In this document: piece by piece, positions 1-64,000 of the stretch
Position numbering within the stretch: the first letter of the stretch is position 1
How the letters are laid out: every line of letters begins with the position of its first letter
Assembly (NCBI GenBank): GCA_041499965.1
Contig: JBGQLG010000008.1
Location: forward strand, 6,360-70,359
Source of the DNA: Candidatus Methylomirabilia bacterium
GTDB taxonomy: Bacteria > Methylomirabilota > Methylomirabilia > Rokubacteriales > CSP1-6
Direction: 5' to 3'
Length of the DNA: 64,000 nucleotides
Notes under the pieces: generated by a model
What the model saw: the letters and a program-made list of their open reading frames with translations, nothing else
Database searches by the model: none
What the model was told of the DNA's origin: nothing
Made by a program: the position numbers and the translations under genes

Positions 1-447
1 ATGGCCGGCTGGCGGCTGGGCTTCGTGTGCGGCAACGCCAAGATGGTCAACGCGCTGGCCCGCATCAAGTCGTACCTCGACTACGGCGCCTTCCAGCCGA
101 TCCAGATCGCCGGCATCGTGGCGCTGGAGGGCGACCAGAAGTGCGTGGCGGAGATCGTGGAGGTGCACCGCAAGCGGCGCGACCTCCTCGTGGACGGCCT
201 CAACAAGCTCGGCTGGAGCGTGCCCAAGCCCAAGGGGACGATGTTCGTGTGGGCGCCCATCCCGGAGGCGTTTCGCAAGCTGGGCTCGCTGGAGTTCTCC
301 AAGCTCCTCATCCAGGAGGCCCGGGTGGCGGTCTCGCCCGGCATCGGCTTCGGCGAATACGGCGAGGGGTACGTGCGGTTCGCGCTGGTCGAGAACGAGC
401 AGCGCATCCGCCAGGCGCTGCGCGGCCTCAAGCAGCTGGGCCGCTGA
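1..447 (+). CDS. Class I/II PLP aminotransferase, C-terminal fragment (5' end outside window)
   Basis: ORF is open at the window edge. C-terminal aminotransferase-like motifs are present ([22 protein letters not shown]). It lies directly upstream of hom. Confidence 0.8.
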
Positions 448-483
448 CGGCGGCCGCCGCCCCCCTATCCATCCGTGCCACCC

Positions 484-1809
<1,326 letters not shown>

Positions 1810-1861
1810 AGACCCCGGAGGGGGGCTCCGCTCCCCTTCGAGGCGGCGCTCGACAGCACCC

Positions 1862-2869
1862 GTGAAGCCGTTCCGCGTCGTCGTCGGCATGGTCATCAGC
1901 GTGGCGCTGTTCGTCTACCTGCTGCGCAGCGTGGATCTGCAGGAGCTGGGGCGGTTGCTGGCGGTGACGCGCTGGGAGTGGGTCCTCCCGGCGGTGGCCG
2001 TGGGACCGCTGGGTGTCTGGGCGCGGGCGATCCGCTGGCGCTACCTCTTTCCGCCGGGCACCCGGCCGCCCGGACTTGTCGCGGCGAATATGATCGGCTA
2101 CATGGCCAACAACGTGCTGCCGCTGCGGGCCGGCGAGTTCGTCCGCGTCTACGTCTCCGCCCGGCGCCTGGCCGCCCGGCCGGAGGGCTCGCTCGCCTCG
2201 AGCGTGTGGCTGAGCGGCGCCACGCTGGTGGTCGAGCGGGCGCTCGACAGTCTCACCCTCGTGCTGATCCTGGCCGTGCTCGTCTTCTTCATCCCGGTGC
2301 CCCCCGCGTTCCAGTGGGCCGCCGCGATCGTCCTGGCGATCGACGCCGTCGTGGCCGCGGTGGGCGTCGCGCTGACCCTCGCCCCCGAGCGCGCCCGCCG
2401 GCTGATCCTGCGCACGAGCCGGCGATGGCCGGGCGTGCAGGCGTCGGTCGCCCACCTGCTCGACGTCGTCCTGCGCGGGCTCGAGGGCGTGCGGGCGCCG
2501 GCGCACCTGTGGCCGCTGGCGGCGTGGACCGTGCTGGTATGGACGCTGAGCGCCGTCGGGGCCTGGTCGTTGTTCCGCGCGGTGCACCTGGATCTGCCCC
2601 TGCTCGCCGGCTGGACGGTCCTGACCTTCGTGGGCTTCGGCGTCAGCATCCCGTCGGCCCCCGGCTACGTCGGCGTGTGGCACGCCGCCACCGTGCTGGC
2701 GCTGTCGACGTTCGGCGTGGGCCAGTCGACCGCGTTCGGCTACGCGCTGCTGTATCACGCCAGCCAGTTCGTGCCGCTCACACTGATCGGTTGGCTGTTC
2801 CTGCTGCGCGAGCACGTGACGCTCGGCGAGGTCACGCGCGTCACCCCGGCGGAGCGGCCCGCCACGTGA
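1862..2869 (+). CDS. Polytopic membrane protein, UPF0104 / lysyl-PG-synthase-TM-like (flippase-like) family
   Basis: 335 aa with about 8 hydrophobic helices. The N-terminus [24 protein letters not shown] and the PLRAGEFVR motif are typical of this family. Confidence 0.7.
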
Positions 2870-3597
2870 GGCTCACCGACCGGTTCAGCGCCACCGGCGA
2901 CGTCCTGTTCCGGTTGCGGAGCTGGCTGCCCCTGCTCCTGCTGCCGCTGTTCCTGGCGAGCTTCTCGGGGGCCGGCTATCCCTGGGGCTCGCACCGGCTG
3001 GACCTGCTGTGGGAGATCTCCTGCTTCGCGATCTCGGCGCTGGGCATGGCCGTGCGCCTGTTCACCACCGGCACCGCGCCGCGCGGCACCTCGGGCCGCA
3101 ACACCCGCCAGCAGAAGGCCGCCACGCTCAGCACCACCGGCACGTACTCGCTCGTGCGCCATCCGCTCTACCTGGGCAACTACCTCATCGGGCTGGGGAT
3201 GTCGCTGTTCGCGCGCACGTGGTTCCTGCCGCTGATCGTGTCGCTGGCCGCCCTGCTCTATTACGAGCGCATCGCCGCCCGCGAGGAACAGTTCCTCGAC
3301 TCGCGCTTCGGCGACGCCTTCCGGGCGTGGGCGGCCCGCGTTCCGGCCTTCGTACCGCGGTGGCGCGGTTGGCAGCCACCGGCGCTGCCGTTCAGCTGGT
3401 CCCGGGCGCTCGACCGGGAGTTCTACGCGATCGCCGAGATCAGCGTGATCTTCTGGGTGCTCGACGTCATCGAGGACTGGTCGGTGGTGCACGTCTTCGA
3501 GCTCGATCCGGTGTGGACGGTGGTGGCCGCCGCCGGCGCGATCTTCTTCGTCGTCATGTGGAGCCGCAAGAAGCTCGGGCACCGCGCGCGTCGCTGA
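2866..3597 (+). CDS. Membrane methyltransferase, isoprenylcysteine carboxyl methyltransferase (ICMT/PEMT-like) family
   Basis: GTG 2866 overlaps the upstream stop (GTGA). TM protein carrying [23 protein letters not shown]. The upstream part of six-frame ORF 1978..3597 overlaps the previous gene and was discarded. Confidence 0.7.
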
Positions 3598-3620
3598 GCG
3601 GCGGTGGTCGCCCGGGCACC

Positions 3621-3649
3621 TTGCCGCCCCTGGGCGGCGCTGGTAGGAT
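3621..3649 (+). promoter_or_regulatory. Candidate sigma70-type promoter for lysC (TTGCCG-N17-TAGGAT)
   Basis: By-eye hexamer match. The -10 element ends 10 nt before the lysC ATG, so the mRNA would be near-leaderless. Confidence 0.25.
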
Positions 3650-3659
3650 GCGTGGGCTT

Positions 3660-4886
3660 ATGGCGCTCATCGTCCAGAAATACGGTGGGTCGTCGGTCGC
3701 GGACGCCGAAAAGATCAAGAACGTCGCCCGCCGGGTGGCCGAGAGCGCGCCCGGGCACCAGGTGGTGGTCGTCGTCTCCGCCATGGGCAAGACCACCGAC
3801 GGACTGCTCGCCCTCGCGCGCCAGATCACCGCCGCGCCCGATCCCCGCGAGATGGACATGCTCCTGGCCACGGGCGAGCAGGTCACCATCGCGCTGCTGG
3901 CCGTCGCGCTGCAGGCGCTCGGCTTCAAGGCGCGCTCGCTCACCGGCCCCCAGGCCGGGCTGCGCACCGACCGCGCCCACACCCAGGCCCGCCTCACGCA
4001 GATCACCGCCGAGCGCGTGCGGGCCACGCTCGACGCCGGGGCCGTGGCGGTGGTGGCCGGCTTCCAGGGGCTGAGCGACGACGACGAGATCACCACGCTG
4101 GGCCGCGGCGGCTCCGACCTCACCGCGGTGGCCCTGGCCGCCGCGCTGAAGGCCGACGTGTGCGAGATCTACACCGACGTCGACGGCGTCTACACCGCCG
4201 ATCCCAACGTCGTCCCCGACGCGCGCAAGCTGCCGCGGGTGGCCTACGACGAGATGCTGGAGATGGCCAGTCTCGGCGCCAAGGTCTTGCAGGCGCGCTC
4301 GGTGGAGTTCGCCAAGAAGTACGGGGTGACGGTGCACGTGCGCTCGACGTTCAAGCCCGACCCCGGCACGATCGTCACCCGAGAGGAGCGCGGGATGGAA
4401 GACGTCGTCGTCACCGGCATCACGCACGACCGCAGCCAGGCGAAGATCTCGCTGTTGCGCGTGCCCGACCGGCCGGGCATCGCCGCCCAGGTCTTCGGCG
4501 CCCTCGGGGCCAAGCGCATCGTGCTGGATATGATCGTGCAGAACATCAGCCGCGACGGCTACACCGACATCTCGTTCACCGTGCCCCGCGGCGACGCCGC
4601 CCCCGCCACCGCCGCCCTGGAGGAGATCGCCCGGGCCATCGGGGCGGCGGGGGTCGTGCACGACGAGCGGGTGGCCAAGATCTCCATCGTCGGCGTCGGC
4701 ATGCGCAGCCACTCCGGGGTGGCGGCCCGCATGTTTGGCGCTCTGGCCCGCGAGGGCATCAACATCCAGATGATCTCCACCTCGGAGATCGCCACCTCGT
4801 GCGTCATCGAGGACAAGTACGCCGAGCTGGCCGTGCGCGCCCTGCACGACGCGTTCGAGCTCGGCATCGAAGGGGTCCGGGCGTGA
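3660..4886 (+). CDS. lysC: Aspartate kinase
   Basis: N-terminus [10 protein letters not shown] and [12 protein letters not shown], with a C-terminal tandem ACT region. ATG 3660 was chosen inside the longer six-frame ORF. Confidence 0.95.
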
Positions 4887-5995
4887 TCACCGGCAAGGCG
4901 GCCGTCTTCTTCGGCCCCGGCCAGCCGTTCGAGATCCGCCAGGTGACGCTGCCCGAGGTCGAGCCGGAGGCGGTCGTCATTCGCGTGTCGCTGGCCAACG
5001 TGTGCGGCTCCGACCTGCACTTCTGGCGCGGCGACGCGGCGCTCAAGCTGCCCGCCGACGGCTGGATCTTCGGCCACGAGATGATGGGCCGGGTCGCCCA
5101 CCTGGGCGCGAAGGTGAAGACCGACTCGCTCGGCCGCCCGCTCAAGGAGGGCGACCGCGTCGCCTACACGTACTTCTACCCGTGCGGCCGCTGCTACGCG
5201 TGCCTCAACAAGGAGCCGGCCAACTGCCCGGCCAAGATCGAGCGGCCGCGCGGCCCCGGCGAGTTCCCGCATTTCCATGGCGCCTTCGCCGAGTACTACT
5301 ACCTGCGACCCGGGGGGGCACTCTTCCTGGTTCCCGACTCGCTTCCCGATGCGCTGGTCTCTCCGGTGAACTGCGCGCTCTCCCAGGTCATCTACGGCCT
5401 GCACCAGGCCGGGCTGCGCTTCGGCGGCAGCGTCGTGATCCAGGGCGCCGGCGGGCTCGGTCTCCAGGCGGCGGCGGTGGCCAAGGACATGGGCGCGGCC
5501 ACCGTGATCGTGATCGACCAGATCCCCGGCCGGCTCGAGCTGGCGCGGGCCTTCGGCGCCGACCACACGATCAACCTCAAAGACGTCACCGAGCGCAAGG
5601 ACCGCGTGCACCTCGTGCGCACGTACACGGGCGGCGCCGGCGCCGACGTGGCCTGCGACTTCGTCGGCTTCCCACAGGTGATCCCCGAGGGCCTGGAGAT
5701 GCTGCGGACCGGCGGCACCTATCTCGAGATCGGCACGATCAGCCGCGGCGCCAAGGTCGAGCTGGAGCCGGCCCAGCTGGTCTGGGGCGCCAAGAAGATC
5801 GTCGGCGTCATCATGTACGATGCCTGGGTGATTCCGCGCGCGCTCGATTTCCTGGTGCGCAACCGCACGCGCTGGCCGTTCGACAGGCTCGTGTCCCACA
5901 CCTATCCCCTCGAGCAGATCAACAAGGCCTTCGCCGATTCCGAGTGGCACGGCCGGGAGACCACGACCATCACACGGGCGGCCTTGATCCCATGA
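4883..5995 (+). CDS. Zinc-dependent alcohol dehydrogenase family (MDR) oxidoreductase
   Basis: GTG 4883 overlaps the lysC stop (GTGA). Motifs: [14 protein letters not shown], structural-zinc cluster [15 protein letters not shown], Rossmann GAGGLG. Confidence 0.85.
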
Positions 5996-6345
5996 AGGAC
6001 CTGCGCAAGCGTTTGGAGCGGGAGCGGCAGCTGGCGGCGAGCCGGCTGCGCCAGATGGGCGGCTCGATCACGCTGGAGGAGACGGCGACGCCGGCCGACA
6101 GCGTGTGGGACGAGGCCGATCACATCCAGGCCAGCGAGCAGCGCGAGATGGGCCTGATGAGCCGCGAGCGGCTCTTCGAGCGCATCGAGCGGATCACCGC
6201 TGCCCTCACGCGCATGGACGACGGCACCTACGGCACCTGTGTGGAGTGCGGCAAGCCCATCGCGCCCGCGCGCCTCAAGGCGCTGCCCGAGGCGACCACC
6301 TGCGTGACCTGCCAGGAGAAGATCGAGCGCGGCGGCGACGCCTGA
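5992..6345 (+). CDS. DksA/TraR family C4-type zinc-finger protein
   Basis: ATGA overlap with the upstream stop. 117 aa with a coiled-coil N-terminus and the four-Cys finger CVECG...CVTC. Confidence 0.8.
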   Translation: MKDLRKRLERERQLAASRLRQMGGSITLEETATPADSVWDEADHIQASEQREMGLMSRERLFERIERITAALTRMDDGTYGTCVECGKPIAPARLKALPEATTCVTCQEKIERGGDA

Positions 6346-6401
6346 CCGTCTGCTTTCGTCCACTCTAGCCGCGGGCGGCGGCGGCGTGCGATGGTCCGCT
6401 C

Positions 6402-6800
6402 GTGGCGCTCTACTCGCGACACCAGCTGCTGCTCATCCTCCTCCTCGCCGGCGCCGCCGGCGCCGGCCTCGCCATCGATCACTGGCGTCGCGCGCGCCCG
6501 GAGCTGACCGAGCGACTCGAGGCGCTCGATCGTGTCGAGCGGCGCGAGACCGCGCCCTCGTTGCCGCGCGCCGCCGCGCGCCGTCCGCGTCCCGGACCGC
6601 CGGCGCAGCCGCTCGACGTCAACGTCGCCAGCGAGGCGGAGCTGGCGCGGCTGCCGGGTGTCGGCGCGGCGCTCGCCTCGCGCATCGTGGCGGCGCGGCC
6701 GTTCGCCGAGGTCGAGGACCTGCGCCGGGTGCGCGGCTTGCGCCGGGCGACGCTCGAGCGCCTCCGGCCCTTCGTGACCGTCGCCGACGATGCCCGATGA
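6402..6800 (+). CDS. comEA: ComEA-like helix-hairpin-helix DNA-binding competence protein
   Basis: N-terminal TM anchor plus a C-terminal HhH motif (LDVNVASEAELARLPGVGAALASRIV). Confidence 0.8.
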   Translation: MALYSRHQLLLILLLAGAAGAGLAIDHWRRARPELTERLEALDRVERRETAPSLPRAAARRPRPGPPAQPLDVNVASEAELARLPGVGAALASRIVAARPFAEVEDLRRVRGLRRATLERLRPFVTVADDAR

Positions 6801-9070
6801 GCCGTCCGCTATCCGCGCGCGTCCCGGTCGTGCCGCTGGCCGCGGCGTTCGCCGGAGGAATCGCGGCGGCGCCGATGGCCACCGTGACGATCGGGGTCGC
6901 GGTGTGGGCGGCGACGGTGCTGGTGGCCGGCGTGCTCGTCGCCCTCGGCCGGCCGGGGACGGCGACCGCGGTGGCGCTGCTGGCGGTCGGGGCGGTCGGC
7001 GTCCTCCGGGCCTGCGAGCCCCCGGCCGCGGCGGATCACGTGAGCCGGCTGGCGCTGCCGCTCGGCGCGCGGATCGAGGCACGGCTGGTCGACGAGCCCA
7101 TCCGGTGGACGCCGGACCGGGCCCGACTCCTGGTCGAGGTCGAGCGCGTGGATGGCGAGACACGCACGGGCACGATGCAGCTCACCGCGTACGGGCCGAT
7201 CCCGCCCCTGGCCACCGGCCAGCGCATCGCCGCCGAGGCGCGGCTCGACCAGCCTCGCGGCTTTCGCAATCCGGGGACGTTCGACTACGCCGAGCGGCTG
7301 CAGCGCCTCGGCATCGCCGCCGTCGGCAGCGCGCGCGGCGAGCGCATCGTCGCGCTGGACGAGCGCGAGCCGCCCTGGCCCGCGCGCTTCAGGCGGCGGG
7401 CGGTGACGGCCATGCGCGAGGCCTTGCCGCCGGTCTCGGCCGCGCTGCTGGCCGGGCTGCTGCTGGGCGAGCGCACCGATCTGCCGCCCGACGTCGACGC
7501 GGCCTTCCGCCGGGCCGGCGTCTATCACGTGCTGGCGGTGTCGGGCTTCAACGTCGCGCTGGTGGCGGCGACGGTGTGGGCGCTGCTCGCGCTGGCCCGC
7601 GCGCCCCGCCGGGTGGCCGCCCTCGGCGCGCTGGCCGTCGTCGTGGCCTTTGCGGCCGTGGTCGGCGCGCAGCCCTCGGTGCTGCGCGCGACGCTCATGG
7701 CGGTGCTGGTGCTCCTGGCCCTGCTGCTCGAGCGGGAGGCATCGGTGCTGAACAGCCTGGCCGTCGCGGCGCTGGCGATCCTGGCCGTGCGTCCGACCGA
7801 CCTGCACGATCCCGGCTTCCAGCTCTCGTTCGCCGCCACCGCCGGAATCGTGCTGGCCCCGATGCCGCGCGGCCGCTTGGCGGCCGCGCTGGCGGTCAGT
7901 GCCGCCGCCCAGCTCGCCGTCCTGCCGATCGGCCTGGCGCACTTCAACCAGCTATCGACGATCGGCCTGCTCGCCAACCTCGGCGTCGTGCCGCTGGCCG
8001 GTCTCGCCACCGTCCTGGGTCTCGTGGCGATCGCCGCCGGCTTCGCGAGCGACGCGCTGGCCGGGTGGCTCTTCTCGGCGGCGTGGCCGATCCTGATCGC
8101 CCTGCGCGGCGTGGTGGCAGTCGCCGCCATGGTCCCCGGCGCCGTCGTTCACCTGCCGGCGCCCGGCCCCGTGGCGGTGTGCGCCTACGTGGTCGCGCTG
8201 GCGCTCGGCCTCGGGGCCTGGCACCTGCGTGAGACGCGGCGGCGCCGCGCGCGGTGGCTGGCCGCCGGCGCCGGCGGCCTCGTCGTCCTCAGCGGACTGG
8301 CGACGCTGGGGCCGGCGCTGCGCCCGGCCGACGGACGGCTGCGCGTGAGCGTGCTCGACGTCGGCCAGGGCGACGCGATCGTGGTGGAGGGCCCGGACGG
8401 GCGGACGGTGCTCGTCGACGCGGGCGCCGGCGGACCCTACCGGCTCGACGCGGGCGAGCGCGTCGTGGCGCCGTTCCTGTGGAACCGCGGCGTCCTGCGC
8501 CTGGCGGCGACCGTCGTCACGCACGACGACGCCGATCACGCCGGCGGCATGGCCGCCGTGCGCGAGCGCTTCACGGTCCGCGAGCGCTGGGATGGCGCGG
8601 CCGACGCCGGCCCCCTGGCGCTGGGCGGCGCCATCATCACACCGCTGGCCGCCGCCGACAGCGGTCGCAACGACGCCGCCCGCGTCCTGCGCGTCGACTT
8701 CGGCCTCGTCTCGGTGCTGCTCGCCTCCGACCTCGAGGCCGCCGGCGAGCAGGCGCTCGTCTCCTCCGGCGCGCCGCTCGCCGCCGCCGTGCTCAAGGTG
8801 CCCCACCACGGCTCGCGCACCTCGAGCGGCTCCGGCCTGCTCGCGGCCGTCCGTCCCTCGATCGCCCTCATCTCCGTCGGCGCCCGCAACACCTACGGCC
8901 ACCCCGATCCCGGCGTCCTCGCCCGCCTCACCGCCGCCGGCGCCGACGTCTACCGCACGGACCAGGATGGCGCCCTGCTCCTCGAAACCGACGGCCGCAC
9001 GCTCACCGTCACTCGCTGGGCCTCGCGCTCGACCGTCCGCTACTGCCTCGACCCCGAAACGCCCTGCTGA
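6797..9070 (+). CDS. comEC: DNA internalization competence protein ComEC/Rec2
   Basis: ATGA overlap with comEA. Multi-TM competence domain plus a C-terminal metallo-beta-lactamase domain (VLDVGQGDA, THDDADHAGG, PHHGS). Confidence 0.9.
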   Translation: MSRPLSARVPVVPLAAAFAGGIAAAPMATVTIGVAVWAATVLVAGVLVALGRPGTATAVALLAVGAVGVLRACEPPAAADHVSRLALPLGARIEARLVDEPIRWTPDRARLLVEVERVDGETRTGTMQLTAYGPIPPLATGQRIAAEARLDQPRGFRNPGTFDYAERLQRLGIAAVGSARGERIVALDEREPPWPARFRRRAVTAMREALPPVSAALLAGLLLGERTDLPPDVDAAFRRAGVYHVLAVSGFNVALVAATVWALLALARAPRRVAALGALAVVVAFAAVVGAQPSVLRATLMAVLVLLALLLEREASVLNSLAVAALAILAVRPTDLHDPGFQLSFAATAGIVLAPMPRGRLAAALAVSAAAQLAVLPIGLAHFNQLSTIGLLANLGVVPLAGLATVLGLVAIAAGFASDALAGWLFSAAWPILIALRGVVAVAAMVPGAVVHLPAPGPVAVCAYVVALALGLGAWHLRETRRRRARWLAAGAGGLVVLSGLATLGPALRPADGRLRVSVLDVGQGDAIVVEGPDGRTVLVDAGAGGPYRLDAGERVVAPFLWNRGVLRLAATVVTHDDADHAGGMAAVRERFTVRERWDGAADAGPLALGGAIITPLAAADSGRNDAARVLRVDFGLVSVLLASDLEAAGEQALVSSGAPLAAAVLKVPHHGSRTSSGSGLLAAVRPSIALISVGARNTYGHPDPGVLARLTAAGADVYRTDQDGALLLETDGRTLTVTRWASRSTVRYCLDPETPC

Positions 9071-9087
9071 CGTTGAGTTGCACCGCT

Positions 9088-9364
9088 CGCGTGGTGTGGG
9101 TCGGAGGCGGGAGGACGCGCTGGGGCCGGCGCAGGCGCCGCGGGCGCGCCTGCATGACTCGCCTGTCGCCGTAACTCGCTCCGGGCGCGGCGAGCGCGGG
9201 CCCCCCATCCCCCCGAGGGGGTTGGGTTGCCGGCCAATCGAGACGTGTGCGACGCGCTCGCCGCGCCCTGCGCTCGAACGGCGACGACGGCTCGCCATGG
9301 AGGCACGCCCGCGGCGCCTGCGCCGGCCCCAGCGCGTCCTCCCGCCTCCGACCCACACCACGCG
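9088..9364. repeat. Nested inverted-repeat element, family A copy 1 (59-nt perfect outer arms 9088-9146 / 9306-9364)
   Basis: The arms are exact reverse complements. The inner ~170 nt is homologous to 61815-62093. It contains the C/G-tract core GGGCCCCCCATCCCCCCGAGGGGGTTGGG at 9198-9228. Confidence 0.85.
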
Positions 9365-9387
9365 GCACGCTACGTCGCGGCGCAATT

Positions 9388-9396
9388 TGTTAGAAT
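9388..9396 (+). promoter_or_regulatory. Extended -10 element (TGtTAGAAT) for dapL
   Basis: The hexamer ends 7 nt before the dapL ATG (9404) and no SD sequence is visible, which implies a leaderless mRNA. Confidence 0.3.
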
Positions 9397-9403
9397 TCGC
9401 GGC

Positions 9404-10639
9404 ATGGCGAATGTCAATGAGCACTACTTGAAGTTGAAGAGCAGCTATTTGTTCAGCGAGATTGCGCGACGGGTGCGGGAGTTTCAGGAGGCACATGCGG
9501 ATGCGCGCATCATCCGGCTCGGCATCGGGGACGTGACGCAGCCGCTGACGCCGAGCGTGATCCGCGCGCTGCACGAGGCGGTGGACGAGATGGCGCGGGC
9601 CGAGACCTTCCGCGGCTACGGGCCGGAGACCGGCTACGATTTCCTGACCACGCTCGTCGCCAAGCACGACTACGGCGCCCGCGGCGTGACCATCGCGCCC
9701 GACGAGATCTTCGTCAGCGACGGCAGCAAGAGCGACAGCGGCAACATCCAGGAGATCTTCGCGGCCGACGCCACGGTCGCCCTCACCGACCCGGTGTATC
9801 CGGTCTATCTCGACAGCAACGTGATGGCCGGGCGCGCCGGCACCGCCGACGAGCGCGGGCGCTACAGCCGCATCGTCTATTTGCCCTGCACGGCCGAGAA
9901 CGGCTTCCAGCCGCCGGTGCCCGACCGGCCGGTGGACATGGTCTACCTGTGTTTTCCGAACAACCCGACCGGCAGCGTGCTGACGAAGCCGGCGCTGAAG
10001 GCGTGGGTCGACTGGGCGCGGGCCAACGGGGCCGTCCTGCTCTTCGACGCCGCGTACGAGGCCTACATCCGCGATCCCGAGATCCCGCACTCGATCTACG
10101 AGGTCGAGGGCGCGCGCGAGGTGGCCATCGAGTTCCGCTCGTTCTCCAAGAGCGCGGGCTTCACCGGCACCCGCTGCGCGTTCACGGTCGTGCCCAAGGA
10201 CGTGATGGGACGCACGGCCAGGGGCGAGCGGGTGCCCCTGAACGGGCTGTGGCTACGCCGGCAGTCGACAAAGTTCAACAGCGTGCCGTACGTCATCCAG
10301 AAGGCCGCCGCCGCCGTCTACACGGACGAGGGGCAGCGCGAGGTGCGGGGGCTGGTCGACTTCTACATGGAGAACGCGCGCATCATCCGCGGCGGCCTGG
10401 AGAGCGCCGGCCTCACCGTCTACGGCGGGCGCAACGCGCCCTACATCTGGATCAAGATGGCCCCCGGCCAGTCATCGTGGGATTTCTTCGACAAGCTCCT
10501 GGGCCAGGCCCACGTCGTCGGGACACCGGGCTCGGGGTTCGGGCCGAGCGGCGAGGGTTATTTCCGGCTGACGGCGTTCGGCTCGCGCGCCCAGACCGAA
10601 GAAGCCATCACCCGCATCAAGACTCGCCTCACTCGCTAG
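9404..10639 (+). CDS. dapL: LL-diaminopimelate aminotransferase
   Basis: N-terminus [22 protein letters not shown] and the PLP-lysine region [13 protein letters not shown] are typical of DapL. 411 aa. Confidence 0.85.
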
Positions 10640-10646
10640 CGGCGCC

Positions 10647-10795
10647 GGCCGCGCGGGCGGGGGGCCCTGAGGGGTCCGCCGACCACGGGGCCGGGGCGCT
10701 GGACGCGTCGCGTTTTCCATACGACGCGTCCCGCCTGCCTGCGCTGGGAGTGAAACGGGTCGGCGGACCCCTCAGCGCCCCCCGCCCGCGCGGCC
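10647..10795. repeat. Nested palindromic element (family B): 37-nt arms 10647-10683 / 10759-10795 plus inner 10-bp hairpin 10701-10731
   Basis: The arms are complementary with 2 mismatches. The inner stem is GGACGCGTCG...CGACGCGTCC. The element starts 7 nt after the dapL stop. Confidence 0.8.
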
Positions 10796-10930
10796 TCCCC
10801 CGTTGTGAGTGAGCCCACGAGCCCCGGCGCGCGGTGAGCTTCCGCGTCCCACACACGCCGCCTCAGCCATCCGACCTCAACGCAGCCACTCCGAGTATCG
10901 CGCCAACGCGAGGTCGCACAGAGAGCGCCA

Positions 10931-11028
10931 ATGGCACCGCGACTCGGGGTAAACACGGTCGCTGCGTGTGTCGACAAGATGCCACCGGCGACTCTGGGTA
11001 AACACAGCAATTGCGCGTGGTCGACAGG
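10931..11028 (+). repeat. Two tandem ~49-nt direct repeats in a non-coding spacer
   Basis: 10931-10978 and 10979-11028 share CACCG(C/G)CGACTC(G/T)GGGTAAACAC...GCGTG(T/-)GTCGACA(A/G)G. Local GC is lower than the surroundings. Confidence 0.7.
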
Positions 11029-11092
11029 ACGCCAGCCGAGCCCAGGCGTGCGGGACCGATTGCGCTCAGCCCGTCAGCACGTTCGCGTTCGA

Positions 11093-11111
11093 GCGCCGGC
11101 TTCGCCGGCGC
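11093..11111 (+). terminator. GC hairpin (GCGCCGGC-TTC-GCCGGCGC) followed by AATCCTGCTTT
   Basis: Perfect 8-bp stem with a weak U-tract. It lies 65 nt downstream of the tandem 49-nt repeats. Confidence 0.3.
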
Positions 11112-11173
11112 AATCCTGCTTTGGGTCTAGGGGGGAGGCAGGGAGGAGCGCGCCGTCAGGCGCGCGACGACCG

Positions 11174-11201
11174 CCGGAAGGGGGGCGAAGTCCCCCTCCG
11201 G
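11174..11201 (-). terminator. Hairpin directly after the stop of the rpoA-linked small gene
   Basis: CCGGAAGGGGG-CGAAGT-CCCCCTCCGG is an imperfect 10-bp stem 3 nt beyond the stop codon at 11204. Confidence 0.35.
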
Positions 11202-11203
11202 GT

Positions 11204-11569
11204 TCAGTCGCGACAGTTCGACCAGTCGAAGGTGAGGATGCGGACGCGGTAGGCGGCGGCGGCGGGGACGCGGGTCGTGAAGTAGTTGCGGTGGTTGGCG
11301 ATGACGGTGCCCATGACCCACGTCGTGGAGGAGCCGATCACGGCGCCGCCGGCGTCGAGGCGATCGATGACGAGGCGCATGCGGTCGACGGGGAGATCGC
11401 TGACGTTCTCGACGTAGCCGGCGATCTCGGGGCCCCGGGCGCCGGGTGTGGCCTGCCACTCCAGGCGGAAGTACCGCTGGAACGTGTCCTCGGCATGGAT
11501 GGGACCGGCCTGGCCGGCGGAGGGGACCAGCGCCAGGACGAACGCCGCGACGAGGAGGGGCCGCAGCAT
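11204..11569 (-). CDS. Hypothetical secreted protein (signal peptide), 121 aa
   Basis: N-terminal signal-like MLRPLLVAAFVLALVPSAGQAGP. The start lies 7 nt after the rpoA stop. No family was recognised. Confidence 0.55.
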   Translation of the reverse strand: MLRPLLVAAFVLALVPSAGQAGPIHAEDTFQRYFRLEWQATPGARGPEIAGYVENVSDLPVDRMRLVIDRLDAGGAVIGSSTTWVMGTVIANHRNYFTTRVPAAAAYRVRILTFDWSNCRD

Positions 11570-11576
11570 GGCGGGA

Positions 11577-12587
11577 CTACGTCTCGTAGGCCCGCTCGAA
11601 CTGCGAGCGCAGCCGCTCCAGCTCCTCGGCGTCCAGCCGCATGCCGAGCGACAGCCCCATCTCGCCGAGGATCGTCTTGATCTCGTTCAGCGACTTCTTG
11701 CCGAAGTTCTTGGTCTTCAGCAGCTCGGCCTCGGTCTTCTGCACGAGATCGGCGATGGTGCGGATGTTGGCCGTCTTCAGGCAGTTGGACGCGCGCACCG
11801 ACAGCTCGAGCTCGTCGACGTTGCGGAACAGGTTGTCGTTGAGCTCGGTGCGCGGGTGCGTCTCGTCGTGGTGCGTCTCTTCCTCCTCGGGCATCGCCTC
11901 GGGGAAATCGGTCAACAGATTGAAGTGATCCTGCAGGATGCGCGAGGCCTCGCCCACCGCGACGGCCGGCGTCACGCTCCCGTCGGTCCACACCTCGAGC
12001 ATCAGCCGCTCGGGCGGCTCCTGGCCGGCCGGCGCCGTCCCGATCGTCTCGACCTTGAAGTTGACGCGCTGGACCGGCGAGAAGTCCGCGTCGAGGAGGA
12101 TCGCGTTGATCGGCAGCGCCTCCGGCTCGCGCTTCTCGGCCGACACGTAGCCGCGCCCGCGCTCGATGCAGACCTCCATCTCGAGCGCGCCGTCCTTGTC
12201 GAGCGTAGTCAGCGGGACGTCCGGCGTGAGGATCTGCACGTCGGCATCCGGCTCGAAGTCACCGGCCTTCACCTGGCCCGCGCCCTGGCCCTTGAGCCGG
12301 AGGATCTTGGGCCGGTTCACGTGCAGCGCAAAGACGACCTTGCGCAGATTCATGATGATGTCGAGCGTGTCCTCGGTGATCCCCGGCATGTGCGAGAACT
12401 CGTGGAGCACGTTCTCGATCTTGACCCACGTCGGTGCGGCGCCGTGGATGGCCGACAGCAGCACGCGGCGATACGCGATGCCGACCGTCAGGGCGAACCC
12501 GGGCTCGAAGCTCTCGATCGCGAGCTTGCCGTAGGTTGCATCGGACGTGATCCACTCGTGGCGCGTGGGGAGCTGAAGCTCCAGCAT
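11577..12587 (-). CDS. rpoA: DNA-directed RNA polymerase subunit alpha
   Basis: 336 aa. The NTD ([26 protein letters not shown]) and CTD ([34 protein letters not shown]) are collinear with E. coli RpoA. A GAAGGGGG SD sequence precedes ATG 12587. Confidence 0.95.
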
Positions 12588-12671
12588 GAGACCCCCTTCA
12601 AAGGGTGCGAGGCCCACCGGGGAGCCTGCCGTATAACGGCGATATTCAAGGGCTACCGGCCCAGGCCCGAC

Positions 12672-12701
12672 AGTATACCAGACGGTGTCGCCACGCGTCA
12701 C
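12672..12701 (-). promoter_or_regulatory. Candidate rpoA promoter (GTGACG-N18-TGgTATACT, extended -10)
   Basis: By-eye match on the minus strand about 85 nt upstream of the rpoA ATG. Confidence 0.3.
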
Positions 12702-12743
12702 CGCTGGCCCCACCGCCTGCTCGGCCCCGCCCCCCTGCTCGGG

Positions 12744-12749
12744 TAGACT
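12744..12749 (+). promoter_or_regulatory. -10-like hexamer TAGACT 9 nt upstream of the mltG ATG
   Basis: The position implies a leaderless or near-leaderless mltG mRNA. No SD sequence is present. Confidence 0.25.
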
Positions 12750-12758
12750 CGATTTACG

Positions 12759-13778
12759 ATGCTGTGGCGCGGACTCGCTCTCCTGATGCTCCTCGGCCTC
12801 TCGGCGGCGACGGTCGTGACCTGGCTCGCCCTGAGCCCCACCCCCGCCGTACAGGCCGGCCCCCTGATGGTCGAGATCCCGGCCCACGAAGGGGTCCTCG
12901 GCATCGCCTCCCGCCTGGCCGACGCCGACGTCGTCCACAGCCGTTTCGCGTTCCTGGTCTTCACCGCCGGCCGCGGGCGCGTCCGCACCCTGAAGGCCGG
13001 CGAGTATGAGATCCCCCGGGACGCCTCCACCCTGGACGTCGTCGACCTGCTGGCCAGCGGCCGCGTGCGCCAGCACATGGTCCTGCATCCCGAGGGCGCC
13101 ACGGTCGCCGAGCTGGCCCGGACGCTGGAGGCCGAGCGCCTGGCCCAGGCCGAGGACGTCATCCGGGCGGCCAGCGACGAGCAGCTGCGGCGCGCCCTCG
13201 ACGTGCCGGGGCCCAGCCTGGAGGGCTACCTGTTCCCGGACACCTACCAGTTCGTGCGCGGGATGTCGCCCCAGGAGATGCTCACGCGCATGGTGCAACG
13301 GATGCGCGCCAAGCTCCCCCCCGAGCTGGTGGCCCGAGCCAAGGCGCGCGACCTCGACGTGCACCAGCTCCTCACCCTGGCGTCCATCATCGAGCGCGAG
13401 GCGGTGGACCCCGAGGAGCAGCGGCTCATTTCCGCGGTCTTCTGGAACCGGCTGCACGCCGACATGCCCCTGCAGGCGGATCCTACGGTCCAGTACGCCA
13501 TGGCCAAGGAGCGGCGCACGCTCACGCGGGCCGACCTGGCGACCGATCACCCGTACAACACGTACGTGCGGCGCGGGCTGCCGCCCGGTCCCATCGCGAG
13601 CCCTGGACTGCCGGCGATCGAGGCCGCGCTCGATCCGGCGCCCGTCAAGTACCTGTACTTCGTCGCCCGCGACGACCGTCGCCACCACTTCTCGACGACG
13701 GTCAACGAGCACAACGCCGCGGTCGCGCGCTATCGGCAGTCACGGCTGAACAGCTCGGGCGCGACCTCCCCGCAATAG
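12759..13778 (+). CDS. mltG: Endolytic murein transglycosylase MltG (YceG-like)
   Basis: N-terminal TM anchor plus YceG motifs [47 protein letters not shown]. Confidence 0.9.
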
Positions 13779-13799
13779 CCCGCCTGTCGCGGTCGATCG

Positions 13800-13823
13800 C
13801 CGGGCGCGCCCGCGCGCGCCCGG
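13800..13823 (+). terminator. GC-rich hairpin after mltG
   Basis: CCGGGCGCGC-CCGC-GCGCGCCCGG forms a 10-bp stem 22 nt after the mltG stop. There is no U-tract. Confidence 0.3.
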
Positions 13824-13844
13824 GTCGCGTAGCCGTCACCCCCG

Positions 13845-13853
13845 TGCTATAAG
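13845..13853 (+). promoter_or_regulatory. Extended -10 element (TGcTATAAG) for plsC
   Basis: Ends 10 nt before the plsC ATG (13864). No SD sequence is present. Confidence 0.3.
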
Positions 13854-13863
13854 AACCGGCGTC

Positions 13864-14532
13864 ATGTCGCGCTCGACGGCCCTGTCTCCCAGAACCGGCG
13901 TGGCCGGCGCGGCAACGCCGTTTCCTTTCGTCTACCAGGCGCTGCGGCGGCCGGCGCGGGCGGCGCTCGATCGATGGTTCGGCCTGCGGATCGAGGGGCT
14001 CGAGCACCTGCCGGCTCACGGTCCGTTCATCGTTGCCGCCAATCACCACAACTACCTGGACGGCATCGTGCTGGCGGTGGCGCTGCCGCGGCCCGTGGCG
14101 TTCCTCGTCATGCCGCGGGTGTGGCGGGCGACCCCGCTGCACCCGCTGCTGCACCGGCAGATCGGCTCGATCATGCTCAAGCTCGAACGGCCCGACGTCG
14201 GGGCCCTGCGCCGCGCCCTGGGCGCGCTCGAGCAGGGGCGCGTCGTCGGGATCTTCCCCGAGGGGCCGTTCAGCGTCCGCGGCCGGCTCGAGCGCGGGCT
14301 GCCCGGCGTCGGGCTGCTGGCGCTGCGGGCCGGCGTGCCGGTGGTGCCGGCCGGGATCAGCGGCACCTACGAGGCGCTCGTCGGCCGCCGCGGCTACATC
14401 CCGCGGCCCCATCCCCTGGCCGTGCGCTTCGGTCCGCCCCGCCACGTCGCCCACGACGCCGGGCACGGCCGGCTGGCGCGCGGCCACATGACACAGCGGA
14501 TCATGGACGACATCGCGGCGTTGCTGCCATGA
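13864..14532 (+). CDS. plsC: 1-acyl-sn-glycerol-3-phosphate acyltransferase family protein
   Basis: HX4D motif NHHNYLDG, a FPEG motif, and PVVPAGISG. Confidence 0.85.
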   Translation: MSRSTALSPRTGVAGAATPFPFVYQALRRPARAALDRWFGLRIEGLEHLPAHGPFIVAANHHNYLDGIVLAVALPRPVAFLVMPRVWRATPLHPLLHRQIGSIMLKLERPDVGALRRALGALEQGRVVGIFPEGPFSVRGRLERGLPGVGLLALRAGVPVVPAGISGTYEALVGRRGYIPRPHPLAVRFGPPRHVAHDAGHGRLARGHMTQRIMDDIAALLP

Positions 14533-15917
14533 GCACGCCGGACAAGTCGCTCGCGCGCGCGCGGCTGGGTGCCTCGGCCGACCCGACGGCCGCCCACTTC
14601 ACCGGCTCGCTCGCCTTCGACCGGCGGCTGTGGCCGCACGACATCGCCGGCAGCATGGCCTGGACGCGCGCGCTCGGCCGGGCCGGACTGCTCACCGACG
14701 CCGAGCGCGACCGGATCGTGGCCGGGCTGGCCGCCGTGCGCGGCGAGCTCGAGGCCGGCACCTTCCCGTTCCGCCCCGAGCTCGAGGACATCCACATGAA
14801 TGTGGAGCGCCGGCTGCTGGAGCTGGTCGGCGAGGTCGGCGGCAAGCTGCACACCGGGCGCTCGCGCAACGACCAGATCGCGCTCGACGAGCGGCTCTAC
14901 CTCAGGGACGTCACCGCCGGCACCGGCGAGGCCCTGCGCGGCGTGCAGCAGGCGCTGGTGGCGCGGGCGGCCGAGCACGTGGACGCGCCGATGCCCGGCT
15001 ACACGCACATGCAGCGCGCCCAGCCCATCGTGCTGGCCCACCACCTGCTGGCCTACGTCTTCATGCTGCAGCGCGACCGCGACCGCTTCGCGACGTGCGC
15101 GCTCCGGGCCGACGTGATGCCGCTGGGCGCCGCCGCCCTGGCCGGCGCGGCCTTCCCGATCGACCAGGAAGCGCTGGCCCGCGATCTCGGCTTCGCGGCC
15201 GTGGCACCCAACAGCCTGGATGCGGTCAGTGATCGGGACTACGTGCTCGACTACCTCGCCGCCGCGGCCATCACCGGCATGCATCTGTCGCGGCTGGCCG
15301 CCGACCTCACCCTGTGGGCCACGGCCGAGTTCGGCTTCGTCGAGTTCGACGACGCGTTCGCCACCGGCTCGTCGATCATGCCGCAGAAGAAGAACCCCGA
15401 CGTGGCCGAGCTGATCCGCGGCAAGAGCGGGCGACTGTACGGCAACCTCATGGCGGTGCTCACCCTCATGAAGGGGCTGCCGCTGGCCTACAACTCCGAC
15501 ATGCAGGAGGACAAGGAGGCGTTCTTCGACTCCGTCGACACGCTCGAGGCCATCGGGGGCGTGCTCCCGCCCATGCTCGCCTCGCTCACCTTCCGCACCG
15601 ACCGCATGCGCGCCGCCGCCGGTGAGAACTTCGCGACCGCGACCGATCTCGCCGACTACCTGGTCCGCCAGGGGCTGCCCTTCCGCGAGGGCCACGAGAT
15701 CGTGGGCAAGGTCGTCCGCTACGCGCTCGAGCGCGGCGTCACGCTCGAGCAGCTCAGCCTGGACGAGCTGCGCCGCTTCTCTGATCGCATCGACGCCGAC
15801 GTCCACCAGGCGCTCACCGTCGAGGCCTCGCTGCGCGCCCGCGCCGTGATCGGCGGCACTGCGCCCGAGGCGGTACGGCGGGCCCTGGCGCAGGCGCGCG
15901 AGCTGATCGGCGCATGA
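14529..15917 (+). CDS. argH: Argininosuccinate lyase
   Basis: ATGA overlap with plsC. Carries HTGRSRNDQ and the fumarate-lyase signature [12 protein letters not shown]. 462 aa. Confidence 0.95.
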
Positions 15918-17002
15918 GCCGCGGCCGCCGCCGCGCGCTGGCGCCGCTGCTGGCGGCGGCGCTGGTGCTGGTGGCGCTGGGGGCCTGCGGCCGCAAGGGC
16001 CCCCCCGTCGCGCCGGAGCGCCGCGTGCCCCAGCCGGTGGCCGACCTGCGCGGCCTCGTGCGCCAGGGCGCCGTGGAGCTGACGTGGTCGGTGCCGCGCC
16101 GCCGCGTCGACAATTCCCGGCTCGTCGATCCCGGCCTGGCGCGCGTGTTCCGCGCCGACGACGCCGGCCAGGGCGATCCCAAGCCCGCCCTGCTCCTCGA
16201 CGACCGCGTCGCCGGCTACGCCGAGGTGGGCACGGTGCAGCTCTCGGAGCCGCCCTCGCCGCTCGTGCAGAGTGGCCGCATCCTGTTCACCGACCGGCTC
16301 GGCCTCGCTCTCGGCCGCCGCTACACCTACGTGGTCCTGACCGCCGACGCCCAGGGCCGCACCAGCCCGCCGTCGGCGCGGCTCACGCTGACGTTCGTGG
16401 CCGGGCCCGAGCCGCCCGGCGGCCTGCGCGCGGAGGTCGGCGAGCGGCAGGTCCGTCTGAGCTGGCAGCCACCGGCGCGGTTCGCCGACGGCACACCCGT
16501 CACCGACCCGCTCGTGTACGAGATCCTGCGCGCACCGTCCGCCGAGGCGCCGCTGGCGCCGATCGCCCGCACCGCCCCCGGCGTCACGTCGGCGACCGAC
16601 CGCGGCCTCGAGAACGATCGCCCGTACTTCTACGCGGTGCGCGCGATCCGCGCGGCGGGCGCCACGACGGCCGAGGGCGAGACGACGGCGCGGATCACGG
16701 CGACAGCGATCGACGTGACACCGCCGGCGCCGCCCACCGACCTGGTGGCCATCCCCTCGGCGCACGAGGTGCGCCTGTCGTGGACGCCCGGCCCCGAGGC
16801 CGACCTGGGCGGCTACATCATCTACCGCGCCCAGGGCTCCGGCCTGTTCATGCGAGTGGGCTCGGTCCGGGCCCCGGCCAGCACGTTCACCGATCGCGAC
16901 CTGGCGCCCGGGAACTACCGGTACGCGGTGAGCGCCCAGGACACCAGCGCGCGGGCCAACGAGAGCGGACGCTCCAACGAGGCGAGCGTCACCGTCCCCT
17001 GA
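15914..17002 (+). CDS. Lipoprotein with LptM/YifL-like lipobox segment and fibronectin-III-like repeats
   Basis: ATGA overlap with argH. The lipobox is LGAC followed by GRKGPPVAP. The remainder is beta-rich with repeated L(S/T)W..P / YRV-type FN3-like segments. Confidence 0.65.
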   Translation: MSRGRRRALAPLLAAALVLVALGACGRKGPPVAPERRVPQPVADLRGLVRQGAVELTWSVPRRRVDNSRLVDPGLARVFRADDAGQGDPKPALLLDDRVAGYAEVGTVQLSEPPSPLVQSGRILFTDRLGLALGRRYTYVVLTADAQGRTSPPSARLTLTFVAGPEPPGGLRAEVGERQVRLSWQPPARFADGTPVTDPLVYEILRAPSAEAPLAPIARTAPGVTSATDRGLENDRPYFYAVRAIRAAGATTAEGETTARITATAIDVTPPAPPTDLVAIPSAHEVRLSWTPGPEADLGGYIIYRAQGSGLFMRVGSVRAPASTFTDRDLAPGNYRYAVSAQDTSARANESGRSNEASVTVP

Positions 17003-17080
17003 GGCGGCCCGCGCCTTGACTTCACACGCAAAAAAGGCAACGATCACCCTCACGTGAGCGCCGCCGGGGGGACGAGAGCT

Positions 17081-17971
17081 ATGAGCCAGACGACGTTTTC
17101 GGGTTCGTTCGTCGCGTTGGTCACCCCGTTCCGCAATGGACGCGTCGACGAGGCGACGTTGCGGGAACTGGTCGAGTTCCAGATCACTCACGGCACCGAC
17201 GGCCTGATCCCGTGCGGGACGACCGGCGAGTCGCCGACGCTCAACCACGACGAGCACAAGCGCGTCGTCGAGATCGTCGTCGAGGCGGCGCGCCAGCGCG
17301 TGCACGTCGTCGCCGGGACCGGCTCGAACTCCACCGCCGAGGCGATCGATCTGACGAAGCACGCCGAGCGGGCGGGCGCCAGCGGCGCGCTGGTGGTCAA
17401 TCCGTACTACAACAAGCCGACCCAGGAAGGTCTCTACCAGCACTACCGGGCGGTCGCCGACGCGGTATCGATTCCGATCATCACGTACAACATCGCGAGC
17501 CGCACCGCCGTCAACGTGGAGACCGCCACGATGGCGCGGCTGGCCCGTGACTGCAAGAACATCGTCGGCGTCAAGGAAGCCTCGGGCAGCCTCGACCAGA
17601 TGAGCCAGGTCATCGCCGCCTGCGGGCCGAGCTTCTGCGTGCTGTCGGGTGACGACAACATCACGCTGGCGCTTCTGGCCATCGGCGGCCACGGCGTCGT
17701 CTCCGTCATCGCCAACATCGTGCCGCGGGAGACGGCCGACATGGTCCACGCCGCCCTCGACGGCGACTTCAAGCGCGCGCGGGAGCTGCACTACCGGCTC
17801 TTCCCACTGGCCCGGGCGGCCTTCCTCGAGACCAACCCGATCCCGATCAAGGAAGCCATGGCCATGGCCGGCATGCTCGAGCCCGAGTTCCGGCTGCCGA
17901 TGTGCCGGATGAGCGAGGCCAACCGCGAGACGCTGCGCGGGATCCTCCGGCAGTACGCGCTCGTCACATAA
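17081..17971 (+). CDS. dapA: 4-hydroxy-tetrahydrodipicolinate synthase
   Basis: Motifs ALVTPF, CGTTGES and GVKEASG. ATG 17081 has a GGGGGGA SD sequence about 9 nt upstream. Confidence 0.95.
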   Translation: MSQTTFSGSFVALVTPFRNGRVDEATLRELVEFQITHGTDGLIPCGTTGESPTLNHDEHKRVVEIVVEAARQRVHVVAGTGSNSTAEAIDLTKHAERAGASGALVVNPYYNKPTQEGLYQHYRAVADAVSIPIITYNIASRTAVNVETATMARLARDCKNIVGVKEASGSLDQMSQVIAACGPSFCVLSGDDNITLALLAIGGHGVVSVIANIVPRETADMVHAALDGDFKRARELHYRLFPLARAAFLETNPIPIKEAMAMAGMLEPEFRLPMCRMSEANRETLRGILRQYALVT

Positions 17972-17984
17972 CCGAGATCCGACC

Positions 17985-18830
17985 GTGACCGCCACCGCAC
18001 CGCCCGCCGGGCGTCCCGACGCCCGCGCGGTGGCCCTCGTCGTCGCCGGCGCCGCCGGCCGGATGGGCACCCGCATCGTCGCCCTCGCGCGCGCGACCCC
18101 CGAGGTCCGCGTCGTCGCCGCGCTCGAGGCGGCCGGCCACCGCGCCCTCGGCGCCGACGCCGGCGAGCTGGCCGGCATCGGCCCCGCCGGCGTGGTGCTG
18201 GGCAGTGACGCGGCCGCCGCCATCACCGCCGACCGCGTGCTGGTGGAGTTCTCCATCCCGGAGGCCTCGCTCGAGCACCTGCGGCTGGTCGCCGCCGCCG
18301 GAGCCCGGGCGGTGATCGGCACCACCGGCTTCTCGGCGGCCCAGCGCGCCGAGATCGCCACGCTGGCCCGCCGCGCGGCCATCATGCAGGCGCCCAACAT
18401 GTCGGTCGCGGTCACGCTGGCCTTCAAGCTGCTGCCGATCATGGCCCGGGCGCTGGGCGACGACTACGACGTCGAGATCACCGAGACCCACCATCGCTTC
18501 AAGAAGGATGCGCCGAGCGGTACCGCCGTGCGCATGGCCGAGCTGGTGGCCGAGGCCCTCGGCCGCGACCTCGAGCAGGTCGGCGTGTACGGCCGCCAGG
18601 GGCTGCCGGGCGAGCGCACCGGCCAGGAGATCGGGGTGATGTCGCTGCGCTCGGGCGACGTCGTCGGTGAGCACACGGTGTCGTTCGGCAGCCTGGGCGA
18701 GCGCCTGGAGCTCACGCATCGCGCCCACAGTCGCGACACGTTCGCGCGCGGGGCGCTGCGGGCCGCCCGCTGGATCGTCGGGCAGCCACCCGGCCTGTAC
18801 TCGATGGCCGACGTGCTGGGGCTCGCCTGA
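17985..18830 (+). CDS. dapB: 4-hydroxy-tetrahydrodipicolinate reductase
   Basis: Motifs GAAGRMG and ETHHRFKKDAPSGTA. Confidence 0.95.
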   Translation: MTATAPPAGRPDARAVALVVAGAAGRMGTRIVALARATPEVRVVAALEAAGHRALGADAGELAGIGPAGVVLGSDAAAAITADRVLVEFSIPEASLEHLRLVAAAGARAVIGTTGFSAAQRAEIATLARRAAIMQAPNMSVAVTLAFKLLPIMARALGDDYDVEITETHHRFKKDAPSGTAVRMAELVAEALGRDLEQVGVYGRQGLPGERTGQEIGVMSLRSGDVVGEHTVSFGSLGERLELTHRAHSRDTFARGALRAARWIVGQPPGLYSMADVLGLA

Positions 18831-18833
18831 GTC

Positions 18834-19569
18834 GTGCAGATCGTGCGCTTTCGAGGACCAGACGCGCTACGGCGTCCTCGACGGGGCCACGGTGATCGAG
18901 TACGCCGGCACGCCGTGGACGCGCTTCCAGCGCGGGCGGCGCCGCTTCGCGCTGCGCCAGGTCGTGCTGCTGGCGCCGGTCCTGCCCTCCAAGATCGTCG
19001 GCGTCGGCCGCCCCACCCGCGAGCCGGCGCGGCGCGACGACGCGCGGGTGTTCTTCAAGCCGATCAGCGCCCTGGTCGGGCCCGACGATCCGATCGTCGC
19101 CCCCGCCGCCAGCCGGCACCTCGAGTGCGAGGCGGCGCTGGGGGCGGTGATCAAGCGCCGCTGCCGCAACGTGCTGGCCGCGCGGGCGCGTGAGTACGTG
19201 CTGGGCTACGCCGGGCTCAACGACGTCGTCGCGCGCGACATCCAGACGCGCGACGGCGACTGGACGCGCGCCAAGGCCTTCGACACCTTCTGTCCGATGG
19301 GACCGTGCATCACCACCGACCTCGATCCCAACACGGCCACGATCGAGACGTGGGTGAACGGCATGCTGCGCGCGACCGGCTCGACCAGGGAGCTGGGCTA
19401 CGGCATGGAGGACGTCCTGGCCCGCGTCTCCGAGGTGATGACGCTGCTGCCCGGCGACGTGGTGGCCACCGGCGCGCCCGGCGTCTCGGGCCCGGTGGAC
19501 GCGGGCGACCGGGTGGAGATCCGCATCGCCGGCGGCGGCTGCCTCAAGAACCTGGTGGTGCGCCTGTGA
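18834..19569 (+). CDS. Fumarylacetoacetate hydrolase (FAH) family protein with an apparent frameshift in codons 6-7
   Basis: GTG-QIVRF is read in one frame. EDQTRYGVLDGATV...ECEAALGAVIK...NDVVARDIQ...FDTFCPMGP...LLPGDVVATGAPGV continues in the +1 frame through 19569. In-frame restarts exist at GTG 18892 and 18964. Confidence 0.6.
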
Positions 19570-19928
19570 CGACCGACCGGCTGCTGCTCGAGGACGTGCG
19601 CTTCTACGGCCACCACGGCGTGAGCAAGGCCGAGCAGACGGTCGGCGTGTGGTTCTCGGTCGACGCCGAGCTGGCCGTGGACCTGGCTCCGGCCGCCGTC
19701 TCCGACGACCTCGCCGCCGCCGTGGACTACGGCGCGGTGGCCCGCCGCATCGTCGAGATCGGGACGGAGGGCCGCGTGAACCTCATCGAGCGGCTGGCCG
19801 GGCTTATCGCCCAGGCGCTGCTCCGCGAGTTCCCGACCCACCAGGTCCGCGTGCGGGTGCGCAAGCTGACGCCACCGCTCCAGGGGCTGGTCGGCACGCC
19901 GTCGGTCGAGCTGGTGCGGACGCGCTGA
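19566..19928 (+). CDS. folB: Dihydroneopterin aldolase
   Basis: GTGA overlap. 120 aa with FYGHHGVSKAEQ and AVDYG motifs. It lies directly upstream of folK. Confidence 0.8.
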   Translation: MTTDRLLLEDVRFYGHHGVSKAEQTVGVWFSVDAELAVDLAPAAVSDDLAAAVDYGAVARRIVEIGTEGRVNLIERLAGLIAQALLREFPTHQVRVRVRKLTPPLQGLVGTPSVELVRTR

Positions 19929-20476
19929 TGGCCCAGGTCTACCTCTCGCTCGGCTCGAATCTCGGCGACCGCCTGGCGCTGTTGCGCGCCGCCGTCGAGC
20001 GCCTGCAGGCCGCCGGCCTGGCGCTGGTGGCCGCCTCGCCCCTGTACGAATCGGAGCCGTGGGAGGTCGAGCCGGGCCGGACGGAGCGCGAGCGGCCGTG
20101 GTATCTCAACTGCGTCGTCGCCGTCGAGACGACGCTGCCGCCGCGCACGCTGCTGCAGCGACTGCAGGCGATCGAGGGCGCGCTCGGCCGCACACGCGCG
20201 CTCGCCCAGACGCCCGAGGCGCGGCGGTTCGAGCCGCGCACGCTGGACATCGACATCCTGTTCTACGAGGACCAGGTGATCAGCGTCCCCGACGACCTGC
20301 ACATCCCGCACCTGCTCGCCGCCGAGCGCGCGTTCGTGCTCCGCCCGCTGGCCGACATCGCGCCCGATCTCACCCACCCCACGCTCTATCGGCCCGTACG
20401 CGAGCTGCTGGAGGCCCTCGCCGACGAGCACGAGGTGCGGCGGGGCGCCTACCCGGCGCGCTGGCTCGAGGGCTGA
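19928..20476 (+). CDS. folK: 2-amino-4-hydroxy-6-hydroxymethyldihydropteridine diphosphokinase
   Basis: Motifs YLSLGSNLGDR, RTLDIDIL, LHIPH and FVLRPL. Confidence 0.9.
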   Translation: MAQVYLSLGSNLGDRLALLRAAVERLQAAGLALVAASPLYESEPWEVEPGRTERERPWYLNCVVAVETTLPPRTLLQRLQAIEGALGRTRALAQTPEARRFEPRTLDIDILFYEDQVISVPDDLHIPHLLAAERAFVLRPLADIAPDLTHPTLYRPVRELLEALADEHEVRRGAYPARWLEG

Positions 20477-20479
20477 GGG

Positions 20480-20992
20480 ATGGCCGATCTCGAGTTCGAG
20501 CGCCAGGCCCTCGCGCACATCGACGCGCTCTACAACTTCGCCATGTACCTGACCAAGCGGCCCCCCGATGCCGACGACCTGGTCCAGGAGACCTATCTCC
20601 GGGCGTTCCGGTTCTCCCATCGGTTCCAGCCGGGAACCCATCTCCGAGCCTGGTTGTTTCAGATCCTGAGAAACACGTTCCTGACGTTCTATCGGGTCCG
20701 CGAGCGGGAGTCGCCGATCGCCGAGGACGGCGTCCCCGAGTGGGACGTCCCGATGTTCCATCACGCCCCGGAGAACGACGGGACCGCGATGGAAGCCCAC
20801 ACCGATCTCGAGCGGGCCATGCGCCACCTGCCGGAGGAGTTCCGCACGGTGCTCCTGCTCGCCGAGGTCGAGGGCCTCCCCTTGGAGGAGGTAGCCCGGG
20901 TGATGGCCTGCCCGGTCGGTACGGTGAAGTCGCGGATCTTTCGGGCCAAGGAACGGTTGCGCGGCCTCCTCCGCGACTACGAGACCAAATGA
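20480..20992 (+). CDS. ECF-type RNA polymerase sigma factor
   Basis: Region 2 (DLVQETYLRAFR) and the region 4 HTH (LEEVARVMACPVGTVKSRIFRAKERL). 170 aa. Confidence 0.9.
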   Translation: MADLEFERQALAHIDALYNFAMYLTKRPPDADDLVQETYLRAFRFSHRFQPGTHLRAWLFQILRNTFLTFYRVRERESPIAEDGVPEWDVPMFHHAPENDGTAMEAHTDLERAMRHLPEEFRTVLLLAEVEGLPLEEVARVMACPVGTVKSRIFRAKERLRGLLRDYETK

Positions 20993-21693
20993 GCGATCGC
21001 TTCGACGAGTCCTCCGACGAAACGCTGGGCCGCCGGCTGTCCGGCGAGCTCCGGCGCTACACCGCGCCTCCGCGCCTGCGGGTGACGATCCTCGACGCGG
21101 CCTCGCCGCCGCGCCGGCGCCCGGCCTGGCTGGCCCCGCTGCTGGCCGCGGCCGCCACCACCATGCTGGTGGCGCTCGTCGTCCTGCCGGTGCTGCCGCG
21201 CGTCGTGCCGGCCGACCCGGTCGACCGCTACATGCGGGCCGTGGTGAGCGAGCACGCGCGCACGCTCATGTGGGGCGCCCGGCACAGCGAGATCCTGCCG
21301 GCGGCGCTGCCCTGGCTCACGCAGGAGTCGGGCATCGCGCTGCCCCAGGTGTTCGTGGGCGACGAGCGGCTGGAGTTCGTCGCCGCCGAGCCGGTCTATC
21401 TCGAGCGCCAGCGTGGCGTCGCCATCCACTACCGCGACGTCGACGGCCACATGCTCACCTACATCGCCTTGCCGGCTGCCGCCGGCCTGACGATCCCCGA
21501 ACCCAACCGCGTGCAGATCGGTCGCTGGCGGCCGGCGTTGCTGCGCGACAGCGGGTTCGCGGCGTGGGTGTGGAAGCAGAAAGACGTCGCGTGCTTCCTC
21601 ATCTCGGACATGGTCTCGGCGGATGACGTCGAGACGTTCAAGGAATACTTCGCGCGCGTCCGCGCAACGACCGAACCCGTTCCCGCCTACTAG
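20989..21693 (+). CDS. Putative membrane anti-sigma factor
   Basis: ATGA-coupled to the sigma gene. It has one TM helix (WLAPLLAAAATTMLVALVVL) and a ~150-aa outer domain. No zf-HC2 motif was seen. Confidence 0.55.
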   Translation: MSDRFDESSDETLGRRLSGELRRYTAPPRLRVTILDAASPPRRRPAWLAPLLAAAATTMLVALVVLPVLPRVVPADPVDRYMRAVVSEHARTLMWGARHSEILPAALPWLTQESGIALPQVFVGDERLEFVAAEPVYLERQRGVAIHYRDVDGHMLTYIALPAAAGLTIPEPNRVQIGRWRPALLRDSGFAAWVWKQKDVACFLISDMVSADDVETFKEYFARVRATTEPVPAY

Positions 21694-21714
21694 CTCGTTC
21701 TCCAGGCCACCGCT

Positions 21715-21948
21715 CCGCGTCGCCGGCTCGGGCGTGGGCGGCGCGCGTGGCGCGGGGCCTGGCCGGCTCGCCACTGCCCCTCGTCCTCGCGGCCAGCCTT
21801 GCGTTGCGCGGGCGGGTTGATCGATCCGCGTACTCCGAGCGCGACCCTCCACGCGTTTCGCGGTGCGGCCTACGGCTGCGGGCGAGAGGCAATGGCTCGC
21901 CCGCCACCCGCGCCACGCGCGCCGCCCATGCCCGGGCCGGCGACGCGG
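21715..21948. repeat. Nested inverted-repeat element related to family A (41-nt arms 21715-21755 / 21908-21948), lacking the C/G-tract core
   Basis: The arms are complementary with 2 mismatches. The arm shares GGCTCGGGCGTGGG with the arm of 61815-62093. It starts 21 nt after the anti-sigma stop. Confidence 0.75.
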
Positions 21949-22118
21949 GCGCTCGCGTGTCGTCGGCGATCATGGAGCGACCCAGGCTCGAATCGACCGG
22001 CCGGCGGCGTTGGACCCTTCGGCGTCGGCCGGGACGGCGCTCTACTTTGGCGTCGGCGCCGGTGTTGCTGCGTGCCGCGGCCGTGAAGGCGCCGGGCTAC
22101 GTTCGGCGCGGCCCTGCG

Positions 22119-22622
22119 TTACTTGCGGGGGCGGCGGGCGGCGAGAATCAGGTTGCAGATTTCGCGGAGGGCGCCGTGGCCGGGTTTGGCGCGGGTGATG
22201 TAGGTGGCGGCGCGGCGGACCTCGGGGACGGCGTCAGCGACGGCGACGGCCAGGCCGACGGCGCGCATCGCGGGGAGGTCGCCGAGGTCGTCGCCGACGT
22301 AGCAGACGGTCGTGGGGTCGAGGTGGTGGCGGGCGACGAGGTCGGCGATGGCCTGGGCCTTGTCGGTGACGTTCTGGTGGACCTCGGCGATGCCGAGGTC
22401 GCGCGCGCGGCGGGTGACGATGGTCGTCTGCTTGCGCGTGACGATGGCGGTCAGCACGCCGGCCTCGCGCAGGAGCACGAGGCCCTGGCCGTCGCGGACG
22501 TCGAAGCGCTTGAGCTCGTCCCCGTTCTCGGTGTAGTAGAGACCGCCGTCGGTGAGGACGCCGTCCACGTCGGTGACGAGCGCGCGGACGGCGGCCCAGC
22601 GCGGCCGGCGGGCGGGGCTCAC
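22119..22622 (-). CDS. HAD-IIIA phosphatase, KdsC-like (3-deoxy-ulosonate phosphate phosphatase family)
   Basis: GTGA overlap. Motifs LVTDVDGVLTDG, AIVTRK and YVGDDLGD. 167 aa. Confidence 0.8.
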   Translation of the reverse strand: MSPARRPRWAAVRALVTDVDGVLTDGGLYYTENGDELKRFDVRDGQGLVLLREAGVLTAIVTRKQTTIVTRRARDLGIAEVHQNVTDKAQAIADLVARHHLDPTTVCYVGDDLGDLPAMRAVGLAVAVADAVPEVRRAATYITRAKPGHGALREICNLILAARRPRK

Positions 22623-23887
22623 GCGCCGGCCCCGCCCGGGCCGGGCCCGGGGTCGAGCGCGAACGGCAGCGCCATGAAGGCCAGGGCGACGAGCAGCACC
22701 TCGGTGTCGCCGAAGTTGTACTCGAAGAGCCCGCCGACGAGAAACGTCACGACGGCGGCCAGCGAGCCGAGCACGAGCGCGCGATCGGCCGCCGCCGCGG
22801 CCGGCAGCCGCCGCAGCACCGCGAGGCCGCGCGCGAGGCACGCCACGAAGATCCACAGCCACGCCACCAGGCCGAGCACCCCGCGTTCGACCGTGATCTG
22901 CAGCGGCGTGTTGTGCAGGTGGCTGGTGGAGTGTCGCAGGGCCTCGGGGGTCGCCACGCTCGGGTAGACGCGCTTGACCTGGCCGGGCCCGATGCCCGTC
23001 AGTGGATGCTCGAGCACGAGCCGCCGGCCCGCGGCCAGCATCGCCAGCCGGTCGCGGGTCGTGTCGTCAGCGGCGCTGCCGATCGTTCGCACGCGTGCGC
23101 CCACGCCGGGCAGGGCCACCAGCACCGCGGCGACCAGCAGCACCAGCGCGATGGCGGCGACGACGCCGCGCCGGCCCAGGCCGGCCAGCGCGGCCAGCGC
23201 CCCCACCACGAAGCCGAGCCACGCTCCGCGCACGTAGGTGAGGGCCAGGGCGGCCCCGCTCACGAGCCAGACGGGGGCGAGCCACCACGCCTCCGCGCGC
23301 AGTCGGGCCAGCCGCGGCAGCGTCGCCGTCAGGGCCAGCGCCAGGATCCCCGCCAGCGTCATGTAGATGCTGTAGAAGCCGCGGGCGCGCGTGCACTTGC
23401 GCAGGAAGTTCTCCATCAGCGTCGTGCCGTGGGCGACGGCCTCGGGGCCCGGGCACGCGGCCACCTGCGCGATCCCGGCCACCGCCGCCCCGGCGAGGGC
23501 CAGGACCAGCCAGGTCGCGAAGCGCCGCGCCGTCGCGGCGTCCGGCAGCGCCGTGGCGATCACGAACAGCGCCGCCAGGTCCAGCAGGCCCTTGCAGGCG
23601 GCGAGGCTCTCCAGCGGGCGCGCGGAGGCCAGCGCGGCCAGCACGCTGCAGGCCGCAAAGGCCGCGACGGGCCCCAGCAGCGGCATTCGCAGCGCCACGC
23701 CCCGCCCCGTCCGCCACGCCAGCAGCAGCCACGCCGCCAGCGCCGCCAGCGTGATCTGACTCACCGAGATCGAGAACGCCAGCCCGAAGACCAGCGCCAC
23801 CAGCAGGAACGTCCGCGTCGAATGCAGCCAATCCCACGCGCCGATAGCGACGCCCGGGCTCACACTGGCCGGACGCGTGGAACTCAC
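22619..23887 (-). CDS. O-antigen ligase / Wzy_C-domain membrane protein
   Basis: 422 aa with about 10-12 TM helices. The conserved loop is LRHSTSHLHNTPLQITVERGVLGL. Confidence 0.8.
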   Translation of the reverse strand: MSSTRPASVSPGVAIGAWDWLHSTRTFLLVALVFGLAFSISVSQITLAALAAWLLLAWRTGRGVALRMPLLGPVAAFAACSVLAALASARPLESLAACKGLLDLAALFVIATALPDAATARRFATWLVLALAGAAVAGIAQVAACPGPEAVAHGTTLMENFLRKCTRARGFYSIYMTLAGILALALTATLPRLARLRAEAWWLAPVWLVSGAALALTYVRGAWLGFVVGALAALAGLGRRGVVAAIALVLLVAAVLVALPGVGARVRTIGSAADDTTRDRLAMLAAGRRLVLEHPLTGIGPGQVKRVYPSVATPEALRHSTSHLHNTPLQITVERGVLGLVAWLWIFVACLARGLAVLRRLPAAAAADRALVLGSLAAVVTFLVGGLFEYNFGDTEVLLVALAFMALPFALDPGPGPGGAGA

Positions 23888-23951
23888 GGCTGTCCGGCTC
23901 CGCCGGTGGGAGGCGTCGGGGGGAGCGGTGGTCGCTCCCCCCGACCTCCAC

Positions 23952-25340
23952 CTAATACGCGTTGCGGTTGCGGAACCCGAGCCACAGGGTCCGGAGGAGG
24001 ATCGAGAGATCGAAGGCCAGCGACCAGCGGGCGATGTATTCGAGGTCGTACTCGATGCGCTTCTCGATCGAGGTGTTGCCGCGCCAGCCGTTGATCTGGG
24101 CCCAGCCGGTGATCCCCGCTTTCATCTTGTGGCGCAGCATGTAGCCGGGCACGCGCCGGCGAAACTCCTCGACGAAGCTCGGGCGCTCGGGTCGCGGTCC
24201 CACCAGGCTCATGTCGCCGCGCAGCACGTTGACGAGCTGCGGCAGCTCGTCCAGGCTCCACGCGCGCAAGAAGGCGCCCACCCGCGTGCGGCGCGGGTCG
24301 TCGAGCACGGCCCACTGGGGACCGGACTCGGCCTCGGCGTCCCGGCGCATGGTGCGGAACTTCAGCATGCGGAAGCGGCGGCCGTCCAGTCCCATCCGCT
24401 CCTGCCGGAAGAGGATCGGCCGGCCCGAGGTCATCGCCACCGCGGCGGCGACGAAGGCCATCGGCAGCAGCGCCACCGCGAGGGCAGCGGTCCCGAGCAC
24501 CAGGTCGAGCGAGCGCTTGAGCACGCGGTTCCAGCCGTAGAGCGGCGACTCGCGCAGGTGGATGAAGGCGATCGACTCGAACTCCTCCACCCCGCCCCGC
24601 AGCGAGGCCAGGTTGAGCAGGTCGGGCACGAAGTGGATGTCGACCGGCTCGTCGCCGATCTCGTTGAGCACCGTGCTCAGTCGCGGATACTCGCTGTGGG
24701 GCAGCGCGATGATCACGATGTCCACCTGCCGCGTGGTCAGCACGGAGCGGATCTCCTCGATCCCGCCCAGCCAGCGTACCGGACTGCCCTCGCTCTCCTG
24801 CTTGTCGCTGAGCAGACCCAGGAGCTGAATGCCGGTGTCGGGGCGACGGCGCAGCACGCGCAGCACCTCGGCGGCCGGCTCGCCGCCGCCCACCACGACC
24901 GCGTAGCGCTGGTTGTAGCCGCGCCGGCGGGCGAATCGCAGGATCTCCCGAAAGGCCGCGCGGGAGAAGCTGACGCTCACGATCGACGCCACCCAGAACA
25001 TGAGGATGACGAGCCGCGAGTAGTCGTAGCCGTGAAAGAGGAACGTCATGACGGCCACGAGGACGAGGACGCCGAGGGTGGAGGCCTTGGCGATGTCGAA
25101 CCACTCGGACAGGTGCGAGCCCAGCCGGTTCGGCCGGTAGAGGTCGAACGTCTTGTAGGCGATGAACCACACGACGAGGATCGGCACGAGTTGCAGCGTG
25201 TAGTCCGAGAAGGGCGGGATGTCGCCGCGCCGGAACAGGCCGAAGCGCACGGCGTAGGCGCCGAGCCAGCACACCGCGATCAGCACGAGGTCGGTCGCCA
25301 GGGCCAGTTGCTCGAACAACCGCGAGTGGGCCTTCAGCAT
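23952..25340 (-). CDS. Initiating polyprenyl-phosphate hexose-1-phosphate transferase (WcaJ/WbaP-type PGT)
   Basis: N-terminal TM helices, a central Rossmann-like region, and a C-terminal sugar-transferase domain (MLKFRTM, LVGPRPERP, ITGWAQING). Confidence 0.9.
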   Translation of the reverse strand: MLKAHSRLFEQLALATDLVLIAVCWLGAYAVRFGLFRRGDIPPFSDYTLQLVPILVVWFIAYKTFDLYRPNRLGSHLSEWFDIAKASTLGVLVLVAVMTFLFHGYDYSRLVILMFWVASIVSVSFSRAAFREILRFARRRGYNQRYAVVVGGGEPAAEVLRVLRRRPDTGIQLLGLLSDKQESEGSPVRWLGGIEEIRSVLTTRQVDIVIIALPHSEYPRLSTVLNEIGDEPVDIHFVPDLLNLASLRGGVEEFESIAFIHLRESPLYGWNRVLKRSLDLVLGTAALAVALLPMAFVAAAVAMTSGRPILFRQERMGLDGRRFRMLKFRTMRRDAEAESGPQWAVLDDPRRTRVGAFLRAWSLDELPQLVNVLRGDMSLVGPRPERPSFVEEFRRRVPGYMLRHKMKAGITGWAQINGWRGNTSIEKRIEYDLEYIARWSLAFDLSILLRTLWLGFRNRNAY

Positions 25341-26578
25341 GCCGCCCCCGCCTGGAACGCCCGCCAGCGCTCCTGCACGAACTCGCCCAGGCGGCGCGCG
25401 AAGCGCGGCCGGTCGAACTGCGCGGCCCGCGCGCGCAGGGCCCGGGGCTCGAAGCGGCCGGCGCTGGCCTCGAACGTGGTGATCGCCGCGGCCAGCGCGT
25501 CCACCGTCGGCTCGGGGAAGAAGACGGCGGTCGGCGGCTCGGAGCCGTCGAGGCCGATCATCGTCTCCAGCGCGCCGCCGCGGGCCAGCGCGATGGTGGG
25601 GCGTCCGGCGGCCGCCGCCTCCAGCGGCACGATGCCGTAGTCCTCCACCGAGGGGAAGAGCACCGCCCGGCAGCGCGCGTAGAGCTCGGCCACCTCGGCG
25701 TCGGGGCGCCAGCCCAGGAACGTCACGCCCGGCCCGGCCAGCGCGCGCAGCCGCGCCTCCTGGGACCCGGTGCCGACCACGACGAGCCGGCGGCCGAGCC
25801 GGCCGGCCGCCGCCACCGCGAGGTCCACGCGCTTGTAGGGCACCAGCGCCGAGACCACCAGGTAGTAGTCGTCGACCGCCTCCGCGATGCAGAAGCGCGC
25901 CACGTCGACGGGCGGGTGGATGACCTGCGAGGCGCGGCCGTACACGCGGCGGATGCGATCGGCGATGTGATGCGAGATCGCCACGAACGCGTCGACGCCC
26001 TGCGTGCGCCGGTCCCAGCGCCGGAGCGCGGCGGCCACCGGCGGCAGCGCGGCCCGCGTGAGCCAGCCGGCGCCCTGCGTGTAGTCGGCTTCCAGGTCCC
26101 ACACGTAGCGCATCGGCGTGAAACAGTAGCAGAGGTGCAGCGCGCCGGCCGGAACGCGGACCGCCTTGGCCACGCAGTGGCTCAGCGACAGCACGAGGTC
26201 GTAGCCGTCCAGCGCCAGCCCGCGCACGGCGGCCGGGAACAGCGGCAGGTAGTAACGGTAGCGCGTCGCGGCCCCGGGCAACCGCTGCACGAACGAGGTG
26301 ACGATGCGTCGGCGCTCGATCACCGGGCTCACGCTGCCGGGGACGTGCAGGAGCGTGAAGAGCGGCGCGTCGGGAAACAGCTCGCAGGCGACCTCCAGGC
26401 AGCGCTCACCGCCCCGCATGCCGGTGAGCCAGTCGTGCACCAGGGCCACGCGGGGCCCGGCCGACGCCGACGATCGGCCGCCGGGCTCGCTCAGCGCGAG
26501 CGCAGGGGGAGGCGCGGTCGCCAATTCCCGAGGAGGTCGACGAGCGTCTGGTACTCGGCGAGGTGCATCGCCGGCCAT
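25334..26578 (-). CDS. Glycosyltransferase family 4
   Basis: VALVHDWLTGMRGGE N-terminal region and EX7E region PSVEDYGIVPLEAAAAG. The start is uncertain (ATG 26578 or GTG 26449). Confidence 0.8.
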   Translation of the reverse strand: MAGDAPRRVPDARRPPRELATAPPPALALSEPGGRSSASAGPRVALVHDWLTGMRGGERCLEVACELFPDAPLFTLLHVPGSVSPVIERRRIVTSFVQRLPGAATRYRYYLPLFPAAVRGLALDGYDLVLSLSHCVAKAVRVPAGALHLCYCFTPMRYVWDLEADYTQGAGWLTRAALPPVAAALRRWDRRTQGVDAFVAISHHIADRIRRVYGRASQVIHPPVDVARFCIAEAVDDYYLVVSALVPYKRVDLAVAAAGRLGRRLVVVGTGSQEARLRALAGPGVTFLGWRPDAEVAELYARCRAVLFPSVEDYGIVPLEAAAAGRPTIALARGGALETMIGLDGSEPPTAVFFPEPTVDALAAAITTFEASAGRFEPRALRARAAQFDRPRFARRLGEFVQERWRAFQAGAAC

Positions 26579-26582
26579 ACTA

Positions 26583-27689
26583 CTACACCCCCAGGACCTC
26601 CCTGTAGACGCCGTCCAGCGCCGCCAGCATGCCGCGGACGTCGAATTCGCTGCGGGCGCGCGTGCGATTCTCGGCGCCCAGCCGCGCGCGCAGGCCGGCG
26701 TCACCCAGCACCGCGGTCAGGGCCCCCGCGACGGCCTCGGGGGTGGCGGCCACCAGGCCGGCGGAGTCCTCGCCGAGCACCTCGCGGTGGGCGGAGATGT
26801 CGCTGGCGACGACCGGCAGGCCGAGCGCCATCGCCTCCACCACCGCCAGCGGCAACCCCTCCTTGCGGGCCGGCGACGCGAACACGTCGAAGGCCGGGAA
26901 CAGCCGCGCCGCCTCGGGCACTTCGCCGGCGAAGCGCACGCGCGCGGTGATCCTCAGCGCCGCGGCCAGCGCCCGCAGGCGCGCGGCCTCCGGCCCGTCA
27001 CCGATGAGCGCGAGCGTGACGGCCGGCGCCAGCGCCGCCGCGCGCAGGAGCACGTCGAGTCGCTTGACCTCGTCCAGGCGCGCCGCGCAGCCCACCACGG
27101 CCCCGGCCGCGCCGAGGCCGAGCGCCTCGCGCGCCTCGCCGCGGGTGAGCGCGGCGGCGGTGAGGCGGGCCACGTCGACGCCGTTGAGGATCACGCGGCT
27201 CTGGCCGGCGGTGAACAGGCCGAGCGCGAGCCCCTCGCGCTCCTGCGCGCGCGAGACGTTGACGACGATGCGCGTGGCGGCCGACAGCCGGCGCTCCAGC
27301 GCCAGGTAGGCGACGCGGGCCGGCGCCGGGTAGCGCTCGTAGTGGATCCCGTGCAGGGTGTGGACGGCCGGGACGCCGGCCAGCCGGGCACCGATCCGCC
27401 CGTGGACGCCGGCGCCCTTGCCGTGGGAGTGCACCAGGCGCACGCCGCGCGCGCGGATCAGCCGGACGAGGCGCAGGAGCGTGCGCGGATCGAGGCGGTC
27501 CGTGCGCAGCATCTCGGTCTCCACGCCGGCCGCCCGGAACTGCTCGAACAGGGGACCGTCGGCCGGCCCGGCCACGATCGAGCGCCAGCCGTGCGCGCGC
27601 AGGCCGCGCGCTACGGCCAAGACGTGCTGCGGCCCGCCGCCGGCCCGGGTGGAGACCAGGAGCTGCAGGACCGGGATCGGCTCCGTCAC
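26583..27689 (-). CDS. Glycosyltransferase family 4
   Basis: GTGA overlap with the upstream gene. GT-B fold with ARKEGLPLAVVEAMALGLPVV. Confidence 0.85.
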   Translation of the reverse strand: MTEPIPVLQLLVSTRAGGGPQHVLAVARGLRAHGWRSIVAGPADGPLFEQFRAAGVETEMLRTDRLDPRTLLRLVRLIRARGVRLVHSHGKGAGVHGRIGARLAGVPAVHTLHGIHYERYPAPARVAYLALERRLSAATRIVVNVSRAQEREGLALGLFTAGQSRVILNGVDVARLTAAALTRGEAREALGLGAAGAVVGCAARLDEVKRLDVLLRAAALAPAVTLALIGDGPEAARLRALAAALRITARVRFAGEVPEAARLFPAFDVFASPARKEGLPLAVVEAMALGLPVVASDISAHREVLGEDSAGLVAATPEAVAGALTAVLGDAGLRARLGAENRTRARSEFDVRGMLAALDGVYREVLGV

Positions 27690-28495
27690 GCGCGCGATCC
27701 GGCCACCGCCGCGCGCACGGCGCGCCGCAGCGGCCGCGGCAGCGCCAGCGCCAGCATCGGCCGCAGCGCGAACAGCGCGCACCACGGGGGATAGGCGCCG
27801 CGCGCCACCGCGCGCCAGCGTACGCGCGCCTCCGTGCGCAGACGGTCCTCCTCGCGCTCGACCGAGACGCGCCCCGCGCCGAGCCGTCGCTCCACCAGCA
27901 CCTCGGAGAGGTTGGCCAGCCGCGTGAGGCCGGCCAGCCGCATCCACAGCTCGTAGTCCTGGGCGACCGCCAGCGTCTCGTCGTAGCCGCCGGCGCGCGC
28001 CAGCAGGGCCCGGCGCAGCATCACGGAGGAGTGCACGAACGGGTTGGCGCGGATCAGCGCGCGGCGGAGCGCGGCGTCGTCCACCGGAGGCCGGACGACG
28101 CGCACCGCGACGCCGCCGCCGTCGACCTCGCGGGCGGCGGTGCCGAGCAGCCCCACCTCGGGGTGCGCGGCCAGGAAGGCGCGCTGCCGCGCGAGGCGCT
28201 CCGGCAGCGCCGTGTCGTCGGCGTCGAGCCGGGCGACGAGATCGGCGCGGGCGACGCCGAGGGCCCGGTTGAGCGCGCGCGTGAGCCCGGTGCGCGACTG
28301 GCGCTCCAGGCGCAGTCGCGGATCGGTGACGGCCGCGAGCAGGCCGGGCGTGGCGTCGGTGGAGCCGTCGTCGACGACGATCAGCTCGAGGTCCCCGTCG
28401 GTCTGGGCGAGCACGCTGGCCACCGCCTGGGCGATCCAGGGGGCGCCGTTGTACACGGACATCAGCACGGAGACGGCCGGGGTGGGCCCGCTCAC
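27686..28495 (-). CDS. Glycosyltransferase family 2
   Basis: N-terminus VSVLMSVYNGAPWIAQAV...ELIVVDDGSTD. GTGA overlaps at both ends. Confidence 0.85.
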   Translation of the reverse strand: MSGPTPAVSVLMSVYNGAPWIAQAVASVLAQTDGDLELIVVDDGSTDATPGLLAAVTDPRLRLERQSRTGLTRALNRALGVARADLVARLDADDTALPERLARQRAFLAAHPEVGLLGTAAREVDGGGVAVRVVRPPVDDAALRRALIRANPFVHSSVMLRRALLARAGGYDETLAVAQDYELWMRLAGLTRLANLSEVLVERRLGAGRVSVEREEDRLRTEARVRWRAVARGAYPPWCALFALRPMLALALPRPLRRAVRAAVAGSRA

Positions 28496-29430
28496 GCGAG
28501 CTTACGGAAGACGAGATTCAGGTACGGCAGCGCCAGCGACGGCGGGCGGCCCAGCACCTGGAGCGCGCGGGCGGCGACGGTGAAGACGGGCCACGCGGCG
28601 CGGCGCGCGCGGGAGCGGGCGGTGTCGCGAAAGAAGCGCCAGCCGTAGCCGCTCTCCTCGGTGACGTCGACGAGGCCAGCGCGGCCCCCCGAGGGCAGGC
28701 AGTCGGCCAGGGTGGCGTTGCGCCAGCCGGTGCCGTCGGCGACGAACTCCTCGAAGCTCACCGCGCCGTAGGTGCGTGGCCGGCCCAGCCGCGCGTAGCG
28801 CCAGGCCAGCGCCGGCGGCAGCCACTGCACCAGCGGCAGGCCGACCGAGTGCGTCTCCAGCGGGAACCAGCGATTGGGCGTGTCGAGGATCGCGATGTGG
28901 CCGCCGGGCGCCAGGACGCGGTAGTGCTCGTCGACCTGGGCGCGCCGCCAGCGCGCCGGCAGGTGCTCGACGACGCCGACCGCCAGCACCAGGTCGAAGG
29001 CGCCGTCGGGCCACGGCAGGCGCCGGGTGGCGTCCTGGTCGAGATGGCGCACGTCACGCACCACGGCCAGTCCCAGCTCCTCGACCTTCGCGCGGGTGAG
29101 CTCGACGAAGGCAAGATCGGTATCGAAGGTCGTGAGGGCCGCCACCTCGGGCTGCTCGGCCAGGTACTCCGTCATGTGACCGAACGAGCAGCCGATCTCG
29201 AGTACGCGCAGCCCGGCGGCGCCGCGCGCCCGGAGGTACGCGAAGAGCGGGGCCAGGAAGCGGCGGCCGCGCGTCTCCTTGAAGTCGAAGTAGAGCGGGG
29301 CGCGGCGGGCGCCCTTGCGCGCGATCAGCATCTCGATGATGCGCGTGCTGTAACGGGTCGGGTCCTGGCGGCCGCCGGCCTCGAGCACGCGGCGATCGCC
29401 GAGATCCACGATGCGAAAGCCCTCGGCCAT
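28492..29430 (-). CDS. Class I SAM-dependent methyltransferase
   Basis: Motif I is VLEIGCSFGHM. The post-I acidic residue and LAPGGHIAIL are present. Confidence 0.8.
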   Translation of the reverse strand: MAEGFRIVDLGDRRVLEAGGRQDPTRYSTRIIEMLIARKGARRAPLYFDFKETRGRRFLAPLFAYLRARGAAGLRVLEIGCSFGHMTEYLAEQPEVAALTTFDTDLAFVELTRAKVEELGLAVVRDVRHLDQDATRRLPWPDGAFDLVLAVGVVEHLPARWRRAQVDEHYRVLAPGGHIAILDTPNRWFPLETHSVGLPLVQWLPPALAWRYARLGRPRTYGAVSFEEFVADGTGWRNATLADCLPSGGRAGLVDVTEESGYGWRFFRDTARSRARRAAWPVFTVAARALQVLGRPPSLALPYLNLVFRKLA

Positions 29431-29444
29431 CGGCGCCTATCCTG

Positions 29445-30236
29445 TCACGCCCGGCGGGCGACGACGAGCAGCATGTGACCGAGCAGGCGCAGCGCCGGCG
29501 GGCTGTACAGCGCCCGCCGCGCGAGGCCGCCCAGCCATCCGCGGCGTCGAGCGTCGACCGGGCCGGCCCGCCCTCCACCGCCCGCCGCCCGCCTCGATCG
29601 CCGCACGGCGCGGAGGGCCGTGCGCAGCACGCGCGCGGGATCGTAGGGGTGGGCGGCGTGCGAGACGAAGCCGTGGCGGCGCAGCGCGGTCACGAGCTCG
29701 CCGCGGGTGAACGCGTACTGGTAGAACGTGCCGCCCCCGCGCGCCAGGGCGGCCTGGCGCCGGCGGATCCACGGCCCGCCCAGCCGGCGGACACCGTTGA
29801 GGTACGGCACCGAGATCACCAGCACGCCGCCCGGCGCCAGGACACGCCGCGCCTCGGCCAGGATCGCGTCGGGTCCCTCGGGATCGTGCTCGACCACGCC
29901 GAGCGAGACGTAGGCGGCCACCGCCCCGCTGCGGATCGCCAGCGCGCGCAGGTCGCCGACGGCCAGCGGCACCGCGGCCACGCGGCGGCACGCCGCCAGC
30001 GCCTCCACGCTGCCGTCCACGCCGGCCGCCCGCCAGCCGCGCTCGCGCAGCAGGATCACGTACTGGCCCAGCCCGCAGCCGGCCTCGAGCACGAGACCGC
30101 TCGGCGGCAGCGCGTCGGTGATCAGCGTCGTCAGCGGCGAGACGCGGGCGACGGCCAGCAGCTCGTCCACCGTGTGGCCGCCCCAGTGCTCGGTCCAGAA
30201 GTCCTCGCGCGCGCGCAGCGAGTAGTACGTGAGCAC
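29445..30236 (-). CDS. Class I SAM-dependent methyltransferase
   Basis: Motif I is VLEAGCGLGQY, with LAPGGVLVISVP. GTG 30236 lies 1 nt after the upstream stop. Confidence 0.8.
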   Translation of the reverse strand: MLTYYSLRAREDFWTEHWGGHTVDELLAVARVSPLTTLITDALPPSGLVLEAGCGLGQYVILLRERGWRAAGVDGSVEALAACRRVAAVPLAVGDLRALAIRSGAVAAYVSLGVVEHDPEGPDAILAEARRVLAPGGVLVISVPYLNGVRRLGGPWIRRRQAALARGGGTFYQYAFTRGELVTALRRHGFVSHAAHPYDPARVLRTALRAVRRSRRAAGGGGRAGPVDARRRGWLGGLARRALYSPPALRLLGHMLLVVARRA

Positions 30237-30237
30237 G

Positions 30238-31842
30238 TCAGGCCGCCCGCCGCCGCCACACCGACCAGCCGCCCTGCCCCCACACGCGCTCGAAGTCGGC
30301 CGGCGGCGCGGCCGCCGCCCCGGGCAGCCCTGGATCGAGCACCGCGTAGTCGGCGCCGAGCCGGCGGGCGAGCGCGAACCAGCAGCCGGCACCGCCGGCG
30401 CCGCGGCAGACGGTGCGCTCGCGCTCGAGCGCGTACCACTCGGCCAGCGGGCCGCTGCCGGCCAGGAACATCAGCGCGCCGTCCTTGAACGAGCCGGTGA
30501 TCGCCCGGCGCGTGCGCAAGCGAAACTCGAAGTCGTCGGTGAAAAACAGCGCCCCGGACGGCGTGGCGGTGGACGTCCACGCCCACAGCGCCCGCCGGGG
30601 CCCGAGATCGGGGGTCGCCGCCGCCACCGGCGGTGGTCCCATGCCGAGTGCGTGCTTGACCCGCGCGCGGGTGTCCGCGGAGACGGCGTGAATCACCGCG
30701 CCCGGCGGCACCAGTGAGACGACCACGAGTGCGACGGCGACGACGAGCGCGCGGGCGCGGCGCGCGGCGAGCAGGTGCCCGTAGACGAGCGCGAGGCCGC
30801 CGAGCAGGAGCGGATAGAGCAGCCGCAGTATGCGCAGCTCCTGGATGTCCACGTAGGGCCGGTCCAGCGAGGCGCCGAGCACTTGGATGGCCGCGGTGCC
30901 GCCGAAGCCCACCACGAGGATGGCGCCCATCACCGGCGTCAGCGGCGTGAGCACCGCGTTCGGTTCGCCGCGCCGCCGCCACCAGAGCCAGGCGGCCAGC
31001 GGCACGGCCATGTGAAAGGCGACGGAGAGCAGCGCGTTGAGCGCGATCGGGTAGAAGAGATACGCGAAGCGATAGTCGAGCGCGGCCCGTACCATCGCCG
31101 GTGCGCCACCCCCGACGCGCCCGGTGAAGAACGGCACCGTGTAGGGCAGCGTGCCCGCCGCGAACAGCGCCACGCCGAGCGCCACCTGCCCGAGGGCGCG
31201 CCGGCTGCGCTCCTGCCACAGGTGGGCCACCGCGGTGACCTGGGCCAGGTGGTAGGCCGAAACGGGATGGACGTTGAACAGCACGCCGAGGATCCCCCAG
31301 TACGCGGGGAGCCAGGGCCGCCGCCGCGCTGCCAGGAAGAGCAGCAGCAGCGGCGGAATGAGTCCGGCCAGAATCGTGCGGGTGGCCGCCGAGGCGATTC
31401 CGTCGAGCCCCCACACCTCGCCGCCCAGCGCGTTGCGCAGCGTCACCGCGCCCAGCGTCGCCAGCGCGGCCGGCGCCGGCCGTCCGGCCACCGCGCGGAA
31501 GAACACGTAGTGGCCGGCGATGAACACGGCGCCCATCGCCCAGCCGAGCCAGGCCAGCGCGCGCTCGACGTCGCCGCCGAGGCGGCGGGCCAGCGCGGCG
31601 TGCACGTCGAGGAACCACGGCACGTGCAGCAGGTCGGGGTCGTACCGGTAGAGCGCGTCGCGCGCGAACGTCTCGGGGGCGAGCTTCTTGACGACGAGCA
31701 GGTCGTAGGCGTTCTGGTCGGCGCGAAGCTGGGCGTCGCCGAGGAGGATCAGCGCGCCGGACAGGGCCAGCGCGACCAGCCCGACGAGGACCGCCTCGCC
31801 GGCGCGGCGGCTCGTCAGCGGCGGACGCGCGGCCGGGCCCAC
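30238..31842 (-). CDS. Polytopic membrane protein with C-terminal soluble domain (unknown family; candidate polymerase or GT-C-like enzyme)
   Basis: About 12 hydrophobic helices followed by a ~110-aa hydrophilic tail. The start is uncertain: GTG 31842 (28-nt overlap) or CTG 31818 (CTGA overlap). Confidence 0.6.
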   Translation of the reverse strand: MGPAARPPLTSRRAGEAVLVGLVALALSGALILLGDAQLRADQNAYDLLVVKKLAPETFARDALYRYDPDLLHVPWFLDVHAALARRLGGDVERALAWLGWAMGAVFIAGHYVFFRAVAGRPAPAALATLGAVTLRNALGGEVWGLDGIASAATRTILAGLIPPLLLLFLAARRRPWLPAYWGILGVLFNVHPVSAYHLAQVTAVAHLWQERSRRALGQVALGVALFAAGTLPYTVPFFTGRVGGGAPAMVRAALDYRFAYLFYPIALNALLSVAFHMAVPLAAWLWWRRRGEPNAVLTPLTPVMGAILVVGFGGTAAIQVLGASLDRPYVDIQELRILRLLYPLLLGGLALVYGHLLAARRARALVVAVALVVVSLVPPGAVIHAVSADTRARVKHALGMGPPPVAAATPDLGPRRALWAWTSTATPSGALFFTDDFEFRLRTRRAITGSFKDGALMFLAGSGPLAEWYALERERTVCRGAGGAGCWFALARRLGADYAVLDPGLPGAAAAPPADFERVWGQGGWSVWRRRAA

Positions 31843-32519
31843 TCGCGGACCAGGAGAGCCCCGAACTTCAGACCCACCGGGATGGCGTTGAGCTTGGACA
31901 CCCCGCGGCCGATGCGGGGCGACTCCTGGGTCGGGATCTCGAGCACGCGGAGCCCGGCCTGGAGCGCGCGGATCGACATCTGGAACTCGATCGCGTACCC
32001 CTCGGCGTCGGGGGCCAGGCGCAGGAAGGCCGCGCGCGTGATGCCACGGTAGCCGTTGATGGTGTCCGAGATGGGCGTGCGCGCCCGGCAGAGCACGTTC
32101 ACCAGCCACGTGAACAGGAGATTGCCCCAGCGCCGGCTGGCGAACAGGAACTTGTCGTCGTCCTCGGACCGGGCGCCCCGCATGAAGCGCGAGGCGATGA
32201 CCATGTCGTAGCCGGCGGCCAGCCCCTCGATCAGCTTCGGGATGTCGTCGGGGTCCTCGTTGCCGTCGGGGCTGAAGAAGATCAGGCGATCGTTGCGCGC
32301 GTGCTGCACGGCCAGGCGGAAGGCCTCGCCCCGGCCGCGCCGCTCCTGGCGGATCACCCGCACCCCGCGCGAGGCGAAGAACTCCAGGGTGCCGTCGGTG
32401 GAGCCGCCGTCCACCACCAGGACCTCGTCCAGACAGTGCAGCGGTAGCTTCGGAAAGACGTCGGTGACACCGTCGATCTCGTTGAGGGTGAGCACGACCA
32501 GCGTGACGGCCAGCGTCAC
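31815..32519 (-). CDS. Glycosyltransferase family 2 (polyprenyl-phosphate glycosyltransferase-like)
   Basis: Motifs VVLTLNE and VVDGGSTDGT. The DPM1/ArnC-like layout has no TM tail. GTG 32519 gives a GTGA overlap, with GTG 32555 as the alternative. Confidence 0.8.
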   Translation of the reverse strand: MTLAVTLVVLTLNEIDGVTDVFPKLPLHCLDEVLVVDGGSTDGTLEFFASRGVRVIRQERRGRGEAFRLAVQHARNDRLIFFSPDGNEDPDDIPKLIEGLAAGYDMVIASRFMRGARSEDDDKFLFASRRWGNLLFTWLVNVLCRARTPISDTINGYRGITRAAFLRLAPDAEGYAIEFQMSIRALQAGLRVLEIPTQESPRIGRGVSKLNAIPVGLKFGALLVREWARPRVRR

Positions 32520-33472
32520 CGAACCGCCCCGGCGCCCTGCGTGCGCGTGTACCACTCGATCGTCCGGGCCAGCCCCTCGCGGAAGCCGATCTCCGCCTGG
32601 AAGCCGAACAGGTCCTTGGCGCGGGACACGTCGGCGCAGCGCCGCCGCTGCCCGCTCGGCTTGGAGGCATCGAAGACCAGCCGGCCACGGTAGCCGGTCA
32701 GCTCGGACAGCAGCCCGGCCAGGTCACGGATGGCGATCTCGAAGCCGGCGCCGAGGTTCACCGGCGCGGCGGCGTCGTAGCGCTCGGCCGCCAGCAGGAT
32801 GCCGCGAGCGGCGTCGTCCACGAACAGGAACTCCCGGGTGGCGAGGCCGTCGCCCCACACCACGATCTCGGGCGTGCCGGCGGCGGCCGCGTCGAGGAAG
32901 CGGCGGATCAGCGCCGGGATCACGTGGGAGCGCTCGGGGTCGAAGTGATCGCCGGGCCCGTAGAGGTTCATCAGCAGCAGGTGGACGGCGCTGAGGCCGT
33001 ACTGCGCGCGGTAGGCCTGCCCCTGCACCAGCAGCATCCGCTTGGCGGAGCCATAGGCGCCGTTGGTCGGCTCCGGGTAGCCGTCCCACAGCTCGTCCTC
33101 GCGGAACGGCACCCGCGCGTGCTCGGGGTAGGCGCACACCGAGCCGACGGCCACGAGCTTGCTCACCCCGGCGCGGCGCGCGTACTCCATGACCAGCGCG
33201 CCCATCATGGTGTTGGCGTAGAAGGTACGGCCGGGGTTGACGAGGTTGTAGCCGATGCCGCCGACGTCGGCGGCCAGGTGCAGCACGAGATCGACGGGGT
33301 GCGCGGCGAAGAGTCGGGCGACGTCGGCCTCGCGGGTCAGATCGAACTCGGCTCGCCGGGGCACCACCACGGTGGCGCAGCCGGCGGCCTGCAGCCGGGT
33401 CACGACCGCGCGGCCCAGGAAACCGGCCCCGCCGGTCACCAGCACGCGGGCGCCGGCGAGCGTCAGGCCCAC
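32516..33472 (-). CDS. GDP-L-fucose synthase / GDP-L-colitose synthase (ColC)-like SDR epimerase-reductase
   Basis: Motifs VLVTGGAGFLGRA and the catalytic Y in PTNGAYGSAKR. About 318 aa, consistent with the Fcl/WcaG family. Confidence 0.75.
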   Translation of the reverse strand: MGLTLAGARVLVTGGAGFLGRAVVTRLQAAGCATVVVPRRAEFDLTREADVARLFAAHPVDLVLHLAADVGGIGYNLVNPGRTFYANTMMGALVMEYARRAGVSKLVAVGSVCAYPEHARVPFREDELWDGYPEPTNGAYGSAKRMLLVQGQAYRAQYGLSAVHLLLMNLYGPGDHFDPERSHVIPALIRRFLDAAAAGTPEIVVWGDGLATREFLFVDDAARGILLAAERYDAAAPVNLGAGFEIAIRDLAGLLSELTGYRGRLVFDASKPSGQRRRCADVSRAKDLFGFQAEIGFREGLARTIEWYTRTQGAGAVR

Positions 33473-33477
33473 GTCTC

Positions 33478-33657
33478 CAGGCTCGCCTCGCCTACGGCTG
33501 CGGCTCGCACGATTTCGATTTTCAGGCTCGCCTCGCCGGTGGCTACGGCTCGCACGACTTCGATTTTCAGGCTCACCTCGCCGGCGGCTGCGGCTCGCAC
33601 TACCACCGTTCTCAGGCTCGCCTCGCCGGTGGCCGCGGCTCGCACTACCACTGCGCC
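33478..33657. repeat. Tandem repeat, 4 x 45 bp
   Basis: Units are 33478-33522, 33523-33567, 33568-33612 and 33613-33657, each starting CAGGCTC(G/A)CCTCGCC. They fill the gap between two operon genes, and the last unit overlaps the stop of the upstream gene. Confidence 0.9.
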
Positions 33658-34922
33658 ATGAACTCGTCCATGCACTCGAGGACGTACGCGCGGTCGCGCT
33701 CGCTGATGGCGTGGTGGTTGCCGATGAAGAACGACTGGCGCATGACCAGGTCGGCGTTGTCGAGCCGGCCGGCGATGCGGTGCGGGAAGAGCCGGATGGC
33801 CGGCTGGTCGCGGAAGTTGCCGGCCATGATCGGCCGCGTCTCGATCCGCTTGCTCTCGAGGAAGCGCACGAGCTCGTCACGTGTGAACGGCGCCCCCGGC
33901 CGCACGCTGATCGGATAGCCGAACCACACCGAGCGCGAGCCGTTGGTATCGCGGCCGGGGCACTCGCGCAGCCAGCGGGCGTGGCGGCGCAGCCCGGCGT
34001 TCCAGTAGTCCACGTTGTCCCGCCGCGTCTTGATGAAGGGCTCGAGCTTGGCCACCTGGTGCAGGCCGAAGGCGCCCTGCAGCTCCATCGGACGGAAGTT
34101 GTAGCCGAGGTTCACGAACAGGAAGCGCTCGTCGATGGGCGGGTTGGCGATCGTCGGCTTCTTCTTCACGTCGCGCGTCCAGCCATGGGCGCGCAGCATG
34201 CGGGCGAGGTCGGCCAGTGCGGAGTCGTCGGTGACCACCATGCCGCCCTCGATCGTGCTGATGTGGTGCGAGAAGTAGAAGCTGAAGGTGCCCAGGGCGC
34301 CGAAGGTGCCGACCATCTTGCCCTCGAACCGGGCGCCGTGAGCCTCGCAGGTGTCCTCGACGATCACCAAGTCGTGGCGGGCGGCCAGCGCGCCCAGCGC
34401 CCGCATGTCGCAGGCGTTGCCGAGCAGGTGCACCGGCATCAGCGCGCGCGTGCGCGGGCCGACGGCGCGGGCGGCCGCCTCGGGATCGATCGTGAACGTG
34501 TCGAGGTCGACGTCGACCAGCACGGGCACCAGGCCCACGTTCACCAGGGGGAAGTACGTCGTCGACCAGGCCACCGCCGGCACGATGACCTCGTCGCCGG
34601 GCCCGAGCGGCCGGGAGAAGGCGGGGTTGACCAGCGCGGCGGCCGCCACCAGATTGGCCGACGAGCCGGAGTTCACCATGACCGCCTCGGCCACGCCGAG
34701 ATACTCGGCCCACATCGCCTCGAAGCGGCGGACCTTGTCGCCCATGGTGACGCGCGTGGTGAGCAGCGAGTCGATCGCCTCGTTCACCTCGTCGGCGCCG
34801 TAGGAGGGCACGTGCAGGGGCAGCCGCACCTCGCCGGGACGGGCCGGGGGCGCCGGCAGGGTCAGGTACTGCTCGACCAGTGCGCGAATCTGGGCGGCGA
34901 GGGCCGGACGGGGATCGCTCAT
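33645..34922 (-). CDS. DegT-fold sugar 3-dehydratase, ColD/RfbH-like (His replaces the PLP lysine)
   Basis: Collinear with remembered E. coli ColD motifs: VPAVAWSTTYFPL, FSFYFSHHISTIEGG, RAHGWTR, GYNFRPMELQGAFG, VWFGY, RPIMAGNF, FFIGNH. ATG 34922 was chosen. Confidence 0.75.
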   Translation of the reverse strand: MSDPRPALAAQIRALVEQYLTLPAPPARPGEVRLPLHVPSYGADEVNEAIDSLLTTRVTMGDKVRRFEAMWAEYLGVAEAVMVNSGSSANLVAAAALVNPAFSRPLGPGDEVIVPAVAWSTTYFPLVNVGLVPVLVDVDLDTFTIDPEAAARAVGPRTRALMPVHLLGNACDMRALGALAARHDLVIVEDTCEAHGARFEGKMVGTFGALGTFSFYFSHHISTIEGGMVVTDDSALADLARMLRAHGWTRDVKKKPTIANPPIDERFLFVNLGYNFRPMELQGAFGLHQVAKLEPFIKTRRDNVDYWNAGLRRHARWLRECPGRDTNGSRSVWFGYPISVRPGAPFTRDELVRFLESKRIETRPIMAGNFRDQPAIRLFPHRIAGRLDNADLVMRQSFFIGNHHAISERDRAYVLECMDEFMAQW

Positions 34923-34944
34923 CGGTGGCGGGCCCTCGGACAGG

Positions 34945-36492
34945 TTAGCGGGCGGCCCCACCGGCCAGTCGGCGCCAGCGGCGGCGCGTGAAGAGCACGT
35001 CCACGAACCACTTGGCGTAGCGCGTCTCCTCGCGACCGGTCACCGTGGCCCGCACCAGCGCGCGGACCACGCGCCAGGGCCGGAGGGCGAAGGAGATCAC
35101 GTAGAAGTTCACGAACAGCCACAGCATCGTCCAGTACAGCCGCCGAGTGGAGACCGCGGGGGCGTAGGACGGGGCCTTGGCGGTGTAGAAGTCCATGGGC
35201 GAGATGAAGAAGTCGTCGTCGAGCTGGATCCGCCCCTCCCGCTGCAGCCGCCGGAACAGCTCGGAGCCGGGGTAGGGGACGAACTTGGAGACGGCCACGT
35301 CGTAGACGCCGAGCACGGCCATGCGGCGGATGAGCGAGAGCGTCTGGCGGAGCGTGCCCGGCGTGTCGTCGGGGAAGCCGATGACGATGAAGCAGGACAG
35401 CTTGAGGCCCCGCCGCACGGCCGCCCGCATCGCGATCAGCATGTGGTCGAGGTTCACCTGCTTCTTGACCGCCTTGAGGATGGTCTTGGAGCCGCTCTCC
35501 GGCGCGAAGGCCAGCGCCCGGCAGCCCGAGCGGTAGAGCAGGTCGGCCACCTCCTCGTCGAACACCTCGGCCCGGGTCCCGCTCGGCATCTGCCAGGTGA
35601 TGTGCAGGTTCCGCCCGATGAGCTCGCGGCAGAAGTCGACGATCCACTGCCGCTTCACGATGGCCGTGAGGTCCTGGAAGTCGAAGTTGGAGACGCCGTA
35701 CGTCTTGACGTACAGCTCCATCTCGTCGGCGAGCCGGCGCGGATCGCGGGCGATCCAGCGCTGCGTCCACATGCCGGGGTTCGAGCAAAACGTGCACTGG
35801 AACGGGCAGCCGCGGGTGCCGAGCATCGGCATCGAGCGGCCGAGGTTGATGCCGTTGGTCTGATGGCGCGTGATGTACTCGCGGATGGGGAACGCGTCCC
35901 ACTCCGGCAGCGGGATGGCGTCGATGTCACGCCGCCGCGGCGACAGCCCGGTCGTCACCATGCGCCCGTCGGCGCCGCGGAAGGCGATGCCCTTCACGTC
36001 GGCGAAGGGCCGGCCGGCCGCCCGCGCCCGCAGCAGCTCGACGAACGTCTCCTCACCCTCGCCCAGCACGACGACGTCGAACGAGCTGGTGGCCAGCACG
36101 TGCTCGGGCACCGCGGTGCCGTGCTCGCCGCCCAGCACGAGCAGCGCACTCGGGAACGTCTCGCGCACGGCCTCGGCCACCCGGTGGGCCAGCGGCCACA
36201 GCGTGCTGAACATGCACGAGACGCCGACGACGTCGGTGTCGGGATGGACGCGGCGCACGATCTCGTCGAGCGTGAGGCCCTGGACCATGAAGTCGGCGCG
36301 GTCGGGGTACGGCGACACGGCGTCGAGGGCCTCGCCGGTGGCGTCGATGACGTGGTGGGGAAAGCCCGCCTCGCCGAGCGCCGCGGCGACGTAGGCGAGG
36401 CCCAGCGGTGGATTCGGGGTGTGCATCTGGAGTCCCGAAAAGGTCTTGATTCCCGGGGGGTTGATGAGGGTGATCATGTGCTGGGAACTCAC
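34945..36492 (-). CDS. B12-binding-domain radical SAM protein (class B)
   Basis: N-terminal cobalamin-binding-like domain and a canonical CX3CX2C cluster (GTRGCPFQCTFC). 515 aa. Confidence 0.85.
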   Translation of the reverse strand: MSSQHMITLINPPGIKTFSGLQMHTPNPPLGLAYVAAALGEAGFPHHVIDATGEALDAVSPYPDRADFMVQGLTLDEIVRRVHPDTDVVGVSCMFSTLWPLAHRVAEAVRETFPSALLVLGGEHGTAVPEHVLATSSFDVVVLGEGEETFVELLRARAAGRPFADVKGIAFRGADGRMVTTGLSPRRRDIDAIPLPEWDAFPIREYITRHQTNGINLGRSMPMLGTRGCPFQCTFCSNPGMWTQRWIARDPRRLADEMELYVKTYGVSNFDFQDLTAIVKRQWIVDFCRELIGRNLHITWQMPSGTRAEVFDEEVADLLYRSGCRALAFAPESGSKTILKAVKKQVNLDHMLIAMRAAVRRGLKLSCFIVIGFPDDTPGTLRQTLSLIRRMAVLGVYDVAVSKFVPYPGSELFRRLQREGRIQLDDDFFISPMDFYTAKAPSYAPAVSTRRLYWTMLWLFVNFYVISFALRPWRVVRALVRATVTGREETRYAKWFVDVLFTRRRWRRLAGGAAR

Positions 36493-36496
36493 GCGA

Positions 36497-37612
36497 TTAT
36501 ACAGCAGCCACCCGCCGGAGCAGCGCGATCTCCGTCGTCACGAGGGCTGCCAGGTCGTAGCGTGCGACCACCATCGCCCGGCCGGCCCGGCTCAGCGACT
36601 CGACCAGGGCGGCGTCGGTCAGCAGCCGGGCCAGCCGGTCCGTCAGCTCGTCGGCCCGGTGCGGGTCGAAGAGCAGCCCGGTCTCGCCGTCGACGACGAG
36701 CGAGCGATTGCCCTCGCAGTCGGAGGCCACGCACGGCACGCCGGAGGCCATCGCTTCCAGCAGCACCTTGGGATGGCCCTCGGTGAACGAGGCCAGCACG
36801 AAGGCGTCGGCGGCGGCGTAGAGAGTCGGCAGCCGCTCCTGGGGCACGACGCCGGGAAACTCGACGTCGACGCCGGCGGCGCGAGCCTGCTCGTGCAGCC
36901 GCGCCTGGAGCGGGCCGGCGCCGACCAGCACCAGCCGGATCGGCACCCGACGCTGGAGCGCGGCGGCCGCCGCGATGACCGTCTCCAGATTCTTCTCGGC
37001 CGAGAAGCGGCCGACGTAGAGCACGCGCGCCGGCCGTCCCGGTTCGCGGGGAGCGGCCGCCGGCGTGAAGTGTCGCGTGTCGACGCCGTTGGGCACGAGG
37101 TGGACCTCGCGCGCGACCCGGGCGGCGCGCGCCCGCAGCGCCTCGGTCGTGGCGATGACCGCGGTGGCGCGGCGCAGCCCCACGCGCTCGAGGGCCGCCT
37201 TCAGTACGCGCGTCGGCCCCGGCCTCGACAGCTGCGCGTAGGAGAAGCCGTAGGTCGTCACGTACGGTCGACCGAAGCGCGCGTTGGCGACGATGGCCGG
37301 GATCGTCCCGGTCACCTGGAAGACCCGCAGCACCGCGCACTCGCGAAGGCGCGCGGCTTCCGTCCAGGGAAGTGTGACCGCCCGGCGCCCGCGGCTCACG
37401 GGGCGTGAGGGGGCGACGACCTCGGCGCGCTCGAGCAAGGCGGGGTCGCTCGTGTACTCGCGAAGCGACTCGACGAGATACGTGAAGTAGACGACGTGCT
37501 CGAAAGACGCGACGTACCGGGCCAGGTAGCCGCTGAGCAGGCGGTGGGTCTGGCCGGTGGTGGCGAGCTCGCCGAGCCCGCCGCCGAGCGCGGGGAGCAG
37601 ACCCAGCGTCAC
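36497..37612 (-). CDS. Glycosyltransferase family 4
   Basis: GTGA overlap. The C-terminal GT-B domain carries SFTEGHPKVLLEAMASGVPCV. Confidence 0.85.
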   Translation of the reverse strand: MTLGLLPALGGGLGELATTGQTHRLLSGYLARYVASFEHVVYFTYLVESLREYTSDPALLERAEVVAPSRPVSRGRRAVTLPWTEAARLRECAVLRVFQVTGTIPAIVANARFGRPYVTTYGFSYAQLSRPGPTRVLKAALERVGLRRATAVIATTEALRARAARVAREVHLVPNGVDTRHFTPAAAPREPGRPARVLYVGRFSAEKNLETVIAAAAALQRRVPIRLVLVGAGPLQARLHEQARAAGVDVEFPGVVPQERLPTLYAAADAFVLASFTEGHPKVLLEAMASGVPCVASDCEGNRSLVVDGETGLLFDPHRADELTDRLARLLTDAALVESLSRAGRAMVVARYDLAALVTTEIALLRRVAAV

Positions 37613-38889
37613 GCCGCGCACACCGCCGCGTAGAGGGCGACCAGGCGGTCGACGCTGGCGTCCGCGGCGAACCGCGTCTCCACGCGCCGGCGCGCAGCGG
37701 CGCCGAGACGGGCGGCGAGCGCCGGATCGCCCAGCAGCCGCTCGACGGCGCCGGCCAGCGCCGCCGGATCGTGGCGCGGCACCAGCAGCCCGGTCTCGCC
37801 GTCGATGATCAGCTCCGGCGTTCCGCCGACGGCGGTGCCGATGACGGGCCGCCCCGCGGCCATTCCCTCCAGCACGACGCGGCTGAACGCATCCGGGATC
37901 ACCGACGGCACCGCGACCATCTCGGCCCCGGCATAGAGCGCCAGCACCTCGGGGTTCGGCAGTGGACCGAGGTGGCGCACCCACGGCACGGAGGGCACGG
38001 GAACCGGCCCGTCGCCGACCAGCACGAACAGCACGTCCGGATGCCGCCGGTGGACGTGCTCGCCGGCGGCCAGAAAATCGGCGGCGCCCTTGCCCGGCGA
38101 GAGCTTGCCGACGAAGAGCACGATCCGGCCGGCGAGGTCGTGACGCCGCCGGGCGGCGACGCCGTCGGCGGCCGACGAGGGCACGCCGAGCGGCGGGATC
38201 GTGTACACCGTCTCCACCCGGCGCGCTCGGGCCAGCAGCCCCGAGCGCCGGTAGATCCCGAGGATCCCGTCGCTGACGCCGATCACCGTGTCCACGCGCG
38301 CGATGAAGCGCTGCTTGAAGCAGGCGTCGAGCCAGCCGTGCAGGAAGGCCAGCTTCGTGCGCAGGCGGCCGCGGCGCCCGCGCATCCAGCCGTCGAAGTA
38401 TTCCACCGAGCACTCGCGCCACAGCTTGCCCAGCCCGCAGTCCGGCGGCCGGCGGTCGTGATGGTGCAGGCACACCGGGGCGGCGTCGATGAGGCTGCCG
38501 TCGCGGATCGTCAGCAGCACCGGCCGGCCGGTCAGCGCGCGGGCGAGCACGCCCGGCACCAGCATGTGCTTGTTCTGGACGTGGAGGACGTCGACGCCCT
38601 CGGCCCGCGCCAGCCGCGCGACCTGCAGGCCGGCGTAGAGATAGAAGAGCGGATTGGCCAGCACCTTGGCCGGGGCCACCGCCCGCCCGGGCGGACGCTT
38701 GACCGGGAACGCGAAGCGGCGCACCCGGAAGCCGTCGCGCGTCTCCACCGGCGGCGCCCCCCAGTTCGGCGTGATGACGACCACCGCGTGCCCGCGCGCC
38801 ACCAGCGCGCGGGCGAGTGCCTCCACGCTCCACTCCGCCCCGCCGGGCGCGTGCGGGGGAAAGTACTCGTTGACGAGCGCGATCCTCAT
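37609..38889 (-). CDS. Glycosyltransferase family 4
   Basis: ATGA overlap. Motifs MRIALVNEYFPPHAPGGAEWS and PSVIPDAFSRVVLEGMAAGRPVI. Confidence 0.85.
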   Translation of the reverse strand: MRIALVNEYFPPHAPGGAEWSVEALARALVARGHAVVVITPNWGAPPVETRDGFRVRRFAFPVKRPPGRAVAPAKVLANPLFYLYAGLQVARLARAEGVDVLHVQNKHMLVPGVLARALTGRPVLLTIRDGSLIDAAPVCLHHHDRRPPDCGLGKLWRECSVEYFDGWMRGRRGRLRTKLAFLHGWLDACFKQRFIARVDTVIGVSDGILGIYRRSGLLARARRVETVYTIPPLGVPSSAADGVAARRRHDLAGRIVLFVGKLSPGKGAADFLAAGEHVHRRHPDVLFVLVGDGPVPVPSVPWVRHLGPLPNPEVLALYAGAEMVAVPSVIPDAFSRVVLEGMAAGRPVIGTAVGGTPELIIDGETGLLVPRHDPAALAGAVERLLGDPALAARLGAAARRRVETRFAADASVDRLVALYAAVCAA

Positions 38890-39671
38890 GGCCGCCGGCG
38901 CGCCACCACCTGGAAGCCCGTCGACTCCTCGGGGTGACGCAGCGCCGACTCGCGCTTCCAGCGGGCGAGGCGCGCGTAGAGGCCGAGCGAGAGCCCGCCG
39001 AGCGCGTCGATCGCGCCGGCCCACGGCGAGTCGTACACGACGGGCATGACCGGTCCCGTCGGGACAAACCCGCCCTGCTCCAGCTCGGCCAGGAACTCCT
39101 CGCGCGTGTACTCGATCTTGTGATCGGGATCGGAGTACGAGAACAGCCCGGCCGCGCGCAACGCCCGCCGCCACGACGAATCGCGGTTCGGACCCGACAC
39201 CAGCAGGCGACCACCCGGGCGCAGCACGCGGTGGATCTCCCGGAGTACGGCCACCCGCGGGTGCAGGTGCTCGATGACGTCGAGGAACAGCGCGGCGTCG
39301 ATGGTCCCGTCGCCGAACGGAAAGCGCCCGGTGACGTCCCACCCGAAGAAGTGGGCGTTGGCGACGCCACGGGCGCGCGCGGTCTGCCGGGCCACGGTCA
39401 GATGACGCGGGTCGTAGTCGAACCCGTAGATGCGCCGGCAGCGGGCAGCGGCGACGACGGTGTGGGCACCGAGGGCGCAGCCGATGTCGATGACGGTATC
39501 GGTCGGCGCCAGGTGCTCGAGGTACCAGTCGTGCCAGGGTGAGTCGATCAGGTGCTTGGGGTGGATGAAATGCGGGCTCTTGCCCGTGTAACGCACCAGG
39601 CGCACGCCCACCGACTTGCCCTTGCGGTTGACCACGTCGACCGTGCGCACCAGCCACCGCGCGGGGGTCAT
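38886..39671 (-). CDS. Class I SAM-dependent methyltransferase
   Basis: ATGA overlaps at both ends. Motif I is VIDIGCALGAH, with LRPGGRLLVSGP. Confidence 0.8.
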   Translation of the reverse strand: MTPARWLVRTVDVVNRKGKSVGVRLVRYTGKSPHFIHPKHLIDSPWHDWYLEHLAPTDTVIDIGCALGAHTVVAAARCRRIYGFDYDPRHLTVARQTARARGVANAHFFGWDVTGRFPFGDGTIDAALFLDVIEHLHPRVAVLREIHRVLRPGGRLLVSGPNRDSSWRRALRAAGLFSYSDPDHKIEYTREEFLAELEQGGFVPTGPVMPVVYDSPWAGAIDALGGLSLGLYARLARWKRESALRHPEESTGFQVVARRRP

Positions 39672-40792
39672 CGTCGCGCGCCGGCCGAGGCCGGCCGCCG
39701 CCACGCCGCCACCGCCTCCTCGTAGACCGCCGTGGTGCCGGCCACGCAGCGGTCCCAGCGGAAGCGGGCGTCGATCCGCGCTCGGTTCGCCCGGCCGAAC
39801 ACCGCGCGCCGCCCGGGGTCGGCGAGCAACGTCGCGAGCCCGTCGGCGAAACGCTCGGGCGCGGCCGGGTCGACGAGGAAGCCGCCCTCGCCGTCCACGA
39901 GGATCTCGGGGATCGCGCCGCGGTCGGAGCCCACGACGGGCAGCCCGCAGGACATCGCCTCGCCGATGGCCAGACCGAATCCCTCCATCGCCGAGGGGAA
40001 CACGAAGACGTCGGCGAGGTTGAAGTGGTCGACCTTCTCGGCCTCCGGCACGTAGCCGGTGAACACGACGCGGCGGCCGAGGCCACGCTCGCGCGCGCAC
40101 CGCTCCAGCTCGGCCCGGAGCGGACCGCCGCCGGCCACGACCAGCCGCGCCGCCGGCGCCGTGGCCGCCACCCGCGCGAACACGTCGAGGAGCAGCGGCA
40201 GGTTCTTGCGCGGCTTGAGGCCCCCGAAGAACAGCACCACGGTGGCGCCGCCGAGACCGTAGCGCTCGACGAGGTCGGCGCGGCGCGGGCCCGGCGCGAA
40301 GCGCTCGTCGATCCCGTAGGGCACGACGGCGACGTGATCGGTCCGGCACCGGAGCTCCGTGGCCAGCTGGCGCCGCGCGAACTCGCTGCCGACGACCACG
40401 CGCTCGGCGCCCTCCACCACGCGCCGCTCGATCACCCGGTTGAGCCGACCGGGATCGAGGTGGTGGTGGTGCGCCACGACGGGGACGTCGAGCCGGAAGC
40501 GCCGGCGCGCCCACAAGGCCGACGGACCGATGATGCGGAGCGAGTGGACGCGAAGCAGATCGAAGCCGCCGGCGTCCCACACCCGCTTGATGGCGCGGGG
40601 CACGACCGCCGGCGCGACCCACCAGCGCAGTCCCCGACCGATGCCGAAGCGGTGGATCGTCCAGTTGGGCGCGTCGGCCGGATAGCGCTTGCCGCGGGCC
40701 AGGATGACGTCGAGCCGCACGCCGCGGCGGCCGAGGCGCACCAGGAGCTCGCGCTCGTACGTTTCGCCACCGGAGGTCGTCTCCGGCGCCAC
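39668..40792 (-). CDS. Glycosyltransferase family 4
   Basis: Carries PSAMEGFGLAIGEAMSCGLPVV. The annotated GTG 40792 start removes a conserved-looking LRICTPHCG N-terminus, so a CTG 40819 start (CTGA overlap) is possible. Confidence 0.8.
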   Translation of the reverse strand: MAPETTSGGETYERELLVRLGRRGVRLDVILARGKRYPADAPNWTIHRFGIGRGLRWWVAPAVVPRAIKRVWDAGGFDLLRVHSLRIIGPSALWARRRFRLDVPVVAHHHHLDPGRLNRVIERRVVEGAERVVVGSEFARRQLATELRCRTDHVAVVPYGIDERFAPGPRRADLVERYGLGGATVVLFFGGLKPRKNLPLLLDVFARVAATAPAARLVVAGGGPLRAELERCARERGLGRRVVFTGYVPEAEKVDHFNLADVFVFPSAMEGFGLAIGEAMSCGLPVVGSDRGAIPEILVDGEGGFLVDPAAPERFADGLATLLADPGRRAVFGRANRARIDARFRWDRCVAGTTAVYEEAVAAWRRPASAGARR

Positions 40793-40815
40793 GCCGCAGT
40801 GGGGCGTGCAGATCC

Positions 40816-41598
40816 TCAGGACGTCCTCGCCCGTCCCGACGCGGACCCCCGCGGCTTGACGTAACGGGCGTAGGACTCGTCGCCGCGCAGCGGCACGACG
40901 GCCTCGAGGCTCTCGTGGAGGAACGAGAGAACGCTCGCGCGCTCGGCCGCGCTCTCGACCAGGTTCTCGCGGCCGGCGTCGTCCGAGAAGTTGAGGAAGA
41001 GCGTACCGCCGGGCTTGAGGTGGGCGACGAGGTGGCGCACGACGTCGAGGGGATTCACCACGTGCTCAAGCACCTCCAGGATCGTGATCACGTCGTAGGC
41101 CCGCGGCAGGGGGAGCTCGCGGCCGAACCCGGGCTCGAGGAACTCGACGTTGCCGGCCGCTCGAAAGCGCCAGCGCGCGAACTCGAACGTGGGCACCGGC
41201 AGGTCCACCAGCGTGAACCGCCAGCGGGGGAACCGGGGCCGCAGCCAGCTGGTCACCGGCCCGACGCCCGAGCCGTACTCGCAGAAATCGCCCTCGGGGC
41301 CGACCGCCCGGAGCGCCGCGGCGACCCAGTAGAAGCTGCGGTGACGATGGTAGAACATCTGCCGCAGCACGTAGTAGTCGGTCTCGGCGAAGAACGAGCG
41401 GTAGTCGGCCTCGCCCGAGCGCGGCTTGGTGCCCCACAGCTTGGCCGCTTCCATGCGGAGCACGGTGTAGCGCACCCAGAACTCCTGCATCGTCATGCCG
41501 CGGTAGTACTCCGACAGCTCACGGAACCAGCGGCGGCCGAGCCCGACCTTCTCCAGCCCCTGGCTCAGCCGACGGTGGACCGTGTCCCGCCCCGTCAT
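40816..41598 (-). CDS. SAM-dependent methyltransferase
   Basis: Motif I is FCEYGSGVGPV, with LKPGGTLFLNF. 260 aa. Confidence 0.75.
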   Translation of the reverse strand: MTGRDTVHRRLSQGLEKVGLGRRWFRELSEYYRGMTMQEFWVRYTVLRMEAAKLWGTKPRSGEADYRSFFAETDYYVLRQMFYHRHRSFYWVAAALRAVGPEGDFCEYGSGVGPVTSWLRPRFPRWRFTLVDLPVPTFEFARWRFRAAGNVEFLEPGFGRELPLPRAYDVITILEVLEHVVNPLDVVRHLVAHLKPGGTLFLNFSDDAGRENLVESAAERASVLSFLHESLEAVVPLRGDESYARYVKPRGSASGRARTS

Positions 41599-41599
41599 C

Positions 41600-42391
41600 T
41601 CAGCGCACCTCCCGGCGGCCGGCGATGAACTCGATGTACGGCGCGACCCCGCGCACGCGATAGTACGCGCGCACCAGCGGCCACAGCGGCCCGCCCACCG
41701 GCCGGCCGAGGCCGAGGTCGAACTGCCGCAGCAGCCGGCCGCCCGCCTGCTCCAGCAGGCGCAGGCACTGCCGCTGCGAGAGCGGGCGCAGCGTTGCCAG
41801 GTACGCGGTGGGGCGGCCGCGAGCGGCCAGGTAGGCCCGGCCCAGCGCCAGCGGCAGGCCCGGGATCCAGAAGACCTTGTAGTGCCCCTCGAAGCAGCTG
41901 CGCCGGTCGTTGGTGTGCAGGTACAGGCGCGCCTCCGGCCGCATCACCCGCACCATCTCCCGCAGCGACTGGGCGGCGTCCTCCACGTGCTCGATGGCCG
42001 CGTAGCAGTAGACGATGTCGAAGCTGGCGTCGGGGAACGGCAGCGCCTCGGCCATCGAGCGCAGCGCGCGTGCGCCGTGGCGCATGCGGGCGCGCGTGAT
42101 GGCCACGGCGTCGGCCGAGTCGTCCACGCCCCACACCTCGGCGCCCGCCTCCTCGGCCAGCGCGTTGAAGCCGCCGGTGCCGCAACCCACGTTCAGCAGC
42201 CGCGCGCCCTTGATGGACCCCCCCATCCCCCGCTCCAGCGCGTCGAGCCGCTGGCGCTCGTAGGGCTCGTCGGCGAGCCGGATGTCGACGAGACCGCGCC
42301 AGCCGGGGATGCCGAGGGTGTCGCGGTAGTAGCGGGTGTAGTACCGCTCGAGCGCGGCGCTCACCTCCGGACGCGGGCGGCTCTCAGGCAC
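41600..42391 (-). CDS. Class I SAM-dependent methyltransferase
   Basis: Motif I is LLNVGCGTGGF. It also has VWGVDDS and AAIEHV. Confidence 0.8.
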   Translation of the reverse strand: MPESRPRPEVSAALERYYTRYYRDTLGIPGWRGLVDIRLADEPYERQRLDALERGMGGSIKGARLLNVGCGTGGFNALAEEAGAEVWGVDDSADAVAITRARMRHGARALRSMAEALPFPDASFDIVYCYAAIEHVEDAAQSLREMVRVMRPEARLYLHTNDRRSCFEGHYKVFWIPGLPLALGRAYLAARGRPTAYLATLRPLSQRQCLRLLEQAGGRLLRQFDLGLGRPVGGPLWPLVRAYYRVRGVAPYIEFIAGRREVR

Positions 42392-44459
42392 GGCGGAACA
42401 CCGGCTGGATGACGGGCCCGGCGAGGCGTGCCTCCACGTCGTCGGCCGTGACGGCCCGGGCCAGCACGGTCAGGGCCTCCCGGCAGGCCGCCAGCGTGCG
42501 CTCGACGTCGGCGTCGTCGTGGCGGTAGCAGATGTTGAAGCCGCCCGCGTTGAGAATGCCGCGGCGCACGACCTCCTGCTGGAAGAGGCTCTTCATGGCC
42601 AGCGACTCCCGCCCCTGCCGGTCGGCGAAGGTCAGCACGGTGCGCGGCGGCAGGCCGATGCAGCGCGTGAGGCCGTCGATCTTCAATTCCCCGGCGAGCG
42701 CGTTGTACCCGTCTTGCAGCCGGCGACCCTGGCGCCACAGGTGCGGGATGACGGCCCCGGCGCGCAGCTTGGTGATCGTGGCCTTGGCCGCGGCCAGCGA
42801 GAGCGCCTCGCCGCCGAAGGTGAACGAGAAGAAGATCTCGTCGAAGACCTGCATGATGTCGCGCCGGCCCACCACCGCCGAGACCGGGAAGCCGTTGGCC
42901 ATCGCCTTGCCGATGCAGGCCAGATCCGGCGTGACGTTGTAGTGCGCCATGGCGCCCCCGAGCGCCACGCGGAAGCTGGTCACGACCTCGTCGTAGATCA
43001 GCACGGCGCCGTGGGCCCGGGCCCGCGCGGCCACCTGCTCGAGGAAGCCGCCGACCGGCTCGACGACGCCGACCGGTTCCATGATGACGGCCGCGAACTG
43101 GCCCGGGTGGGCGTCGAGCAGCCGGTCGAGCGAGGCGATGTCGTTGTAGGCGAACAGGTGCGTCAGCTCGCGCACCGCCGCCGGCACCCCGCGGTGACGC
43201 GTGGTGGCGCCGATGTACCAGTCCTGCCAACCGTGGTAGCCGCAGGCGGCAATGCGTTCGCGGCCGGTGTAGGCGCGGGCCACGCGGACGGCGCCGGACG
43301 TCGCGTCGGAGCCGTTCTTGCCGAAGCGGACCATCTCCGCGCACGGGATGATCTCGGTGAGTAGCTCGGAGACCTCCACCTCCAGCGGGTGCGGGAGCGA
43401 GAAGGCGATGCCGTCGGCGAGCTGGGCTCGCACGGCCGCGTCCACGTCGGGATCGTTGTGGCCGAGCACGATCGGCCCGAGGGCCATCGGGAAGTCGATG
43501 TACTCGTGGCCGTCCACGTCCCACACGTGGCTGCCGGCGGCGCGCTGCAGGAACAGCGGAGCGACGCCCCGCACGAACTGGGTGTGGCCCTTGCTGAACG
43601 TCTGGGTGGCCGACGGGATGACCTTCTCGGCGCGCGCGAAGTACTCCTCGGAGCGCGTGAGCCGGCGGGGCGTGTCCATGGCTGACTCTCCCGGTGCGTC
43701 GCCGGCCGCGCCGTCGGCGCGGAGCGACTTCGCGTAGCCTTCGTTGCGCGTGAACGAGCGATTGAGGTCGAGCAGCGCCGGTTCGCGCTCCAGCAGCGCC
43801 AGCACGTCGTCCATGCCGAACGGCTGCTCGGCGCCCAGGCGCCGGTAGACGGCGCGGACGAACTCGAGGTCGGCCGGCTCGTCCACGGTCCAGCGCAGGA
43901 CCGAGAGATCCTCGTCGTGGCGGACGTTGGCCAGCCGGAACCGCCGGGGCTGCTTCCAGATGAAGGGCGTGACGTGCTCGCGCTCCGAGGCCAGCCGGGC
44001 CTCGCGCCACGCCGTGTCCAGGGCCGAGAACGAGAACACCTCGGTGTCCTGCCCGTCGGGAAACGTCGGCGGCTGGGTGTTGCTGACGTAGTCGAGCCCT
44101 CCGCCGGACTCGCGGAAGCGTGCGAGCACGCGACCGGCCACCGCCGGGTCGAGTAGCGGGCAGTCGGGCGTGACGCGGACGATGACGGTGGCGTCGAAAC
44201 GCGCGGCGGCGCCGTGCACGCGATCGAGGACGTCCGACTCGCTGCCGCGGTGCACCGGCAGCCCCGCGGACTCGGCGAACGCGACGATCGCGTCGTCGGC
44301 CGACTGGTCGGTGGTCGCGATGATCACCGCGTCCACGCCGTCGATGCGCCGGGCGCGCTCGACGAGACGCTTCAGCATGGGGCGGCCGGCGATGTCGGCC
44401 AGGGTCTTGCCGGGCAGCCGGCGGGAGCCCATGCGGGCCTGCACGATGGCCGCGATCAC
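42384..44459 (-). CDS. Fusion protein: SpsF-type cytidylyltransferase (N) + class III (HemL/GSA-aminomutase-like) aminotransferase (C)
   Basis: Single 691-codon frame with no stop between domains. The N-terminal domain has IVQARMGSRRLPGKTL and RVTPDCPL. The C-terminal domain has FSKGH, GKNGSDATSGAVRVAR, IYDEVVTSFR and a PLP-Lys region IGKAMANG. GTG 44459 gives a GTGA overlap. Confidence 0.8.
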   Translation of the reverse strand: MIAAIVQARMGSRRLPGKTLADIAGRPMLKRLVERARRIDGVDAVIIATTDQSADDAIVAFAESAGLPVHRGSESDVLDRVHGAAARFDATVIVRVTPDCPLLDPAVAGRVLARFRESGGGLDYVSNTQPPTFPDGQDTEVFSFSALDTAWREARLASEREHVTPFIWKQPRRFRLANVRHDEDLSVLRWTVDEPADLEFVRAVYRRLGAEQPFGMDDVLALLEREPALLDLNRSFTRNEGYAKSLRADGAAGDAPGESAMDTPRRLTRSEEYFARAEKVIPSATQTFSKGHTQFVRGVAPLFLQRAAGSHVWDVDGHEYIDFPMALGPIVLGHNDPDVDAAVRAQLADGIAFSLPHPLEVEVSELLTEIIPCAEMVRFGKNGSDATSGAVRVARAYTGRERIAACGYHGWQDWYIGATTRHRGVPAAVRELTHLFAYNDIASLDRLLDAHPGQFAAVIMEPVGVVEPVGGFLEQVAARARAHGAVLIYDEVVTSFRVALGGAMAHYNVTPDLACIGKAMANGFPVSAVVGRRDIMQVFDEIFFSFTFGGEALSLAAAKATITKLRAGAVIPHLWRQGRRLQDGYNALAGELKIDGLTRCIGLPPRTVLTFADRQGRESLAMKSLFQQEVVRRGILNAGGFNICYRHDDADVERTLAACREALTVLARAVTADDVEARLAGPVIQPVFRRA

Positions 44460-45457
44460 GGATCGAGCCTCACCGGGCGCCCCTCGGCGGCGGAGCGCTT
44501 GGCGGCCAGGGCAATCGCCAGCACCGTTCGCCCGCCGGCCGCGTCCAGCTGGGGAGTCGCGCCGCGCTCGATGCAGTCGACCAGGTGGCGCAGCTCCTCG
44601 ACGTACATGAGATTGCGCTCGGCGTTGATCGACTCCTCGTAGTCCTCGGCCCGGCGATCCTCCTTGCCGTACACGCGGACGAGCTGGCTGATGTAGTCCC
44701 ACACGATCACGCCGTCCTCGCCGATCAGCTCGCACGACCGCCGGTACGTCCGCTGCAGGTAGTCGAGGTGCACGTTGGCGACCACGCCGTAATCGAAGCG
44801 GAGCAGGATGTCCGCGCTGTCCTCGGTGTCGATCTCCAGCGTGCTCACCTTGCCCACGTACCCGAAGACCTCACGCGGCTCGCCCAGCAGCCAGCGCAGG
44901 TAGTCGAACTCGTGAATCGAGTCGAGGATGATTCCGCCTCCGGTCGCCTGCCGCGCCGCGTACCCGTGCCGGTAGTCGGTGTGCGGACGCCAGTGCGGCA
45001 GGTAGTACCCGCAGTGCGCCCGCGCCGACAGCGGCGTCCCGATCCGCCCCTCGCCCAGCAGCCGCTTCACCAGCCGCAGGCTCGGCAGGAAATGCAGGTT
45101 GCACCCGACCAGCACCGTCCGCCGCGCCGCCGCCGCCTCCGCCACCAGCCCATCGACGCCCTCGAGCGTGTGCGACAGCGGCTTCTCGATCAACACATGC
45201 CGCCCCGCCGCCACCGCCGCCCGCGCCTGGGCCACATGCGCGGCGGTCGGTGAACACACCAGGACGGCATCGGCGTCCACTCGCAGCGCCTCATCCTCAC
45301 GCGTCGTGAGCACGACATCTCCACCCGCCAGACGCCCGGCCTCCGCCAGCCGGCCCGCGTCCGGATCGTGGATCGCGGCGATCGTATGACCAAGCGCCAC
45401 CGCATTCGTGAGATGTCGCCGCCCGATCGACCCCGCCCCGAGCACGACGAAGCGCAT
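44456..45457 (-). CDS. Gfo/Idh/MocA family NAD(P)-dependent oxidoreductase
   Basis: Motifs MRFVVLGAGSIGRRH and LIEKPL, with a C-terminal alpha/beta domain. 333 aa. Confidence 0.85.
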   Translation of the reverse strand: MRFVVLGAGSIGRRHLTNAVALGHTIAAIHDPDAGRLAEAGRLAGGDVVLTTREDEALRVDADAVLVCSPTAAHVAQARAAVAAGRHVLIEKPLSHTLEGVDGLVAEAAAARRTVLVGCNLHFLPSLRLVKRLLGEGRIGTPLSARAHCGYYLPHWRPHTDYRHGYAARQATGGGIILDSIHEFDYLRWLLGEPREVFGYVGKVSTLEIDTEDSADILLRFDYGVVANVHLDYLQRTYRRSCELIGEDGVIVWDYISQLVRVYGKEDRRAEDYEESINAERNLMYVEELRHLVDCIERGATPQLDAAGGRTVLAIALAAKRSAAEGRPVRLDP

Positions 45458-45481
45458 GGAGCTAGTGCACCTCGTGAGCAT

Positions 45482-45657
45482 CGGTGACACCGGCGCCGTG
45501 ATGCGGGCCCCCCGGTCGCCTCTCACGGTCGGCTGCCCTCACCCCAACCCCCTCGGGGGGATGGGGGGCCGAGCGCGCGCGGCTCGGAGCGAGCCGCGGC
45601 GTGCCGGCGAGCCACTGGGGCGACCGGGGGGCCCGCATCACGGCGCCGGTGTCACCG
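45482..45657. repeat. Nested inverted-repeat element, family A copy 2 (39-nt perfect arms 45482-45520 / 45619-45657)
   Basis: The arms are exact reverse complements. The core CCCCAACCCCCTCGGGGGGATGGGGGGCC lies at 45541-45570. The element fills the 216-nt gap inside the glycan operon. Confidence 0.85.
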
Positions 45658-45673
45658 AGCCTCGCGCGGCGCA

Positions 45674-47434
45674 CTAGACATCCGCCCGCGTGGCCCCGCG
45701 CACCGCGCGCTTGCGCTCCTGCAGCTCGCCGGTATGCGGATGCCGCAGCGTATTCTGACCGCCGAGCTCCGTCACCGCCCGCCAGGAGAGATCGATGATC
45801 TCCTCGTCCTCCAGGTCGCTGAAGTTCGTGCGCACTTCCTCGCCCTGCTCCCCCAGCCGCAGGAAGTACTGCTCGATCATGTCCTCGTCGGCCGGCCCCT
45901 TCTCGCCCGTCACCGCCTTGCCGATGAGCCCCTTGTCGAGCGCGAGATCCCAGAAGGTCGTGCCCGGATAGGCGGTGGTGAAGAAGAACACCTCCGGCTT
46001 GAGCCCCACCTTGCGGCAGAAGTCGACGGTCTCCTGCACGGTATGAGCGCTCTCGCCGGGCGAGCCGATCATGAACGAGCAGTCGGCGTAGCCGAGCACG
46101 CGCTGGGTCTCGAGAATGGCGATCTCCATCTTCTCGATGGTCTGGCCGCTCTTGTCGATGTTCTTGAGGATGGTGGGGCTGGCCGACTCCACGCCGTAGC
46201 CGGCCTGGCGCATGCCGACCTCGTGGCCCAGCTCCAGCATGTGCGGCCGACCCTCCCGGCGCGCGCGGATGACGTCGTCGGCCACGATGTTGGTGCGGCA
46301 GGTGCCGCCCCACTCCACCGCGAAGCCCGTCGCGTGCTTGCGCGCGCGCAGCTCGGCGAAGAACTCCAGCGCCCACCGGTAGTCGGTCATCAGCAGGTCG
46401 TCGAGGAAGTGGATGTAGACGGCGCCGTAGCGCGCCTTGAGGTACTCCATCTCGTCCACCACCTCGCGCGGGCTGCGCAGGCGATAGGTTTTCCCGAGGT
46501 ACGCCGCATAGCAGTAATCACAGGCCTTCGACGCGTAGGGACAGCCGCGCGAGGCGATCATCGAGACCGAGTACTGGCCAGGCGCGACCGAGGCGCCGTC
46601 GATCCACTTCGTCTGCCAGTTGAGGTGGCCGACGGGGTTGCGCTTGTAGATCTCGTCCTCCGGCCACTTGCTGCGCAGGGGCCACGGCAGCGCGTCCAGC
46701 CCCTTGTCGCGCGACTGGATGGAGGGTCGCAGGCCGTTGTTGCGAACGTCCCACTCCCCGGGGCGGATCACGTGGCGATAGGCGGTCCCGGCCACACCCT
46801 CCAGCGAGGCGCCGGTCTCCAGGCGGTGCAACACCTCCGAGAAGGTGACCTCGCCCTCCTCCTGCACCACGATGTCGGCGGGCAGCCGGCGGACCATGAA
46901 CTCCGGCATCGACGACGCGATGCCACCGCCGAGCACGATCGGCACGTCCGGATGCACGCGCTTGCAGATGCCCGCGATACGCCTGAGCCACGTGTACTGG
47001 GTGATGATGCCGCCCAGCCCGATGACGTCGGGCCGCTCGGCGCTCAGCTTCTCGACGACGCGCGCCTCCACCCTCCGCACGTAGTCGGCCATCGGGCCCT
47101 TGACCGGCTCCCGCCGCTCGGCGTTGAGGTCGAGCACGTCGACCGTGTGGCCGTCCATGGCGGCGATGGCGCCGACGTAGCCGTGGCCGATCGGCATGAT
47201 GTTGGGGAACGACCATTCGCGGATCGGCGCGTTGATGAAGAGTACGCGGAGCCCGTCGCGGCGCGGCGCGAACTGTCGCTCGGACGTCTCGGTGGTGATG
47301 CGCGGCCAGTCCGCGGCCTGCACCTCACCGCTGATGAAGCGCTGGTGAAACCGGGCCGGCGGCGCGCCGCCGGCGGGACGCCGGATCGACGGCAACGGGA
47401 CGGTCGTGGTGCCGATGTCACGGATGATCGCCAT
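45674..47434 (-). CDS. B12-binding-domain radical SAM protein with atypical Cys spacing
   Basis: 586 aa with an N-terminal cobalamin-binding-like domain. The cluster region SRGCPYASKACDYC reads CX6CX2C rather than CX3CX2C. Confidence 0.75.
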   Translation of the reverse strand: MAIIRDIGTTTVPLPSIRRPAGGAPPARFHQRFISGEVQAADWPRITTETSERQFAPRRDGLRVLFINAPIREWSFPNIMPIGHGYVGAIAAMDGHTVDVLDLNAERREPVKGPMADYVRRVEARVVEKLSAERPDVIGLGGIITQYTWLRRIAGICKRVHPDVPIVLGGGIASSMPEFMVRRLPADIVVQEEGEVTFSEVLHRLETGASLEGVAGTAYRHVIRPGEWDVRNNGLRPSIQSRDKGLDALPWPLRSKWPEDEIYKRNPVGHLNWQTKWIDGASVAPGQYSVSMIASRGCPYASKACDYCYAAYLGKTYRLRSPREVVDEMEYLKARYGAVYIHFLDDLLMTDYRWALEFFAELRARKHATGFAVEWGGTCRTNIVADDVIRARREGRPHMLELGHEVGMRQAGYGVESASPTILKNIDKSGQTIEKMEIAILETQRVLGYADCSFMIGSPGESAHTVQETVDFCRKVGLKPEVFFFTTAYPGTTFWDLALDKGLIGKAVTGEKGPADEDMIEQYFLRLGEQGEEVRTNFSDLEDEEIIDLSWRAVTELGGQNTLRHPHTGELQERKRAVRGATRADV

Positions 47435-47446
47435 GGGACCTCCTGC

Positions 47447-48133
47447 TCAAGATCGTACCGACCGGATCAGCTCGAATGCCTCGGCGTAGGGCAGCCCGAC
47501 CACCGAGCCCCACCGCCGCGCGATGGCGCGCACCGCCTCGCCCGAGCGCGGGTGGGGAAACGGCCGGTGCTCGCCACGGTACCGCTCCAGCGCGGCGACC
47601 TTCAGCTCGATGGTGGACGCCACGTCCTCGAATACCGTGGGCGCGAAGGGCGCGGCCAGCCGGCCGAACGCCCACTCGGTCGACGAGGCGATCTCGAACG
47701 CGTAGAGCTCGCGCACCCGGCCGCCCGGCAGCGGCCGCGTCGCGGTCAGCACCGCCTGGAAGGTCAGCCGGTGGTCGACGTTCAGGTCGCCGGGATGATG
47801 CGTGTAGACGATCTCCGGCTCCAGCTCGCGCACCCACGCCTCGACGCGCTTGACGATGTCGAGGAGCGCGAGCGTGTCGAAGCGATTGTCGGGGAGGTCG
47901 CCGAACGCCACCGACTTGGCGCCCAGCATCCCGGCCACCGCCCGCGCGTCGTCCTGCAGCGCGCCGACCGCGGCCCGATCGCCGCCGGCGCGCTCCGGCG
48001 TGCGAGAGGTGATGCCCTCGCCCAGGATCGCCAGGTGGACGGTGTCACCGGCCGCCGCCCGGCGGGCCGCGGTGGCGCCGACGCCGAGGACCTCATCGTC
48101 GGGATGGGCGGCCACGACCAGGATCACACTCAT
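47447..48133 (-). CDS. PIG-L/LmbE family de-N-acetylase
   Basis: ATGA overlap. Motifs VVAAHPDDEVLG and HPGDLNVDH. Confidence 0.85.
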   Translation of the reverse strand: MSVILVVAAHPDDEVLGVGATAARRAAAGDTVHLAILGEGITSRTPERAGGDRAAVGALQDDARAVAGMLGAKSVAFGDLPDNRFDTLALLDIVKRVEAWVRELEPEIVYTHHPGDLNVDHRLTFQAVLTATRPLPGGRVRELYAFEIASSTEWAFGRLAAPFAPTVFEDVASTIELKVAALERYRGEHRPFPHPRSGEAVRAIARRWGSVVGLPYAEAFELIRSVRS

Positions 48134-49185
48134 CCGCCCGCCTCCAGCGAGTCCAGCAGGCCATCCAGCGCGGCGGGCGGCAGCGCCGACAGGTCGGTGC
48201 GGAAGAACGCCCGCGCCCGCCACAGGCGGGCGGTGGGCCAGCTCCACCACGCCAGTCGCCGCAGCCGCTCGACGACGGCCGGGGGGAAGCGGGAGCGGAT
48301 CAGCCGGGCTGGATTCCCGGCGTAGATCCCGTACGGTTGATCGAGGCTGCTCGTCACGACGCTGCCGGCGCCGATCACGCAGCCGTCGGCGACGCGGACC
48401 CCGGGCAGCACGACCACCCGGGTGCCGAACCACACGTCGTTGCCGATCACGATGTCACCCACCTTGTCGGCCGGCTCGCCCAGGAACGCGTAGGGCCCGC
48501 GGCTCACCGCGAACGTGGTCGGCAGGTGCAGCGTGTGGCGCGAGCCGATGGCCGCGAAGTAGGACGACGTGTGGCAGAACGCGCCCAGGCGGAAGCGGGC
48601 CGTGTACAGGTTCAGCTCGGCGTCGGCGCCCAGCAGCGAGCCGCGCCCGATCTCGACGGCGGCCTCGTTGTGGATCACCGCGCGCGGGTTGATGCGCGCG
48701 CCGTAGCCGAGCACGATCCGCTCGGCGTTGGTGATGATGACCGGCTCGCCCTCCAGGCGCGCGTACCAGCGACCGCCGCCGCCGGTGCCGTCGTCGCCCG
48801 GGTAGTCGTCGTCGAAGGCGGCGACCTGCTCGGCCTGCTCGGCCGAGTTCACCGCGCACAGGCCGCGCTGCCAGGCCCGCACGACGAGCGCGCCGGCGCC
48901 GGCGCCGGCCGCCAGCAACGCGTCGTGGCCGTCGAACAACGCCGGCGCGGGCTCGGGGGCCGCGCGTACCTCGACGGTGCCGGCCGCGCCCGGCGCCAGG
49001 TCGGTGACGAAGCGCCGCAGCGCCTCCACCGCGTCCGTCCGCGCGCCGGGCACGGCCAGCGTGAAGGTGCGCGCCCGGCCGGCGCCGCCCTTCACCAGTG
49101 CGGCCAGCCGCGGGTCAGCCAGCAAGGTGTCGAGCGCGTCGGCGGCGAGCAGGAACCGGGTGAGCGTCAGCCGCGGCGCCGTCAC
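48130..49185 (-). CDS. Hexapeptide-repeat (XAT/CatB/Vat-like) O-acetyltransferase with ~150-aa N-terminal domain of unknown function
   Basis: GTGA overlap. The C-terminal half has IGNDVWFGTRVVVLPGVRVADGCVIGAGSVV and GNPARLIRSRF...LAWWSWP. No family was recognised for the N-terminal half. Confidence 0.75.
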   Translation of the reverse strand: MTAPRLTLTRFLLAADALDTLLADPRLAALVKGGAGRARTFTLAVPGARTDAVEALRRFVTDLAPGAAGTVEVRAAPEPAPALFDGHDALLAAGAGAGALVVRAWQRGLCAVNSAEQAEQVAAFDDDYPGDDGTGGGGRWYARLEGEPVIITNAERIVLGYGARINPRAVIHNEAAVEIGRGSLLGADAELNLYTARFRLGAFCHTSSYFAAIGSRHTLHLPTTFAVSRGPYAFLGEPADKVGDIVIGNDVWFGTRVVVLPGVRVADGCVIGAGSVVTSSLDQPYGIYAGNPARLIRSRFPPAVVERLRRLAWWSWPTARLWRARAFFRTDLSALPPAALDGLLDSLEAGG

Positions 49186-50912
49186 GGCCCTTTCCTCAGC
49201 ACGAAGTCGTCGAGCACGAGGACGTCGAGGCCGGTGCCGCCGAAGCAGCGGAGCGCGTCGCGCGGCGAGCACACGATCGGCTCACCCTGCACGTTGAACG
49301 ACGTGTTGATCAGCACCGGGTGGCCGGTGCGGCGGCCGAACGCCGTCAGCAGGTTGTGGAAGCGCGGATTGTGCTCGCGATAGACCGTCTGCGGCCGAGC
49401 GGTGCCGTCGACGTGGACCACGGAGGGCACCCGGTCGCGAAACTCCGCCCGGACGGGATAGGCCAGGATCATATAGTCGCTCGCGCTTCCGTGGTCGAAG
49501 TACGTGCGGTAGTCCTCGACCGGCAGCGACGGGCAGAACGGCCGCCAGCTCTCCCGGTGCTTCACCTCCCGGTTCAGCTTGTCCTTCATGTCGGGGAAGA
49601 GCGGGCTGGCCAGGATCGAGCGGTTGCCCAGCGCGCGGGCCCCGACCTCCATGCGTCCCTGCAGCCAGCCCACGATGCGGCCGGTGGCGAGATCCTGCGC
49701 GATCTCCTCGACGACGGAGGCCGAGCGCCGGTAGGGCAGCTTGGACTCGCGAATCGCGCCCTCGATCTCGGCGGCGGTGTAGGCCGGACCCCAGTAGGCG
49801 TGGCGCATGCGCTCGAAGCCGGTGGCGCCCGCGCGCTGGGCCAGCACCCAGGCGGCGCCCAGCGCGATCCCGTTGTCGGCCGAGGCCGGCTGCACGAAGA
49901 TCTCCCCCACCTCGTCGAGGAGCGAGAGCTTGCCGTTCATGCAGCAATTCATGGCCACGCCGCCGGCCAGGCACAGGGAGCGCACGCCCGTCAGGCCGAC
50001 CAGCGTGCGCACGAGCCCCGTCACCACCTGCTCGAGCCGCCACTGCACGTTGAAGGCGAGGTCGCGATGCGCGTCCTCGATGGGCTGGTGGCCGAGCCGC
50101 GGCTTGCCGAAGACGTCCACGAAGCGATCGGTGAAGCGCCGCCCGTACGTGCGCGACCCCAGGTAGCGCAGGTAGGGGTTCGTGCGAAACTCGCCGGTGG
50201 CGCCGTCGTAGGGCAGGATCTCGTCGAGCTTGGCCTGCAGCGCCTCGGAGTAGCGGCCGTAGGAGGCCAGCCCCATCAGCTTGCCCTCGTCCTGGTAGGC
50301 GCGGAACCCGAGGAACTCGGTGAAGGTCGCGTAGTAGCCGCCCAGGCTGTGCGGCAGCTTCACGCTGCGGAGCTCCTTGATGCGGTCGCCCGCGCCGTGC
50401 CACATGAACGTCGAGAACTCCTCACCGCTGCCGTCCACGGTGAGGATCGAGGCCTCGCCGAAGCCGGAGGCGTAGTAGGTGCTGGCCGCGTGGCAGAGGT
50501 GGTGGGGGATGAAGCGCACGCGCTCGGCGTCGAAATACACCCCGCGCTGGGCCAGCGCCTGCTTGAGATCGGTGCGGATCCGCGTGGGGTGATAGAGGTT
50601 GAGGAGGTACTCCTCCTGCAGCCGGTTGTAGTCGTCGGGATCCGGGTACGTCGCGCGCGTCTCGTCGTAGAAGCGCGGCATCGCGTCGATGTAGCGGTCC
50701 GACTCCCAGCCGAAGCCGATGCCGTCCACGGCGTCGAGATCGATGCCACCCTCGCCCAGGCAGTACAGCAGGGAGGCGACGGGCAGGCTGTTGGGCGCGG
50801 TCTTGATCCGGTTGAACCGCTCCTCCTCGGCGAACGCGACGATGCGGCCGCCGCGGACGAGCGCCGCCGACGGGTTGGGGCCGTAGCCGAACAGGCCGAG
50901 GTAGTAGCCCAT
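49182..50912 (-). CDS. Carbamoyltransferase (NodU/CmcH family)
   Basis: 576 aa. Motifs HHLCHAAS, LCLAGGVAMNC, GNRSILA and NTSFN are typical of the family. Confidence 0.85.
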   Translation of the reverse strand: MGYYLGLFGYGPNPSAALVRGGRIVAFAEEERFNRIKTAPNSLPVASLLYCLGEGGIDLDAVDGIGFGWESDRYIDAMPRFYDETRATYPDPDDYNRLQEEYLLNLYHPTRIRTDLKQALAQRGVYFDAERVRFIPHHLCHAASTYYASGFGEASILTVDGSGEEFSTFMWHGAGDRIKELRSVKLPHSLGGYYATFTEFLGFRAYQDEGKLMGLASYGRYSEALQAKLDEILPYDGATGEFRTNPYLRYLGSRTYGRRFTDRFVDVFGKPRLGHQPIEDAHRDLAFNVQWRLEQVVTGLVRTLVGLTGVRSLCLAGGVAMNCCMNGKLSLLDEVGEIFVQPASADNGIALGAAWVLAQRAGATGFERMRHAYWGPAYTAAEIEGAIRESKLPYRRSASVVEEIAQDLATGRIVGWLQGRMEVGARALGNRSILASPLFPDMKDKLNREVKHRESWRPFCPSLPVEDYRTYFDHGSASDYMILAYPVRAEFRDRVPSVVHVDGTARPQTVYREHNPRFHNLLTAFGRRTGHPVLINTSFNVQGEPIVCSPRDALRCFGGTGLDVLVLDDFVLRKGP

Positions 50913-50914
50913 CG

Positions 50915-51358
50915 TCAGGCCCCGGCCACGCGCAGCTCCAGCACGACCGCCTCCTCGCCGCCCCGATGCTCGACGCCGACCGACTCGAAGCCGCACGCCC
51001 GGAACATGGCCAGCGAGCGCACGTTGTGGGCGAGCACGGTCGCCCGCGGCCGCACGTCGGTGCGCTCCGCCCGCAGCGCGCGCACGGCCTGGCTCAGCAT
51101 GGCGCGGCCCTGGCCGTGGCCGCGACGCTCGGGCGCCACCGCGACGTCGATCTCGGCCACGTCGCCGTCGAGGTCGAAGCGCACCTGCCCCACCGGCCCA
51201 GCGGCGTCGGCGAAGATCCACAGCCGGGTCGCGTCGGAGTCCAGGCGCTGCCGCAGCCACGCCACGTGGGCGTCGTAGGGGATCGGCGCCTTGCTGAACG
51301 CGTGGCGCCGCGTCTCGGCGTCGTTGGCCCAGCGCCAGAGCAGCGCCGCGTCGTCCAT
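50915..51358 (-). CDS. pseH: GNAT N-acetyltransferase, PseH-like
   Basis: 147 aa. The N-terminus is LLWRWANDAETRRHAF and the acetyl-CoA motif is RRGHGQGRAML. It lies adjacent to pseI. ATG 51358 was chosen over the overlapping 51385. Confidence 0.6.
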   Translation of the reverse strand: MDDAALLWRWANDAETRRHAFSKAPIPYDAHVAWLRQRLDSDATRLWIFADAAGPVGQVRFDLDGDVAEIDVAVAPERRGHGQGRAMLSQAVRALRAERTDVRPRATVLAHNVRSLAMFRACGFESVGVEHRGGEEAVVLELRVAGA

Positions 51359-51365
51359 GGCCGCC

Positions 51366-52427
51366 TCACGCCGGCTCAGCGCCATCCTCCACCATCGCCG
51401 CGGTGATCGGCGCGTCGGCCGCGATCGCCCGCGCCGCCCGCCGCCCCAGCAGCGTCGGATACGCGGTGGGCGGCAGGCCGGGTGCGTTGACGCCGTTGCG
51501 GAGCACGCGGGCGTTGTCGGCCGAGAACGCCTCGCCGGCGCCGATGGGCCGAATGGCGAACACCGAGCGCAGCGCGAACTGGCGCAACTCGTTCTCGACC
51601 GGCTGGAGCTTCTTGTCCCCGGTGCCCAGCACCGCCTCGGCCTGGTGCACCGCCCGCACCAGCTCCTTCAGCTCGTGCGGCTCGACGGCGAAGCGCTGGT
51701 CGGGGCCGGGCATCCGGTTGCTCAGCGTGAAGTGCTTCTCGATCACGCAGGCGCCCAGCGCGACGGCGACGACCGGCGCGATGACCGGGTCGCGCGAGTG
51801 GTCGGAGAGGCCGACGAGGTGGCCGGTGGCCTGGGCCAGGGTCACGATCGCGCGCGCGTTGACCGCCCCGGGCGGCGTGGGATAGGCGGCCGTGCACTGC
51901 AGCACCACGAGATCACGGTTGCCCACCTCGCGGGCGACGTCGAGCAGCGGCCGCACCTCGTCGAGCGTGTGGGCGCCGGTCGAGGCGAACACCGGTTTGC
52001 CGCGGGCGAGCACCGCACGGGCCAGCGGCAGGTGGCTCATCTCGTACGAGGCCAGCTTGAAGGCCGGCACGTAGGGGTCGAGCAGCTCCACCCATTCCTC
52101 GTCGAACGGCGTGCAGAGGAAATGGACGCCACGGGCGCGGCAGTGGTCGGCCAGCGTGGGCAGCCACGCCGGCGACAGCTCCATCGCCTCGATGATGTCG
52201 TAGATCGGACGCGGATCGTTCAGGTAGTCCGACATCCCGGCCGTGCGCGGATACAGCGTGCGGGCCCGGAACCCCTGGAACTTCACGGCGTCGGCGCCGG
52301 CCTCGGCCGCCACGTCGATGAGGGCCAGCGCCTGCTCGAGGTTGCCGTTGTGGTTGGAGCCGGCCTCGGCGATGACGTAGCAGGGCTCGCCGGTGCCGAT
52401 CCACCGCTCGCCGACCTTGATCCTCAT
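51366..52427 (-). CDS. pseI: NeuB-family nonulosonic acid synthase (pseudaminic acid synthase-like)
   Basis: ATGA overlap. Motifs VIAEAGSNHNG, DAVKFQ and GLSDHS, with a C-terminal SAF/AFP-like domain. Confidence 0.8.
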   Translation of the reverse strand: MRIKVGERWIGTGEPCYVIAEAGSNHNGNLEQALALIDVAAEAGADAVKFQGFRARTLYPRTAGMSDYLNDPRPIYDIIEAMELSPAWLPTLADHCRARGVHFLCTPFDEEWVELLDPYVPAFKLASYEMSHLPLARAVLARGKPVFASTGAHTLDEVRPLLDVAREVGNRDLVVLQCTAAYPTPPGAVNARAIVTLAQATGHLVGLSDHSRDPVIAPVVAVALGACVIEKHFTLSNRMPGPDQRFAVEPHELKELVRAVHQAEAVLGTGDKKLQPVENELRQFALRSVFAIRPIGAGEAFSADNARVLRNGVNAPGLPPTAYPTLLGRRAARAIAADAPITAAMVEDGAEPA

Positions 52428-53701
52428 CGTGGGCCTCCGCCGCCCTCGTTCAGCGAGGACGCCAGATCGAGCAGGCGGTCCGACGCCTTGCCGTCGTCGA
52501 ATCCCACGAACTTCTCGAGATAGTGCGCGCGCGCGGCCGGCTCGAGCGGAAAGTCGGCCAGCCGGCGGCGGGGGAAGTCGGCGACCATCTGCTCGACGCT
52601 CAGCGGATAGGTCACGCCCGGGAAGCTGAAGCTGCTGCCGGGTTCCGTCGACAGAAACCACTCCCGCCAGATCGGCGGGAAGCCGAGATCGTCGCCGTCG
52701 GCCGTCACGCAGATCGACGGTACGGCCGCGTAGGCCGCCTCGTAGGCCACCGTGCTGAAGAAGTGCAGGCAGAGCGAGGCGATGCTCATCAGCTCGAGGA
52801 TCGTGGCCGGGTAGTCCGTCTGCTCGTAGAGCACGTGATCAGCCACCCGGGCCAGGTAGTCGGCCACGCGGTCCTTGGGCCGCGCCTTGACGACGAGGGC
52901 GGCGCCGTTGGCATCGCAGAAGGCGCGCACGGCCTTCACCACGCCGCGGTCGTCCCAACCGCCGTCGATGTGGCGCGCATACCGGCGCCCGCGTCCGAGT
53001 CGTGTGGCCAGCCGCTGGTGCAGCCGGCGCGCGCCGTAGACGTGATGGACCCAGAACGTCCGCGGGTTGCTCTGAAATGGGAACGGACAGTACACGACGA
53101 CGGGGACGCGGGCGTCGAGGCGGAGCCGGCCGCGCACCGCGGCGGGATCGATCGCGTGGAACTGATCCATCTCCGGAAATCCGACCACGGCCGCCCGGCG
53201 CCGCATCGTCGCCGCCACCGCCCCGTCGTCGATCGGCGCCGCCTCCCGGCCGAGCGCGCGAGCCCGGTTGAACTCGAGAATCCGCAGCGAGTCGGCGGCC
53301 CGGGCGCGCCAGTGCTCGGTGTGCACGCCGATCGCGTCGAAGGCCGTGCGACCGTGCGCATCCACCATGCCCCCGAGGTCGAGCGTGTACTGCAGACCGA
53401 GCCAGCGCGCGCGGCCGCCGGACGCCAGGCCCGACGGCGGTCGCAGCGTGACGACGACGTCGCGGTCCGCGTCGGCCAGCAGCCTGTCGAGACCGGCGTC
53501 GCCGGAGTACGGCCGCCGGCGCGGCTGGCCCTGGCGGAACGCCGGGGCCGCCTCGCGCTGCTCGCGCGCCCGCCGGCCCTTGAGCGCTTCGTCGCCGGCC
53601 TCCCAGCACTCGGTGTCCCAGCCGCGAGCCAGCGCGCGATCGACGACGGGGCCGAGGAGCCGGTAGTAGTTGCGCCGCTGGACGAGGAACGCGATTTTCA
53701 T
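52424..53701 (-). CDS. Hypothetical protein, possible GT-B-fold (TagF/capsule-type) transferase
   Basis: 425 aa with ATGA overlaps at both ends. The C-terminal half (VVVYCPFPF...VVKARPKD...ELMSIASLCLHFFSTVAYEAAYAAVP) resembles TagB/F-like or sialyltransferase-like GT-B domains. The call is weak. Confidence 0.4.
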   Translation of the reverse strand: MKIAFLVQRRNYYRLLGPVVDRALARGWDTECWEAGDEALKGRRAREQREAAPAFRQGQPRRRPYSGDAGLDRLLADADRDVVVTLRPPSGLASGGRARWLGLQYTLDLGGMVDAHGRTAFDAIGVHTEHWRARAADSLRILEFNRARALGREAAPIDDGAVAATMRRRAAVVGFPEMDQFHAIDPAAVRGRLRLDARVPVVVYCPFPFQSNPRTFWVHHVYGARRLHQRLATRLGRGRRYARHIDGGWDDRGVVKAVRAFCDANGAALVVKARPKDRVADYLARVADHVLYEQTDYPATILELMSIASLCLHFFSTVAYEAAYAAVPSICVTADGDDLGFPPIWREWFLSTEPGSSFSFPGVTYPLSVEQMVADFPRRRLADFPLEPAARAHYLEKFVGFDDGKASDRLLDLASSLNEGGGGPR

Positions 53702-54678
53702 CGGGCGCCCTCCGCCAGACCCACCGCGCCGCACGCGCTCAGGATCGCCGTCGCCGCGCGGCCGGCTCCCCGCCCGTCCACGGCGTTGCGCCCGCGCGCG
53801 GCGAGCGTCCGACGGAGCGTCGCGTCGCCCGCCACGCGCGCGATCGCCGCCTCCAGCGACCGCTCGGCGGCCACGATGAGCCCGGCGCGCGCCATCTCAC
53901 CGACGTTGAGCGTCTGGTTGTCGGCCAGCACCGTCGCCACCACGGGCACGCCCGAGGCCAGGCACTCGTAGAGCGTCATCCCGCCGCCGCTCACGACCAC
54001 GTCGGCACGCGCGATGAGCGGCCGCAGCGAGGGCAGCCCGCGATGCACGGTGACCGGGCCGCCGGCGAGCTCCGGCGTCGGCACGACCGTGGCCACGTCG
54101 ATCGCCGCCGCGGGCACGGCGCGCCGCACCGCCGCGACGGCCGTCGCCAGCAGCGGCGCCGTATCGGCGTCGCCCCCGAGCGTCACCAGCACACGCCGGA
54201 CCGCGTCCACCGGCGCGCGGGTCACCGGCTCGCCGAACGCGGGATCGAGCAGCGCGTACTGGGGACCGAGCAGCCGCACCGTGTCGGGATCGGTGCGATA
54301 GGCCAGGCGCGCCGCGGGCCAGCCACCGTTGACGACGATCGAGACCGGCAACACGCGGTCGGCGAGGTCGTCCACCGCGACGACGCACGGGACCTGGGCG
54401 CGGAGATCGCGCAGCATCGCCTCGTCGGCTCGATAGGAATCGACGACCACGGCGTCGGGACGTCGCGCGTCGAGAGCCGCGCGCAGCGCCGATCGGTCGG
54501 CGAGCCAGTCGAGCGCCACGGCCGGCGCCGGCTCCCATCCCTCGCCGGCGACGCGCAGATCCACGGTGGCGCCGGCGGCCGCCAGCGCCGTCGCCAGGGC
54601 CTGGCAGCGGCGCAGGTGCCCGAGGCCGACGCCGCGGCCCGCCTCGGCCAGGACGGTGACGACGGGCCCCGGGGTCAT
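53698..54678 (-). CDS. pseG: PseG/SpsG-like UDP-sugar hydrolase (GT28 C-terminal-like fold)
   Basis: ATGA overlaps. N-terminus GRGVGLGHLRRCQALA and C-terminus VVSGGGMTLYECLASGVP. Confidence 0.7.
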   Translation of the reverse strand: MTPGPVVTVLAEAGRGVGLGHLRRCQALATALAAAGATVDLRVAGEGWEPAPAVALDWLADRSALRAALDARRPDAVVVDSYRADEAMLRDLRAQVPCVVAVDDLADRVLPVSIVVNGGWPAARLAYRTDPDTVRLLGPQYALLDPAFGEPVTRAPVDAVRRVLVTLGGDADTAPLLATAVAAVRRAVPAAAIDVATVVPTPELAGGPVTVHRGLPSLRPLIARADVVVSGGGMTLYECLASGVPVVATVLADNQTLNVGEMARAGLIVAAERSLEAAIARVAGDATLRRTLAARGRNAVDGRGAGRAATAILSACGAVGLAEGAR

Positions 54679-55865
54679 CGCTGGTAGTGCCCCAGGACCT
54701 TCCACAGCGCGGCCACGACGTCCTCGACGTCGGCGTCGGTCATGCCGGGGAAGATGGGCAGCGAGAAGATGCGAGACGTCGCGTCCTCGGCGACCGGGCA
54801 CAGCCCGCGGGCATAGCCCAGCCGTGCGTAGTAGGGATGCCAGTACGCCGGCACGTAGTGCATCGTCACGCCGATGCCCTCGGCTCGCAACGCGGTGAAC
54901 ACCGCGTCGCGTCCCACGCGCAGCCGTGGGGGCTCGACCAGCACCGGGAAGATGTGCCAGGCGTGCCGCACGTCGGGCGCAATGCGCGGCACCGCCAGCC
55001 CGGGCAGGTCCTTCAGCGCGACGACGTACCGCTCGGCGATCGCCTCGCGCTTGGCCAGGAACTGGCCGAGCTTGGGGAGCTGCGAGAGGCCCAGCGCGCA
55101 CTGGATGTCGGTCAGGCGGTAGTTGAACCCCAGATCGACCATCGGCGACCACAGCGCGCCGCTGGCCTGGCGATCGGCGCTGTCGACGGCAATGCCGTGG
55201 TTGCGGAACCGGCGCAGCCGCCGGGCCAGCTCGTCGTCGTCGGTCGTCACCACGCCGCCCTCCCCGGTGGTCACGTGCTTGACGGGATGGAGGCTGAAGA
55301 TCGTCAGGTCGCTCAGCGAGCCGACCGGCCGCCCGGCCGCCTCGGCCCCGAGCGCGTGGGCGGCGTCCTCGACGACGAGCACGCCCCGCCGGCGGGCCAG
55401 CGCCCGGAGGGTGTCGAGCTCGCACGGCTGGCCGGCGAAGTCCACCGGCGCCAGCACGCGCGTCTTCGGGGTCAGCGCGGCCTCGGCACACGCGGGATCG
55501 AGGTTCAGCGTGTCGGCGCGGATGTCGGCAAAGACGGGCCGCGCGCCGAGATAGAGGGCGGCGTTGGACGTGCCCACGAAGGTCAGCGGCGTGGTCACGA
55601 CCTCGTCGCCGGCGCCGACGCCCGCCGCGAACATCGCCGCGTGCAGCGCCGCCGTCCCCGAGCTGACCGCCACGGCGTGGCGGGCGCCCACCCGCGCCGC
55701 GAAGCAGGCCTCGAACTCGGCCACCGTGGGCCCGGTGGTGAGGAACGTCCCGCGCAGCACCGCGGTCACGGCGGCGACGTCGTCGTCGCCGATGAGCTGG
55801 CGACCGTACGGCAGCAGGGCGGCCCGCACCGGCCGTCCCCCCTCGATGGCCAGGCGCTCACCCAC
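54675..55865 (-). CDS. pseC: DegT/DnrJ/EryC1 aminotransferase, PseC-like
   Basis: The PLP-lysine motif is FSLHPVKHVTTGEGG. It also has DAAHALGA. Confidence 0.8.
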   Translation of the reverse strand: MGERLAIEGGRPVRAALLPYGRQLIGDDDVAAVTAVLRGTFLTTGPTVAEFEACFAARVGARHAVAVSSGTAALHAAMFAAGVGAGDEVVTTPLTFVGTSNAALYLGARPVFADIRADTLNLDPACAEAALTPKTRVLAPVDFAGQPCELDTLRALARRRGVLVVEDAAHALGAEAAGRPVGSLSDLTIFSLHPVKHVTTGEGGVVTTDDDELARRLRRFRNHGIAVDSADRQASGALWSPMVDLGFNYRLTDIQCALGLSQLPKLGQFLAKREAIAERYVVALKDLPGLAVPRIAPDVRHAWHIFPVLVEPPRLRVGRDAVFTALRAEGIGVTMHYVPAYWHPYYARLGYARGLCPVAEDATSRIFSLPIFPGMTDADVEDVVAALWKVLGHYQR

Positions 55866-56844
55866 GCGCCAGCTCCTGCATCTGGGCCGGCGACAGCCAG
55901 TGCCCGTTGGTCTCGCTCGAGTAGCGGAAGCCGGTGCCCGGCCGCTTGCCGCCCTCCAACCCGGTGAAGGCCCACGAGGGATAGATCGGCTCCAGCACGA
56001 ACATGTCGTCGTGCTCGACGACCTGGCGGCTCTCCTCCTCGGCGATGAGCGTCTCGTGCAGCTTCTCGCCGGGGCGGATGCCGATCACGTCCACCCGGCA
56101 GCCGGGCGCCACCGAGTCGACCAGGTCGAGGATTCGCATGCTGGGGATCTTGGGCACGAAGATCTCGCCGCCGTGCATCAGCTCCGTGCAGCGGACGGCG
56201 AAGCCCACGCCCTCCTCCAGACGCAGCCAGAAGCGCGTCATGCCGGGATCCGTCACCGTGACCGTGCCCGTCGCTCGCTGGGCGGCGAACAGCGGGATGA
56301 CGCTCCCGCGGCTGCCGATGACGTTGCCGTACCGGACCACGCTGAAGATCGTGCCGCGGCCGTAGCCGTAGGCGTTGCCCTGCACGAAGAGCTTCTCGGC
56401 GCAGAGCTTGGTGGCACCGTACAGGTTGATCGGGTTGACCGCCTTGTCGGTGCTGATGGCCATCACCCGCTTGACGCCCTGGTCGATGGCGGCGTCGATG
56501 ACGTTCTGGGCGCCGATGACGTTGGTCTGGATGGCCTCGAACGGATTGTACTCGCAGGAGGGGATCTGCTTGAGCGCCGCGGCGTGGACGACCACGTCGA
56601 TGCCGTGCATGGCCCGCTGCAGCCGGTCGCGATCGCGGACGTCGCCGACGAAGAAGCGCAGCGAGGGATGCTTGAGCCGCGCCATCATCTCCGACTGCTT
56701 GAGCTCGTCGCGGCTGAAGACGACCAGCCGGCGCGGCCGGTATCGTTCCAGCATGACGTCGACAAACTTGTTGCCGAACGACCCGGTACCCCCGGTCACC
56801 AGCACCGCCGCCTCGCTCCAGTCGAGCGCGCCCCTCACCGTCAC
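55858..56844 (-). CDS. pseB: UDP-N-acetylglucosamine 4,6-dehydratase (inverting), PseB-like
   Basis: Motifs VLVTGGTGSFG, HAAALKQIPSCEYNP and STDKAVNPINLYGATK. Confidence 0.85.
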   Translation of the reverse strand: MTVRGALDWSEAAVLVTGGTGSFGNKFVDVMLERYRPRRLVVFSRDELKQSEMMARLKHPSLRFFVGDVRDRDRLQRAMHGIDVVVHAAALKQIPSCEYNPFEAIQTNVIGAQNVIDAAIDQGVKRVMAISTDKAVNPINLYGATKLCAEKLFVQGNAYGYGRGTIFSVVRYGNVIGSRGSVIPLFAAQRATGTVTVTDPGMTRFWLRLEEGVGFAVRCTELMHGGEIFVPKIPSMRILDLVDSVAPGCRVDVIGIRPGEKLHETLIAEEESRQVVEHDDMFVLEPIYPSWAFTGLEGGKRPGTGFRYSSETNGHWLSPAQMQELARG

Positions 56845-56860
56845 GGGTCCCCCGCCGCGC

Positions 56861-58708
56861 TCACCGCACGCGCTCCAGCGCGGCGGTGTCGCCGAATTGC
56901 AGGCGATGCAGATGGCGGTACGTCTCGCTCCGCTCCAGCAGCTCCGCGTGCCGTCCCACCGCCTCCACGCCTGCGCGGCCGAGCACGACGATGCGGTCGG
57001 CCCGCAGCACCGTGGACAGGCGGTGGGCGATCACCAGCGCGGTCGTGCCCTGCACCGCCCGGTCGATGGCCTCCCAGACCACGCGCTCCGACTCGCTGTC
57101 GAGCGCGCTGGTGGCCTCGTCGAGCACGAGGACGGCGGGCCGGCCGACCACCGCCCGCGCGATGGCGACACGCTGGCGCTGGCCGCCCGACAGGCGGATG
57201 CCGCGATCACCGACCAGCGTGGCGTAGCCGTCCGGCAGCTCCGTGACGAAGTCGTGGGCGTTGGCCACCCGGGCGGCGCGGAGCACCTCGGCCTCGTCCA
57301 GTCCCTCGCGGCCGTAGACGATGTTGTCGCGGATGGTGGTGTTGAAGAGCAGCGCCTCCTGGGAGACGACGCCGAACAGTCGCCGGTACTCGGCCTGGCG
57401 CAGGGTGCGCACGTCGCGTCCGTCGAGCGACACCACGCCCGTCACCGGATCGTAGAACCGCAGCAGCAGGTCGGCCACGGTGGACTTGCCCACGCCGCTG
57501 GCGCCCACCAGCGCCACCATCTCGCCGCGGACGATCTCGAAGCTCACGCCCTGCAGCACCGGCTCGTCGCCGTAGCTGAACGACACGTCGGCGAAGACGA
57601 TGCGGTCGCGGAACTCCCCGACGGGTTCGGTGCCGTCGGTCGTCTCGGGCCGCGCGGCGAACAGCTCGGCCACGCGCCCGGTCGCCGCCAGCACGCCCTG
57701 CACGGTGGACCAGGCCCCCGCCAGCAGGCCGATCTGGGCGACCGCGGCCCGGCCCACGTAGAGGAAGAGGAAGAACGTCGCCGCCGTCAGCCGGCCGGCC
57801 AGGAGCTCGTACACGGCCAGCAGGATCAGCCCGGCCTCGACCACGTAGTTGACGAAGCTCCGCGCCGGCTCCTCGATGTGCTTGTGGGCGCTCCGCTTGA
57901 CGTTGACGCGAACGACGTCGGCCAGCACGCGGGCCAGCCGCCCCTGCTCGAAGGCCTCGGCGCCGAACGACTTCACCGTCCGGATGCTCAGCAGCGTCTC
58001 CTGGAAGCGGGCGGCCACCTCGGCCAGCAGCGAGAACTGGTCGGTCATGAAGCGCCGCACCGGTCCGCGGACACCGCGGGTGACCAGCCAGTGCAGCACG
58101 ACCGCCGCCAGCGCCGCACCGACCAGGCGCGGGCTCGTGCTGGCCAGCAGGTATCCGTAGAAGAGGATCAGCAGCGGCGCGCTGAAGAGCGTTCCCACGA
58201 TCGTCTCCAGCCCGTGGGTGGCGGCCAGCGTGTCGTTGGACAGCCGCGACACCAGCTCGCCCGTGCGGTGGCGGGTGAAGAAGCTCATGGACAGCGTCAG
58301 GATGTGACGGAAGAGGTCGGCCTGCAGCGCCGTACCGGCGCGCATGCGGATCCACAGCCCCAGCATGTAGTTCCCGAAGTCGAGGATCGCCTTGATCGTG
58401 CCGACGCCGACGTAGGCCAGGCACAGCAGCGCGATGGCGCGGAACCGGTCGTCCACCGCGCTGACACCGATCCAGGCGAAGAACGCGGCGCCGAGGTTGC
58501 TCAGGGTCAGGCCGGTCACCCGCGACGGAGGCGCGCCGGCGCCGCCGAGGGCCAGGTTCAGGATCGGCGCCATCAGGATCGGGAACACCGCCGCCAGCAC
58601 GGTGCCGATCGCGCTGCCGATCAGCAGCAGCGTGACGGCGGGCCAGTGCGGGGCGACGTAGCGCCGCAGCAGCCAGGCGAACCGGCGCAGATCGTCCGCC
58701 CGCTTCAT
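56861..58708 (-). CDS. ABC exporter, fused permease/ATPase (MsbA/PglK/Wzk-like)
   Basis: Six-TM N-terminal domain. Walker A is GASGVGKST, the signature is LSGGQRQR and Walker B is VLVLDEATS. ATGA overlap with the regulator gene. Confidence 0.9.
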   Translation of the reverse strand: MKRADDLRRFAWLLRRYVAPHWPAVTLLLIGSAIGTVLAAVFPILMAPILNLALGGAGAPPSRVTGLTLSNLGAAFFAWIGVSAVDDRFRAIALLCLAYVGVGTIKAILDFGNYMLGLWIRMRAGTALQADLFRHILTLSMSFFTRHRTGELVSRLSNDTLAATHGLETIVGTLFSAPLLILFYGYLLASTSPRLVGAALAAVVLHWLVTRGVRGPVRRFMTDQFSLLAEVAARFQETLLSIRTVKSFGAEAFEQGRLARVLADVVRVNVKRSAHKHIEEPARSFVNYVVEAGLILLAVYELLAGRLTAATFFLFLYVGRAAVAQIGLLAGAWSTVQGVLAATGRVAELFAARPETTDGTEPVGEFRDRIVFADVSFSYGDEPVLQGVSFEIVRGEMVALVGASGVGKSTVADLLLRFYDPVTGVVSLDGRDVRTLRQAEYRRLFGVVSQEALLFNTTIRDNIVYGREGLDEAEVLRAARVANAHDFVTELPDGYATLVGDRGIRLSGGQRQRVAIARAVVGRPAVLVLDEATSALDSESERVVWEAIDRAVQGTTALVIAHRLSTVLRADRIVVLGRAGVEAVGRHAELLERSETYRHLHRLQFGDTAALERVR

Positions 58709-59334
58709 GCGCGCTGCCCGTTGGCGACCGGCGCCGCGGCGCGCAGCGTGACGCACTTGTCGCGGGGCACGCCGCTGGCGACCAGCATGTCGATGGTCGC
58801 GTCGGGACGCTCGAAGGTCGCCACCACCACCGCGTCGAGATCCTCGCCCGTCAGCTCCGCGACGCCCCGGACGGGGAAGCCGAGGAAGCGACCAGCGGGC
58901 TCGGGACCGAACACGGCGACGGGCTCCAGCCCCAGCTCGCGCAGCGTGAGGTACGCCAGCTCGGCCGCCTCGCCCGTGCCGTAGAACGCCACCCGCTTGA
59001 GCCCGTCGGCGGCCATGCGCCCCAGCGCCTCGCGCAGCGTCTGCCGCGTGCGCCGGTACAGCCGGAGCGAGTAGACCATGTGCTCGTAGGTGAGCCGGCT
59101 CTTCTCGGCCAGCCCCTTCGGCGTCAGCAGGTAGCGTAACCGCTTGCGGGCGGCCGGGCGGTCGTTGAAGTGGACGACCTTGATGTAGCCCTTGCGGGCC
59201 AGGCGCTTGAGGCACAGGTTGGCGAGGCCGAGCGCGACGCCGAGACGCTCGGCCAGCGCGCGCTGGGTCAGTGGCGTGCCTTCCTCGATCGCGGTGAGCA
59301 GCCGCAGGTCGCGGTCGAGGTGGCGCTCGCTCAC
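58705..59334 (-). CDS. Winged-helix (MarR-like) transcriptional regulator with C-terminal Rossmann-like domain
   Basis: The N-terminal wHTH is LTQRALAERLGVALGLANLCLKRLARKGYI. The C-terminal segment is RVAFYGTGEAAELAYL...DAVVVAT (GxGxxA). It is the first gene of the long minus-strand block. Confidence 0.7.
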   Translation of the reverse strand: MSERHLDRDLRLLTAIEEGTPLTQRALAERLGVALGLANLCLKRLARKGYIKVVHFNDRPAARKRLRYLLTPKGLAEKSRLTYEHMVYSLRLYRRTRQTLREALGRMAADGLKRVAFYGTGEAAELAYLTLRELGLEPVAVFGPEPAGRFLGFPVRGVAELTGEDLDAVVVATFERPDATIDMLVASGVPRDKCVTLRAAAPVANGQRA

Positions 59335-59357
59335 GGGGTCGTCCGGGGGGGCTGCAT

Positions 59358-59372
59358 GTTCAACACTTGAAC
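59358..59372. promoter_or_regulatory. Perfect palindrome GTTCAA-CAC-TTGAAC, candidate operator
   Basis: Lies 24 nt upstream of the regulator start codon, between the putative -10 and the start. It is in the only AT-richer patch of the leader. Confidence 0.4.
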
Positions 59373-59376
59373 ACGG

Positions 59377-59406
59377 ATTGCAGCACAGGAGCTACCACGG
59401 GGTCAA
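59377..59406 (-). promoter_or_regulatory. Candidate promoter of the glycan operon (TTGACC-N18-TGCAAT)
   Basis: By-eye hexamer match on the minus strand, immediately upstream of the palindrome. Confidence 0.3.
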
Positions 59407-59428
59407 CCTCTCATGTCCGGGTCGTGGC

Positions 59429-59453
59429 GCCCCCACCCGACACCGGGCGGGGC
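59429..59453 (-). terminator. Hairpin downstream of yjbQ
   Basis: GCCCCGCCC-GGTGTC-GGGTGGGGC on the minus strand forms a 9-bp stem with one G-U pair, 24 nt after the yjbQ stop. There is no U-tract. Confidence 0.3.
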
Positions 59454-59476
59454 CGCGAGGCAGGGAGTGGGAGCCG

Positions 59477-59905
59477 CTACTCTCCGATTACCTGGAGGGT
59501 GATCTCACGCTTTCGCGGGCCATCCAGCTCGGCGAAGATGACCGACTGGAAGCGGCCCAGGGCCAGCTCGCCGTTGACGAGGCCCACGGCGATGCTGCGG
59601 CCCAGCAGGGCCGCCCGCAGGTGCGCGCACGCGTTGCCGCGCTCGCAGTCCGAGTAGCGCGGGTCGTCGTGACGGTAGCCGCCCCGCTCGGGGACGAGCC
59701 GCTCGATGAGGCCCTTGAGATCGTCGATCAGGGCGCTCTGGAACTCGTTGATGAAGAGCGCGCAGGTGGTGTGCAGGGTGTTGATCAGCGCGATGCCATT
59801 GGTGACCGAAAACTGCTGAATCGCCTCCCGGACGTGCTTGGTGATGTCCGAGACCTCGTAGCGCTCATCGGTCGACAGCGTGAACGAGGCGTTGAAGACC
59901 TTCAT
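59477..59905 (-). CDS. yjbQ: YjbQ/UPF0047 family protein (secondary thiamine-phosphate synthase-like)
   Basis: 142 aa. Carries the HTTCALFINE motif and family-typical length. A GGAGAA SD sequence lies 8 nt upstream. Confidence 0.8.
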   Translation of the reverse strand: MKVFNASFTLSTDERYEVSDITKHVREAIQQFSVTNGIALINTLHTTCALFINEFQSALIDDLKGLIERLVPERGGYRHDDPRYSDCERGNACAHLRAALLGRSIAVGLVNGELALGRFQSVIFAELDGPRKREITLQVIGE

Positions 59906-59989
59906 GTCCGTTTCATTCTCCGAGTCTCCGAGCCGCTCTGAAATTTCGCTGGCGCGCGCCGGTGTGTAGCCACGCCGAGACCAAGGGTT

Positions 59990-60019
59990 ACGATAAAGGC
60001 TCCTTCACACCATTGTCAA
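59990..60019 (-). promoter_or_regulatory. Candidate yjbQ promoter (TTGACA-N18-TATCGT)
   Basis: Consensus -35 hexamer in an AT-richer spacer about 85 nt upstream of the yjbQ ATG. Confidence 0.35.
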
Positions 60020-60029
60020 ATATCGATAC

Positions 60030-60851
60030 TCAGGCGGTTTTCGGGTCGAGCAGGTCGCGCAGGCCGTCACCGAGAAAGTTCAGACCAAGCACCGTCAGGG
60101 CGATGGCGCCGCCAGGAAAGACCGCGAACCACGGGTTCAGGGACAGGAAGTTCTGGGCCTCCTTGAGCATCAAACCCCAGGAAGGGTACGGGGGTTGCGT
60201 GCCCAGGCCGAGATAGGCCAGGGCCGCCTCGGCCAGGATGGCCACCGGGAAGCTGGTCGTCGCCTGCACGATCAGCGGCGGCAGCGAGTTCGGCAAGATG
60301 TGGCGCAGCACGAGGCGGCCGGCGCCGCCCCCCAGCGCCCGGGCGGCCACCACGAACTCCCGCTCGCGTAGCTCGAGCACGCTGCCGCGGGTGAGCCGAG
60401 CGAAGGCGGGCACGAAGGCGATGCCGATGGCGGTCATGCTGACCAGCATGCCGGGCGAGAAGACCGCGGTGAACAGCAGCGCCGACAGGATCGCGGGAAA
60501 CCCCTGCACCGCGTCGACGAGCCGCATGAGGATCTCGTCGAGCCAGCCGCCGGCGTAGCCGCTGGAGAGCCCCAGCAGCATGCCCACCGCCGCACCGATG
60601 CCGACCGCGATGAGCCCGACGGCGATCGAGGTGACGGCGCCGGTCATCACGCGCGAGAGGACGTCGCGCCCGAACTGATCGGTGCCGAACGGGTGGCCCC
60701 CGCTCGGTCCCTGCAGTCGGCTGGTGATCGACATGGCCAGGGGATCGACCGGCGTGTAGACGAGGCTGAGCGCGGCGGTGGCGACCAGCGCCAGCGTGAG
60801 CCCCGCGCCCAGCGTGAAGGTGACGTGGCGGAAGGGACGGCGGCGGGCCAC
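60030..60851 (-). CDS. ABC transporter permease (DppC/OppC-type)
   Basis: 273 aa with six TM helices. It has the BPD-transport EAA-like loop and an N-terminal oligopeptide-permease-type segment. Confidence 0.85.
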   Translation of the reverse strand: MARRRPFRHVTFTLGAGLTLALVATAALSLVYTPVDPLAMSITSRLQGPSGGHPFGTDQFGRDVLSRVMTGAVTSIAVGLIAVGIGAAVGMLLGLSSGYAGGWLDEILMRLVDAVQGFPAILSALLFTAVFSPGMLVSMTAIGIAFVPAFARLTRGSVLELREREFVVAARALGGGAGRLVLRHILPNSLPPLIVQATTSFPVAILAEAALAYLGLGTQPPYPSWGLMLKEAQNFLSLNPWFAVFPGGAIALTVLGLNFLGDGLRDLLDPKTA

Positions 60852-60853
60852 GG

Positions 60854-61798
60854 TTACTCGTACCGGATGCGCGGGTCGAGGAAGCCGTAGGCGACATCGA
60901 CGGCGAAGTTGATGACCACGATCGACGAGGCGACGAAGAGCGTCACGCCCTGCACGACCGGCAGGTCGCGCGCGCTGATGGCGCCGAGGGCCAGCCGGCC
61001 GAGGCCGGGCAACGCGAACACCGACTCCAGCACGATGGCGCCGGCCATGAGCTGACCGAGCTGGACGCCGGCCACGGTGACGATCGGGATCAGCGCGTTA
61101 CGGAAGGTGTGCTTGACCACGACGACGCGCTCGCGCAGCCCCTTGGCCCGGGCGGTGCGCACGTAATCCTCGCGCAGGACGTCGAGCACGGCCGAGCGCG
61201 TGGCCCGCACCAGCACGGCGGCCTGGAAGAAGCCGAGGGCGACGGCCGGCAGCAGCAGCGCGCGCAGGGCCGCCCATACGCCCGCCGACCACCCGTCGAA
61301 GCCGCCGGAGCGGACCCAGCCGAGCGTGACGGAGAAGAAGAGGATGAGCAGCAGGCCCGACCAGAACTGCGGGATCGAGATCCCGAGCTGGGAGACGATC
61401 ATCGCCAGGTAGTCGCCGCCGCGGCGATGGTGGGTGGCGGCGTAGAGCCCCAGCGGGATCGCGACCGCCACCATGAACGCCGCCGCCAGCAGCGCCAGCG
61501 GCAGCGTGACCGGCAGCCGGGTCAGGATCAGCTCGCCGACCGGCACGTCGTACTGGATCGACCGGCCGAGATCGCCCCGCAGCGCGTGGACGAGCCAGTC
61601 GACGTACTGCACCGCCAGCGGCCGGTTCAGCCCCATCGACTCCCGCAGCCGCTCGGTCGCCTCCCGGCTGCCCTCGATGCCCATGATCAGCGCCGCCGGA
61701 TCGCCCGGCAAAATACGGATCACCAGAAAGACGAGCAGCGACACGAACAGAAGCGTCGCGGCCAGCGCCGCGACTCTCCGCGCGACGTAACGGCGCAC
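60854..61798 (-). CDS. ABC transporter permease (DppB/OppB-type)
   Basis: 314 aa with the typical N-terminus MRRYVARRV...LVFLVIRILPGDP and the loop YVRTARAKGL. Confidence 0.9.
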   Translation of the reverse strand: MRRYVARRVAALAATLLFVSLLVFLVIRILPGDPAALIMGIEGSREATERLRESMGLNRPLAVQYVDWLVHALRGDLGRSIQYDVPVGELILTRLPVTLPLALLAAAFMVAVAIPLGLYAATHHRRGGDYLAMIVSQLGISIPQFWSGLLLILFFSVTLGWVRSGGFDGWSAGVWAALRALLLPAVALGFFQAAVLVRATRSAVLDVLREDYVRTARAKGLRERVVVVKHTFRNALIPIVTVAGVQLGQLMAGAIVLESVFALPGLGRLALGAISARDLPVVQGVTLFVASSIVVINFAVDVAYGFLDPRIRYE

Positions 61799-61814
61799 GC
61801 GCTACTGAATCGCG

Positions 61815-62093
61815 CGGAGCGCGGACGTGCCAGGGCTCGGGCGTGGGGGTCGGCGGCCGGCCATGCCCCGCGGCCGCGCATCATGGCGAGCCGTTGTCGC
61901 CGTTGTCGCTCCGGGCTCGGCGAGCGAGCCGCCGAGGGTTCGACTTGTCCGCGCCCCAACCCCCTCTGGGGGATGGGGGGCCCGAGCGAGCCGAGCCCGG
62001 AGCGAGTTACGGCGACAGGCGAGCCATGCGCGCGACCGCGGGGCATGGCCGGCCGCCGACCCCCACGCCCGAGCCCTGGCACGTCCGCGCTCC
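61815..62093. repeat. Nested inverted-repeat element, family A copy 3 (~80-nt arms)
   Basis: The left arm (61815-~61903) and right arm (~62005-62093) are complementary. The core CCCCAACCCCCTCTGGGGGATGGGGGGCC lies at 61954-61982. The inner part is homologous to 9088-9364. Confidence 0.85.
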
Positions 62094-62111
62094 ACGAGAT
62101 TCACTCGCGGG

Positions 62112-63611
62112 TTATTTGGCGGACGACCACGAGACTTCCGACAGGTCGGCGGCGGGGACCGGCAGGTCTTTCCAGAGTCCCTGCACGCCCTTTTTCGTAA
62201 CGGCGAGCCGGGGGTGCATGTAGAGCCACACGGCGGGGGCGTCCTCCACGAGCATCTTCTGCATCTGGACGTAGAGGTCGCGGCGGGCCTTGTCGTCGAG
62301 CGTCACTTCCGACTTGTTGAAGAGCGCCTGGAATTGGGCGCTGTCGTAGCGGAAGTAGTACTTGGGGTTGGCGTAGTTGGCGATATCCCAGGACTCGGCG
62401 TGGCCGATGATCGTCAGATCGTACTCGGCCTCTTTCCAGACGCGCGAGATCCACTGCCCCCACTCGATCTGCTCGATCTTGACGTTGACGCCGACCTTGC
62501 GGAGCTGGTCGACGATGATCTCGCCGCTGCGCACCGTGTACTGGTACTGCGGCGACACGCGCAGGACCGCGTCGAACCCGTTCGGATAGCCCGCCTCGGT
62601 CAGGAGCTTCTTGGCCTTGGCGGGGTCGTAGGGCATCGCGGCGGTCATGTCGACGTAGTACGGGTTGAGCGGATCCACGTTGGTGCCGAGGATCTTGCCC
62701 ATCCCGAACATGGCGCCCTGGAGGACGTCCGGCTTGTTGACGGCGTAGGTCATCGCCCGCCGCACGCGCACGTCGCCGTACGGCTTGCGGGCGTTGTTCA
62801 TGGCCAGGATGACGTCGTTGGTGGTGTCGCCCACGATGACGGCGAAGCGCGGATCCTTCTGGAGCTCCTGCACGTGCTCGGCGCCAAGGCCGAACAGCGA
62901 GGCGTCGATGTCGCCGGCCTTGAGCGCGGCCTGCACGGCGTTGGGGTCGGTGATGAAGCGGAAGGTCACCCGGTCGAGCTTGGGCAGGCCCTTGACGTGG
63001 TAGTCCTTGTTCTTCACCAGCACGATCTTGTCGCCGCGCGCCCACTCCTCGAAGCGGAAGGGCCCGGTGCCGATCGGCGCGCTCTTGAGCGTGTCCACCG
63101 CCTCGCGCGGATAGATGACCGAGCCCTGGCGGGCCAGGTTGAGCAGGAAGTTGGCGTTGAGCGTCTTGAGCGAGAAGGTGACCGTGTAGTCGTCCTTGAC
63201 GATGATGTCGCCGATCGCCTCGTAATAGCGCGGGTAGGGATGCTTGGTCTCGGGGTTCATCGCCCGCTCGAACACGTACTTCACGTCGGCCGCCTTGAGC
63301 TCGCGGCCGTTGTGGAAGTGCACCCCCTTCTTCAGGAAGAAGGTGTAGTTGCGATTGTCGGTGGTGTGCCAGCGCTCGGCCAGCCACGGCACGATCTTGC
63401 CGTGCCGGTCCACCTTCACCAGGCACTCCTGGATGTTGTAGAGGACGACGCCGGCCGTCGCCGAGGCGGGGGTGGCGGTGAGGTCGAGACCGGGCGGCTC
63501 GGTGGAGGCCTGCACGACGAGGTTCTGCGGGGCCTGGGCGTGGACGGGCCCGGCCCCCGCGCCCAGGGCCAGCACGGCGCACACCGCGGTCAGGATCGTT
63601 CGGCGCGTCAT
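62112..63611 (-). CDS. ABC transporter substrate-binding protein, family 5 (DppA/OppA/NikA-like)
   Basis: Signal peptide MTRRTILTAVCAVLALGAGAGPVHAQ. SBP_bac_5 motifs include W.FFLKKGVHFHNG and PIGTGPFRF. 499 aa. Confidence 0.9.
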   Translation of the reverse strand: MTRRTILTAVCAVLALGAGAGPVHAQAPQNLVVQASTEPPGLDLTATPASATAGVVLYNIQECLVKVDRHGKIVPWLAERWHTTDNRNYTFFLKKGVHFHNGRELKAADVKYVFERAMNPETKHPYPRYYEAIGDIIVKDDYTVTFSLKTLNANFLLNLARQGSVIYPREAVDTLKSAPIGTGPFRFEEWARGDKIVLVKNKDYHVKGLPKLDRVTFRFITDPNAVQAALKAGDIDASLFGLGAEHVQELQKDPRFAVIVGDTTNDVILAMNNARKPYGDVRVRRAMTYAVNKPDVLQGAMFGMGKILGTNVDPLNPYYVDMTAAMPYDPAKAKKLLTEAGYPNGFDAVLRVSPQYQYTVRSGEIIVDQLRKVGVNVKIEQIEWGQWISRVWKEAEYDLTIIGHAESWDIANYANPKYYFRYDSAQFQALFNKSEVTLDDKARRDLYVQMQKMLVEDAPAVWLYMHPRLAVTKKGVQGLWKDLPVPAADLSEVSWSSAK

Positions 63612-64000
63612 AGCGACCTCCGGAAGTAGTCGAACGTGCGGCGCAGGCCCTCGTCGAAATCCACCAGGGGTGTGTAGCCGAGCAGCTTCCGGGCCCGATC
63701 GATGTCGGCCAGCGTGTGCGGCACGTCGCCGGCCCGAACCGGCGTGTGCCGCCGCTCGACGGCGCGGCCGAGCAGCGTCTCCAGCCGCGCGACGATGTCG
63801 AGTAGGCTCACGCGATCGCCGCAGCCCACGTTGAACACGCCGGCGGCCTCCGGCGCCTCGGCCGCCCGGCAGTTGGCGTCGACGACGTTGTCGATGTAGG
63901 TGAAGTCGCGCGACTGGCGGCCGTCGCCGTGGATCTCGAGCGGCTCGCCGCGCAGGCCCCACAGGATGAAGCGCGGGATCACCGCCGCGTACTCCGAGGC
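63608..64000 (-). CDS. NAD-dependent sugar epimerase/dehydratase (SDR), C-terminal fragment (5' end outside window)
   Basis: The frame is open to the window end. C-terminal motifs are VIPRFI, GDGRQSRDFTYIDNVV and NVGCG. Its stop overlaps the binding-protein start (ATGA). Confidence 0.8.
   Translation of the reverse strand, partial: ASEYAAVIPRFILWGLRGEPLEIHGDGRQSRDFTYIDNVVDANCRAAEAPEAAGVFNVGCGDRVSLLDIVARLETLLGRAVERRHTPVRAGDVPHTLADIDRARKLLGYTPLVDFDEGLRRTFDYFRRSL

What the first reader, a model, noticed from the sequence alone, without database searches (positions are those of the whole stretch)
22119..59334. 37-kb, 33-gene single-strand glycan locus combining nonulosonic-acid, dideoxyhexose, radical-SAM and methylation chemistry with an ABC-flippase/ligase assembly logic
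Every credible ORF from 59334 down to 22119 is on the minus strand. At least 14 junctions are 4-nt ATGA/GTGA overlaps. Only three gaps exceed 60 nt (45458-45673, 33473-33644, 23888-23951), and two of those are filled by repeats. By motif the content is: wHTH regulator; MsbA/PglK-like ABC exporter; pseB-pseC-pseG-x-pseI-pseH; carbamoyltransferase; hexapeptide acetyltransferase; PIG-L deacetylase; two B12-radical-SAM enzymes; Gfo/Idh/MocA oxidoreductase; cytidylyltransferase-aminotransferase fusion; five SAM methyltransferases; five GT4 and two GT2 transferases; ColD/ColC-like pair; a large polytopic membrane protein; WcaJ-type initiating transferase; Wzy_C/ligase-like protein; KdsC-like phosphatase. 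I see no Wzx, Wzz or Wzm/Wzt. The assembly route therefore looks like the uncommon PglK/Wzk-type ABC flippase plus ligase pathway, applied to an unusually heavily tailored glycan. I do not recognise this gene combination as a described cluster, but I cannot search.
Basis: partly seen in the sequence, partly recalled or inferred. Interest (0 to 1): 0.8.

Follow-up and report, generated by a model that had tools for sequence, protein, structure and literature searches.

The report
Modular surface-glycan locus of Rokubacteria
This is an intact 33-gene, one-strand cluster for a heavily decorated cell-surface sugar chain from an uncultured soil bacterium (Rokubacteria/Methylomirabilota); it is built from swappable gene modules at a fixed chromosomal site, much like an O-antigen locus, and it contains several enzyme families that nobody has characterised.

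Summary
There are 33 intact minus-strand genes from 22119 to 59334. Fourteen of 32 junctions can be 4-nt overlaps, and two gaps hold repeats. Pfam, NCBIfam and PDB searches support nearly every family call. The host is a Rokubacteria/Methylomirabilota bacterium.

New findings:
1. The cluster is not unique. All 33 genes lie in the same order in the public MAG MFD02840.bin.3.55 (82-87% nt identity), and 31 lie in MAG AR5. No version is characterised.
2. It sits at a conserved site, between a peptide importer-YjbQ flank and an ECF-sigma-HPPK-FolB flank.
3. It is a nested mosaic. Relatives lack the 14-16 kb pseudaminic-acid module, the carbamoyltransferase-acyltransferase-deacetylase trio, one radical-SAM gene, or the rSAM2-ColD-Fcl-GT2-M534 block.
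4. The "large polytopic membrane protein" is a new-family GT-C glycosyltransferase, paired with a polyprenyl-phosphate-sugar synthase. This implies a periplasmic decoration step.
5. The unassigned 425-aa protein has a GT-B fold.
6. The ABC exporter is conserved across the phylum and always heads the locus, but it is neither an MsbA nor a PglK equivalog.

No Wzx, Wzz or Wzm/Wzt is present in any variant. The ABC-flippase plus ligase route is therefore plausible but unproven. Verdict: new variant of a known kind, moderate interest.

The parts
58705..59334 (-). wHTH regulator (209 aa), MarR_EPS-like. Its stop overlaps the ABC start by 4 nt.
   Evidence: Pfam HTH_24/MarR_2. NCBIfam TIGR04176 MarR_EPS 68.7 bits, cut-off 88. 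The pairing with the ABC gene is conserved in L084-L086 and in Omnitrophota L058.
56861..58708 (-). Fused TMD-NBD ABC exporter (615 aa), type IV/ABCB architecture. Candidate lipid-linked glycan flippase.
   Evidence: Pfam ABC_membrane + ABC_tran. Best NCBIfam hits MsbA 386/602 and HepA 384/725, all below cut-off; PglK matches the NBD only. More than 120 orthologue clusters at 64-88% identity within the phylum. It always heads the variable locus.
55858..56844 (-). PseB, UDP-GlcNAc 4,6-dehydratase (inverting)
   Evidence: NCBIfam TIGR03589 464 bits, cut-off 408.
54675..55865 (-). PseC aminotransferase
   Evidence: NCBIfam TIGR03588 433 bits, cut-off 423.5.
53698..54678 (-). PseG-like UDP-sugar hydrolase
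   Evidence: The only NCBIfam hit is TIGR03590 PseG, 110 bits against a cut-off of 153.6.
52424..53701 (-). X425: GT-B fold protein of an unassigned family. Candidate CMP-nonulosonate transferase (inferred).
   Evidence: No Pfam, NCBIfam or PDB sequence hit. About 138 homologues, all 'hypothetical'. AF2 pLDDT 90, pTM 0.90. Foldseek best matches are TagF/TarL, NeuC/UDP-GlcNAc 2-epimerases and MshA, all prob 1.0. It is present only where the Pse module is present.
51366..52427 (-). NeuB-family nonulosonate synthase (PseI-like)
   Evidence: Pfam NeuB + SAF. NCBIfam NeuB 302/400 and PseI 267/340, both below cut-off.
50915..51385 (-). GNAT N-acetyltransferase (PseH-like)
   Evidence: Pfam Acetyltransf_1. 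NCBIfam PseH 38.8/93.
49182..50912 (-). NodU/CmcH-type carbamoyltransferase (accessory trio, gene 1)
   Evidence: Pfam Carbam_trans_N + Carbam_trans_C. Absent in L001, L002 and L084. Present in MFD02840, AR5, Nitrospiria L091 and Omnitrophota L090.
48130..49185 (-). Hexapeptide-repeat acyltransferase with an unassigned ~230-aa N-terminal part (accessory trio, gene 2)
   Evidence: Pfam Hexapep at residues 244-278. NCBIfam Vat/CatB-like, C-terminal part only.
47447..48127 (-). PIG-L/LmbE-type de-N-acetylase (accessory trio, gene 3)
   Evidence: Pfam PIG-L, E = 2.6e-24. Recurs at 54-62% identity in 15 of 80 PseF/AT loci from other phyla.
45674..47434 (-). rSAM1: B12-binding radical SAM enzyme with a non-canonical CX6CX2C cluster motif
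   Evidence: Pfam B12-binding + Radical_SAM. C298-x6-C305-x2-C308 is conserved as CPYAxxACDYC in orthologues from four phyla. Orthologues at 68-95% identity in L007, L022, L084, L089 and L091. Absent in L001 and L002.
45458..45677 (.). Giant hairpin element (59-nt arms) between rSAM1 and Gfo
   Evidence: AR5 and L084 have 8-15 nt at this junction. MFD02840 has a 270-nt spacer of different sequence that also folds into a giant hairpin.
44456..45457 (-). Gfo/Idh/MocA sugar oxidoreductase. Its stop overlaps the fusion gene start by 4 nt.
   Evidence: Pfam. Best PDB match is 1,5-anhydro-D-fructose reductase. Found directly upstream of the PseF/AT gene in 52 of 80 loci across phyla.
42384..44459 (-). 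Fusion of a divergent CMP-sugar synthetase (CTP_transf_3) and a class III (GSA-aminomutase-like) aminotransferase
   Evidence: Pfam. N-terminal domain: KdsB-like 55-70 bits, PseF only 32 against a cut-off of 206. AT domain: PRK06209 426/486; PLP lysine conserved, and relatives include aminoglycoside C-6' aminotransferases. At least 549 related loci in many phyla. The two domains are separate genes in L084 and apparently in L091; in L085 the cytidylyltransferase is called as a 267-aa stand-alone gene that runs off the fetched locus.
41600..42364 (-). SAM methyltransferase MT1
   Evidence: Pfam Methyltransf_11/25. Present in L086 without the Pse module, 89% identity.
40816..41598 (-). SAM methyltransferase MT2
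   Evidence: Pfam. Replaced in AR5.
39668..40792 (-). GT4 glycosyltransferase a (the most variable GT)
   Evidence: Pfam Glycos_transf_1 + Glyco_transf_4. Identity 91% in MFD02840, 58-59% in L083/L086, 32% in AR5.
38886..39704 (-). SAM methyltransferase MT3
   Evidence: Pfam.
37609..38889 (-). GT4 glycosyltransferase b
   Evidence: Pfam.
36497..37621 (-). GT4 glycosyltransferase c
   Evidence: Pfam.
34945..36477 (-). rSAM2: B12-binding radical SAM enzyme with canonical CX3CX2C. First gene of the dideoxyhexose/GT-C module.
   Evidence: Pfam. Motif CPFQCTFC at residue 224. The block 30278-36515 is absent as a unit in L086.
33645..34922 (-). ColD-type NDP-4-keto-6-deoxyhexose 3-dehydratase
   Evidence: PDB 2gms ColD, E = 1.4e-84. 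The motif FSHHIS aligns with ColD YSH188HIA, so His replaces the aminotransferase Lys. NCBIfam RfbH 339/423.
33473..33652 (.). 4 x 45-nt tandem array inserted at the ColD/Fcl junction
   Evidence: Absent in MFD02840 and AR5, where the Fcl start overlaps the ColD stop.
32516..33472 (-). GDP-fucose-synthase-like epimerase/reductase (ColC-like)
   Evidence: PDB GDP-L-fucose synthases, E = 3e-63. NCBIfam Fcl 277/500.
31815..32519 (-). GT2a (234 aa): polyprenyl-phosphate-sugar synthase type
   Evidence: Best NCBIfam hits are AglJ, Dol-P-hexose transferase and PpgS polyprenyl-P-GalNAc synthase. No TM segment. Always directly upstream of M534.
30238..31842 (-). M534: GT-C fold membrane glycosyltransferase of a new family (DUF6798-related)
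   Evidence: AF2 pLDDT 90, pTM 0.88. The top 16 Foldseek hits are all GT-C enzymes: DPY19, AftA, STT3, ArnT, AftD, EmbA/EmbB. D62 in the first periplasmic loop is invariant. About 100 homologues, all 'hypothetical'. Among GTDB representatives it occurs only in Rokubacteria/Methylomirabilota plus one Deferrimicrobiaceae MAG.
29445..30236 (-). SAM methyltransferase MT4
   Evidence: Pfam.
28492..29430 (-). SAM methyltransferase MT5
   Evidence: Pfam.
27686..28468 (-). GT2b glycosyltransferase (EpsE/WcaA-like). The start may be at 28495.
   Evidence: Pfam Glycos_transf_2. NCBIfam. L081 gene call is 269 aa.
26583..27689 (-). GT4 glycosyltransferase d
   Evidence: Pfam.
25334..26449 (-). GT4 glycosyltransferase e
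   Evidence: Pfam.
23952..25340 (-). WcaJ-type polyprenyl-phosphate hexose-1-phosphate transferase (initiating enzyme)
   Evidence: NCBIfam TIGR03023 477 bits, cut-off 411. Pfam Bac_transf + CoA_binding_3.
22619..23863 (-). Wzy_C-domain membrane protein. WaaL-like ligase is favoured; a polymerase or O-OTase role is not excluded.
   Evidence: Pfam Wzy_C, E = 2.5e-22, and no PglL_A hit. Invariant R212, R270/R272, H315/H317. H317-N-x9-G-xx-G present. No PDB sequence or profile hit. Its stop overlaps the KdsC start by 4 nt.
22119..22622 (-). KdsC-subfamily HAD phosphatase
   Evidence: NCBIfam TIGR01670 152 bits, cut-off 107; KdsC equivalog 168/208. Retained in L083, which has no nonulosonate genes.

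Best explanation
The region is the hypervariable surface-glycan locus (functionally O-antigen-like) of a diderm Rokubacteria/Methylomirabilota bacterium. It sits at a fixed chromosomal site and is assembled from exchangeable modules.

Shown here:
- A conserved frame: MarR_EPS-type regulator and ABC exporter at the 5' end; WcaJ, a Wzy_C protein and KdsC at the 3' end; GT4, GT2 and methyltransferase genes in between.
- Optional modules inserted into that frame: (i) a pseudaminic-acid-type nonulosonate module (PseB/C/H/G/I plus Gfo oxidoreductase and a CMP-synthetase/class-III-aminotransferase fusion, with GT-B protein X425); (ii) nested in it, rSAM1 and a carbamoyltransferase/acyltransferase/deacetylase trio; (iii) MT1-MT2; (iv) rSAM2-ColD-Fcl-GT2a-GT-C.

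Inferred mechanism:
1. WcaJ primes undecaprenyl phosphate with a hexose-1-phosphate.
2. Five GT4 enzymes, GT2b and probably X425 build one long, O-methylated oligosaccharide on the cytoplasmic face. It includes a CMP-activated, further aminated, re-acylated, carbamoylated and C-methylated nonulosonic acid.
3. The ABC exporter flips the finished lipid-linked glycan.
4. In the periplasm, the GT-C enzyme M534 adds a 3,6-dideoxyhexose (possibly C-methylated). ColD/Fcl/rSAM2 make this sugar and GT2a loads it onto polyprenyl phosphate.
5. The Wzy_C protein transfers the glycan to lipid A-core.
For: Locus nature and modularity:
- HMM annotation of all 33 genes.
- blastn breakpoints against relatives. 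L083 goes from the ABC gene straight to GT4a and lacks window 40819-56852. L086 lacks 42448-56785 and 30278-36515. L084 lacks 47363-50928. L001 and L002 lack 45458-50968.
- Both flanks are identical across relatives.

Nonulosonate module:
- PseB and PseC pass equivalog cut-offs.
- The Gfo-PseF/AT pair is conserved next to PseB/C/G/I in 52-70 of 80 loci from many phyla.
- The AT domain keeps its PLP lysine and is related to sugar C-6' aminotransferases. Gfo is related to sugar keto-reductases.

Dideoxyhexose and periplasmic step:
- ColD with the diagnostic His and Fcl-like reductase.
- GT2a resembles Dol-P/polyprenyl-P sugar synthases.
- M534 has a GT-C fold.
- These five genes are gained or lost as one block, and GT2a-M534 adjacency is conserved.

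Export and transfer:
- No MOP/Wzx, Wzz, Wza or ABC-2 protein in the window or in the complete locus variant L083. The only polytopic proteins are the ABC exporter, M534, WcaJ and the Wzy_C protein.
- The ABC gene is coupled to an EPS-type regulator and always heads the locus.
- The Wzy_C protein has the Arg/Arg/His set shared by WaaL and PglL, lacks PglL_A, and lies inside a glycan locus next to KdsC (PMC3643930).
- Rokubacteria are predicted diderms with LPS genes (PMC5712423).
- A precedent for ABC flippase plus WaaL exists in H. pylori (PMC2841628).
Against: - No step has biochemical support, and no glycan structure exists for any member of this phylum.
- The ABC exporter fails the MsbA, HepA and PglK equivalog cut-offs, and its TMD is no closer to lipid or LLO flippases than to drug or peptide exporters.
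- Its 64-88% conservation across the phylum would also fit a housekeeping role such as lipid A-core export.
- A Wzx gene could lie elsewhere in the genome.
- Wzy_C domains also occur in true polymerases, and no structural comparison with WaaL could be made.
- PseG, PseI, PseH and the cytidylyltransferase domain are below equivalog cut-offs, so the nonulosonate may not be pseudaminic acid itself.
- No GDP-mannose 4,6-dehydratase is in the cluster to feed ColD.
- The position attacked by Gfo/AT and the substrates of both radical SAM enzymes are unknown.
- Operon continuity is untested.
Confidence: 0.5

Rival explanations
1. Wzx/Wzy-dependent heteropolysaccharide (O-antigen, capsule or EPS). The Wzy_C protein is the repeat-unit polymerase. 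Wzx, the chain-length regulator and the outer-membrane exporter are encoded elsewhere. The ABC exporter is the phylum's lipid A-core flippase (MsbA function) or exports something unrelated.
For: - Wzy_C domains occur in polymerases (PMC4815439, listed).
- The ABC protein's best NCBIfam hit is MsbA, and it is far more conserved (64-88%) than the neighbouring GTs, as expected for a housekeeping gene.
- WcaJ-type initiation is typical of Wzy-dependent EPS such as colanic acid.
Against: - No Wzx, Wzz or Wza in any of the locus variants examined, although the flanks are fixed.
- Eight or nine transferases is many for a repeat unit.
- The MsbA score is far below the cut-off (386 against 602), and the TMD is not specifically MsbA-like.
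- The ABC gene is translationally coupled to an EPS-type regulator, and the pair also sits next to a Pse cluster in Omnitrophota.
- The Wzy_C protein carries the WaaL/PilO-type H-N-x9-G-xx-G segment (the motif itself is recalled from memory).
Confidence: 0.2
2. General protein O-glycosylation system. The Wzy_C protein is an O-oligosaccharyltransferase that puts the finished oligosaccharide on S-layer, pilin or other envelope proteins. This would resemble the Tannerella/Bacteroidetes or Neisseria/Geobacillus systems, which have nonulosonate-capped, methylated glycans.
For: - Wzy_C is shared by WaaL and O-OTases, and the catalytic Arg/Arg/His are common to both (PMC3643930).
- A long, single, heavily tailored oligosaccharide with a terminal nonulosonate, a deoxyhexose and methyl groups is typical of protein glycans (established knowledge of Tannerella forsythia and Campylobacter glycans, recalled from memory).
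- Many transferases and no polymerase or chain-length genes.
Against: - No PglL_A (PF15864) signal.
- No candidate acceptor protein gene is adjacent.
- The gene lies inside a glycan locus and is coupled to KdsC, which PMC3643930 gives as a WaaL-like rather than PglL-like context.
Confidence: 0.2
3. Two independent pathways that merely share a site. The inserted nonulosonate module would supply a CMP-sugar for a different target (for example flagellin or pilin glycosylation, or a separate polymer). The frame genes would make an unrelated Und-PP-linked glycan.
For: - The Pse module is dispensable for the frame (L083 and L086 lack it).
- The same module occurs in many phyla in quite different contexts.
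- None of the frame GTs can be assigned to CMP-sugar use.
Against: - The module is inserted between the ABC gene and GT4a on the same strand, with short or overlapping junctions.
- It carries its own GT-B protein X425, which co-varies with it.
- No Maf-type flagellin transferase is present.
- The insertion point is the same in six relatives: L001, L002, L084, L085, AR5 and MFD02840.
Confidence: 0.1

Closest known systems
Helicobacter pylori LPS O-antigen pathway (WecA - cytoplasmic GTs - Wzk ABC flippase - WaaL; PMC2841628) and the related Campylobacter jejuni Pgl pathway (PglC - GTs - PglK - PglB)
   Same: - Complete glycan built on undecaprenyl phosphate in the cytoplasm.
- A single fused TMD-NBD ABC exporter instead of Wzx.
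- No polymerase or chain-length genes.
- En-bloc transfer by a Wzy_C-family ligase (H. pylori).
   Different: - The ABC protein is not an orthologue of Wzk or PglK: only the NBD matches the PglK model, and the TMD is not specifically similar.
- Initiation is by a WcaJ-type large PGT, not WecA or PglC.
- There is an extra periplasmic GT-C step.
- All genes are clustered in one locus, whereas the H. pylori genes are scattered.
Enterobacterial O-antigen/capsule loci as hypervariable cassettes between fixed flanks (for example galF-gnd), including the E. coli O55 colitose genes ColD/ColC
   Same: - Fixed chromosomal site and conserved flanks.
- Module gain and loss among close relatives.
- A ColD-type 3-dehydratase with the diagnostic histidine, followed by a fucose-synthase-like reductase.
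   Different: - No Wzx/Wzy/Wzz or Wzm/Wzt, and no gmd/manB/manC in the locus.
- The dideoxyhexose genes are linked to a B12-radical-SAM enzyme and to a polyprenyl-P-sugar synthase/GT-C pair, not to a cytoplasmic colitosyltransferase.
Pseudaminic acid pathway PseB-PseC-PseH-PseG-PseI-PseF (C. jejuni / H. pylori)
   Same: All six enzymatic roles have a counterpart. PseB and PseC pass NCBIfam equivalog cut-offs.
   Different: - PseG, PseI and PseH are below cut-offs.
- The cytidylyltransferase is divergent (PseF model 32 bits against a cut-off of 206) and is fused to a class III aminotransferase.
- There is an obligatory Gfo/Idh/MocA partner.
- Extra tailoring genes are present: CX6CX2C B12-rSAM, carbamoyltransferase, hexapeptide acyltransferase and PIG-L.
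- An unfused version of the AT + cytidylyltransferase pair sits in the L. pneumophila Sg6/Sg12 LPS cluster (PMC3694923).
Polyprenyl-phosphate-sugar synthase + GT-C pairs (ArnC/ArnT, GtrB/GtrC, mycobacterial PpgS/Rv3779, Ppm1/PMT)
   Same: A small cytoplasmic GT2 of the Dol-P/polyprenyl-P sugar synthase type lies directly upstream of a GT-C fold membrane protein with an acidic first periplasmic loop and a C-terminal periplasmic domain.
   Different: - M534 has no sequence-detectable relation to any of them: no Pfam hit above threshold and no PDB sequence hit.
- No GtrA-like flippase gene is present.
- The presumed donor sugar is a 3,6-dideoxyhexose, which to my knowledge is not described for such pairs.

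Membership tests
PglK/Wzk-type lipid-linked-oligosaccharide ABC flippase | Fused TMD-NBD half-transporter of the type IV exporter fold | tested here: met
   Pfam ABC_membrane (26-316) + ABC_tran (385-534) in one 615-aa protein.
PglK/Wzk-type lipid-linked-oligosaccharide ABC flippase | Sequence membership (NCBIfam NF050066 PglK equivalog, cut-off 1000) | tested here: not met
   176.5 bits, NBD only (residues 365-576). PglK structures are not among the 60 best PDB matches for the whole protein or for the TMD.
PglK/Wzk-type lipid-linked-oligosaccharide ABC flippase | Flips Und-PP-linked glycan; genetically required for glycan display | not testable with these tools
   Only contextual evidence is available. 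The gene heads every locus variant, and no Wzx or ABC-2 protein is in the locus.
MsbA (lipid A-core flippase) | NCBIfam TIGR02203 equivalog (cut-off 602) | tested here: not met
   386 bits. The TMD scores only 32.9 bits to an MsbA structure, below many drug and peptide exporters.
O-antigen ligase WaaL | Wzy_C domain in a large periplasmic loop of a ~10-12 TM protein | tested here: met
   Pfam Wzy_C, residues 200-336, E = 2.5e-22. About 10 hydrophobic segments.
O-antigen ligase WaaL | Conserved Arg, Arg, His (E. coli R215, R288, H338; PMC3643930) | tested here: met
   R212, R270/R272 and H315/H317 are invariant in six orthologues. H317-N-x9-G328-xx-G331 is present. The equivalence of positions is inferred from spacing, not from a structural alignment.
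O-antigen ligase WaaL | Transfers Und-PP-glycan to lipid A-core | not testable with these tools
   Context only: 4-nt overlap with KdsC, and the phylum is predicted to make LPS (PMC5712423).
PglL-type O-oligosaccharyltransferase | PglL_A motif (PF15864) flanking Wzy_C (PMC3643930) | tested here: not met
   Wzy_C is the only Pfam hit at E <= 0.001.
Wzx/Wzy-dependent pathway | MOP-family flippase (Wzx) and chain-length regulator (Wzz/PCP) in the locus | tested here: not met
   None of the 33 proteins hits Polysacc_synt/MOP, Wzz or Poly_export. The precomputed Pfam hits of the L083 locus show none either. Genes elsewhere in the genome could not be examined.
ABC-2 (Wzm/Wzt) O-antigen pathway | Separate ABC-2 permease and ATPase | tested here: not met
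   No ABC2_membrane protein and no stand-alone ATPase in the locus.
Pseudaminic acid biosynthesis (PseBCHGIF) | PseB and PseC equivalogs | tested here: met
   TIGR03589 464 bits (cut-off 408) and TIGR03588 433 bits (cut-off 423.5).
Pseudaminic acid biosynthesis (PseBCHGIF) | PseG, PseH, PseI, PseF equivalogs | tested here: inconclusive
   PseG 110/154, PseH 39/93, PseI 267/340 (NeuB 302/400), PseF 32/206. Each is the best or only specific hit except PseF, where KdsB-type models score higher.
ColD (GDP-4-keto-6-deoxymannose 3-dehydratase) | DegT fold with the active-site His replacing the Schiff-base Lys | tested here: met
   E = 1.4e-84 to 2gms. FSHHIS aligns with YSH188HIA, and the H188N mutant entry 3b8x marks the position.
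ColD (GDP-4-keto-6-deoxymannose 3-dehydratase) | GDP-sugar specificity and a Gmd partner | not tested
   No Gmd gene in the locus. The CDP-type E1 dehydrase is the next-best PDB relative (E = 8e-74), so the nucleotide is not settled.
GT-C glycosyltransferases | GT-C fold: N-terminal TM bundle, long first periplasmic loop with conserved acidic residue, periplasmic C-terminal domain | tested here: met
   AF2 pLDDT 90. The top 16 Foldseek hits are all GT-C, with E down to 4.5e-6, prob 1.0 for the first 14 and 0.90-0.91 for EmbA/EmbB, TMq 0.42-0.54 for the top 14 and 0.27-0.35 for EmbA/EmbB. D62 is invariant and D42 nearly invariant in loop 1.
GT-C glycosyltransferases | Uses a polyprenyl-phosphate-linked donor | not testable with these tools
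   Inferred from the conserved upstream GT2a of the AglJ/Dol-P-hexose/PpgS type.
Class B (B12-dependent) radical SAM enzymes | N-terminal B12-binding domain plus a radical SAM domain with a Cys triad | tested here: met
   Both domains are present in both proteins. rSAM2 has CX3CX2C. rSAM1 has CX6CX2C, conserved in orthologues. The chemistry (methylation or other) is not testable here.

The most novel reading that the evidence does not exclude
The locus encodes glycan chemistry and machinery with no described equivalent, in three respects.
(1) The Gfo oxidoreductase plus class-III aminotransferase/CMP-synthetase module (at least 549 related loci found, across many bacterial phyla and one archaeal MAG) makes a new class of nonulosonic acids with an extra amino group. 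In this lineage that sugar is further de-N-acetylated, re-acylated, carbamoylated and C-methylated by a CX6CX2C B12-radical-SAM enzyme.
(2) A 3,6-dideoxyhexose is carried on polyprenyl phosphate and added in the periplasm by a phylum-restricted new GT-C family.
(3) The finished glycan is flipped by an ABC exporter lineage that evolved this role independently of PglK and Wzk.
Probability: 0.25. Interest if true: 0.7.

Novelty: new variant of a known kind. Interest (0 to 1): 0.45.

Why it matters
Rokubacteria/Methylomirabilota are abundant, uncultured soil bacteria whose cell surface is unknown. This locus is probably their main variable surface antigen. Its module-by-module variation among close relatives suggests strong diversifying selection, for example from phages, predators or plant and soil interactions.

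The work gives concrete, testable candidates for uncharacterised enzyme families:
- a GT-C family;
- a GT-B family;
- a non-canonical B12-radical-SAM family;
- a very widespread oxidoreductase/aminotransferase/cytidylyltransferase module for nonulosonic acid tailoring.

It also offers a second, independent case in which an ABCB-type exporter may replace Wzx in a ligase-dependent pathway. None of this overturns current concepts of glycan assembly. The value is in enzyme discovery and in understanding the surface diversity of an uncultured phylum.

Tried and rejected
- **Actinomycete origin.** I first guessed this from the 72% GC. It is rejected: the closest relatives are Methylomirabilia/Rokubacteria MAGs.
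- **Exact-sequence look-up of the fusion protein.** Found nothing, probably a start-codon difference.
- **PDB sequence searches.** Searches with M534, X425 and the Wzy_C protein, and a 6-sequence Wzy_C profile, gave no usable hit.
- **M534 as Wzx or Wzy.** Rejected by the fold search: only GT-C enzymes match, and MOP/MATE transporters appear only at E > 0.5.
- **ABC protein as MsbA or PglK.** Neither is supported by NCBIfam cut-offs or by a TMD-only PDB search.
- **Literature searches.** Searches for Rokubacteria or Methylomirabilis with pseudaminic or nonulosonic acid returned nothing. One search call failed on syntax.
- **Hairpin as a dispersed mobile element.** A 30-mer is unique in the window. 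A 22-mer core gives only six single, chance-like hits in unrelated taxa among 185,579 species genomes. This is not demonstrated.
- **Promoter, terminator and RNA scans.** The promoter/terminator scan shows no excess over shuffles. Rfam gives no hit in the window. Neither informs on transcription units.
- **Tandem array as an N-terminal extension of Fcl.** The frame is open but has no in-frame start, and the array is absent in relatives. Rejected.

Full report
**1. Checking the observation**

The window is 72% GC, so long spurious ORFs occur in all frames. Codon-position GC and a self-trained codon model resolve this. They place plus-strand genes up to 21693 and an unbroken minus-strand series from 22119 to the window end.

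My start-codon model gives 10 exact 4-nt overlaps and 6 longer overlaps. Allowing any in-frame start, 14 of 32 junctions can be [A/G]TGA overlaps. Public gene calls on near-identical or related contigs choose the overlapping start at three of the four extra junctions.

The 216-nt gap at 45458-45673 is a 59-nt-arm inverted repeat that folds at -188 kcal/mol, z = -13. The 172-nt gap at 33473-33644 is a 45-nt tandem array.

- There is a fourth gap over 60 nt, at 26450-26582.
- The same-strand run continues past 59334 into five unrelated flank genes.

Consensus promoter and terminator scans show nothing above shuffles. Rfam finds nothing in the window.

**2. What the genes are**

| Status | Genes and scores |
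|---|---|
| Above curated equivalog or subfamily cut-offs | PseB (464/408), PseC (433/423.5), WcaJ (477/411), KdsC subfamily (152/107) |
| Best hit, below cut-off | PseG, PseI/NeuB, PseH, MarR_EPS, RfbH/ColD-type, Fcl-type |

- The second DegT protein is clearly ColD-type. Its best PDB match is E. coli ColD (E = 1.4e-84), and its FSHHIS segment aligns with ColD's YSH188HIA. It therefore has the dehydratase histidine and not the aminotransferase lysine.
- The next gene resembles GDP-L-fucose synthases (E = 3e-63).
- The cytidylyltransferase domain of the fusion is divergent: PseF model 32 bits against a cut-off of 206, with KdsB-type models scoring somewhat higher.
- The aminotransferase domain is GSA-aminomutase-like with the PLP lysine intact. 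Its structurally characterised relatives include aminoglycoside C-6' aminotransferases.
- The Gfo protein's nearest structures are sugar keto-reductases.

Two proteins had no family assignment:
- **M534 (30238-31842).** A 40-sequence alignment gave a confident model (pLDDT 90, pTM 0.88). Its top 16 PDB fold matches are all GT-C glycosyltransferases: DPY19, AftA, STT3, ArnT, AftD, EmbA/EmbB. It is therefore neither Wzx nor Wzy.
- **X425 (52424-53701).** Also confidently modelled (pLDDT 90). It has a GT-B fold closest to TagF/TarL, NeuC-type epimerases and MshA.

GT2a, which overlaps the start of M534, best matches AglJ, Dol-P-hexose transferase and the mycobacterial polyprenyl-P-GalNAc synthase PpgS. 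It has no TM segment. This is the signature of a polyprenyl-phosphate-sugar synthase feeding a GT-C enzyme, as in ArnC/ArnT, GtrB/GtrC and PpgS/Rv3779 (established knowledge).

rSAM2 has a canonical CX3CX2C motif. rSAM1 has CX6CX2C (CPYAxxACDYC), conserved in orthologues from four phyla.

**3. Relatives and architecture**

The closest relatives are Methylomirabilia/Rokubacteria MAGs. Stitching loci from two searches shows the following:
- The 3.0-Mb contig CAWHBD010000001.1 of MAG MFD02840.bin.3.55 is collinear with window 58913-22132 at 82-87% nt identity. All 33 genes are in the same order, at 69-95% aa identity. The only break is the 45-nt tandem array, which is absent there.
- MAG AR5 (QHRW01000117.1) has 31 of the 33 genes. 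MT2 and GT4a are replaced.

The combination is therefore present in public data, but every copy is unannotated or 'hypothetical' and none is characterised. Literature searches found nothing.

The flanks are fixed:
- 5' side: epimerase, SBP_bac_5, two permeases, YjbQ, then wHTH-ABC.
- 3' side: WcaJ, Wzy_C, KdsC, then convergent anti-sigma, ECF sigma, HPPK and FolB.

Between the flanks, relatives differ by clean blocks (blastn breakpoints):

| Relative | What is missing relative to the window |
|---|---|
| L083 | ABC is followed directly by GT4a; 40819-56852 absent |
| L086 | 42448-56785 (nonulosonate module) and 30278-36515 (rSAM2-ColD-Fcl-GT2a-M534) absent |
| L084 | Has rSAM1 but lacks 47363-50928 (carbamoyltransferase-hexapeptide-PIG-L) and the hairpin |
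| L001, L002 | 45458-50968 absent |
| L085 | X425 absent |

The window is the most elaborate combination seen, a nested mosaic. The rest of the window (plus strand, 1-21693) is housekeeping.

**4. The nonulosonate module is widespread**

They come from Acidobacteriota, Desulfobacterota, Chloroflexota, Planctomycetota, Omnitrophota, Proteobacteria, CPR and even an archaeal MAG.

Counts among the best 80 loci:

| Gene | Loci with it (of 80) |
|---|---|
| PseC | 70 |
| PseB | 66 |
| PseI | 64 |
| PseG | 61 |
| Gfo | 52 (typically directly upstream of the fusion) |
| PseH | 39 |
| PIG-L | 15 |
| rSAM1 | 7 |

The CarbT-Hexa-PIG-L-rSAM1-Gfo sub-module also exists in a Nitrospiria MAG. In L084 the cytidylyltransferase and the aminotransferase are separate genes, and the split hits in L091 suggest the same there. 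In L085 the cytidylyltransferase is called as a 267-aa stand-alone gene that runs off the fetched locus. An unfused pair also sits beside PseG in the L. pneumophila Sg6/Sg12 LPS cluster (PMC3694923). I found no biochemical description of this Gfo/AT pair.

**5. Mechanism**

Shown: gene content, modularity, folds and conserved residues.

Inferred:
1. WcaJ primes undecaprenyl phosphate.
2. GT4a-e, GT2b and probably X425 extend one long oligosaccharide in the cytoplasm, and five SAM methyltransferases O-methylate it.
3. PseB/C/H/G/I make a Pse-type nonulosonate.
4. Gfo oxidises a secondary hydroxyl and the class-III aminotransferase aminates it.
5. PIG-L, the hexapeptide transferase and the carbamoyltransferase remodel N- and O-substituents, and rSAM1 probably C-methylates.
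6. The fused synthetase makes the CMP-sugar.
7. The ABC exporter flips the lipid-linked glycan.
8. ColD/Fcl (plus rSAM2) make a 3,6-dideoxyhexose. GT2a loads it on polyprenyl phosphate and M534 adds it in the periplasm. These five genes are gained and lost as one block.
9. The Wzy_C protein transfers the glycan to its acceptor.

**6.

For:
- No MOP/Wzx, Wzz, Wza or ABC-2 protein is in the window or in the complete L083 variant.
- The only polytopic proteins are the ABC exporter, M534, WcaJ and the Wzy_C protein.
- The ABC gene heads every variant and is translationally coupled to a MarR_EPS-like regulator. A wHTH-ABC pair also precedes a Pse cluster in an Omnitrophota MAG.
- H. pylori provides a precedent (PMC2841628).
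- The Wzy_C protein has invariant R212, R270/272 and H315/317, comparable with E. coli WaaL R215, R288 and H338 (PMC3643930).
- It has an H-N-x9-G-xx-G segment (the motif is recalled from memory) and lacks the PglL_A motif.
- It overlaps KdsC by 4 nt, and Rokubacteria are predicted diderms with LPS genes (PMC5712423).

Against:
- The ABC protein fails the MsbA (386/602), HepA (384/725) and PglK (NBD only) models.
- Its TMD is not specifically similar to any flippase.
- Its 64-88% conservation across the phylum would also suit a housekeeping exporter.
- Wzx could be encoded elsewhere.
- Wzy_C also occurs in polymerases, and no structural test was possible.

My estimates:

| Claim | Probability |
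|---|---|
| It is a modular polyprenol-linked surface-glycan locus | ~0.9 |
| The full chain including ABC flipping and ligation to lipid A-core | ~0.5 |
| Rival: Wzy-dependent polymer | 0.2 |
| Rival: protein O-glycosylation | 0.2 |
| Rival: two unrelated pathways sharing a site | 0.1 |

**7. Comparison, novelty and verdict**

It works like the H. pylori Wzk/WaaL pathway and like a cassette-type O-antigen locus. Its ABC protein is not a member of the PglK/Wzk or MsbA families by the sequence tests made. It contains a Pse-type pathway whose later enzymes are divergent, a bona fide ColD-type dehydratase, and a GT2/GT-C pair that works like ArnC/ArnT or PpgS/Rv3779 but belongs to a new, phylum-restricted family.

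This is a new variant of a known kind, not a new kind of system. A specialist would find the modular anatomy and the uncharacterised enzyme families useful but not startling, because glycan loci are notoriously diverse. Interest 0.45.

Noticed in passing
window 45458-45677: A 216-nt giant hairpin (59-nt arms, 92% complementary, -188 kcal/mol, z = -13) sits between the rSAM1 stop and the Gfo start. The closest relative (MFD02840) has, at the same junction, a 270-nt spacer of largely different sequence that also folds into a giant hairpin (-259 kcal/mol). AR5 and L084 have only 8-15 nt there. So the structure is conserved but the sequence is not. Its function is unknown (mRNA processing or stability element, attenuator, or recombination scar).
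   Followed up: partly
window 33473-33652: A 4 x 45-nt tandem array is inserted exactly at the ColD/Fcl junction. In MFD02840 and AR5 the Fcl start codon overlaps the ColD stop, so the array breaks a translational coupling. It is open in the Fcl frame but has no in-frame start.
   Followed up: partly
window 23915-23945: A perfect 13-bp stem with a 5-nt loop (GTCGGGGGGAGCG/CGCTCCCCCCGAC) lies in the 88-nt gap between WcaJ and the Wzy_C gene. No T-run follows, and the terminator scan did not call it.
   Followed up: no
L085:17413-20208 (GCA_040960975.1, JBFONB010000034): The rSAM1 orthologue is a 931-aa ORF. An ~870-nt insert, with a faint LAGLIDADG hit, sits between ...CPYASRACDY and CYAAYLG..., immediately before the third Cys of the radical-SAM cluster motif. 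This looks like an intein in the catalytic motif.
   Followed up: partly
window 45674-47434 (residues 298-308): rSAM1 has a CX6CX2C motif instead of the canonical CX3CX2C. It is conserved as CPYAxxACDYC in orthologues from Rokubacteria, Nitrospiria, Dehalococcoidia and Planctomycetales. More distant homologues in the same kind of locus have the canonical spacing.
   Followed up: partly
window 42384-44459; L084:20703-21860; L085:21212-21860; L091:15290-17363: The cytidylyltransferase and the class-III aminotransferase are one fused gene in the window and in most of the 80 loci. They are two adjacent genes in L084. In L085 the cytidylyltransferase is called as a 267-aa stand-alone gene, but its downstream neighbour lies outside the fetched locus. 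In Nitrospiria L091 the tblastn hits are split in a way that suggests separate genes. This is a fusion/fission polymorphism within one module.
   Followed up: partly
L099 (CAWHBD010000003.1:1259297-1280814): The MAG that carries the collinear 33-gene cluster has a second, 43%-identical M534 paralogue on another 2.4-Mb contig, with none of the other window genes nearby. L102 shows a similar distant paralogue near the same ECF-sigma flank.
   Followed up: no
stitched L089+L092 (CAWHBD010000001.1), PseC and PseF/AT genes: In MFD02840 the PseC and PseF/AT genes appear split by frameshifts (two tblastn pieces each). These are either long-read assembly errors or real pseudogenisation of the nonulosonate module in that population.
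   Followed up: no
This block is the conserved 5' flank of the glycan locus in all relatives examined. A sigma-70-like promoter match (60019-59990) precedes YjbQ.
   Followed up: partly
window 11204-12587 (minus strand): An RpoA-like gene (RNA_pol_A_bac, RNA_pol_L, alpha CTD) plus a 121-aa ORF with no family lie on the minus strand, alone among plus-strand housekeeping genes (hom, aspartokinase, ComEA/ComEC, MltG, ArgH, DapA/B, FolB, HPPK). This is away from any ribosomal protein cluster in the window.
   Followed up: no

Follow-up and report, generated by a model that had tools for sequence, protein, structure and literature searches.

Flagella, S-layers, capsules, and LPS are coated with nonulosonic acids, which influence motility, immune recognition, and sensitivity to phage or serum. 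Among the enzymes that close NeuB-dependent pathways by CMP activation, FlmC (CCNA_02946) and SpsF, both of the COG1861 type, share their motifs with the cytidylyltransferase (CT) described here, but they are single-domain proteins of ~240 aa, and no aminotransferase or Gfo/Idh/MocA (GFO) or aldo-keto reductase (AKR) partner has been reported in those pathways. A Pse pathway of six enzymes rebuilt in E. coli is completed by FlmC, which has no homology to PseF (PMC7591256). B. subtilis spsF is needed for the transfer of legionaminic acid but not for its synthesis (PMC7439481).

The closest described loci carry the same families as separate genes. An AKR, pseF, and a class III aminotransferase (AT) gene occur together in the group I flagellin glycosylation islands of about 90 Aeromonas strains (PMC7874193) and also in the L. 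pneumophila Sg6/Sg12 LPS cluster (PMC3694923), which agrees with the statement in a first-pass annotation of this DNA that cytidylyltransferases and class III aminotransferases adjoin in nonulosonic-acid loci. Gene order in both is as here (pseB, pseC, oxidoreductase, cytidylyltransferase, class III aminotransferase, pseG ... pseI/neuB), but the genes are split and the oxidoreductase is an AKR rather than a GFO; the likeness of these aminotransferases to the domain studied here is one of annotation and synteny. In A. hydrophila AH-1 (subgroup IA), the AKR and the class III aminotransferase are the only extra genes of the island.

Pairs of a dehydrogenase and an aminotransferase offer a second comparison. 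WbpB/WbpE and NtdC/NtdA are GFO and aminotransferase pairs that carry out oxidation–transamination, and KdnB/KdnA make 8-amino-Kdo (Kdo8N), an ulosonic acid that is CMP-activated afterwards. All three share the logic of a dehydrogenase that yields a keto or aldehyde sugar for PLP-dependent amination, KdnB being an iron-type alcohol dehydrogenase. The aminotransferases WbpE, NtdA, and KdnA are not known to belong to the GSAM-like class III group, nor is a fusion of any of them to a cytidylyltransferase known. Fusions of a nucleotidyltransferase with a PLP enzyme do occur in phosphonate pathways, in the PntC-AEPT type and in FrbH; these resemble the present protein in binding a cytidylyltransferase covalently to a PLP enzyme that uses or supplies a CMP-linked substrate, and differ in their cytidylyltransferase and PLP families and in their phosphonate substrates.

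A continuous cytidylyltransferase–aminotransferase frame

The window, by which we mean the whole 64-kb stretch of DNA that was analyzed, encodes a protein in which, unlike in FlmC or SpsF, the cytidylyltransferase carries a 430-aa class III aminotransferase:

42384–44459, minus strand: fusion CDS, 691 aa, comprising cytidylyltransferase, linker, and class III aminotransferase (PF02348 and PF00202)
43767–44459, minus strand: N-terminal FlmC/SpsF-type cytidylyltransferase domain, aa 1–231 (PF02348; 6OEW and FlmC matches)
43665–43733, minus strand: variable linker rich in Ala, Gly, and Asp, aa ~243–265 (~20 aa), pLDDT <50
43677–43692, minus strand: SD-like GGGAGAG, 6-nt spacer, and in-frame ATG (Met261) in the linker sequence
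42384–43664, minus strand: C-terminal GSAM-like class III PLP aminotransferase domain, aa 266–691 (PF00202, E 6e-47)
42990–42992, minus strand: cofactor Asp D490, invariant in 27 homologues
42906–42908, minus strand: PLP lysine K518, invariant in 27 homologues

The first-pass annotation had read this gene as an in-frame fusion of the two families, a reading borne out by an uninterrupted frame, two Pfam domains, and the related loci. The first-pass annotation gave no strand; translation of 42384–44459 on the minus strand gives a stop-free frame of 691 aa followed by TGA, in which both peptides cited earlier, IVQARMGSRRLPGKTL and LRADGAAGDAPGESA, are found. Pfam places CTP_transf_3 at aa 3–175 (E 2.4e-31; 109.7 bits vs a gathering cut-off of 22.6) and Aminotran_3 at aa 301–589 (E 6.4e-47; 160.6 bits vs 30.5), and GC3 in the fusion frame is 0.90–0.98 along the entire gene, with 0.93 over the linker. 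A single fusion frame is unbroken in 83 of 84 related loci, which were assembled independently; the exception, L082, is interrupted at aa 254 by an in-frame stop. At the junction itself (43650–43750), where a check of the assembly had been advised, two Logan contigs from sediment-metagenome run X1 (43300–43726 and 43697–44100) show 0 differences and 0 gaps, and a 296-nt contig from run X4, belonging to a related strain, covers 43588–43883 with differences that are substitutions only, so that contigs from both runs cross without indels. The fusion is genuine and is no assembly artefact.

Most homologues have a linker that is shorter by ~9 aa (alignment A1, columns 280–300). Translation might also begin internally at Met261 and yield the aminotransferase on its own, and the GGGAGAG/ATG DNA motif is kept in L005 and L006 despite differing adjacent linker residues.

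The cytidylyltransferase domain is modeled with pLDDT >85, its fold reaching ~aa 231, and it matches PDB entry 6OEW from Leptospira (E 1e-33; Foldseek TM 0.90). In the PDB it is related to synthetases of CMP-Kdo and CMP-Neu5Ac, and aa 1–231 align with aa 1–231 of C. crescentus FlmC over the full length (42% identity, E 3e-45). The superfamily motif R-x-x-S-x-R-x-P-x-K and the acidic motifs are present, in residues common to 6OEW and FlmC, and QAR(7–9), R14, PGK(16–18), D99-C100-P101, and E161-H162 are invariant in 27 homologues of 60–91% identity. Canonical PseF (TIGR03584) was rejected as an identity, at 32.1 bits vs a cut-off of 205.7 and over the N-terminal 70 residues only, a result that agrees with the published statement that FlmC lacks PseF homology (PMC7591256).

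The aminotransferase domain is ~30% identical to GSAMs in the PDB (E 2e-61), and K518 and D490 align with the GK and DEV of GSAM 6W80, which hold the PLP Lys and Asp; judged from these conserved residues, the domain is predicted to be catalytically intact. Its AlphaFold model is poor, with pLDDT <50 over much of aa 236–551. Solved relatives include enzymes that aminate sugar aldehydes or ketones, such as the aminoglycoside C-6' aminotransferases and NeoN. The earlier label of "HemL-like" stands as a statement of superfamily resemblance, HemL sharing with this domain the fold-type I class III PLP fold, the PLP lysine, and the aspartate, but not as one of identity, every GSAM equivalog cut-off being missed (TIGR00713, 249.2 vs 527.3; NF004856, the best NCBIfam match of the domain, 425.8 vs 486; NF009055, 229.2 vs 637). 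Context likewise rejects HemL: the neighbors in the window and in >60 related loci are Pse-type or polysaccharide genes, not tetrapyrrole genes, and unlike HemL the domain sits in a polysaccharide operon and is joined to a cytidylyltransferase.

A pseudaminic-acid-type operon with an oxidoreductase partner

The fusion gene belongs to a pseudaminic-acid-type operon with PseB, PseC, PseG-like, NeuB, and GNAT genes:

41600–42391, minus strand: class I SAM methyltransferase (Pfam Methyltransf_11), downstream of the fusion in the same operon
44456–45457, minus strand: Gfo/Idh/MocA oxidoreductase (PF01408/PF22725/PF02894), upstream of the fusion
50915–51358, minus strand: GNAT, PseH-like N-acetyltransferase (TIGR03585 the best match but weak, 38.6 bits vs a cut-off of 93.1, E 1e-9)
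51366–52427, minus strand: NeuB/PseI-type nonulosonate synthase (NeuB and SAF Pfam; located by tblastn)
53698–54678, minus strand: PseG-like UDP-sugar hydrolase (TIGR03590 the best match, 110 bits; cut-off 153.55)
54675–55865, minus strand: PseC, DegT-family aminotransferase (TIGR03588, 433.1 bits vs cut-off 423.5)
55858–56844, minus strand: PseB, inverting UDP-GlcNAc 4,6-dehydratase (TIGR03589, 464.2 bits vs cut-off 407.75)

The synthase scores 302.7 bits for NCBIfam NeuB (cut-off 399.65) and 267.5 bits for PseI (cut-off 340.25), its Pfam and NCBIfam scores having been taken on the L001 copy, which is 99–100% identical to that of the window. The GTG start of the fusion (44459–44457) overlaps the TGA of the GFO gene as GTGA, and the GTG start of the methyltransferase overlaps the fusion stop as GTGCCTGA. 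In the whole 64-kb window, no further homologue of the cytidylyltransferase, the class III aminotransferase, the GFO, or NeuB was found; the fusion domain is thus its sole cytidylyltransferase, in keeping with the earlier remark that no separate PseF was recognized, and it stands alone in 65 of 67 related loci, just 2 having a second one. This context, together with the homology to FlmC, leads us to infer that the domain is the CMP-nonulosonate synthetase of a Pse-type pathway.

Across phyla, the gene order PseB-PseC-oxidoreductase-fusion-PseG/GNAT-NeuB is kept, with PseB in 69/73 loci, PseC in 64/73, and NeuB in 65/67, and in most loci the oxidoreductase–fusion unit is placed between pseC and pseG/pseI. 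Five related loci (L017, L021, L047, L048, L055) have no PseC within 8 kb. Directly upstream of the fusion lies a GFO gene in 68 of 77 related loci and an AKR gene in 3 more, making an oxidoreductase in 71; AKR takes the place of GFO in Proteobacteria and in some other loci. Moreover, the oxidoreductase can itself be fused to the cytidylyltransferase, as GFO-CT (P0127, P0147, P0159), as AKR-CT (P0152, P0184, P0203), or in GFO-CT-AT triple fusions (P0157, P0063). From this adjacency and these fusions we conclude that the three enzymes form one obligately linked module, and the dehydrogenase and the aminotransferase are genetically coupled by the GTGA overlap, the 71/77 adjacency, and the triple fusions. 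The tie to the adjacent oxidoreductase, first proposed from a single locus, is therefore stronger than had been claimed, resting on 71/77 upstream genes and on Rosetta-stone fusions that, with CT-AT, point to one functional unit. The canonical six-enzyme Pse pathway leaves an oxidoreductase and a class III aminotransferase beside the cytidylyltransferase unexplained in hundreds of genomes, Aeromonas and Legionella serogroups among them.

Candidate reactions of the module

We tentatively favor, at somewhat less than even confidence, a bifunctional Pse-type enzyme that would combine CMP activation with an oxidize-then-transaminate tailoring of the nonulosonate, possibly at C8. In such a route, PseB, PseC, and the PseH-like, PseG-like, and NeuB enzymes would make the nine-carbon acid, which the N-terminal domain of the fusion would activate with CTP to give a CMP-nonulosonate. 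The translationally coupled GFO would oxidize one of the nonulosonate's secondary hydroxyls to a keto group, most plausibly at C8 and on a substrate already linked to CMP, and the class III domain would then aminate that position. The resulting CMP-nonulosonate would bear an extra amino group and be usable by downstream glycosyltransferases. The aminotransferase substrate, the carbon modified, the order of steps, and any channeling are what we infer here.

Several observations sit poorly with this scheme. AKRs usually reduce carbonyls and do not oxidize alcohols. Minimal loci have no obvious third N-acyltransferase, so that the new amine would have to remain free. Where PseC is missing from the surrounding 8 kb, as in the five loci named, the main pathway might itself depend on the class III domain. 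The L. pneumophila non-Sg1 O-antigen, as cited in PMC3694923, is a D-glycero-D-talo stereoisomer, 5,7-diamino and without a third amine; if made by the Sg6/12 cluster, it would count against a third amine. The only hint at a product, weak and circumstantial, favors the scheme: the unsolved Pse-like glycan of A. hydrophila AH-1 has a mass of 403 Da, 87 Da above Pse5Ac7Ac (PMC4691044), an odd nominal mass that would fit a third nitrogen but could equally reflect an acetamidino group.

A more specific form of this tailoring route, which we regard as doubtful, is that the trio is the hitherto unrecognized route to CMP-activated triamino nonulosonates, for example 5,7,8-triamino-3,5,7,8,9-pentadeoxy acids, tailored on the CMP-sugar with the cytidylyltransferase as scaffold. 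A natural 5,7,8-triamino nonulosonate has reportedly been found in Tenacibaculum maritimum. If the proposal were true, it would add a third, zwitterionic class of sialic-acid-like sugars, spread over >15 bacterial and archaeal phyla and including Aeromonas and Legionella.

Acyl-variant nonulosonates are common, and the aminotransferase and oxidoreductase might instead build an N- or O-acyl side chain (glutamyl-, seryl-, or glyceroyl-type) from a small semialdehyde or keto acid, leaving the cytidylyltransferase to activate the finished nonulosonate. We consider this improbable. The closest family to the aminotransferase is that of the glutamate-1-semialdehyde aminomutases, whose ligand is an amino-aldehyde acid of five carbons, but the protein falls below all GSAM equivalog cut-offs; the AKRs that stand in for GFO at many loci typically reduce small aldehydes or ketones, and by mass arithmetic the +87 Da of the AH-1 glycan over Pse5Ac7Ac equals a seryl addition or an exchange of acetyl for glutamyl, yet minimal loci lack a ligase or extra acyltransferase for the attachment, and a GFO or AKR together with an aminotransferase fused to the cytidylyltransferase better fits a shared CMP-linked or nonulosonate substrate.

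We give a similarly low probability to early action of the class III domain on a keto hexose (4-keto or other) carried by UDP, as an alternative or second PseC-like enzyme, with the oxidoreductase as a hexose-stage ketoreductase or dehydrogenase. The five loci named above do have PseB, an oxidoreductase, the fusion, and NeuB with no DegT-family aminotransferase within 8 kb, and the position between pseC and pseG/pseI would suit such a role. A PseC that passes its equivalog cut-off is present besides the class III domain, however, in 64/73 loci and in the window, and known NDP-hexose aminotransferases are of the DegT type, not class III. The hexose C3 hydroxyl must stay free for the nonulosonate ring, leaving no obvious extra position, and the fusions link the aminotransferase to the last enzyme of the pathway rather than to the first.

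Editing of a product already made is a further reading that we think unlikely: the class III domain would epimerize a carbon bearing an amino group, or strip off the amine to leave a ketone for reduction by the AKR or GFO, giving a stereoisomer or hydroxy variant of Pse. Epimerases and racemases do belong to the class III family: a GenB2-type 6'-epimerase/aminotransferase, isoleucine 2-epimerase, and an amino-acid amide racemase are among the PDB matches of the domain, the preference of AKRs for reduction fits, and the L. pneumophila non-Sg1 O-antigen cited in PMC3694923 is just such a stereoisomeric (D-glycero-D-talo) 5,7-diamino acid. Both the window and 12/67 loci have PIG-L deacetylases alongside the module, enzymes that would release a free amine, but most loci lack them, and stripping an amine newly placed by PseC would be wasteful.

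That the fusion is an artefact or functionally meaningless (a stop or frameshift that was overlooked, gene decay, an accidental fusion of a true tetrapyrrole-pathway HemL, or halves made separately from an internal start) is very improbable: the SD-like GGGAGAG and in-frame ATG kept in close relatives, the L082 stop at aa 254, and a split form in haloarchaea are outweighed by a junction confirmed in independent contigs, continuity in 83/84 loci, a linker GC3 of 0.93, invariant catalytic residues in both domains, a TIGR00713 score of 249 vs 527.3 for HemL, and a polysaccharide rather than tetrapyrrole neighborhood.

Homologues and database names

Relatives of the fusion are encoded in at least 566 species-level genomes from >15 phyla, the best 80 all being full-length fusions, and 118 of the top 120 database homologues have the fused architecture. 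With these counts, and with IMG already labeling such fusions automatically as bifunctional ("GSA aminomutase/SpsF"), any claim of rarity or novelty would be an overstatement. This is one more, unexceptional member of a widespread family whose architecture is common and already in databases, and by itself the gene is no surprise; as a compact, expressible single polypeptide, the fusion lends itself to working out the reaction.

The same fusion occurs in a cultured bacterium, Pseudosulfitobacter pseudonitzschiae SMR1, on plasmid pSMR1-1 (WP_089422657.1; 35% identity, 99% coverage), where it sits between pseC/AKR and pseG-pseI. In the haloarchaeon Halorussus aquaticus (WP_254270395.1/WP_254270396.1), GFO, cytidylyltransferase, and aminotransferase are three adjacent genes, with the order kept. 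RefSeq names hide the cytidylyltransferase half and call for correction: the Pseudosulfitobacter fusion is named only "aminotransferase class III-fold PLP-dependent enzyme", and the split Halorussus cytidylyltransferase "glycosyltransferase family protein".

The fusion gene and the cluster around it

The fusion protein, which joins an N-terminal FlmC/SpsF-type cytidylyltransferase (CT) to a C-terminal class III aminotransferase (AT) resembling glutamate-1-semialdehyde aminomutase (GSAM), is encoded at 42384-44459, the coordinates given in the first-pass annotation, and lies on the minus strand, with 691 sense codons without interruption followed by TGA. Pfam assigns CTP_transf_3 to aa 3-175 (E 2.4e-31) and Aminotran_3 to aa 301-589 (E 6.4e-47), and GC3 is 0.90-0.98 in every 60-codon block, linker block included (window G+C, 72.4%). 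The fusion is real. At 43650-43750, where a missed stop or frameshift had been a concern, independent Logan contigs cross the junction without indels: in run X1, two contigs (43300-43726 and 43697-44100) match the window with 0 differences and 0 gaps, and in run X4 a 296-nt contig from a related strain, covering 43588-43883, shows substitutions only. Runs containing the window sequence are sediment metagenomes. The CT and AT matches share one frame in 84 loci from independent assemblies, stop-free between them in 83; the Omnitrophota locus L082 has an in-frame stop at residue 254 of an otherwise fused-type gene, with domain order and frame kept. Together, these contigs and frames bear out the in-frame fusion and rule out an assembly artifact; we consider an artifactual fusion highly improbable.

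The GTG start of the fusion overlaps the TGA of a Gfo/Idh/MocA oxidoreductase (GFO) gene, just as the GTGA coupling described earlier implied, and its own stop is overlapped by the GTG of the next gene downstream, both of which argue for a tightly coupled operon. Some neighbor annotations come from a 99-100% identical relative (P0001/L001), not the window itself.

Features of the cluster (window coordinates, strand, assignment)
56861-59215, minus, ABC exporter
55858-56844, minus, PseB (score above equivalog cut-off)
54675-55865, minus, PseC (score above equivalog cut-off)
53698-54678, minus, PseG-like protein
52424-53701, minus, conserved 425-aa protein between the PseG-like protein and NeuB
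51366-52427, minus, NeuB-type synthase
50915-51358, minus, PseH-like GNAT
49182-50912, minus, carbamoyltransferase (NodU-like)
48130-49185, minus, hexapeptide acyltransferase
47447-48133, minus, PIG-L deacetylase
45674-47434, minus, first B12-radical SAM enzyme
44456-45457, minus, GFO
42384-44459, minus, CT-AT fusion
Downstream of the fusion to about 36.5 kb, minus, methyltransferases and GT4 glycosyltransferases
34945-36492, minus, second B12-radical SAM enzyme
22619-41598, minus, cluster continuation: five class I methyltransferases, GT4/GT2/GT1 glycosyltransferases, the second B12-radical SAM enzyme, a second DegT, an NAD-epimerase/dehydratase and a Wzy_C ligase or polymerase

This is a ~37-kb, heavily methylated surface-polysaccharide cluster built around a pseudaminic acid (Pse)-type sugar, ABC exporter included. 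No other cytidylyltransferase is found within the 64 kb, in keeping with the earlier remark that the locus lacks a separate PseF (the canonical Pse-pathway CT), and the rest of the window likewise holds no second class III aminotransferase, GFO or NeuB. The sole sizeable intergenic gap of the otherwise overlapping operon (45458-45673, 216 nt) lies directly upstream of GFO; searches of it and its surroundings found no Rfam family and neither a sigma-70-like promoter nor an intrinsic terminator. The carbamoyltransferase, hexapeptide acyltransferase and PIG-L deacetylase sit between the NeuB/GNAT genes and the GFO-fusion module, and their presence suggests that the sugar undergoes N-acyl exchange and O-carbamoylation; PIG-L orthologs (47-61% identity) lie ahead of NeuB in 12 of 67 related loci. 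The B12-radical SAM enzymes hint that the nonulosonate undergoes C-methylation or some other radical modification. In Dehalococcoidia and Planctomycetia loci (L012, L020, L031, L048), orthologs of the first, at 67-72% identity, adjoin the genes for GFO and the fusion. The 425-aa protein, which has no match in Pfam or NCBIfam, is 65-74% identical in the closest relatives (L005 4213-5439, L006 4143-5474).

A widespread family with a predicted CMP-nonulosonate synthetase domain

The fusion gene belongs to a large family with existing database annotation, and the fusion itself would not surprise a specialist. A survey of domain architectures found both domains in 118 of the 120 best database homologs (58-92% identity, 647-1031 aa), and fused homologs already carry JGI product names. 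Scanning one genome per species recovered at least 566 relatives, the best 80 of which are all full-length fusions from organisms including Methylomirabilota/Rokubacteria, Acidobacteriota, Desulfobacterota, Thermodesulfobacteriota, Chloroflexota, Planctomycetota, Verrucomicrobiota, Omnitrophota, Elusimicrobia, Binatia, Dadabacteria, Clostridia, Bdellovibrionota and Woesearchaeota; the closest genome among the matches listed is a Candidatus Methylomirabilia MAG (92% protein identity). The cultured alphaproteobacterium Pseudosulfitobacter pseudonitzschiae carries the fusion on plasmid pSMR1-1 (L087 8989-11022), where RefSeq names it solely [quoted passage not shown] a name that omits the CT half and thus renders the PseF equivalent of this locus invisible in annotation. 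In the haloarchaeon Halorussus aquaticus, GFO, CT and AT are separate genes, with a split CT/AT pair in the order of the fusion (L086 8983-11118) that RefSeq calls "glycosyltransferase family protein" and "aminotransferase class III-fold."

The N-domain differs from canonical PseF, scoring 32 bits against TIGR03584, below the cut-off of 205.7. In E. coli, a reconstituted Pse pathway of six enzymes is completed by Caulobacter crescentus FlmC, even though this cytidylyltransferase is described as having "no homology to RkpN or PseF" (PMC7591256); the FlmC sequence, translated from the synthetic operon in that paper, aligns along its entire length with the window N-domain at 42% identity (E 3e-45). 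In Bacillus subtilis, spsF mutants make legionaminic acid but are unable to transfer it (PMC7439481). Given this homology, the spsF phenotype and the presence of a second cytidylyltransferase in just 2 of 67 related loci, the assignment of the N-domain as the predicted CMP-nonulosonate synthetase of the pathway is well supported. Foldseek matched this domain best to 6OEW, an uncharacterized cytidylyltransferase from Leptospira borgpetersenii (TM 0.90, rmsd 1.7 Å), and its other solved sequence relatives are CMP-Kdo and CMP-Neu5Ac synthetases.

Oxidoreductase, CT and AT as a probable functional unit

Across 83 related loci the recurrent order is PseB-PseC-oxidoreductase-fusion-PseG/GNAT-NeuB, with PseB upstream of the fusion in 69 of 73 loci, PseC upstream in 64 of 73 and NeuB present in 65 of 67. 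GFO lies directly upstream of the fusion in 68 of 77 loci, and an aldo-keto reductase (AKR) fills its slot in three of the remainder. Searching the N-domain alone against 1.8 billion representative proteins returned many stand-alone forms of ~250 aa, together with GFO-CT (P0127, P0147, P0159) and AKR-CT (P0152, P0184, P0203) fusions in which the oxidoreductase is N-terminal, GFO-CT-AT fusions (P0157, P0063) and a CT-CT fusion (P0121). The initial suggestion that the CT and class III AT families adjoin in nonulosonic acid loci agrees with published Pse loci, where they are neighbors along with an oxidoreductase: about 90 Aeromonas strains carry separate genes for pseC, AKR, pseF, class III aminotransferase and pseG (PMC7874193), and the same unfused order occurs in L. 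pneumophila Sg6/Sg12 (PMC3694923). Class III aminotransferase, SpsF and Gfo all go unmentioned in papers on the flagellin glycosylation islands of Clostridium and Geobacillus. The recurrent order, the range of fusion types and the unfused proteobacterial order suggest that oxidoreductase, CT and AT act together, with CT central to every fusion; the CT-AT fusion is one of several ways in which evolution joined the same trio. Defining this trio as a unit is a useful outcome, and the single fusion polypeptide offers a means of assaying directly a proposed tailoring step of this widespread sugar pathway.

Five compact loci (L017, L021, L047, L048, L055) have PseB, oxidoreductase, fusion and NeuB and, within 8 kb, lack any aminotransferase of the DegT family (PseC); the only aminotransferase there is perhaps the class III domain, or else pseC is encoded at another genomic site. 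Sinorhizobium fredii NGR234 has a stand-alone class III aminotransferase on pNGR234b (L085 8920-10365) with 43% identity to the C-domain. We rejected its placement in the rkp-3 Pse region with its known K-antigen structure, as by Pfam its neighbors (flippase, pyruvyl transferase, acyltransferase, transposases) form an unrelated exopolysaccharide locus; no cytidylyltransferase is found at this locus, and the AT subfamily is thus not confined to nonulosonate loci.

Possible chemistry and anatomy of the module

In the scheme that we favor, which has a somewhat less than even chance of being correct, the N-domain would CMP-activate a nonulosonate, the oxidoreductase would turn a secondary hydroxyl into a ketone and the class III domain would transaminate that ketone, leaving an added amino group. 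Oxidation-transamination is performed by several dehydrogenase-aminotransferase pairs, including WbpB/WbpE, NtdC/NtdA and KdnB/KdnA, and among the PDB structures related to the C-domain are aminotransferases whose substrates are sugar aldehydes and ketones. On chemical reasoning the position favored is C8, because C9 is a methyl in this sugar class and a 4-keto group beside the anomeric center would promote CMP loss; we give C8 specifically a fairly low probability. An 8-amino nonulosonate is reportedly made by Tenacibaculum maritimum. In the O-antigen cluster of this species, "locus 2" is said to contain an aminotransferase and an oxidoreductase, families not given (PMC9796276). In A. hydrophila AH-1 (subgroup IA), which has a 403-Da Pse-like glycan, the sole extra island genes are a reductase and a class III aminotransferase, a combination that is suggestive of an added amine without being diagnostic; the odd mass could equally be explained by an acetamidino group, making this a weak lead. 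A. caviae Sch3N (373-Da glycan) appears to have a different island type, beside O-antigen genes.

Oxidation-transamination is weakened as a reading by the usual role of AKRs in reducing rather than oxidizing, by minimal loci without a third acyltransferase and by the five loci without PseC within 8 kb. The aminotransferase and oxidoreductase might instead serve side-chain synthesis, the aminotransferase might act early, on a UDP-hexose, or the module might perform stereochemical editing; we consider each of these three improbable. A true HemL is ruled out by equivalog cut-offs and gene context.

An alignment of 27 homologs sharing 60-91% identity with the window protein shows the CT motifs Q7-A8-R9, R14, P16, K18, D99-C-P and E161-H162 to be invariant, as are AT residues D490 and K518, which align with the cofactor aspartate and PLP lysine of a solved GSAM. 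An AlphaFold2 run on this alignment modeled the N-domain at pLDDT >85 and the AT domain poorly (mean pLDDT 69, pTM 0.43), so the model gives nothing on domain packing; Foldseek with the fusion model returned 6OEW and GSAMs again and nothing further. The sole poorly conserved part of the fusion is the linker (aa ~243-265), ~9 residues longer in the window's clade. Within it, at 43677-43692 (minus strand), GGGAGAG is followed after 6 nt by an in-frame ATG (Met261), an arrangement resembling a ribosome-binding site with a start codon for an aminotransferase translated on its own. Linkers in other phyla, which are shorter, lack this DNA motif; it is kept in Methylomirabilia and Rokubacteria relatives (L005, L006), in which adjacent linker residues vary.
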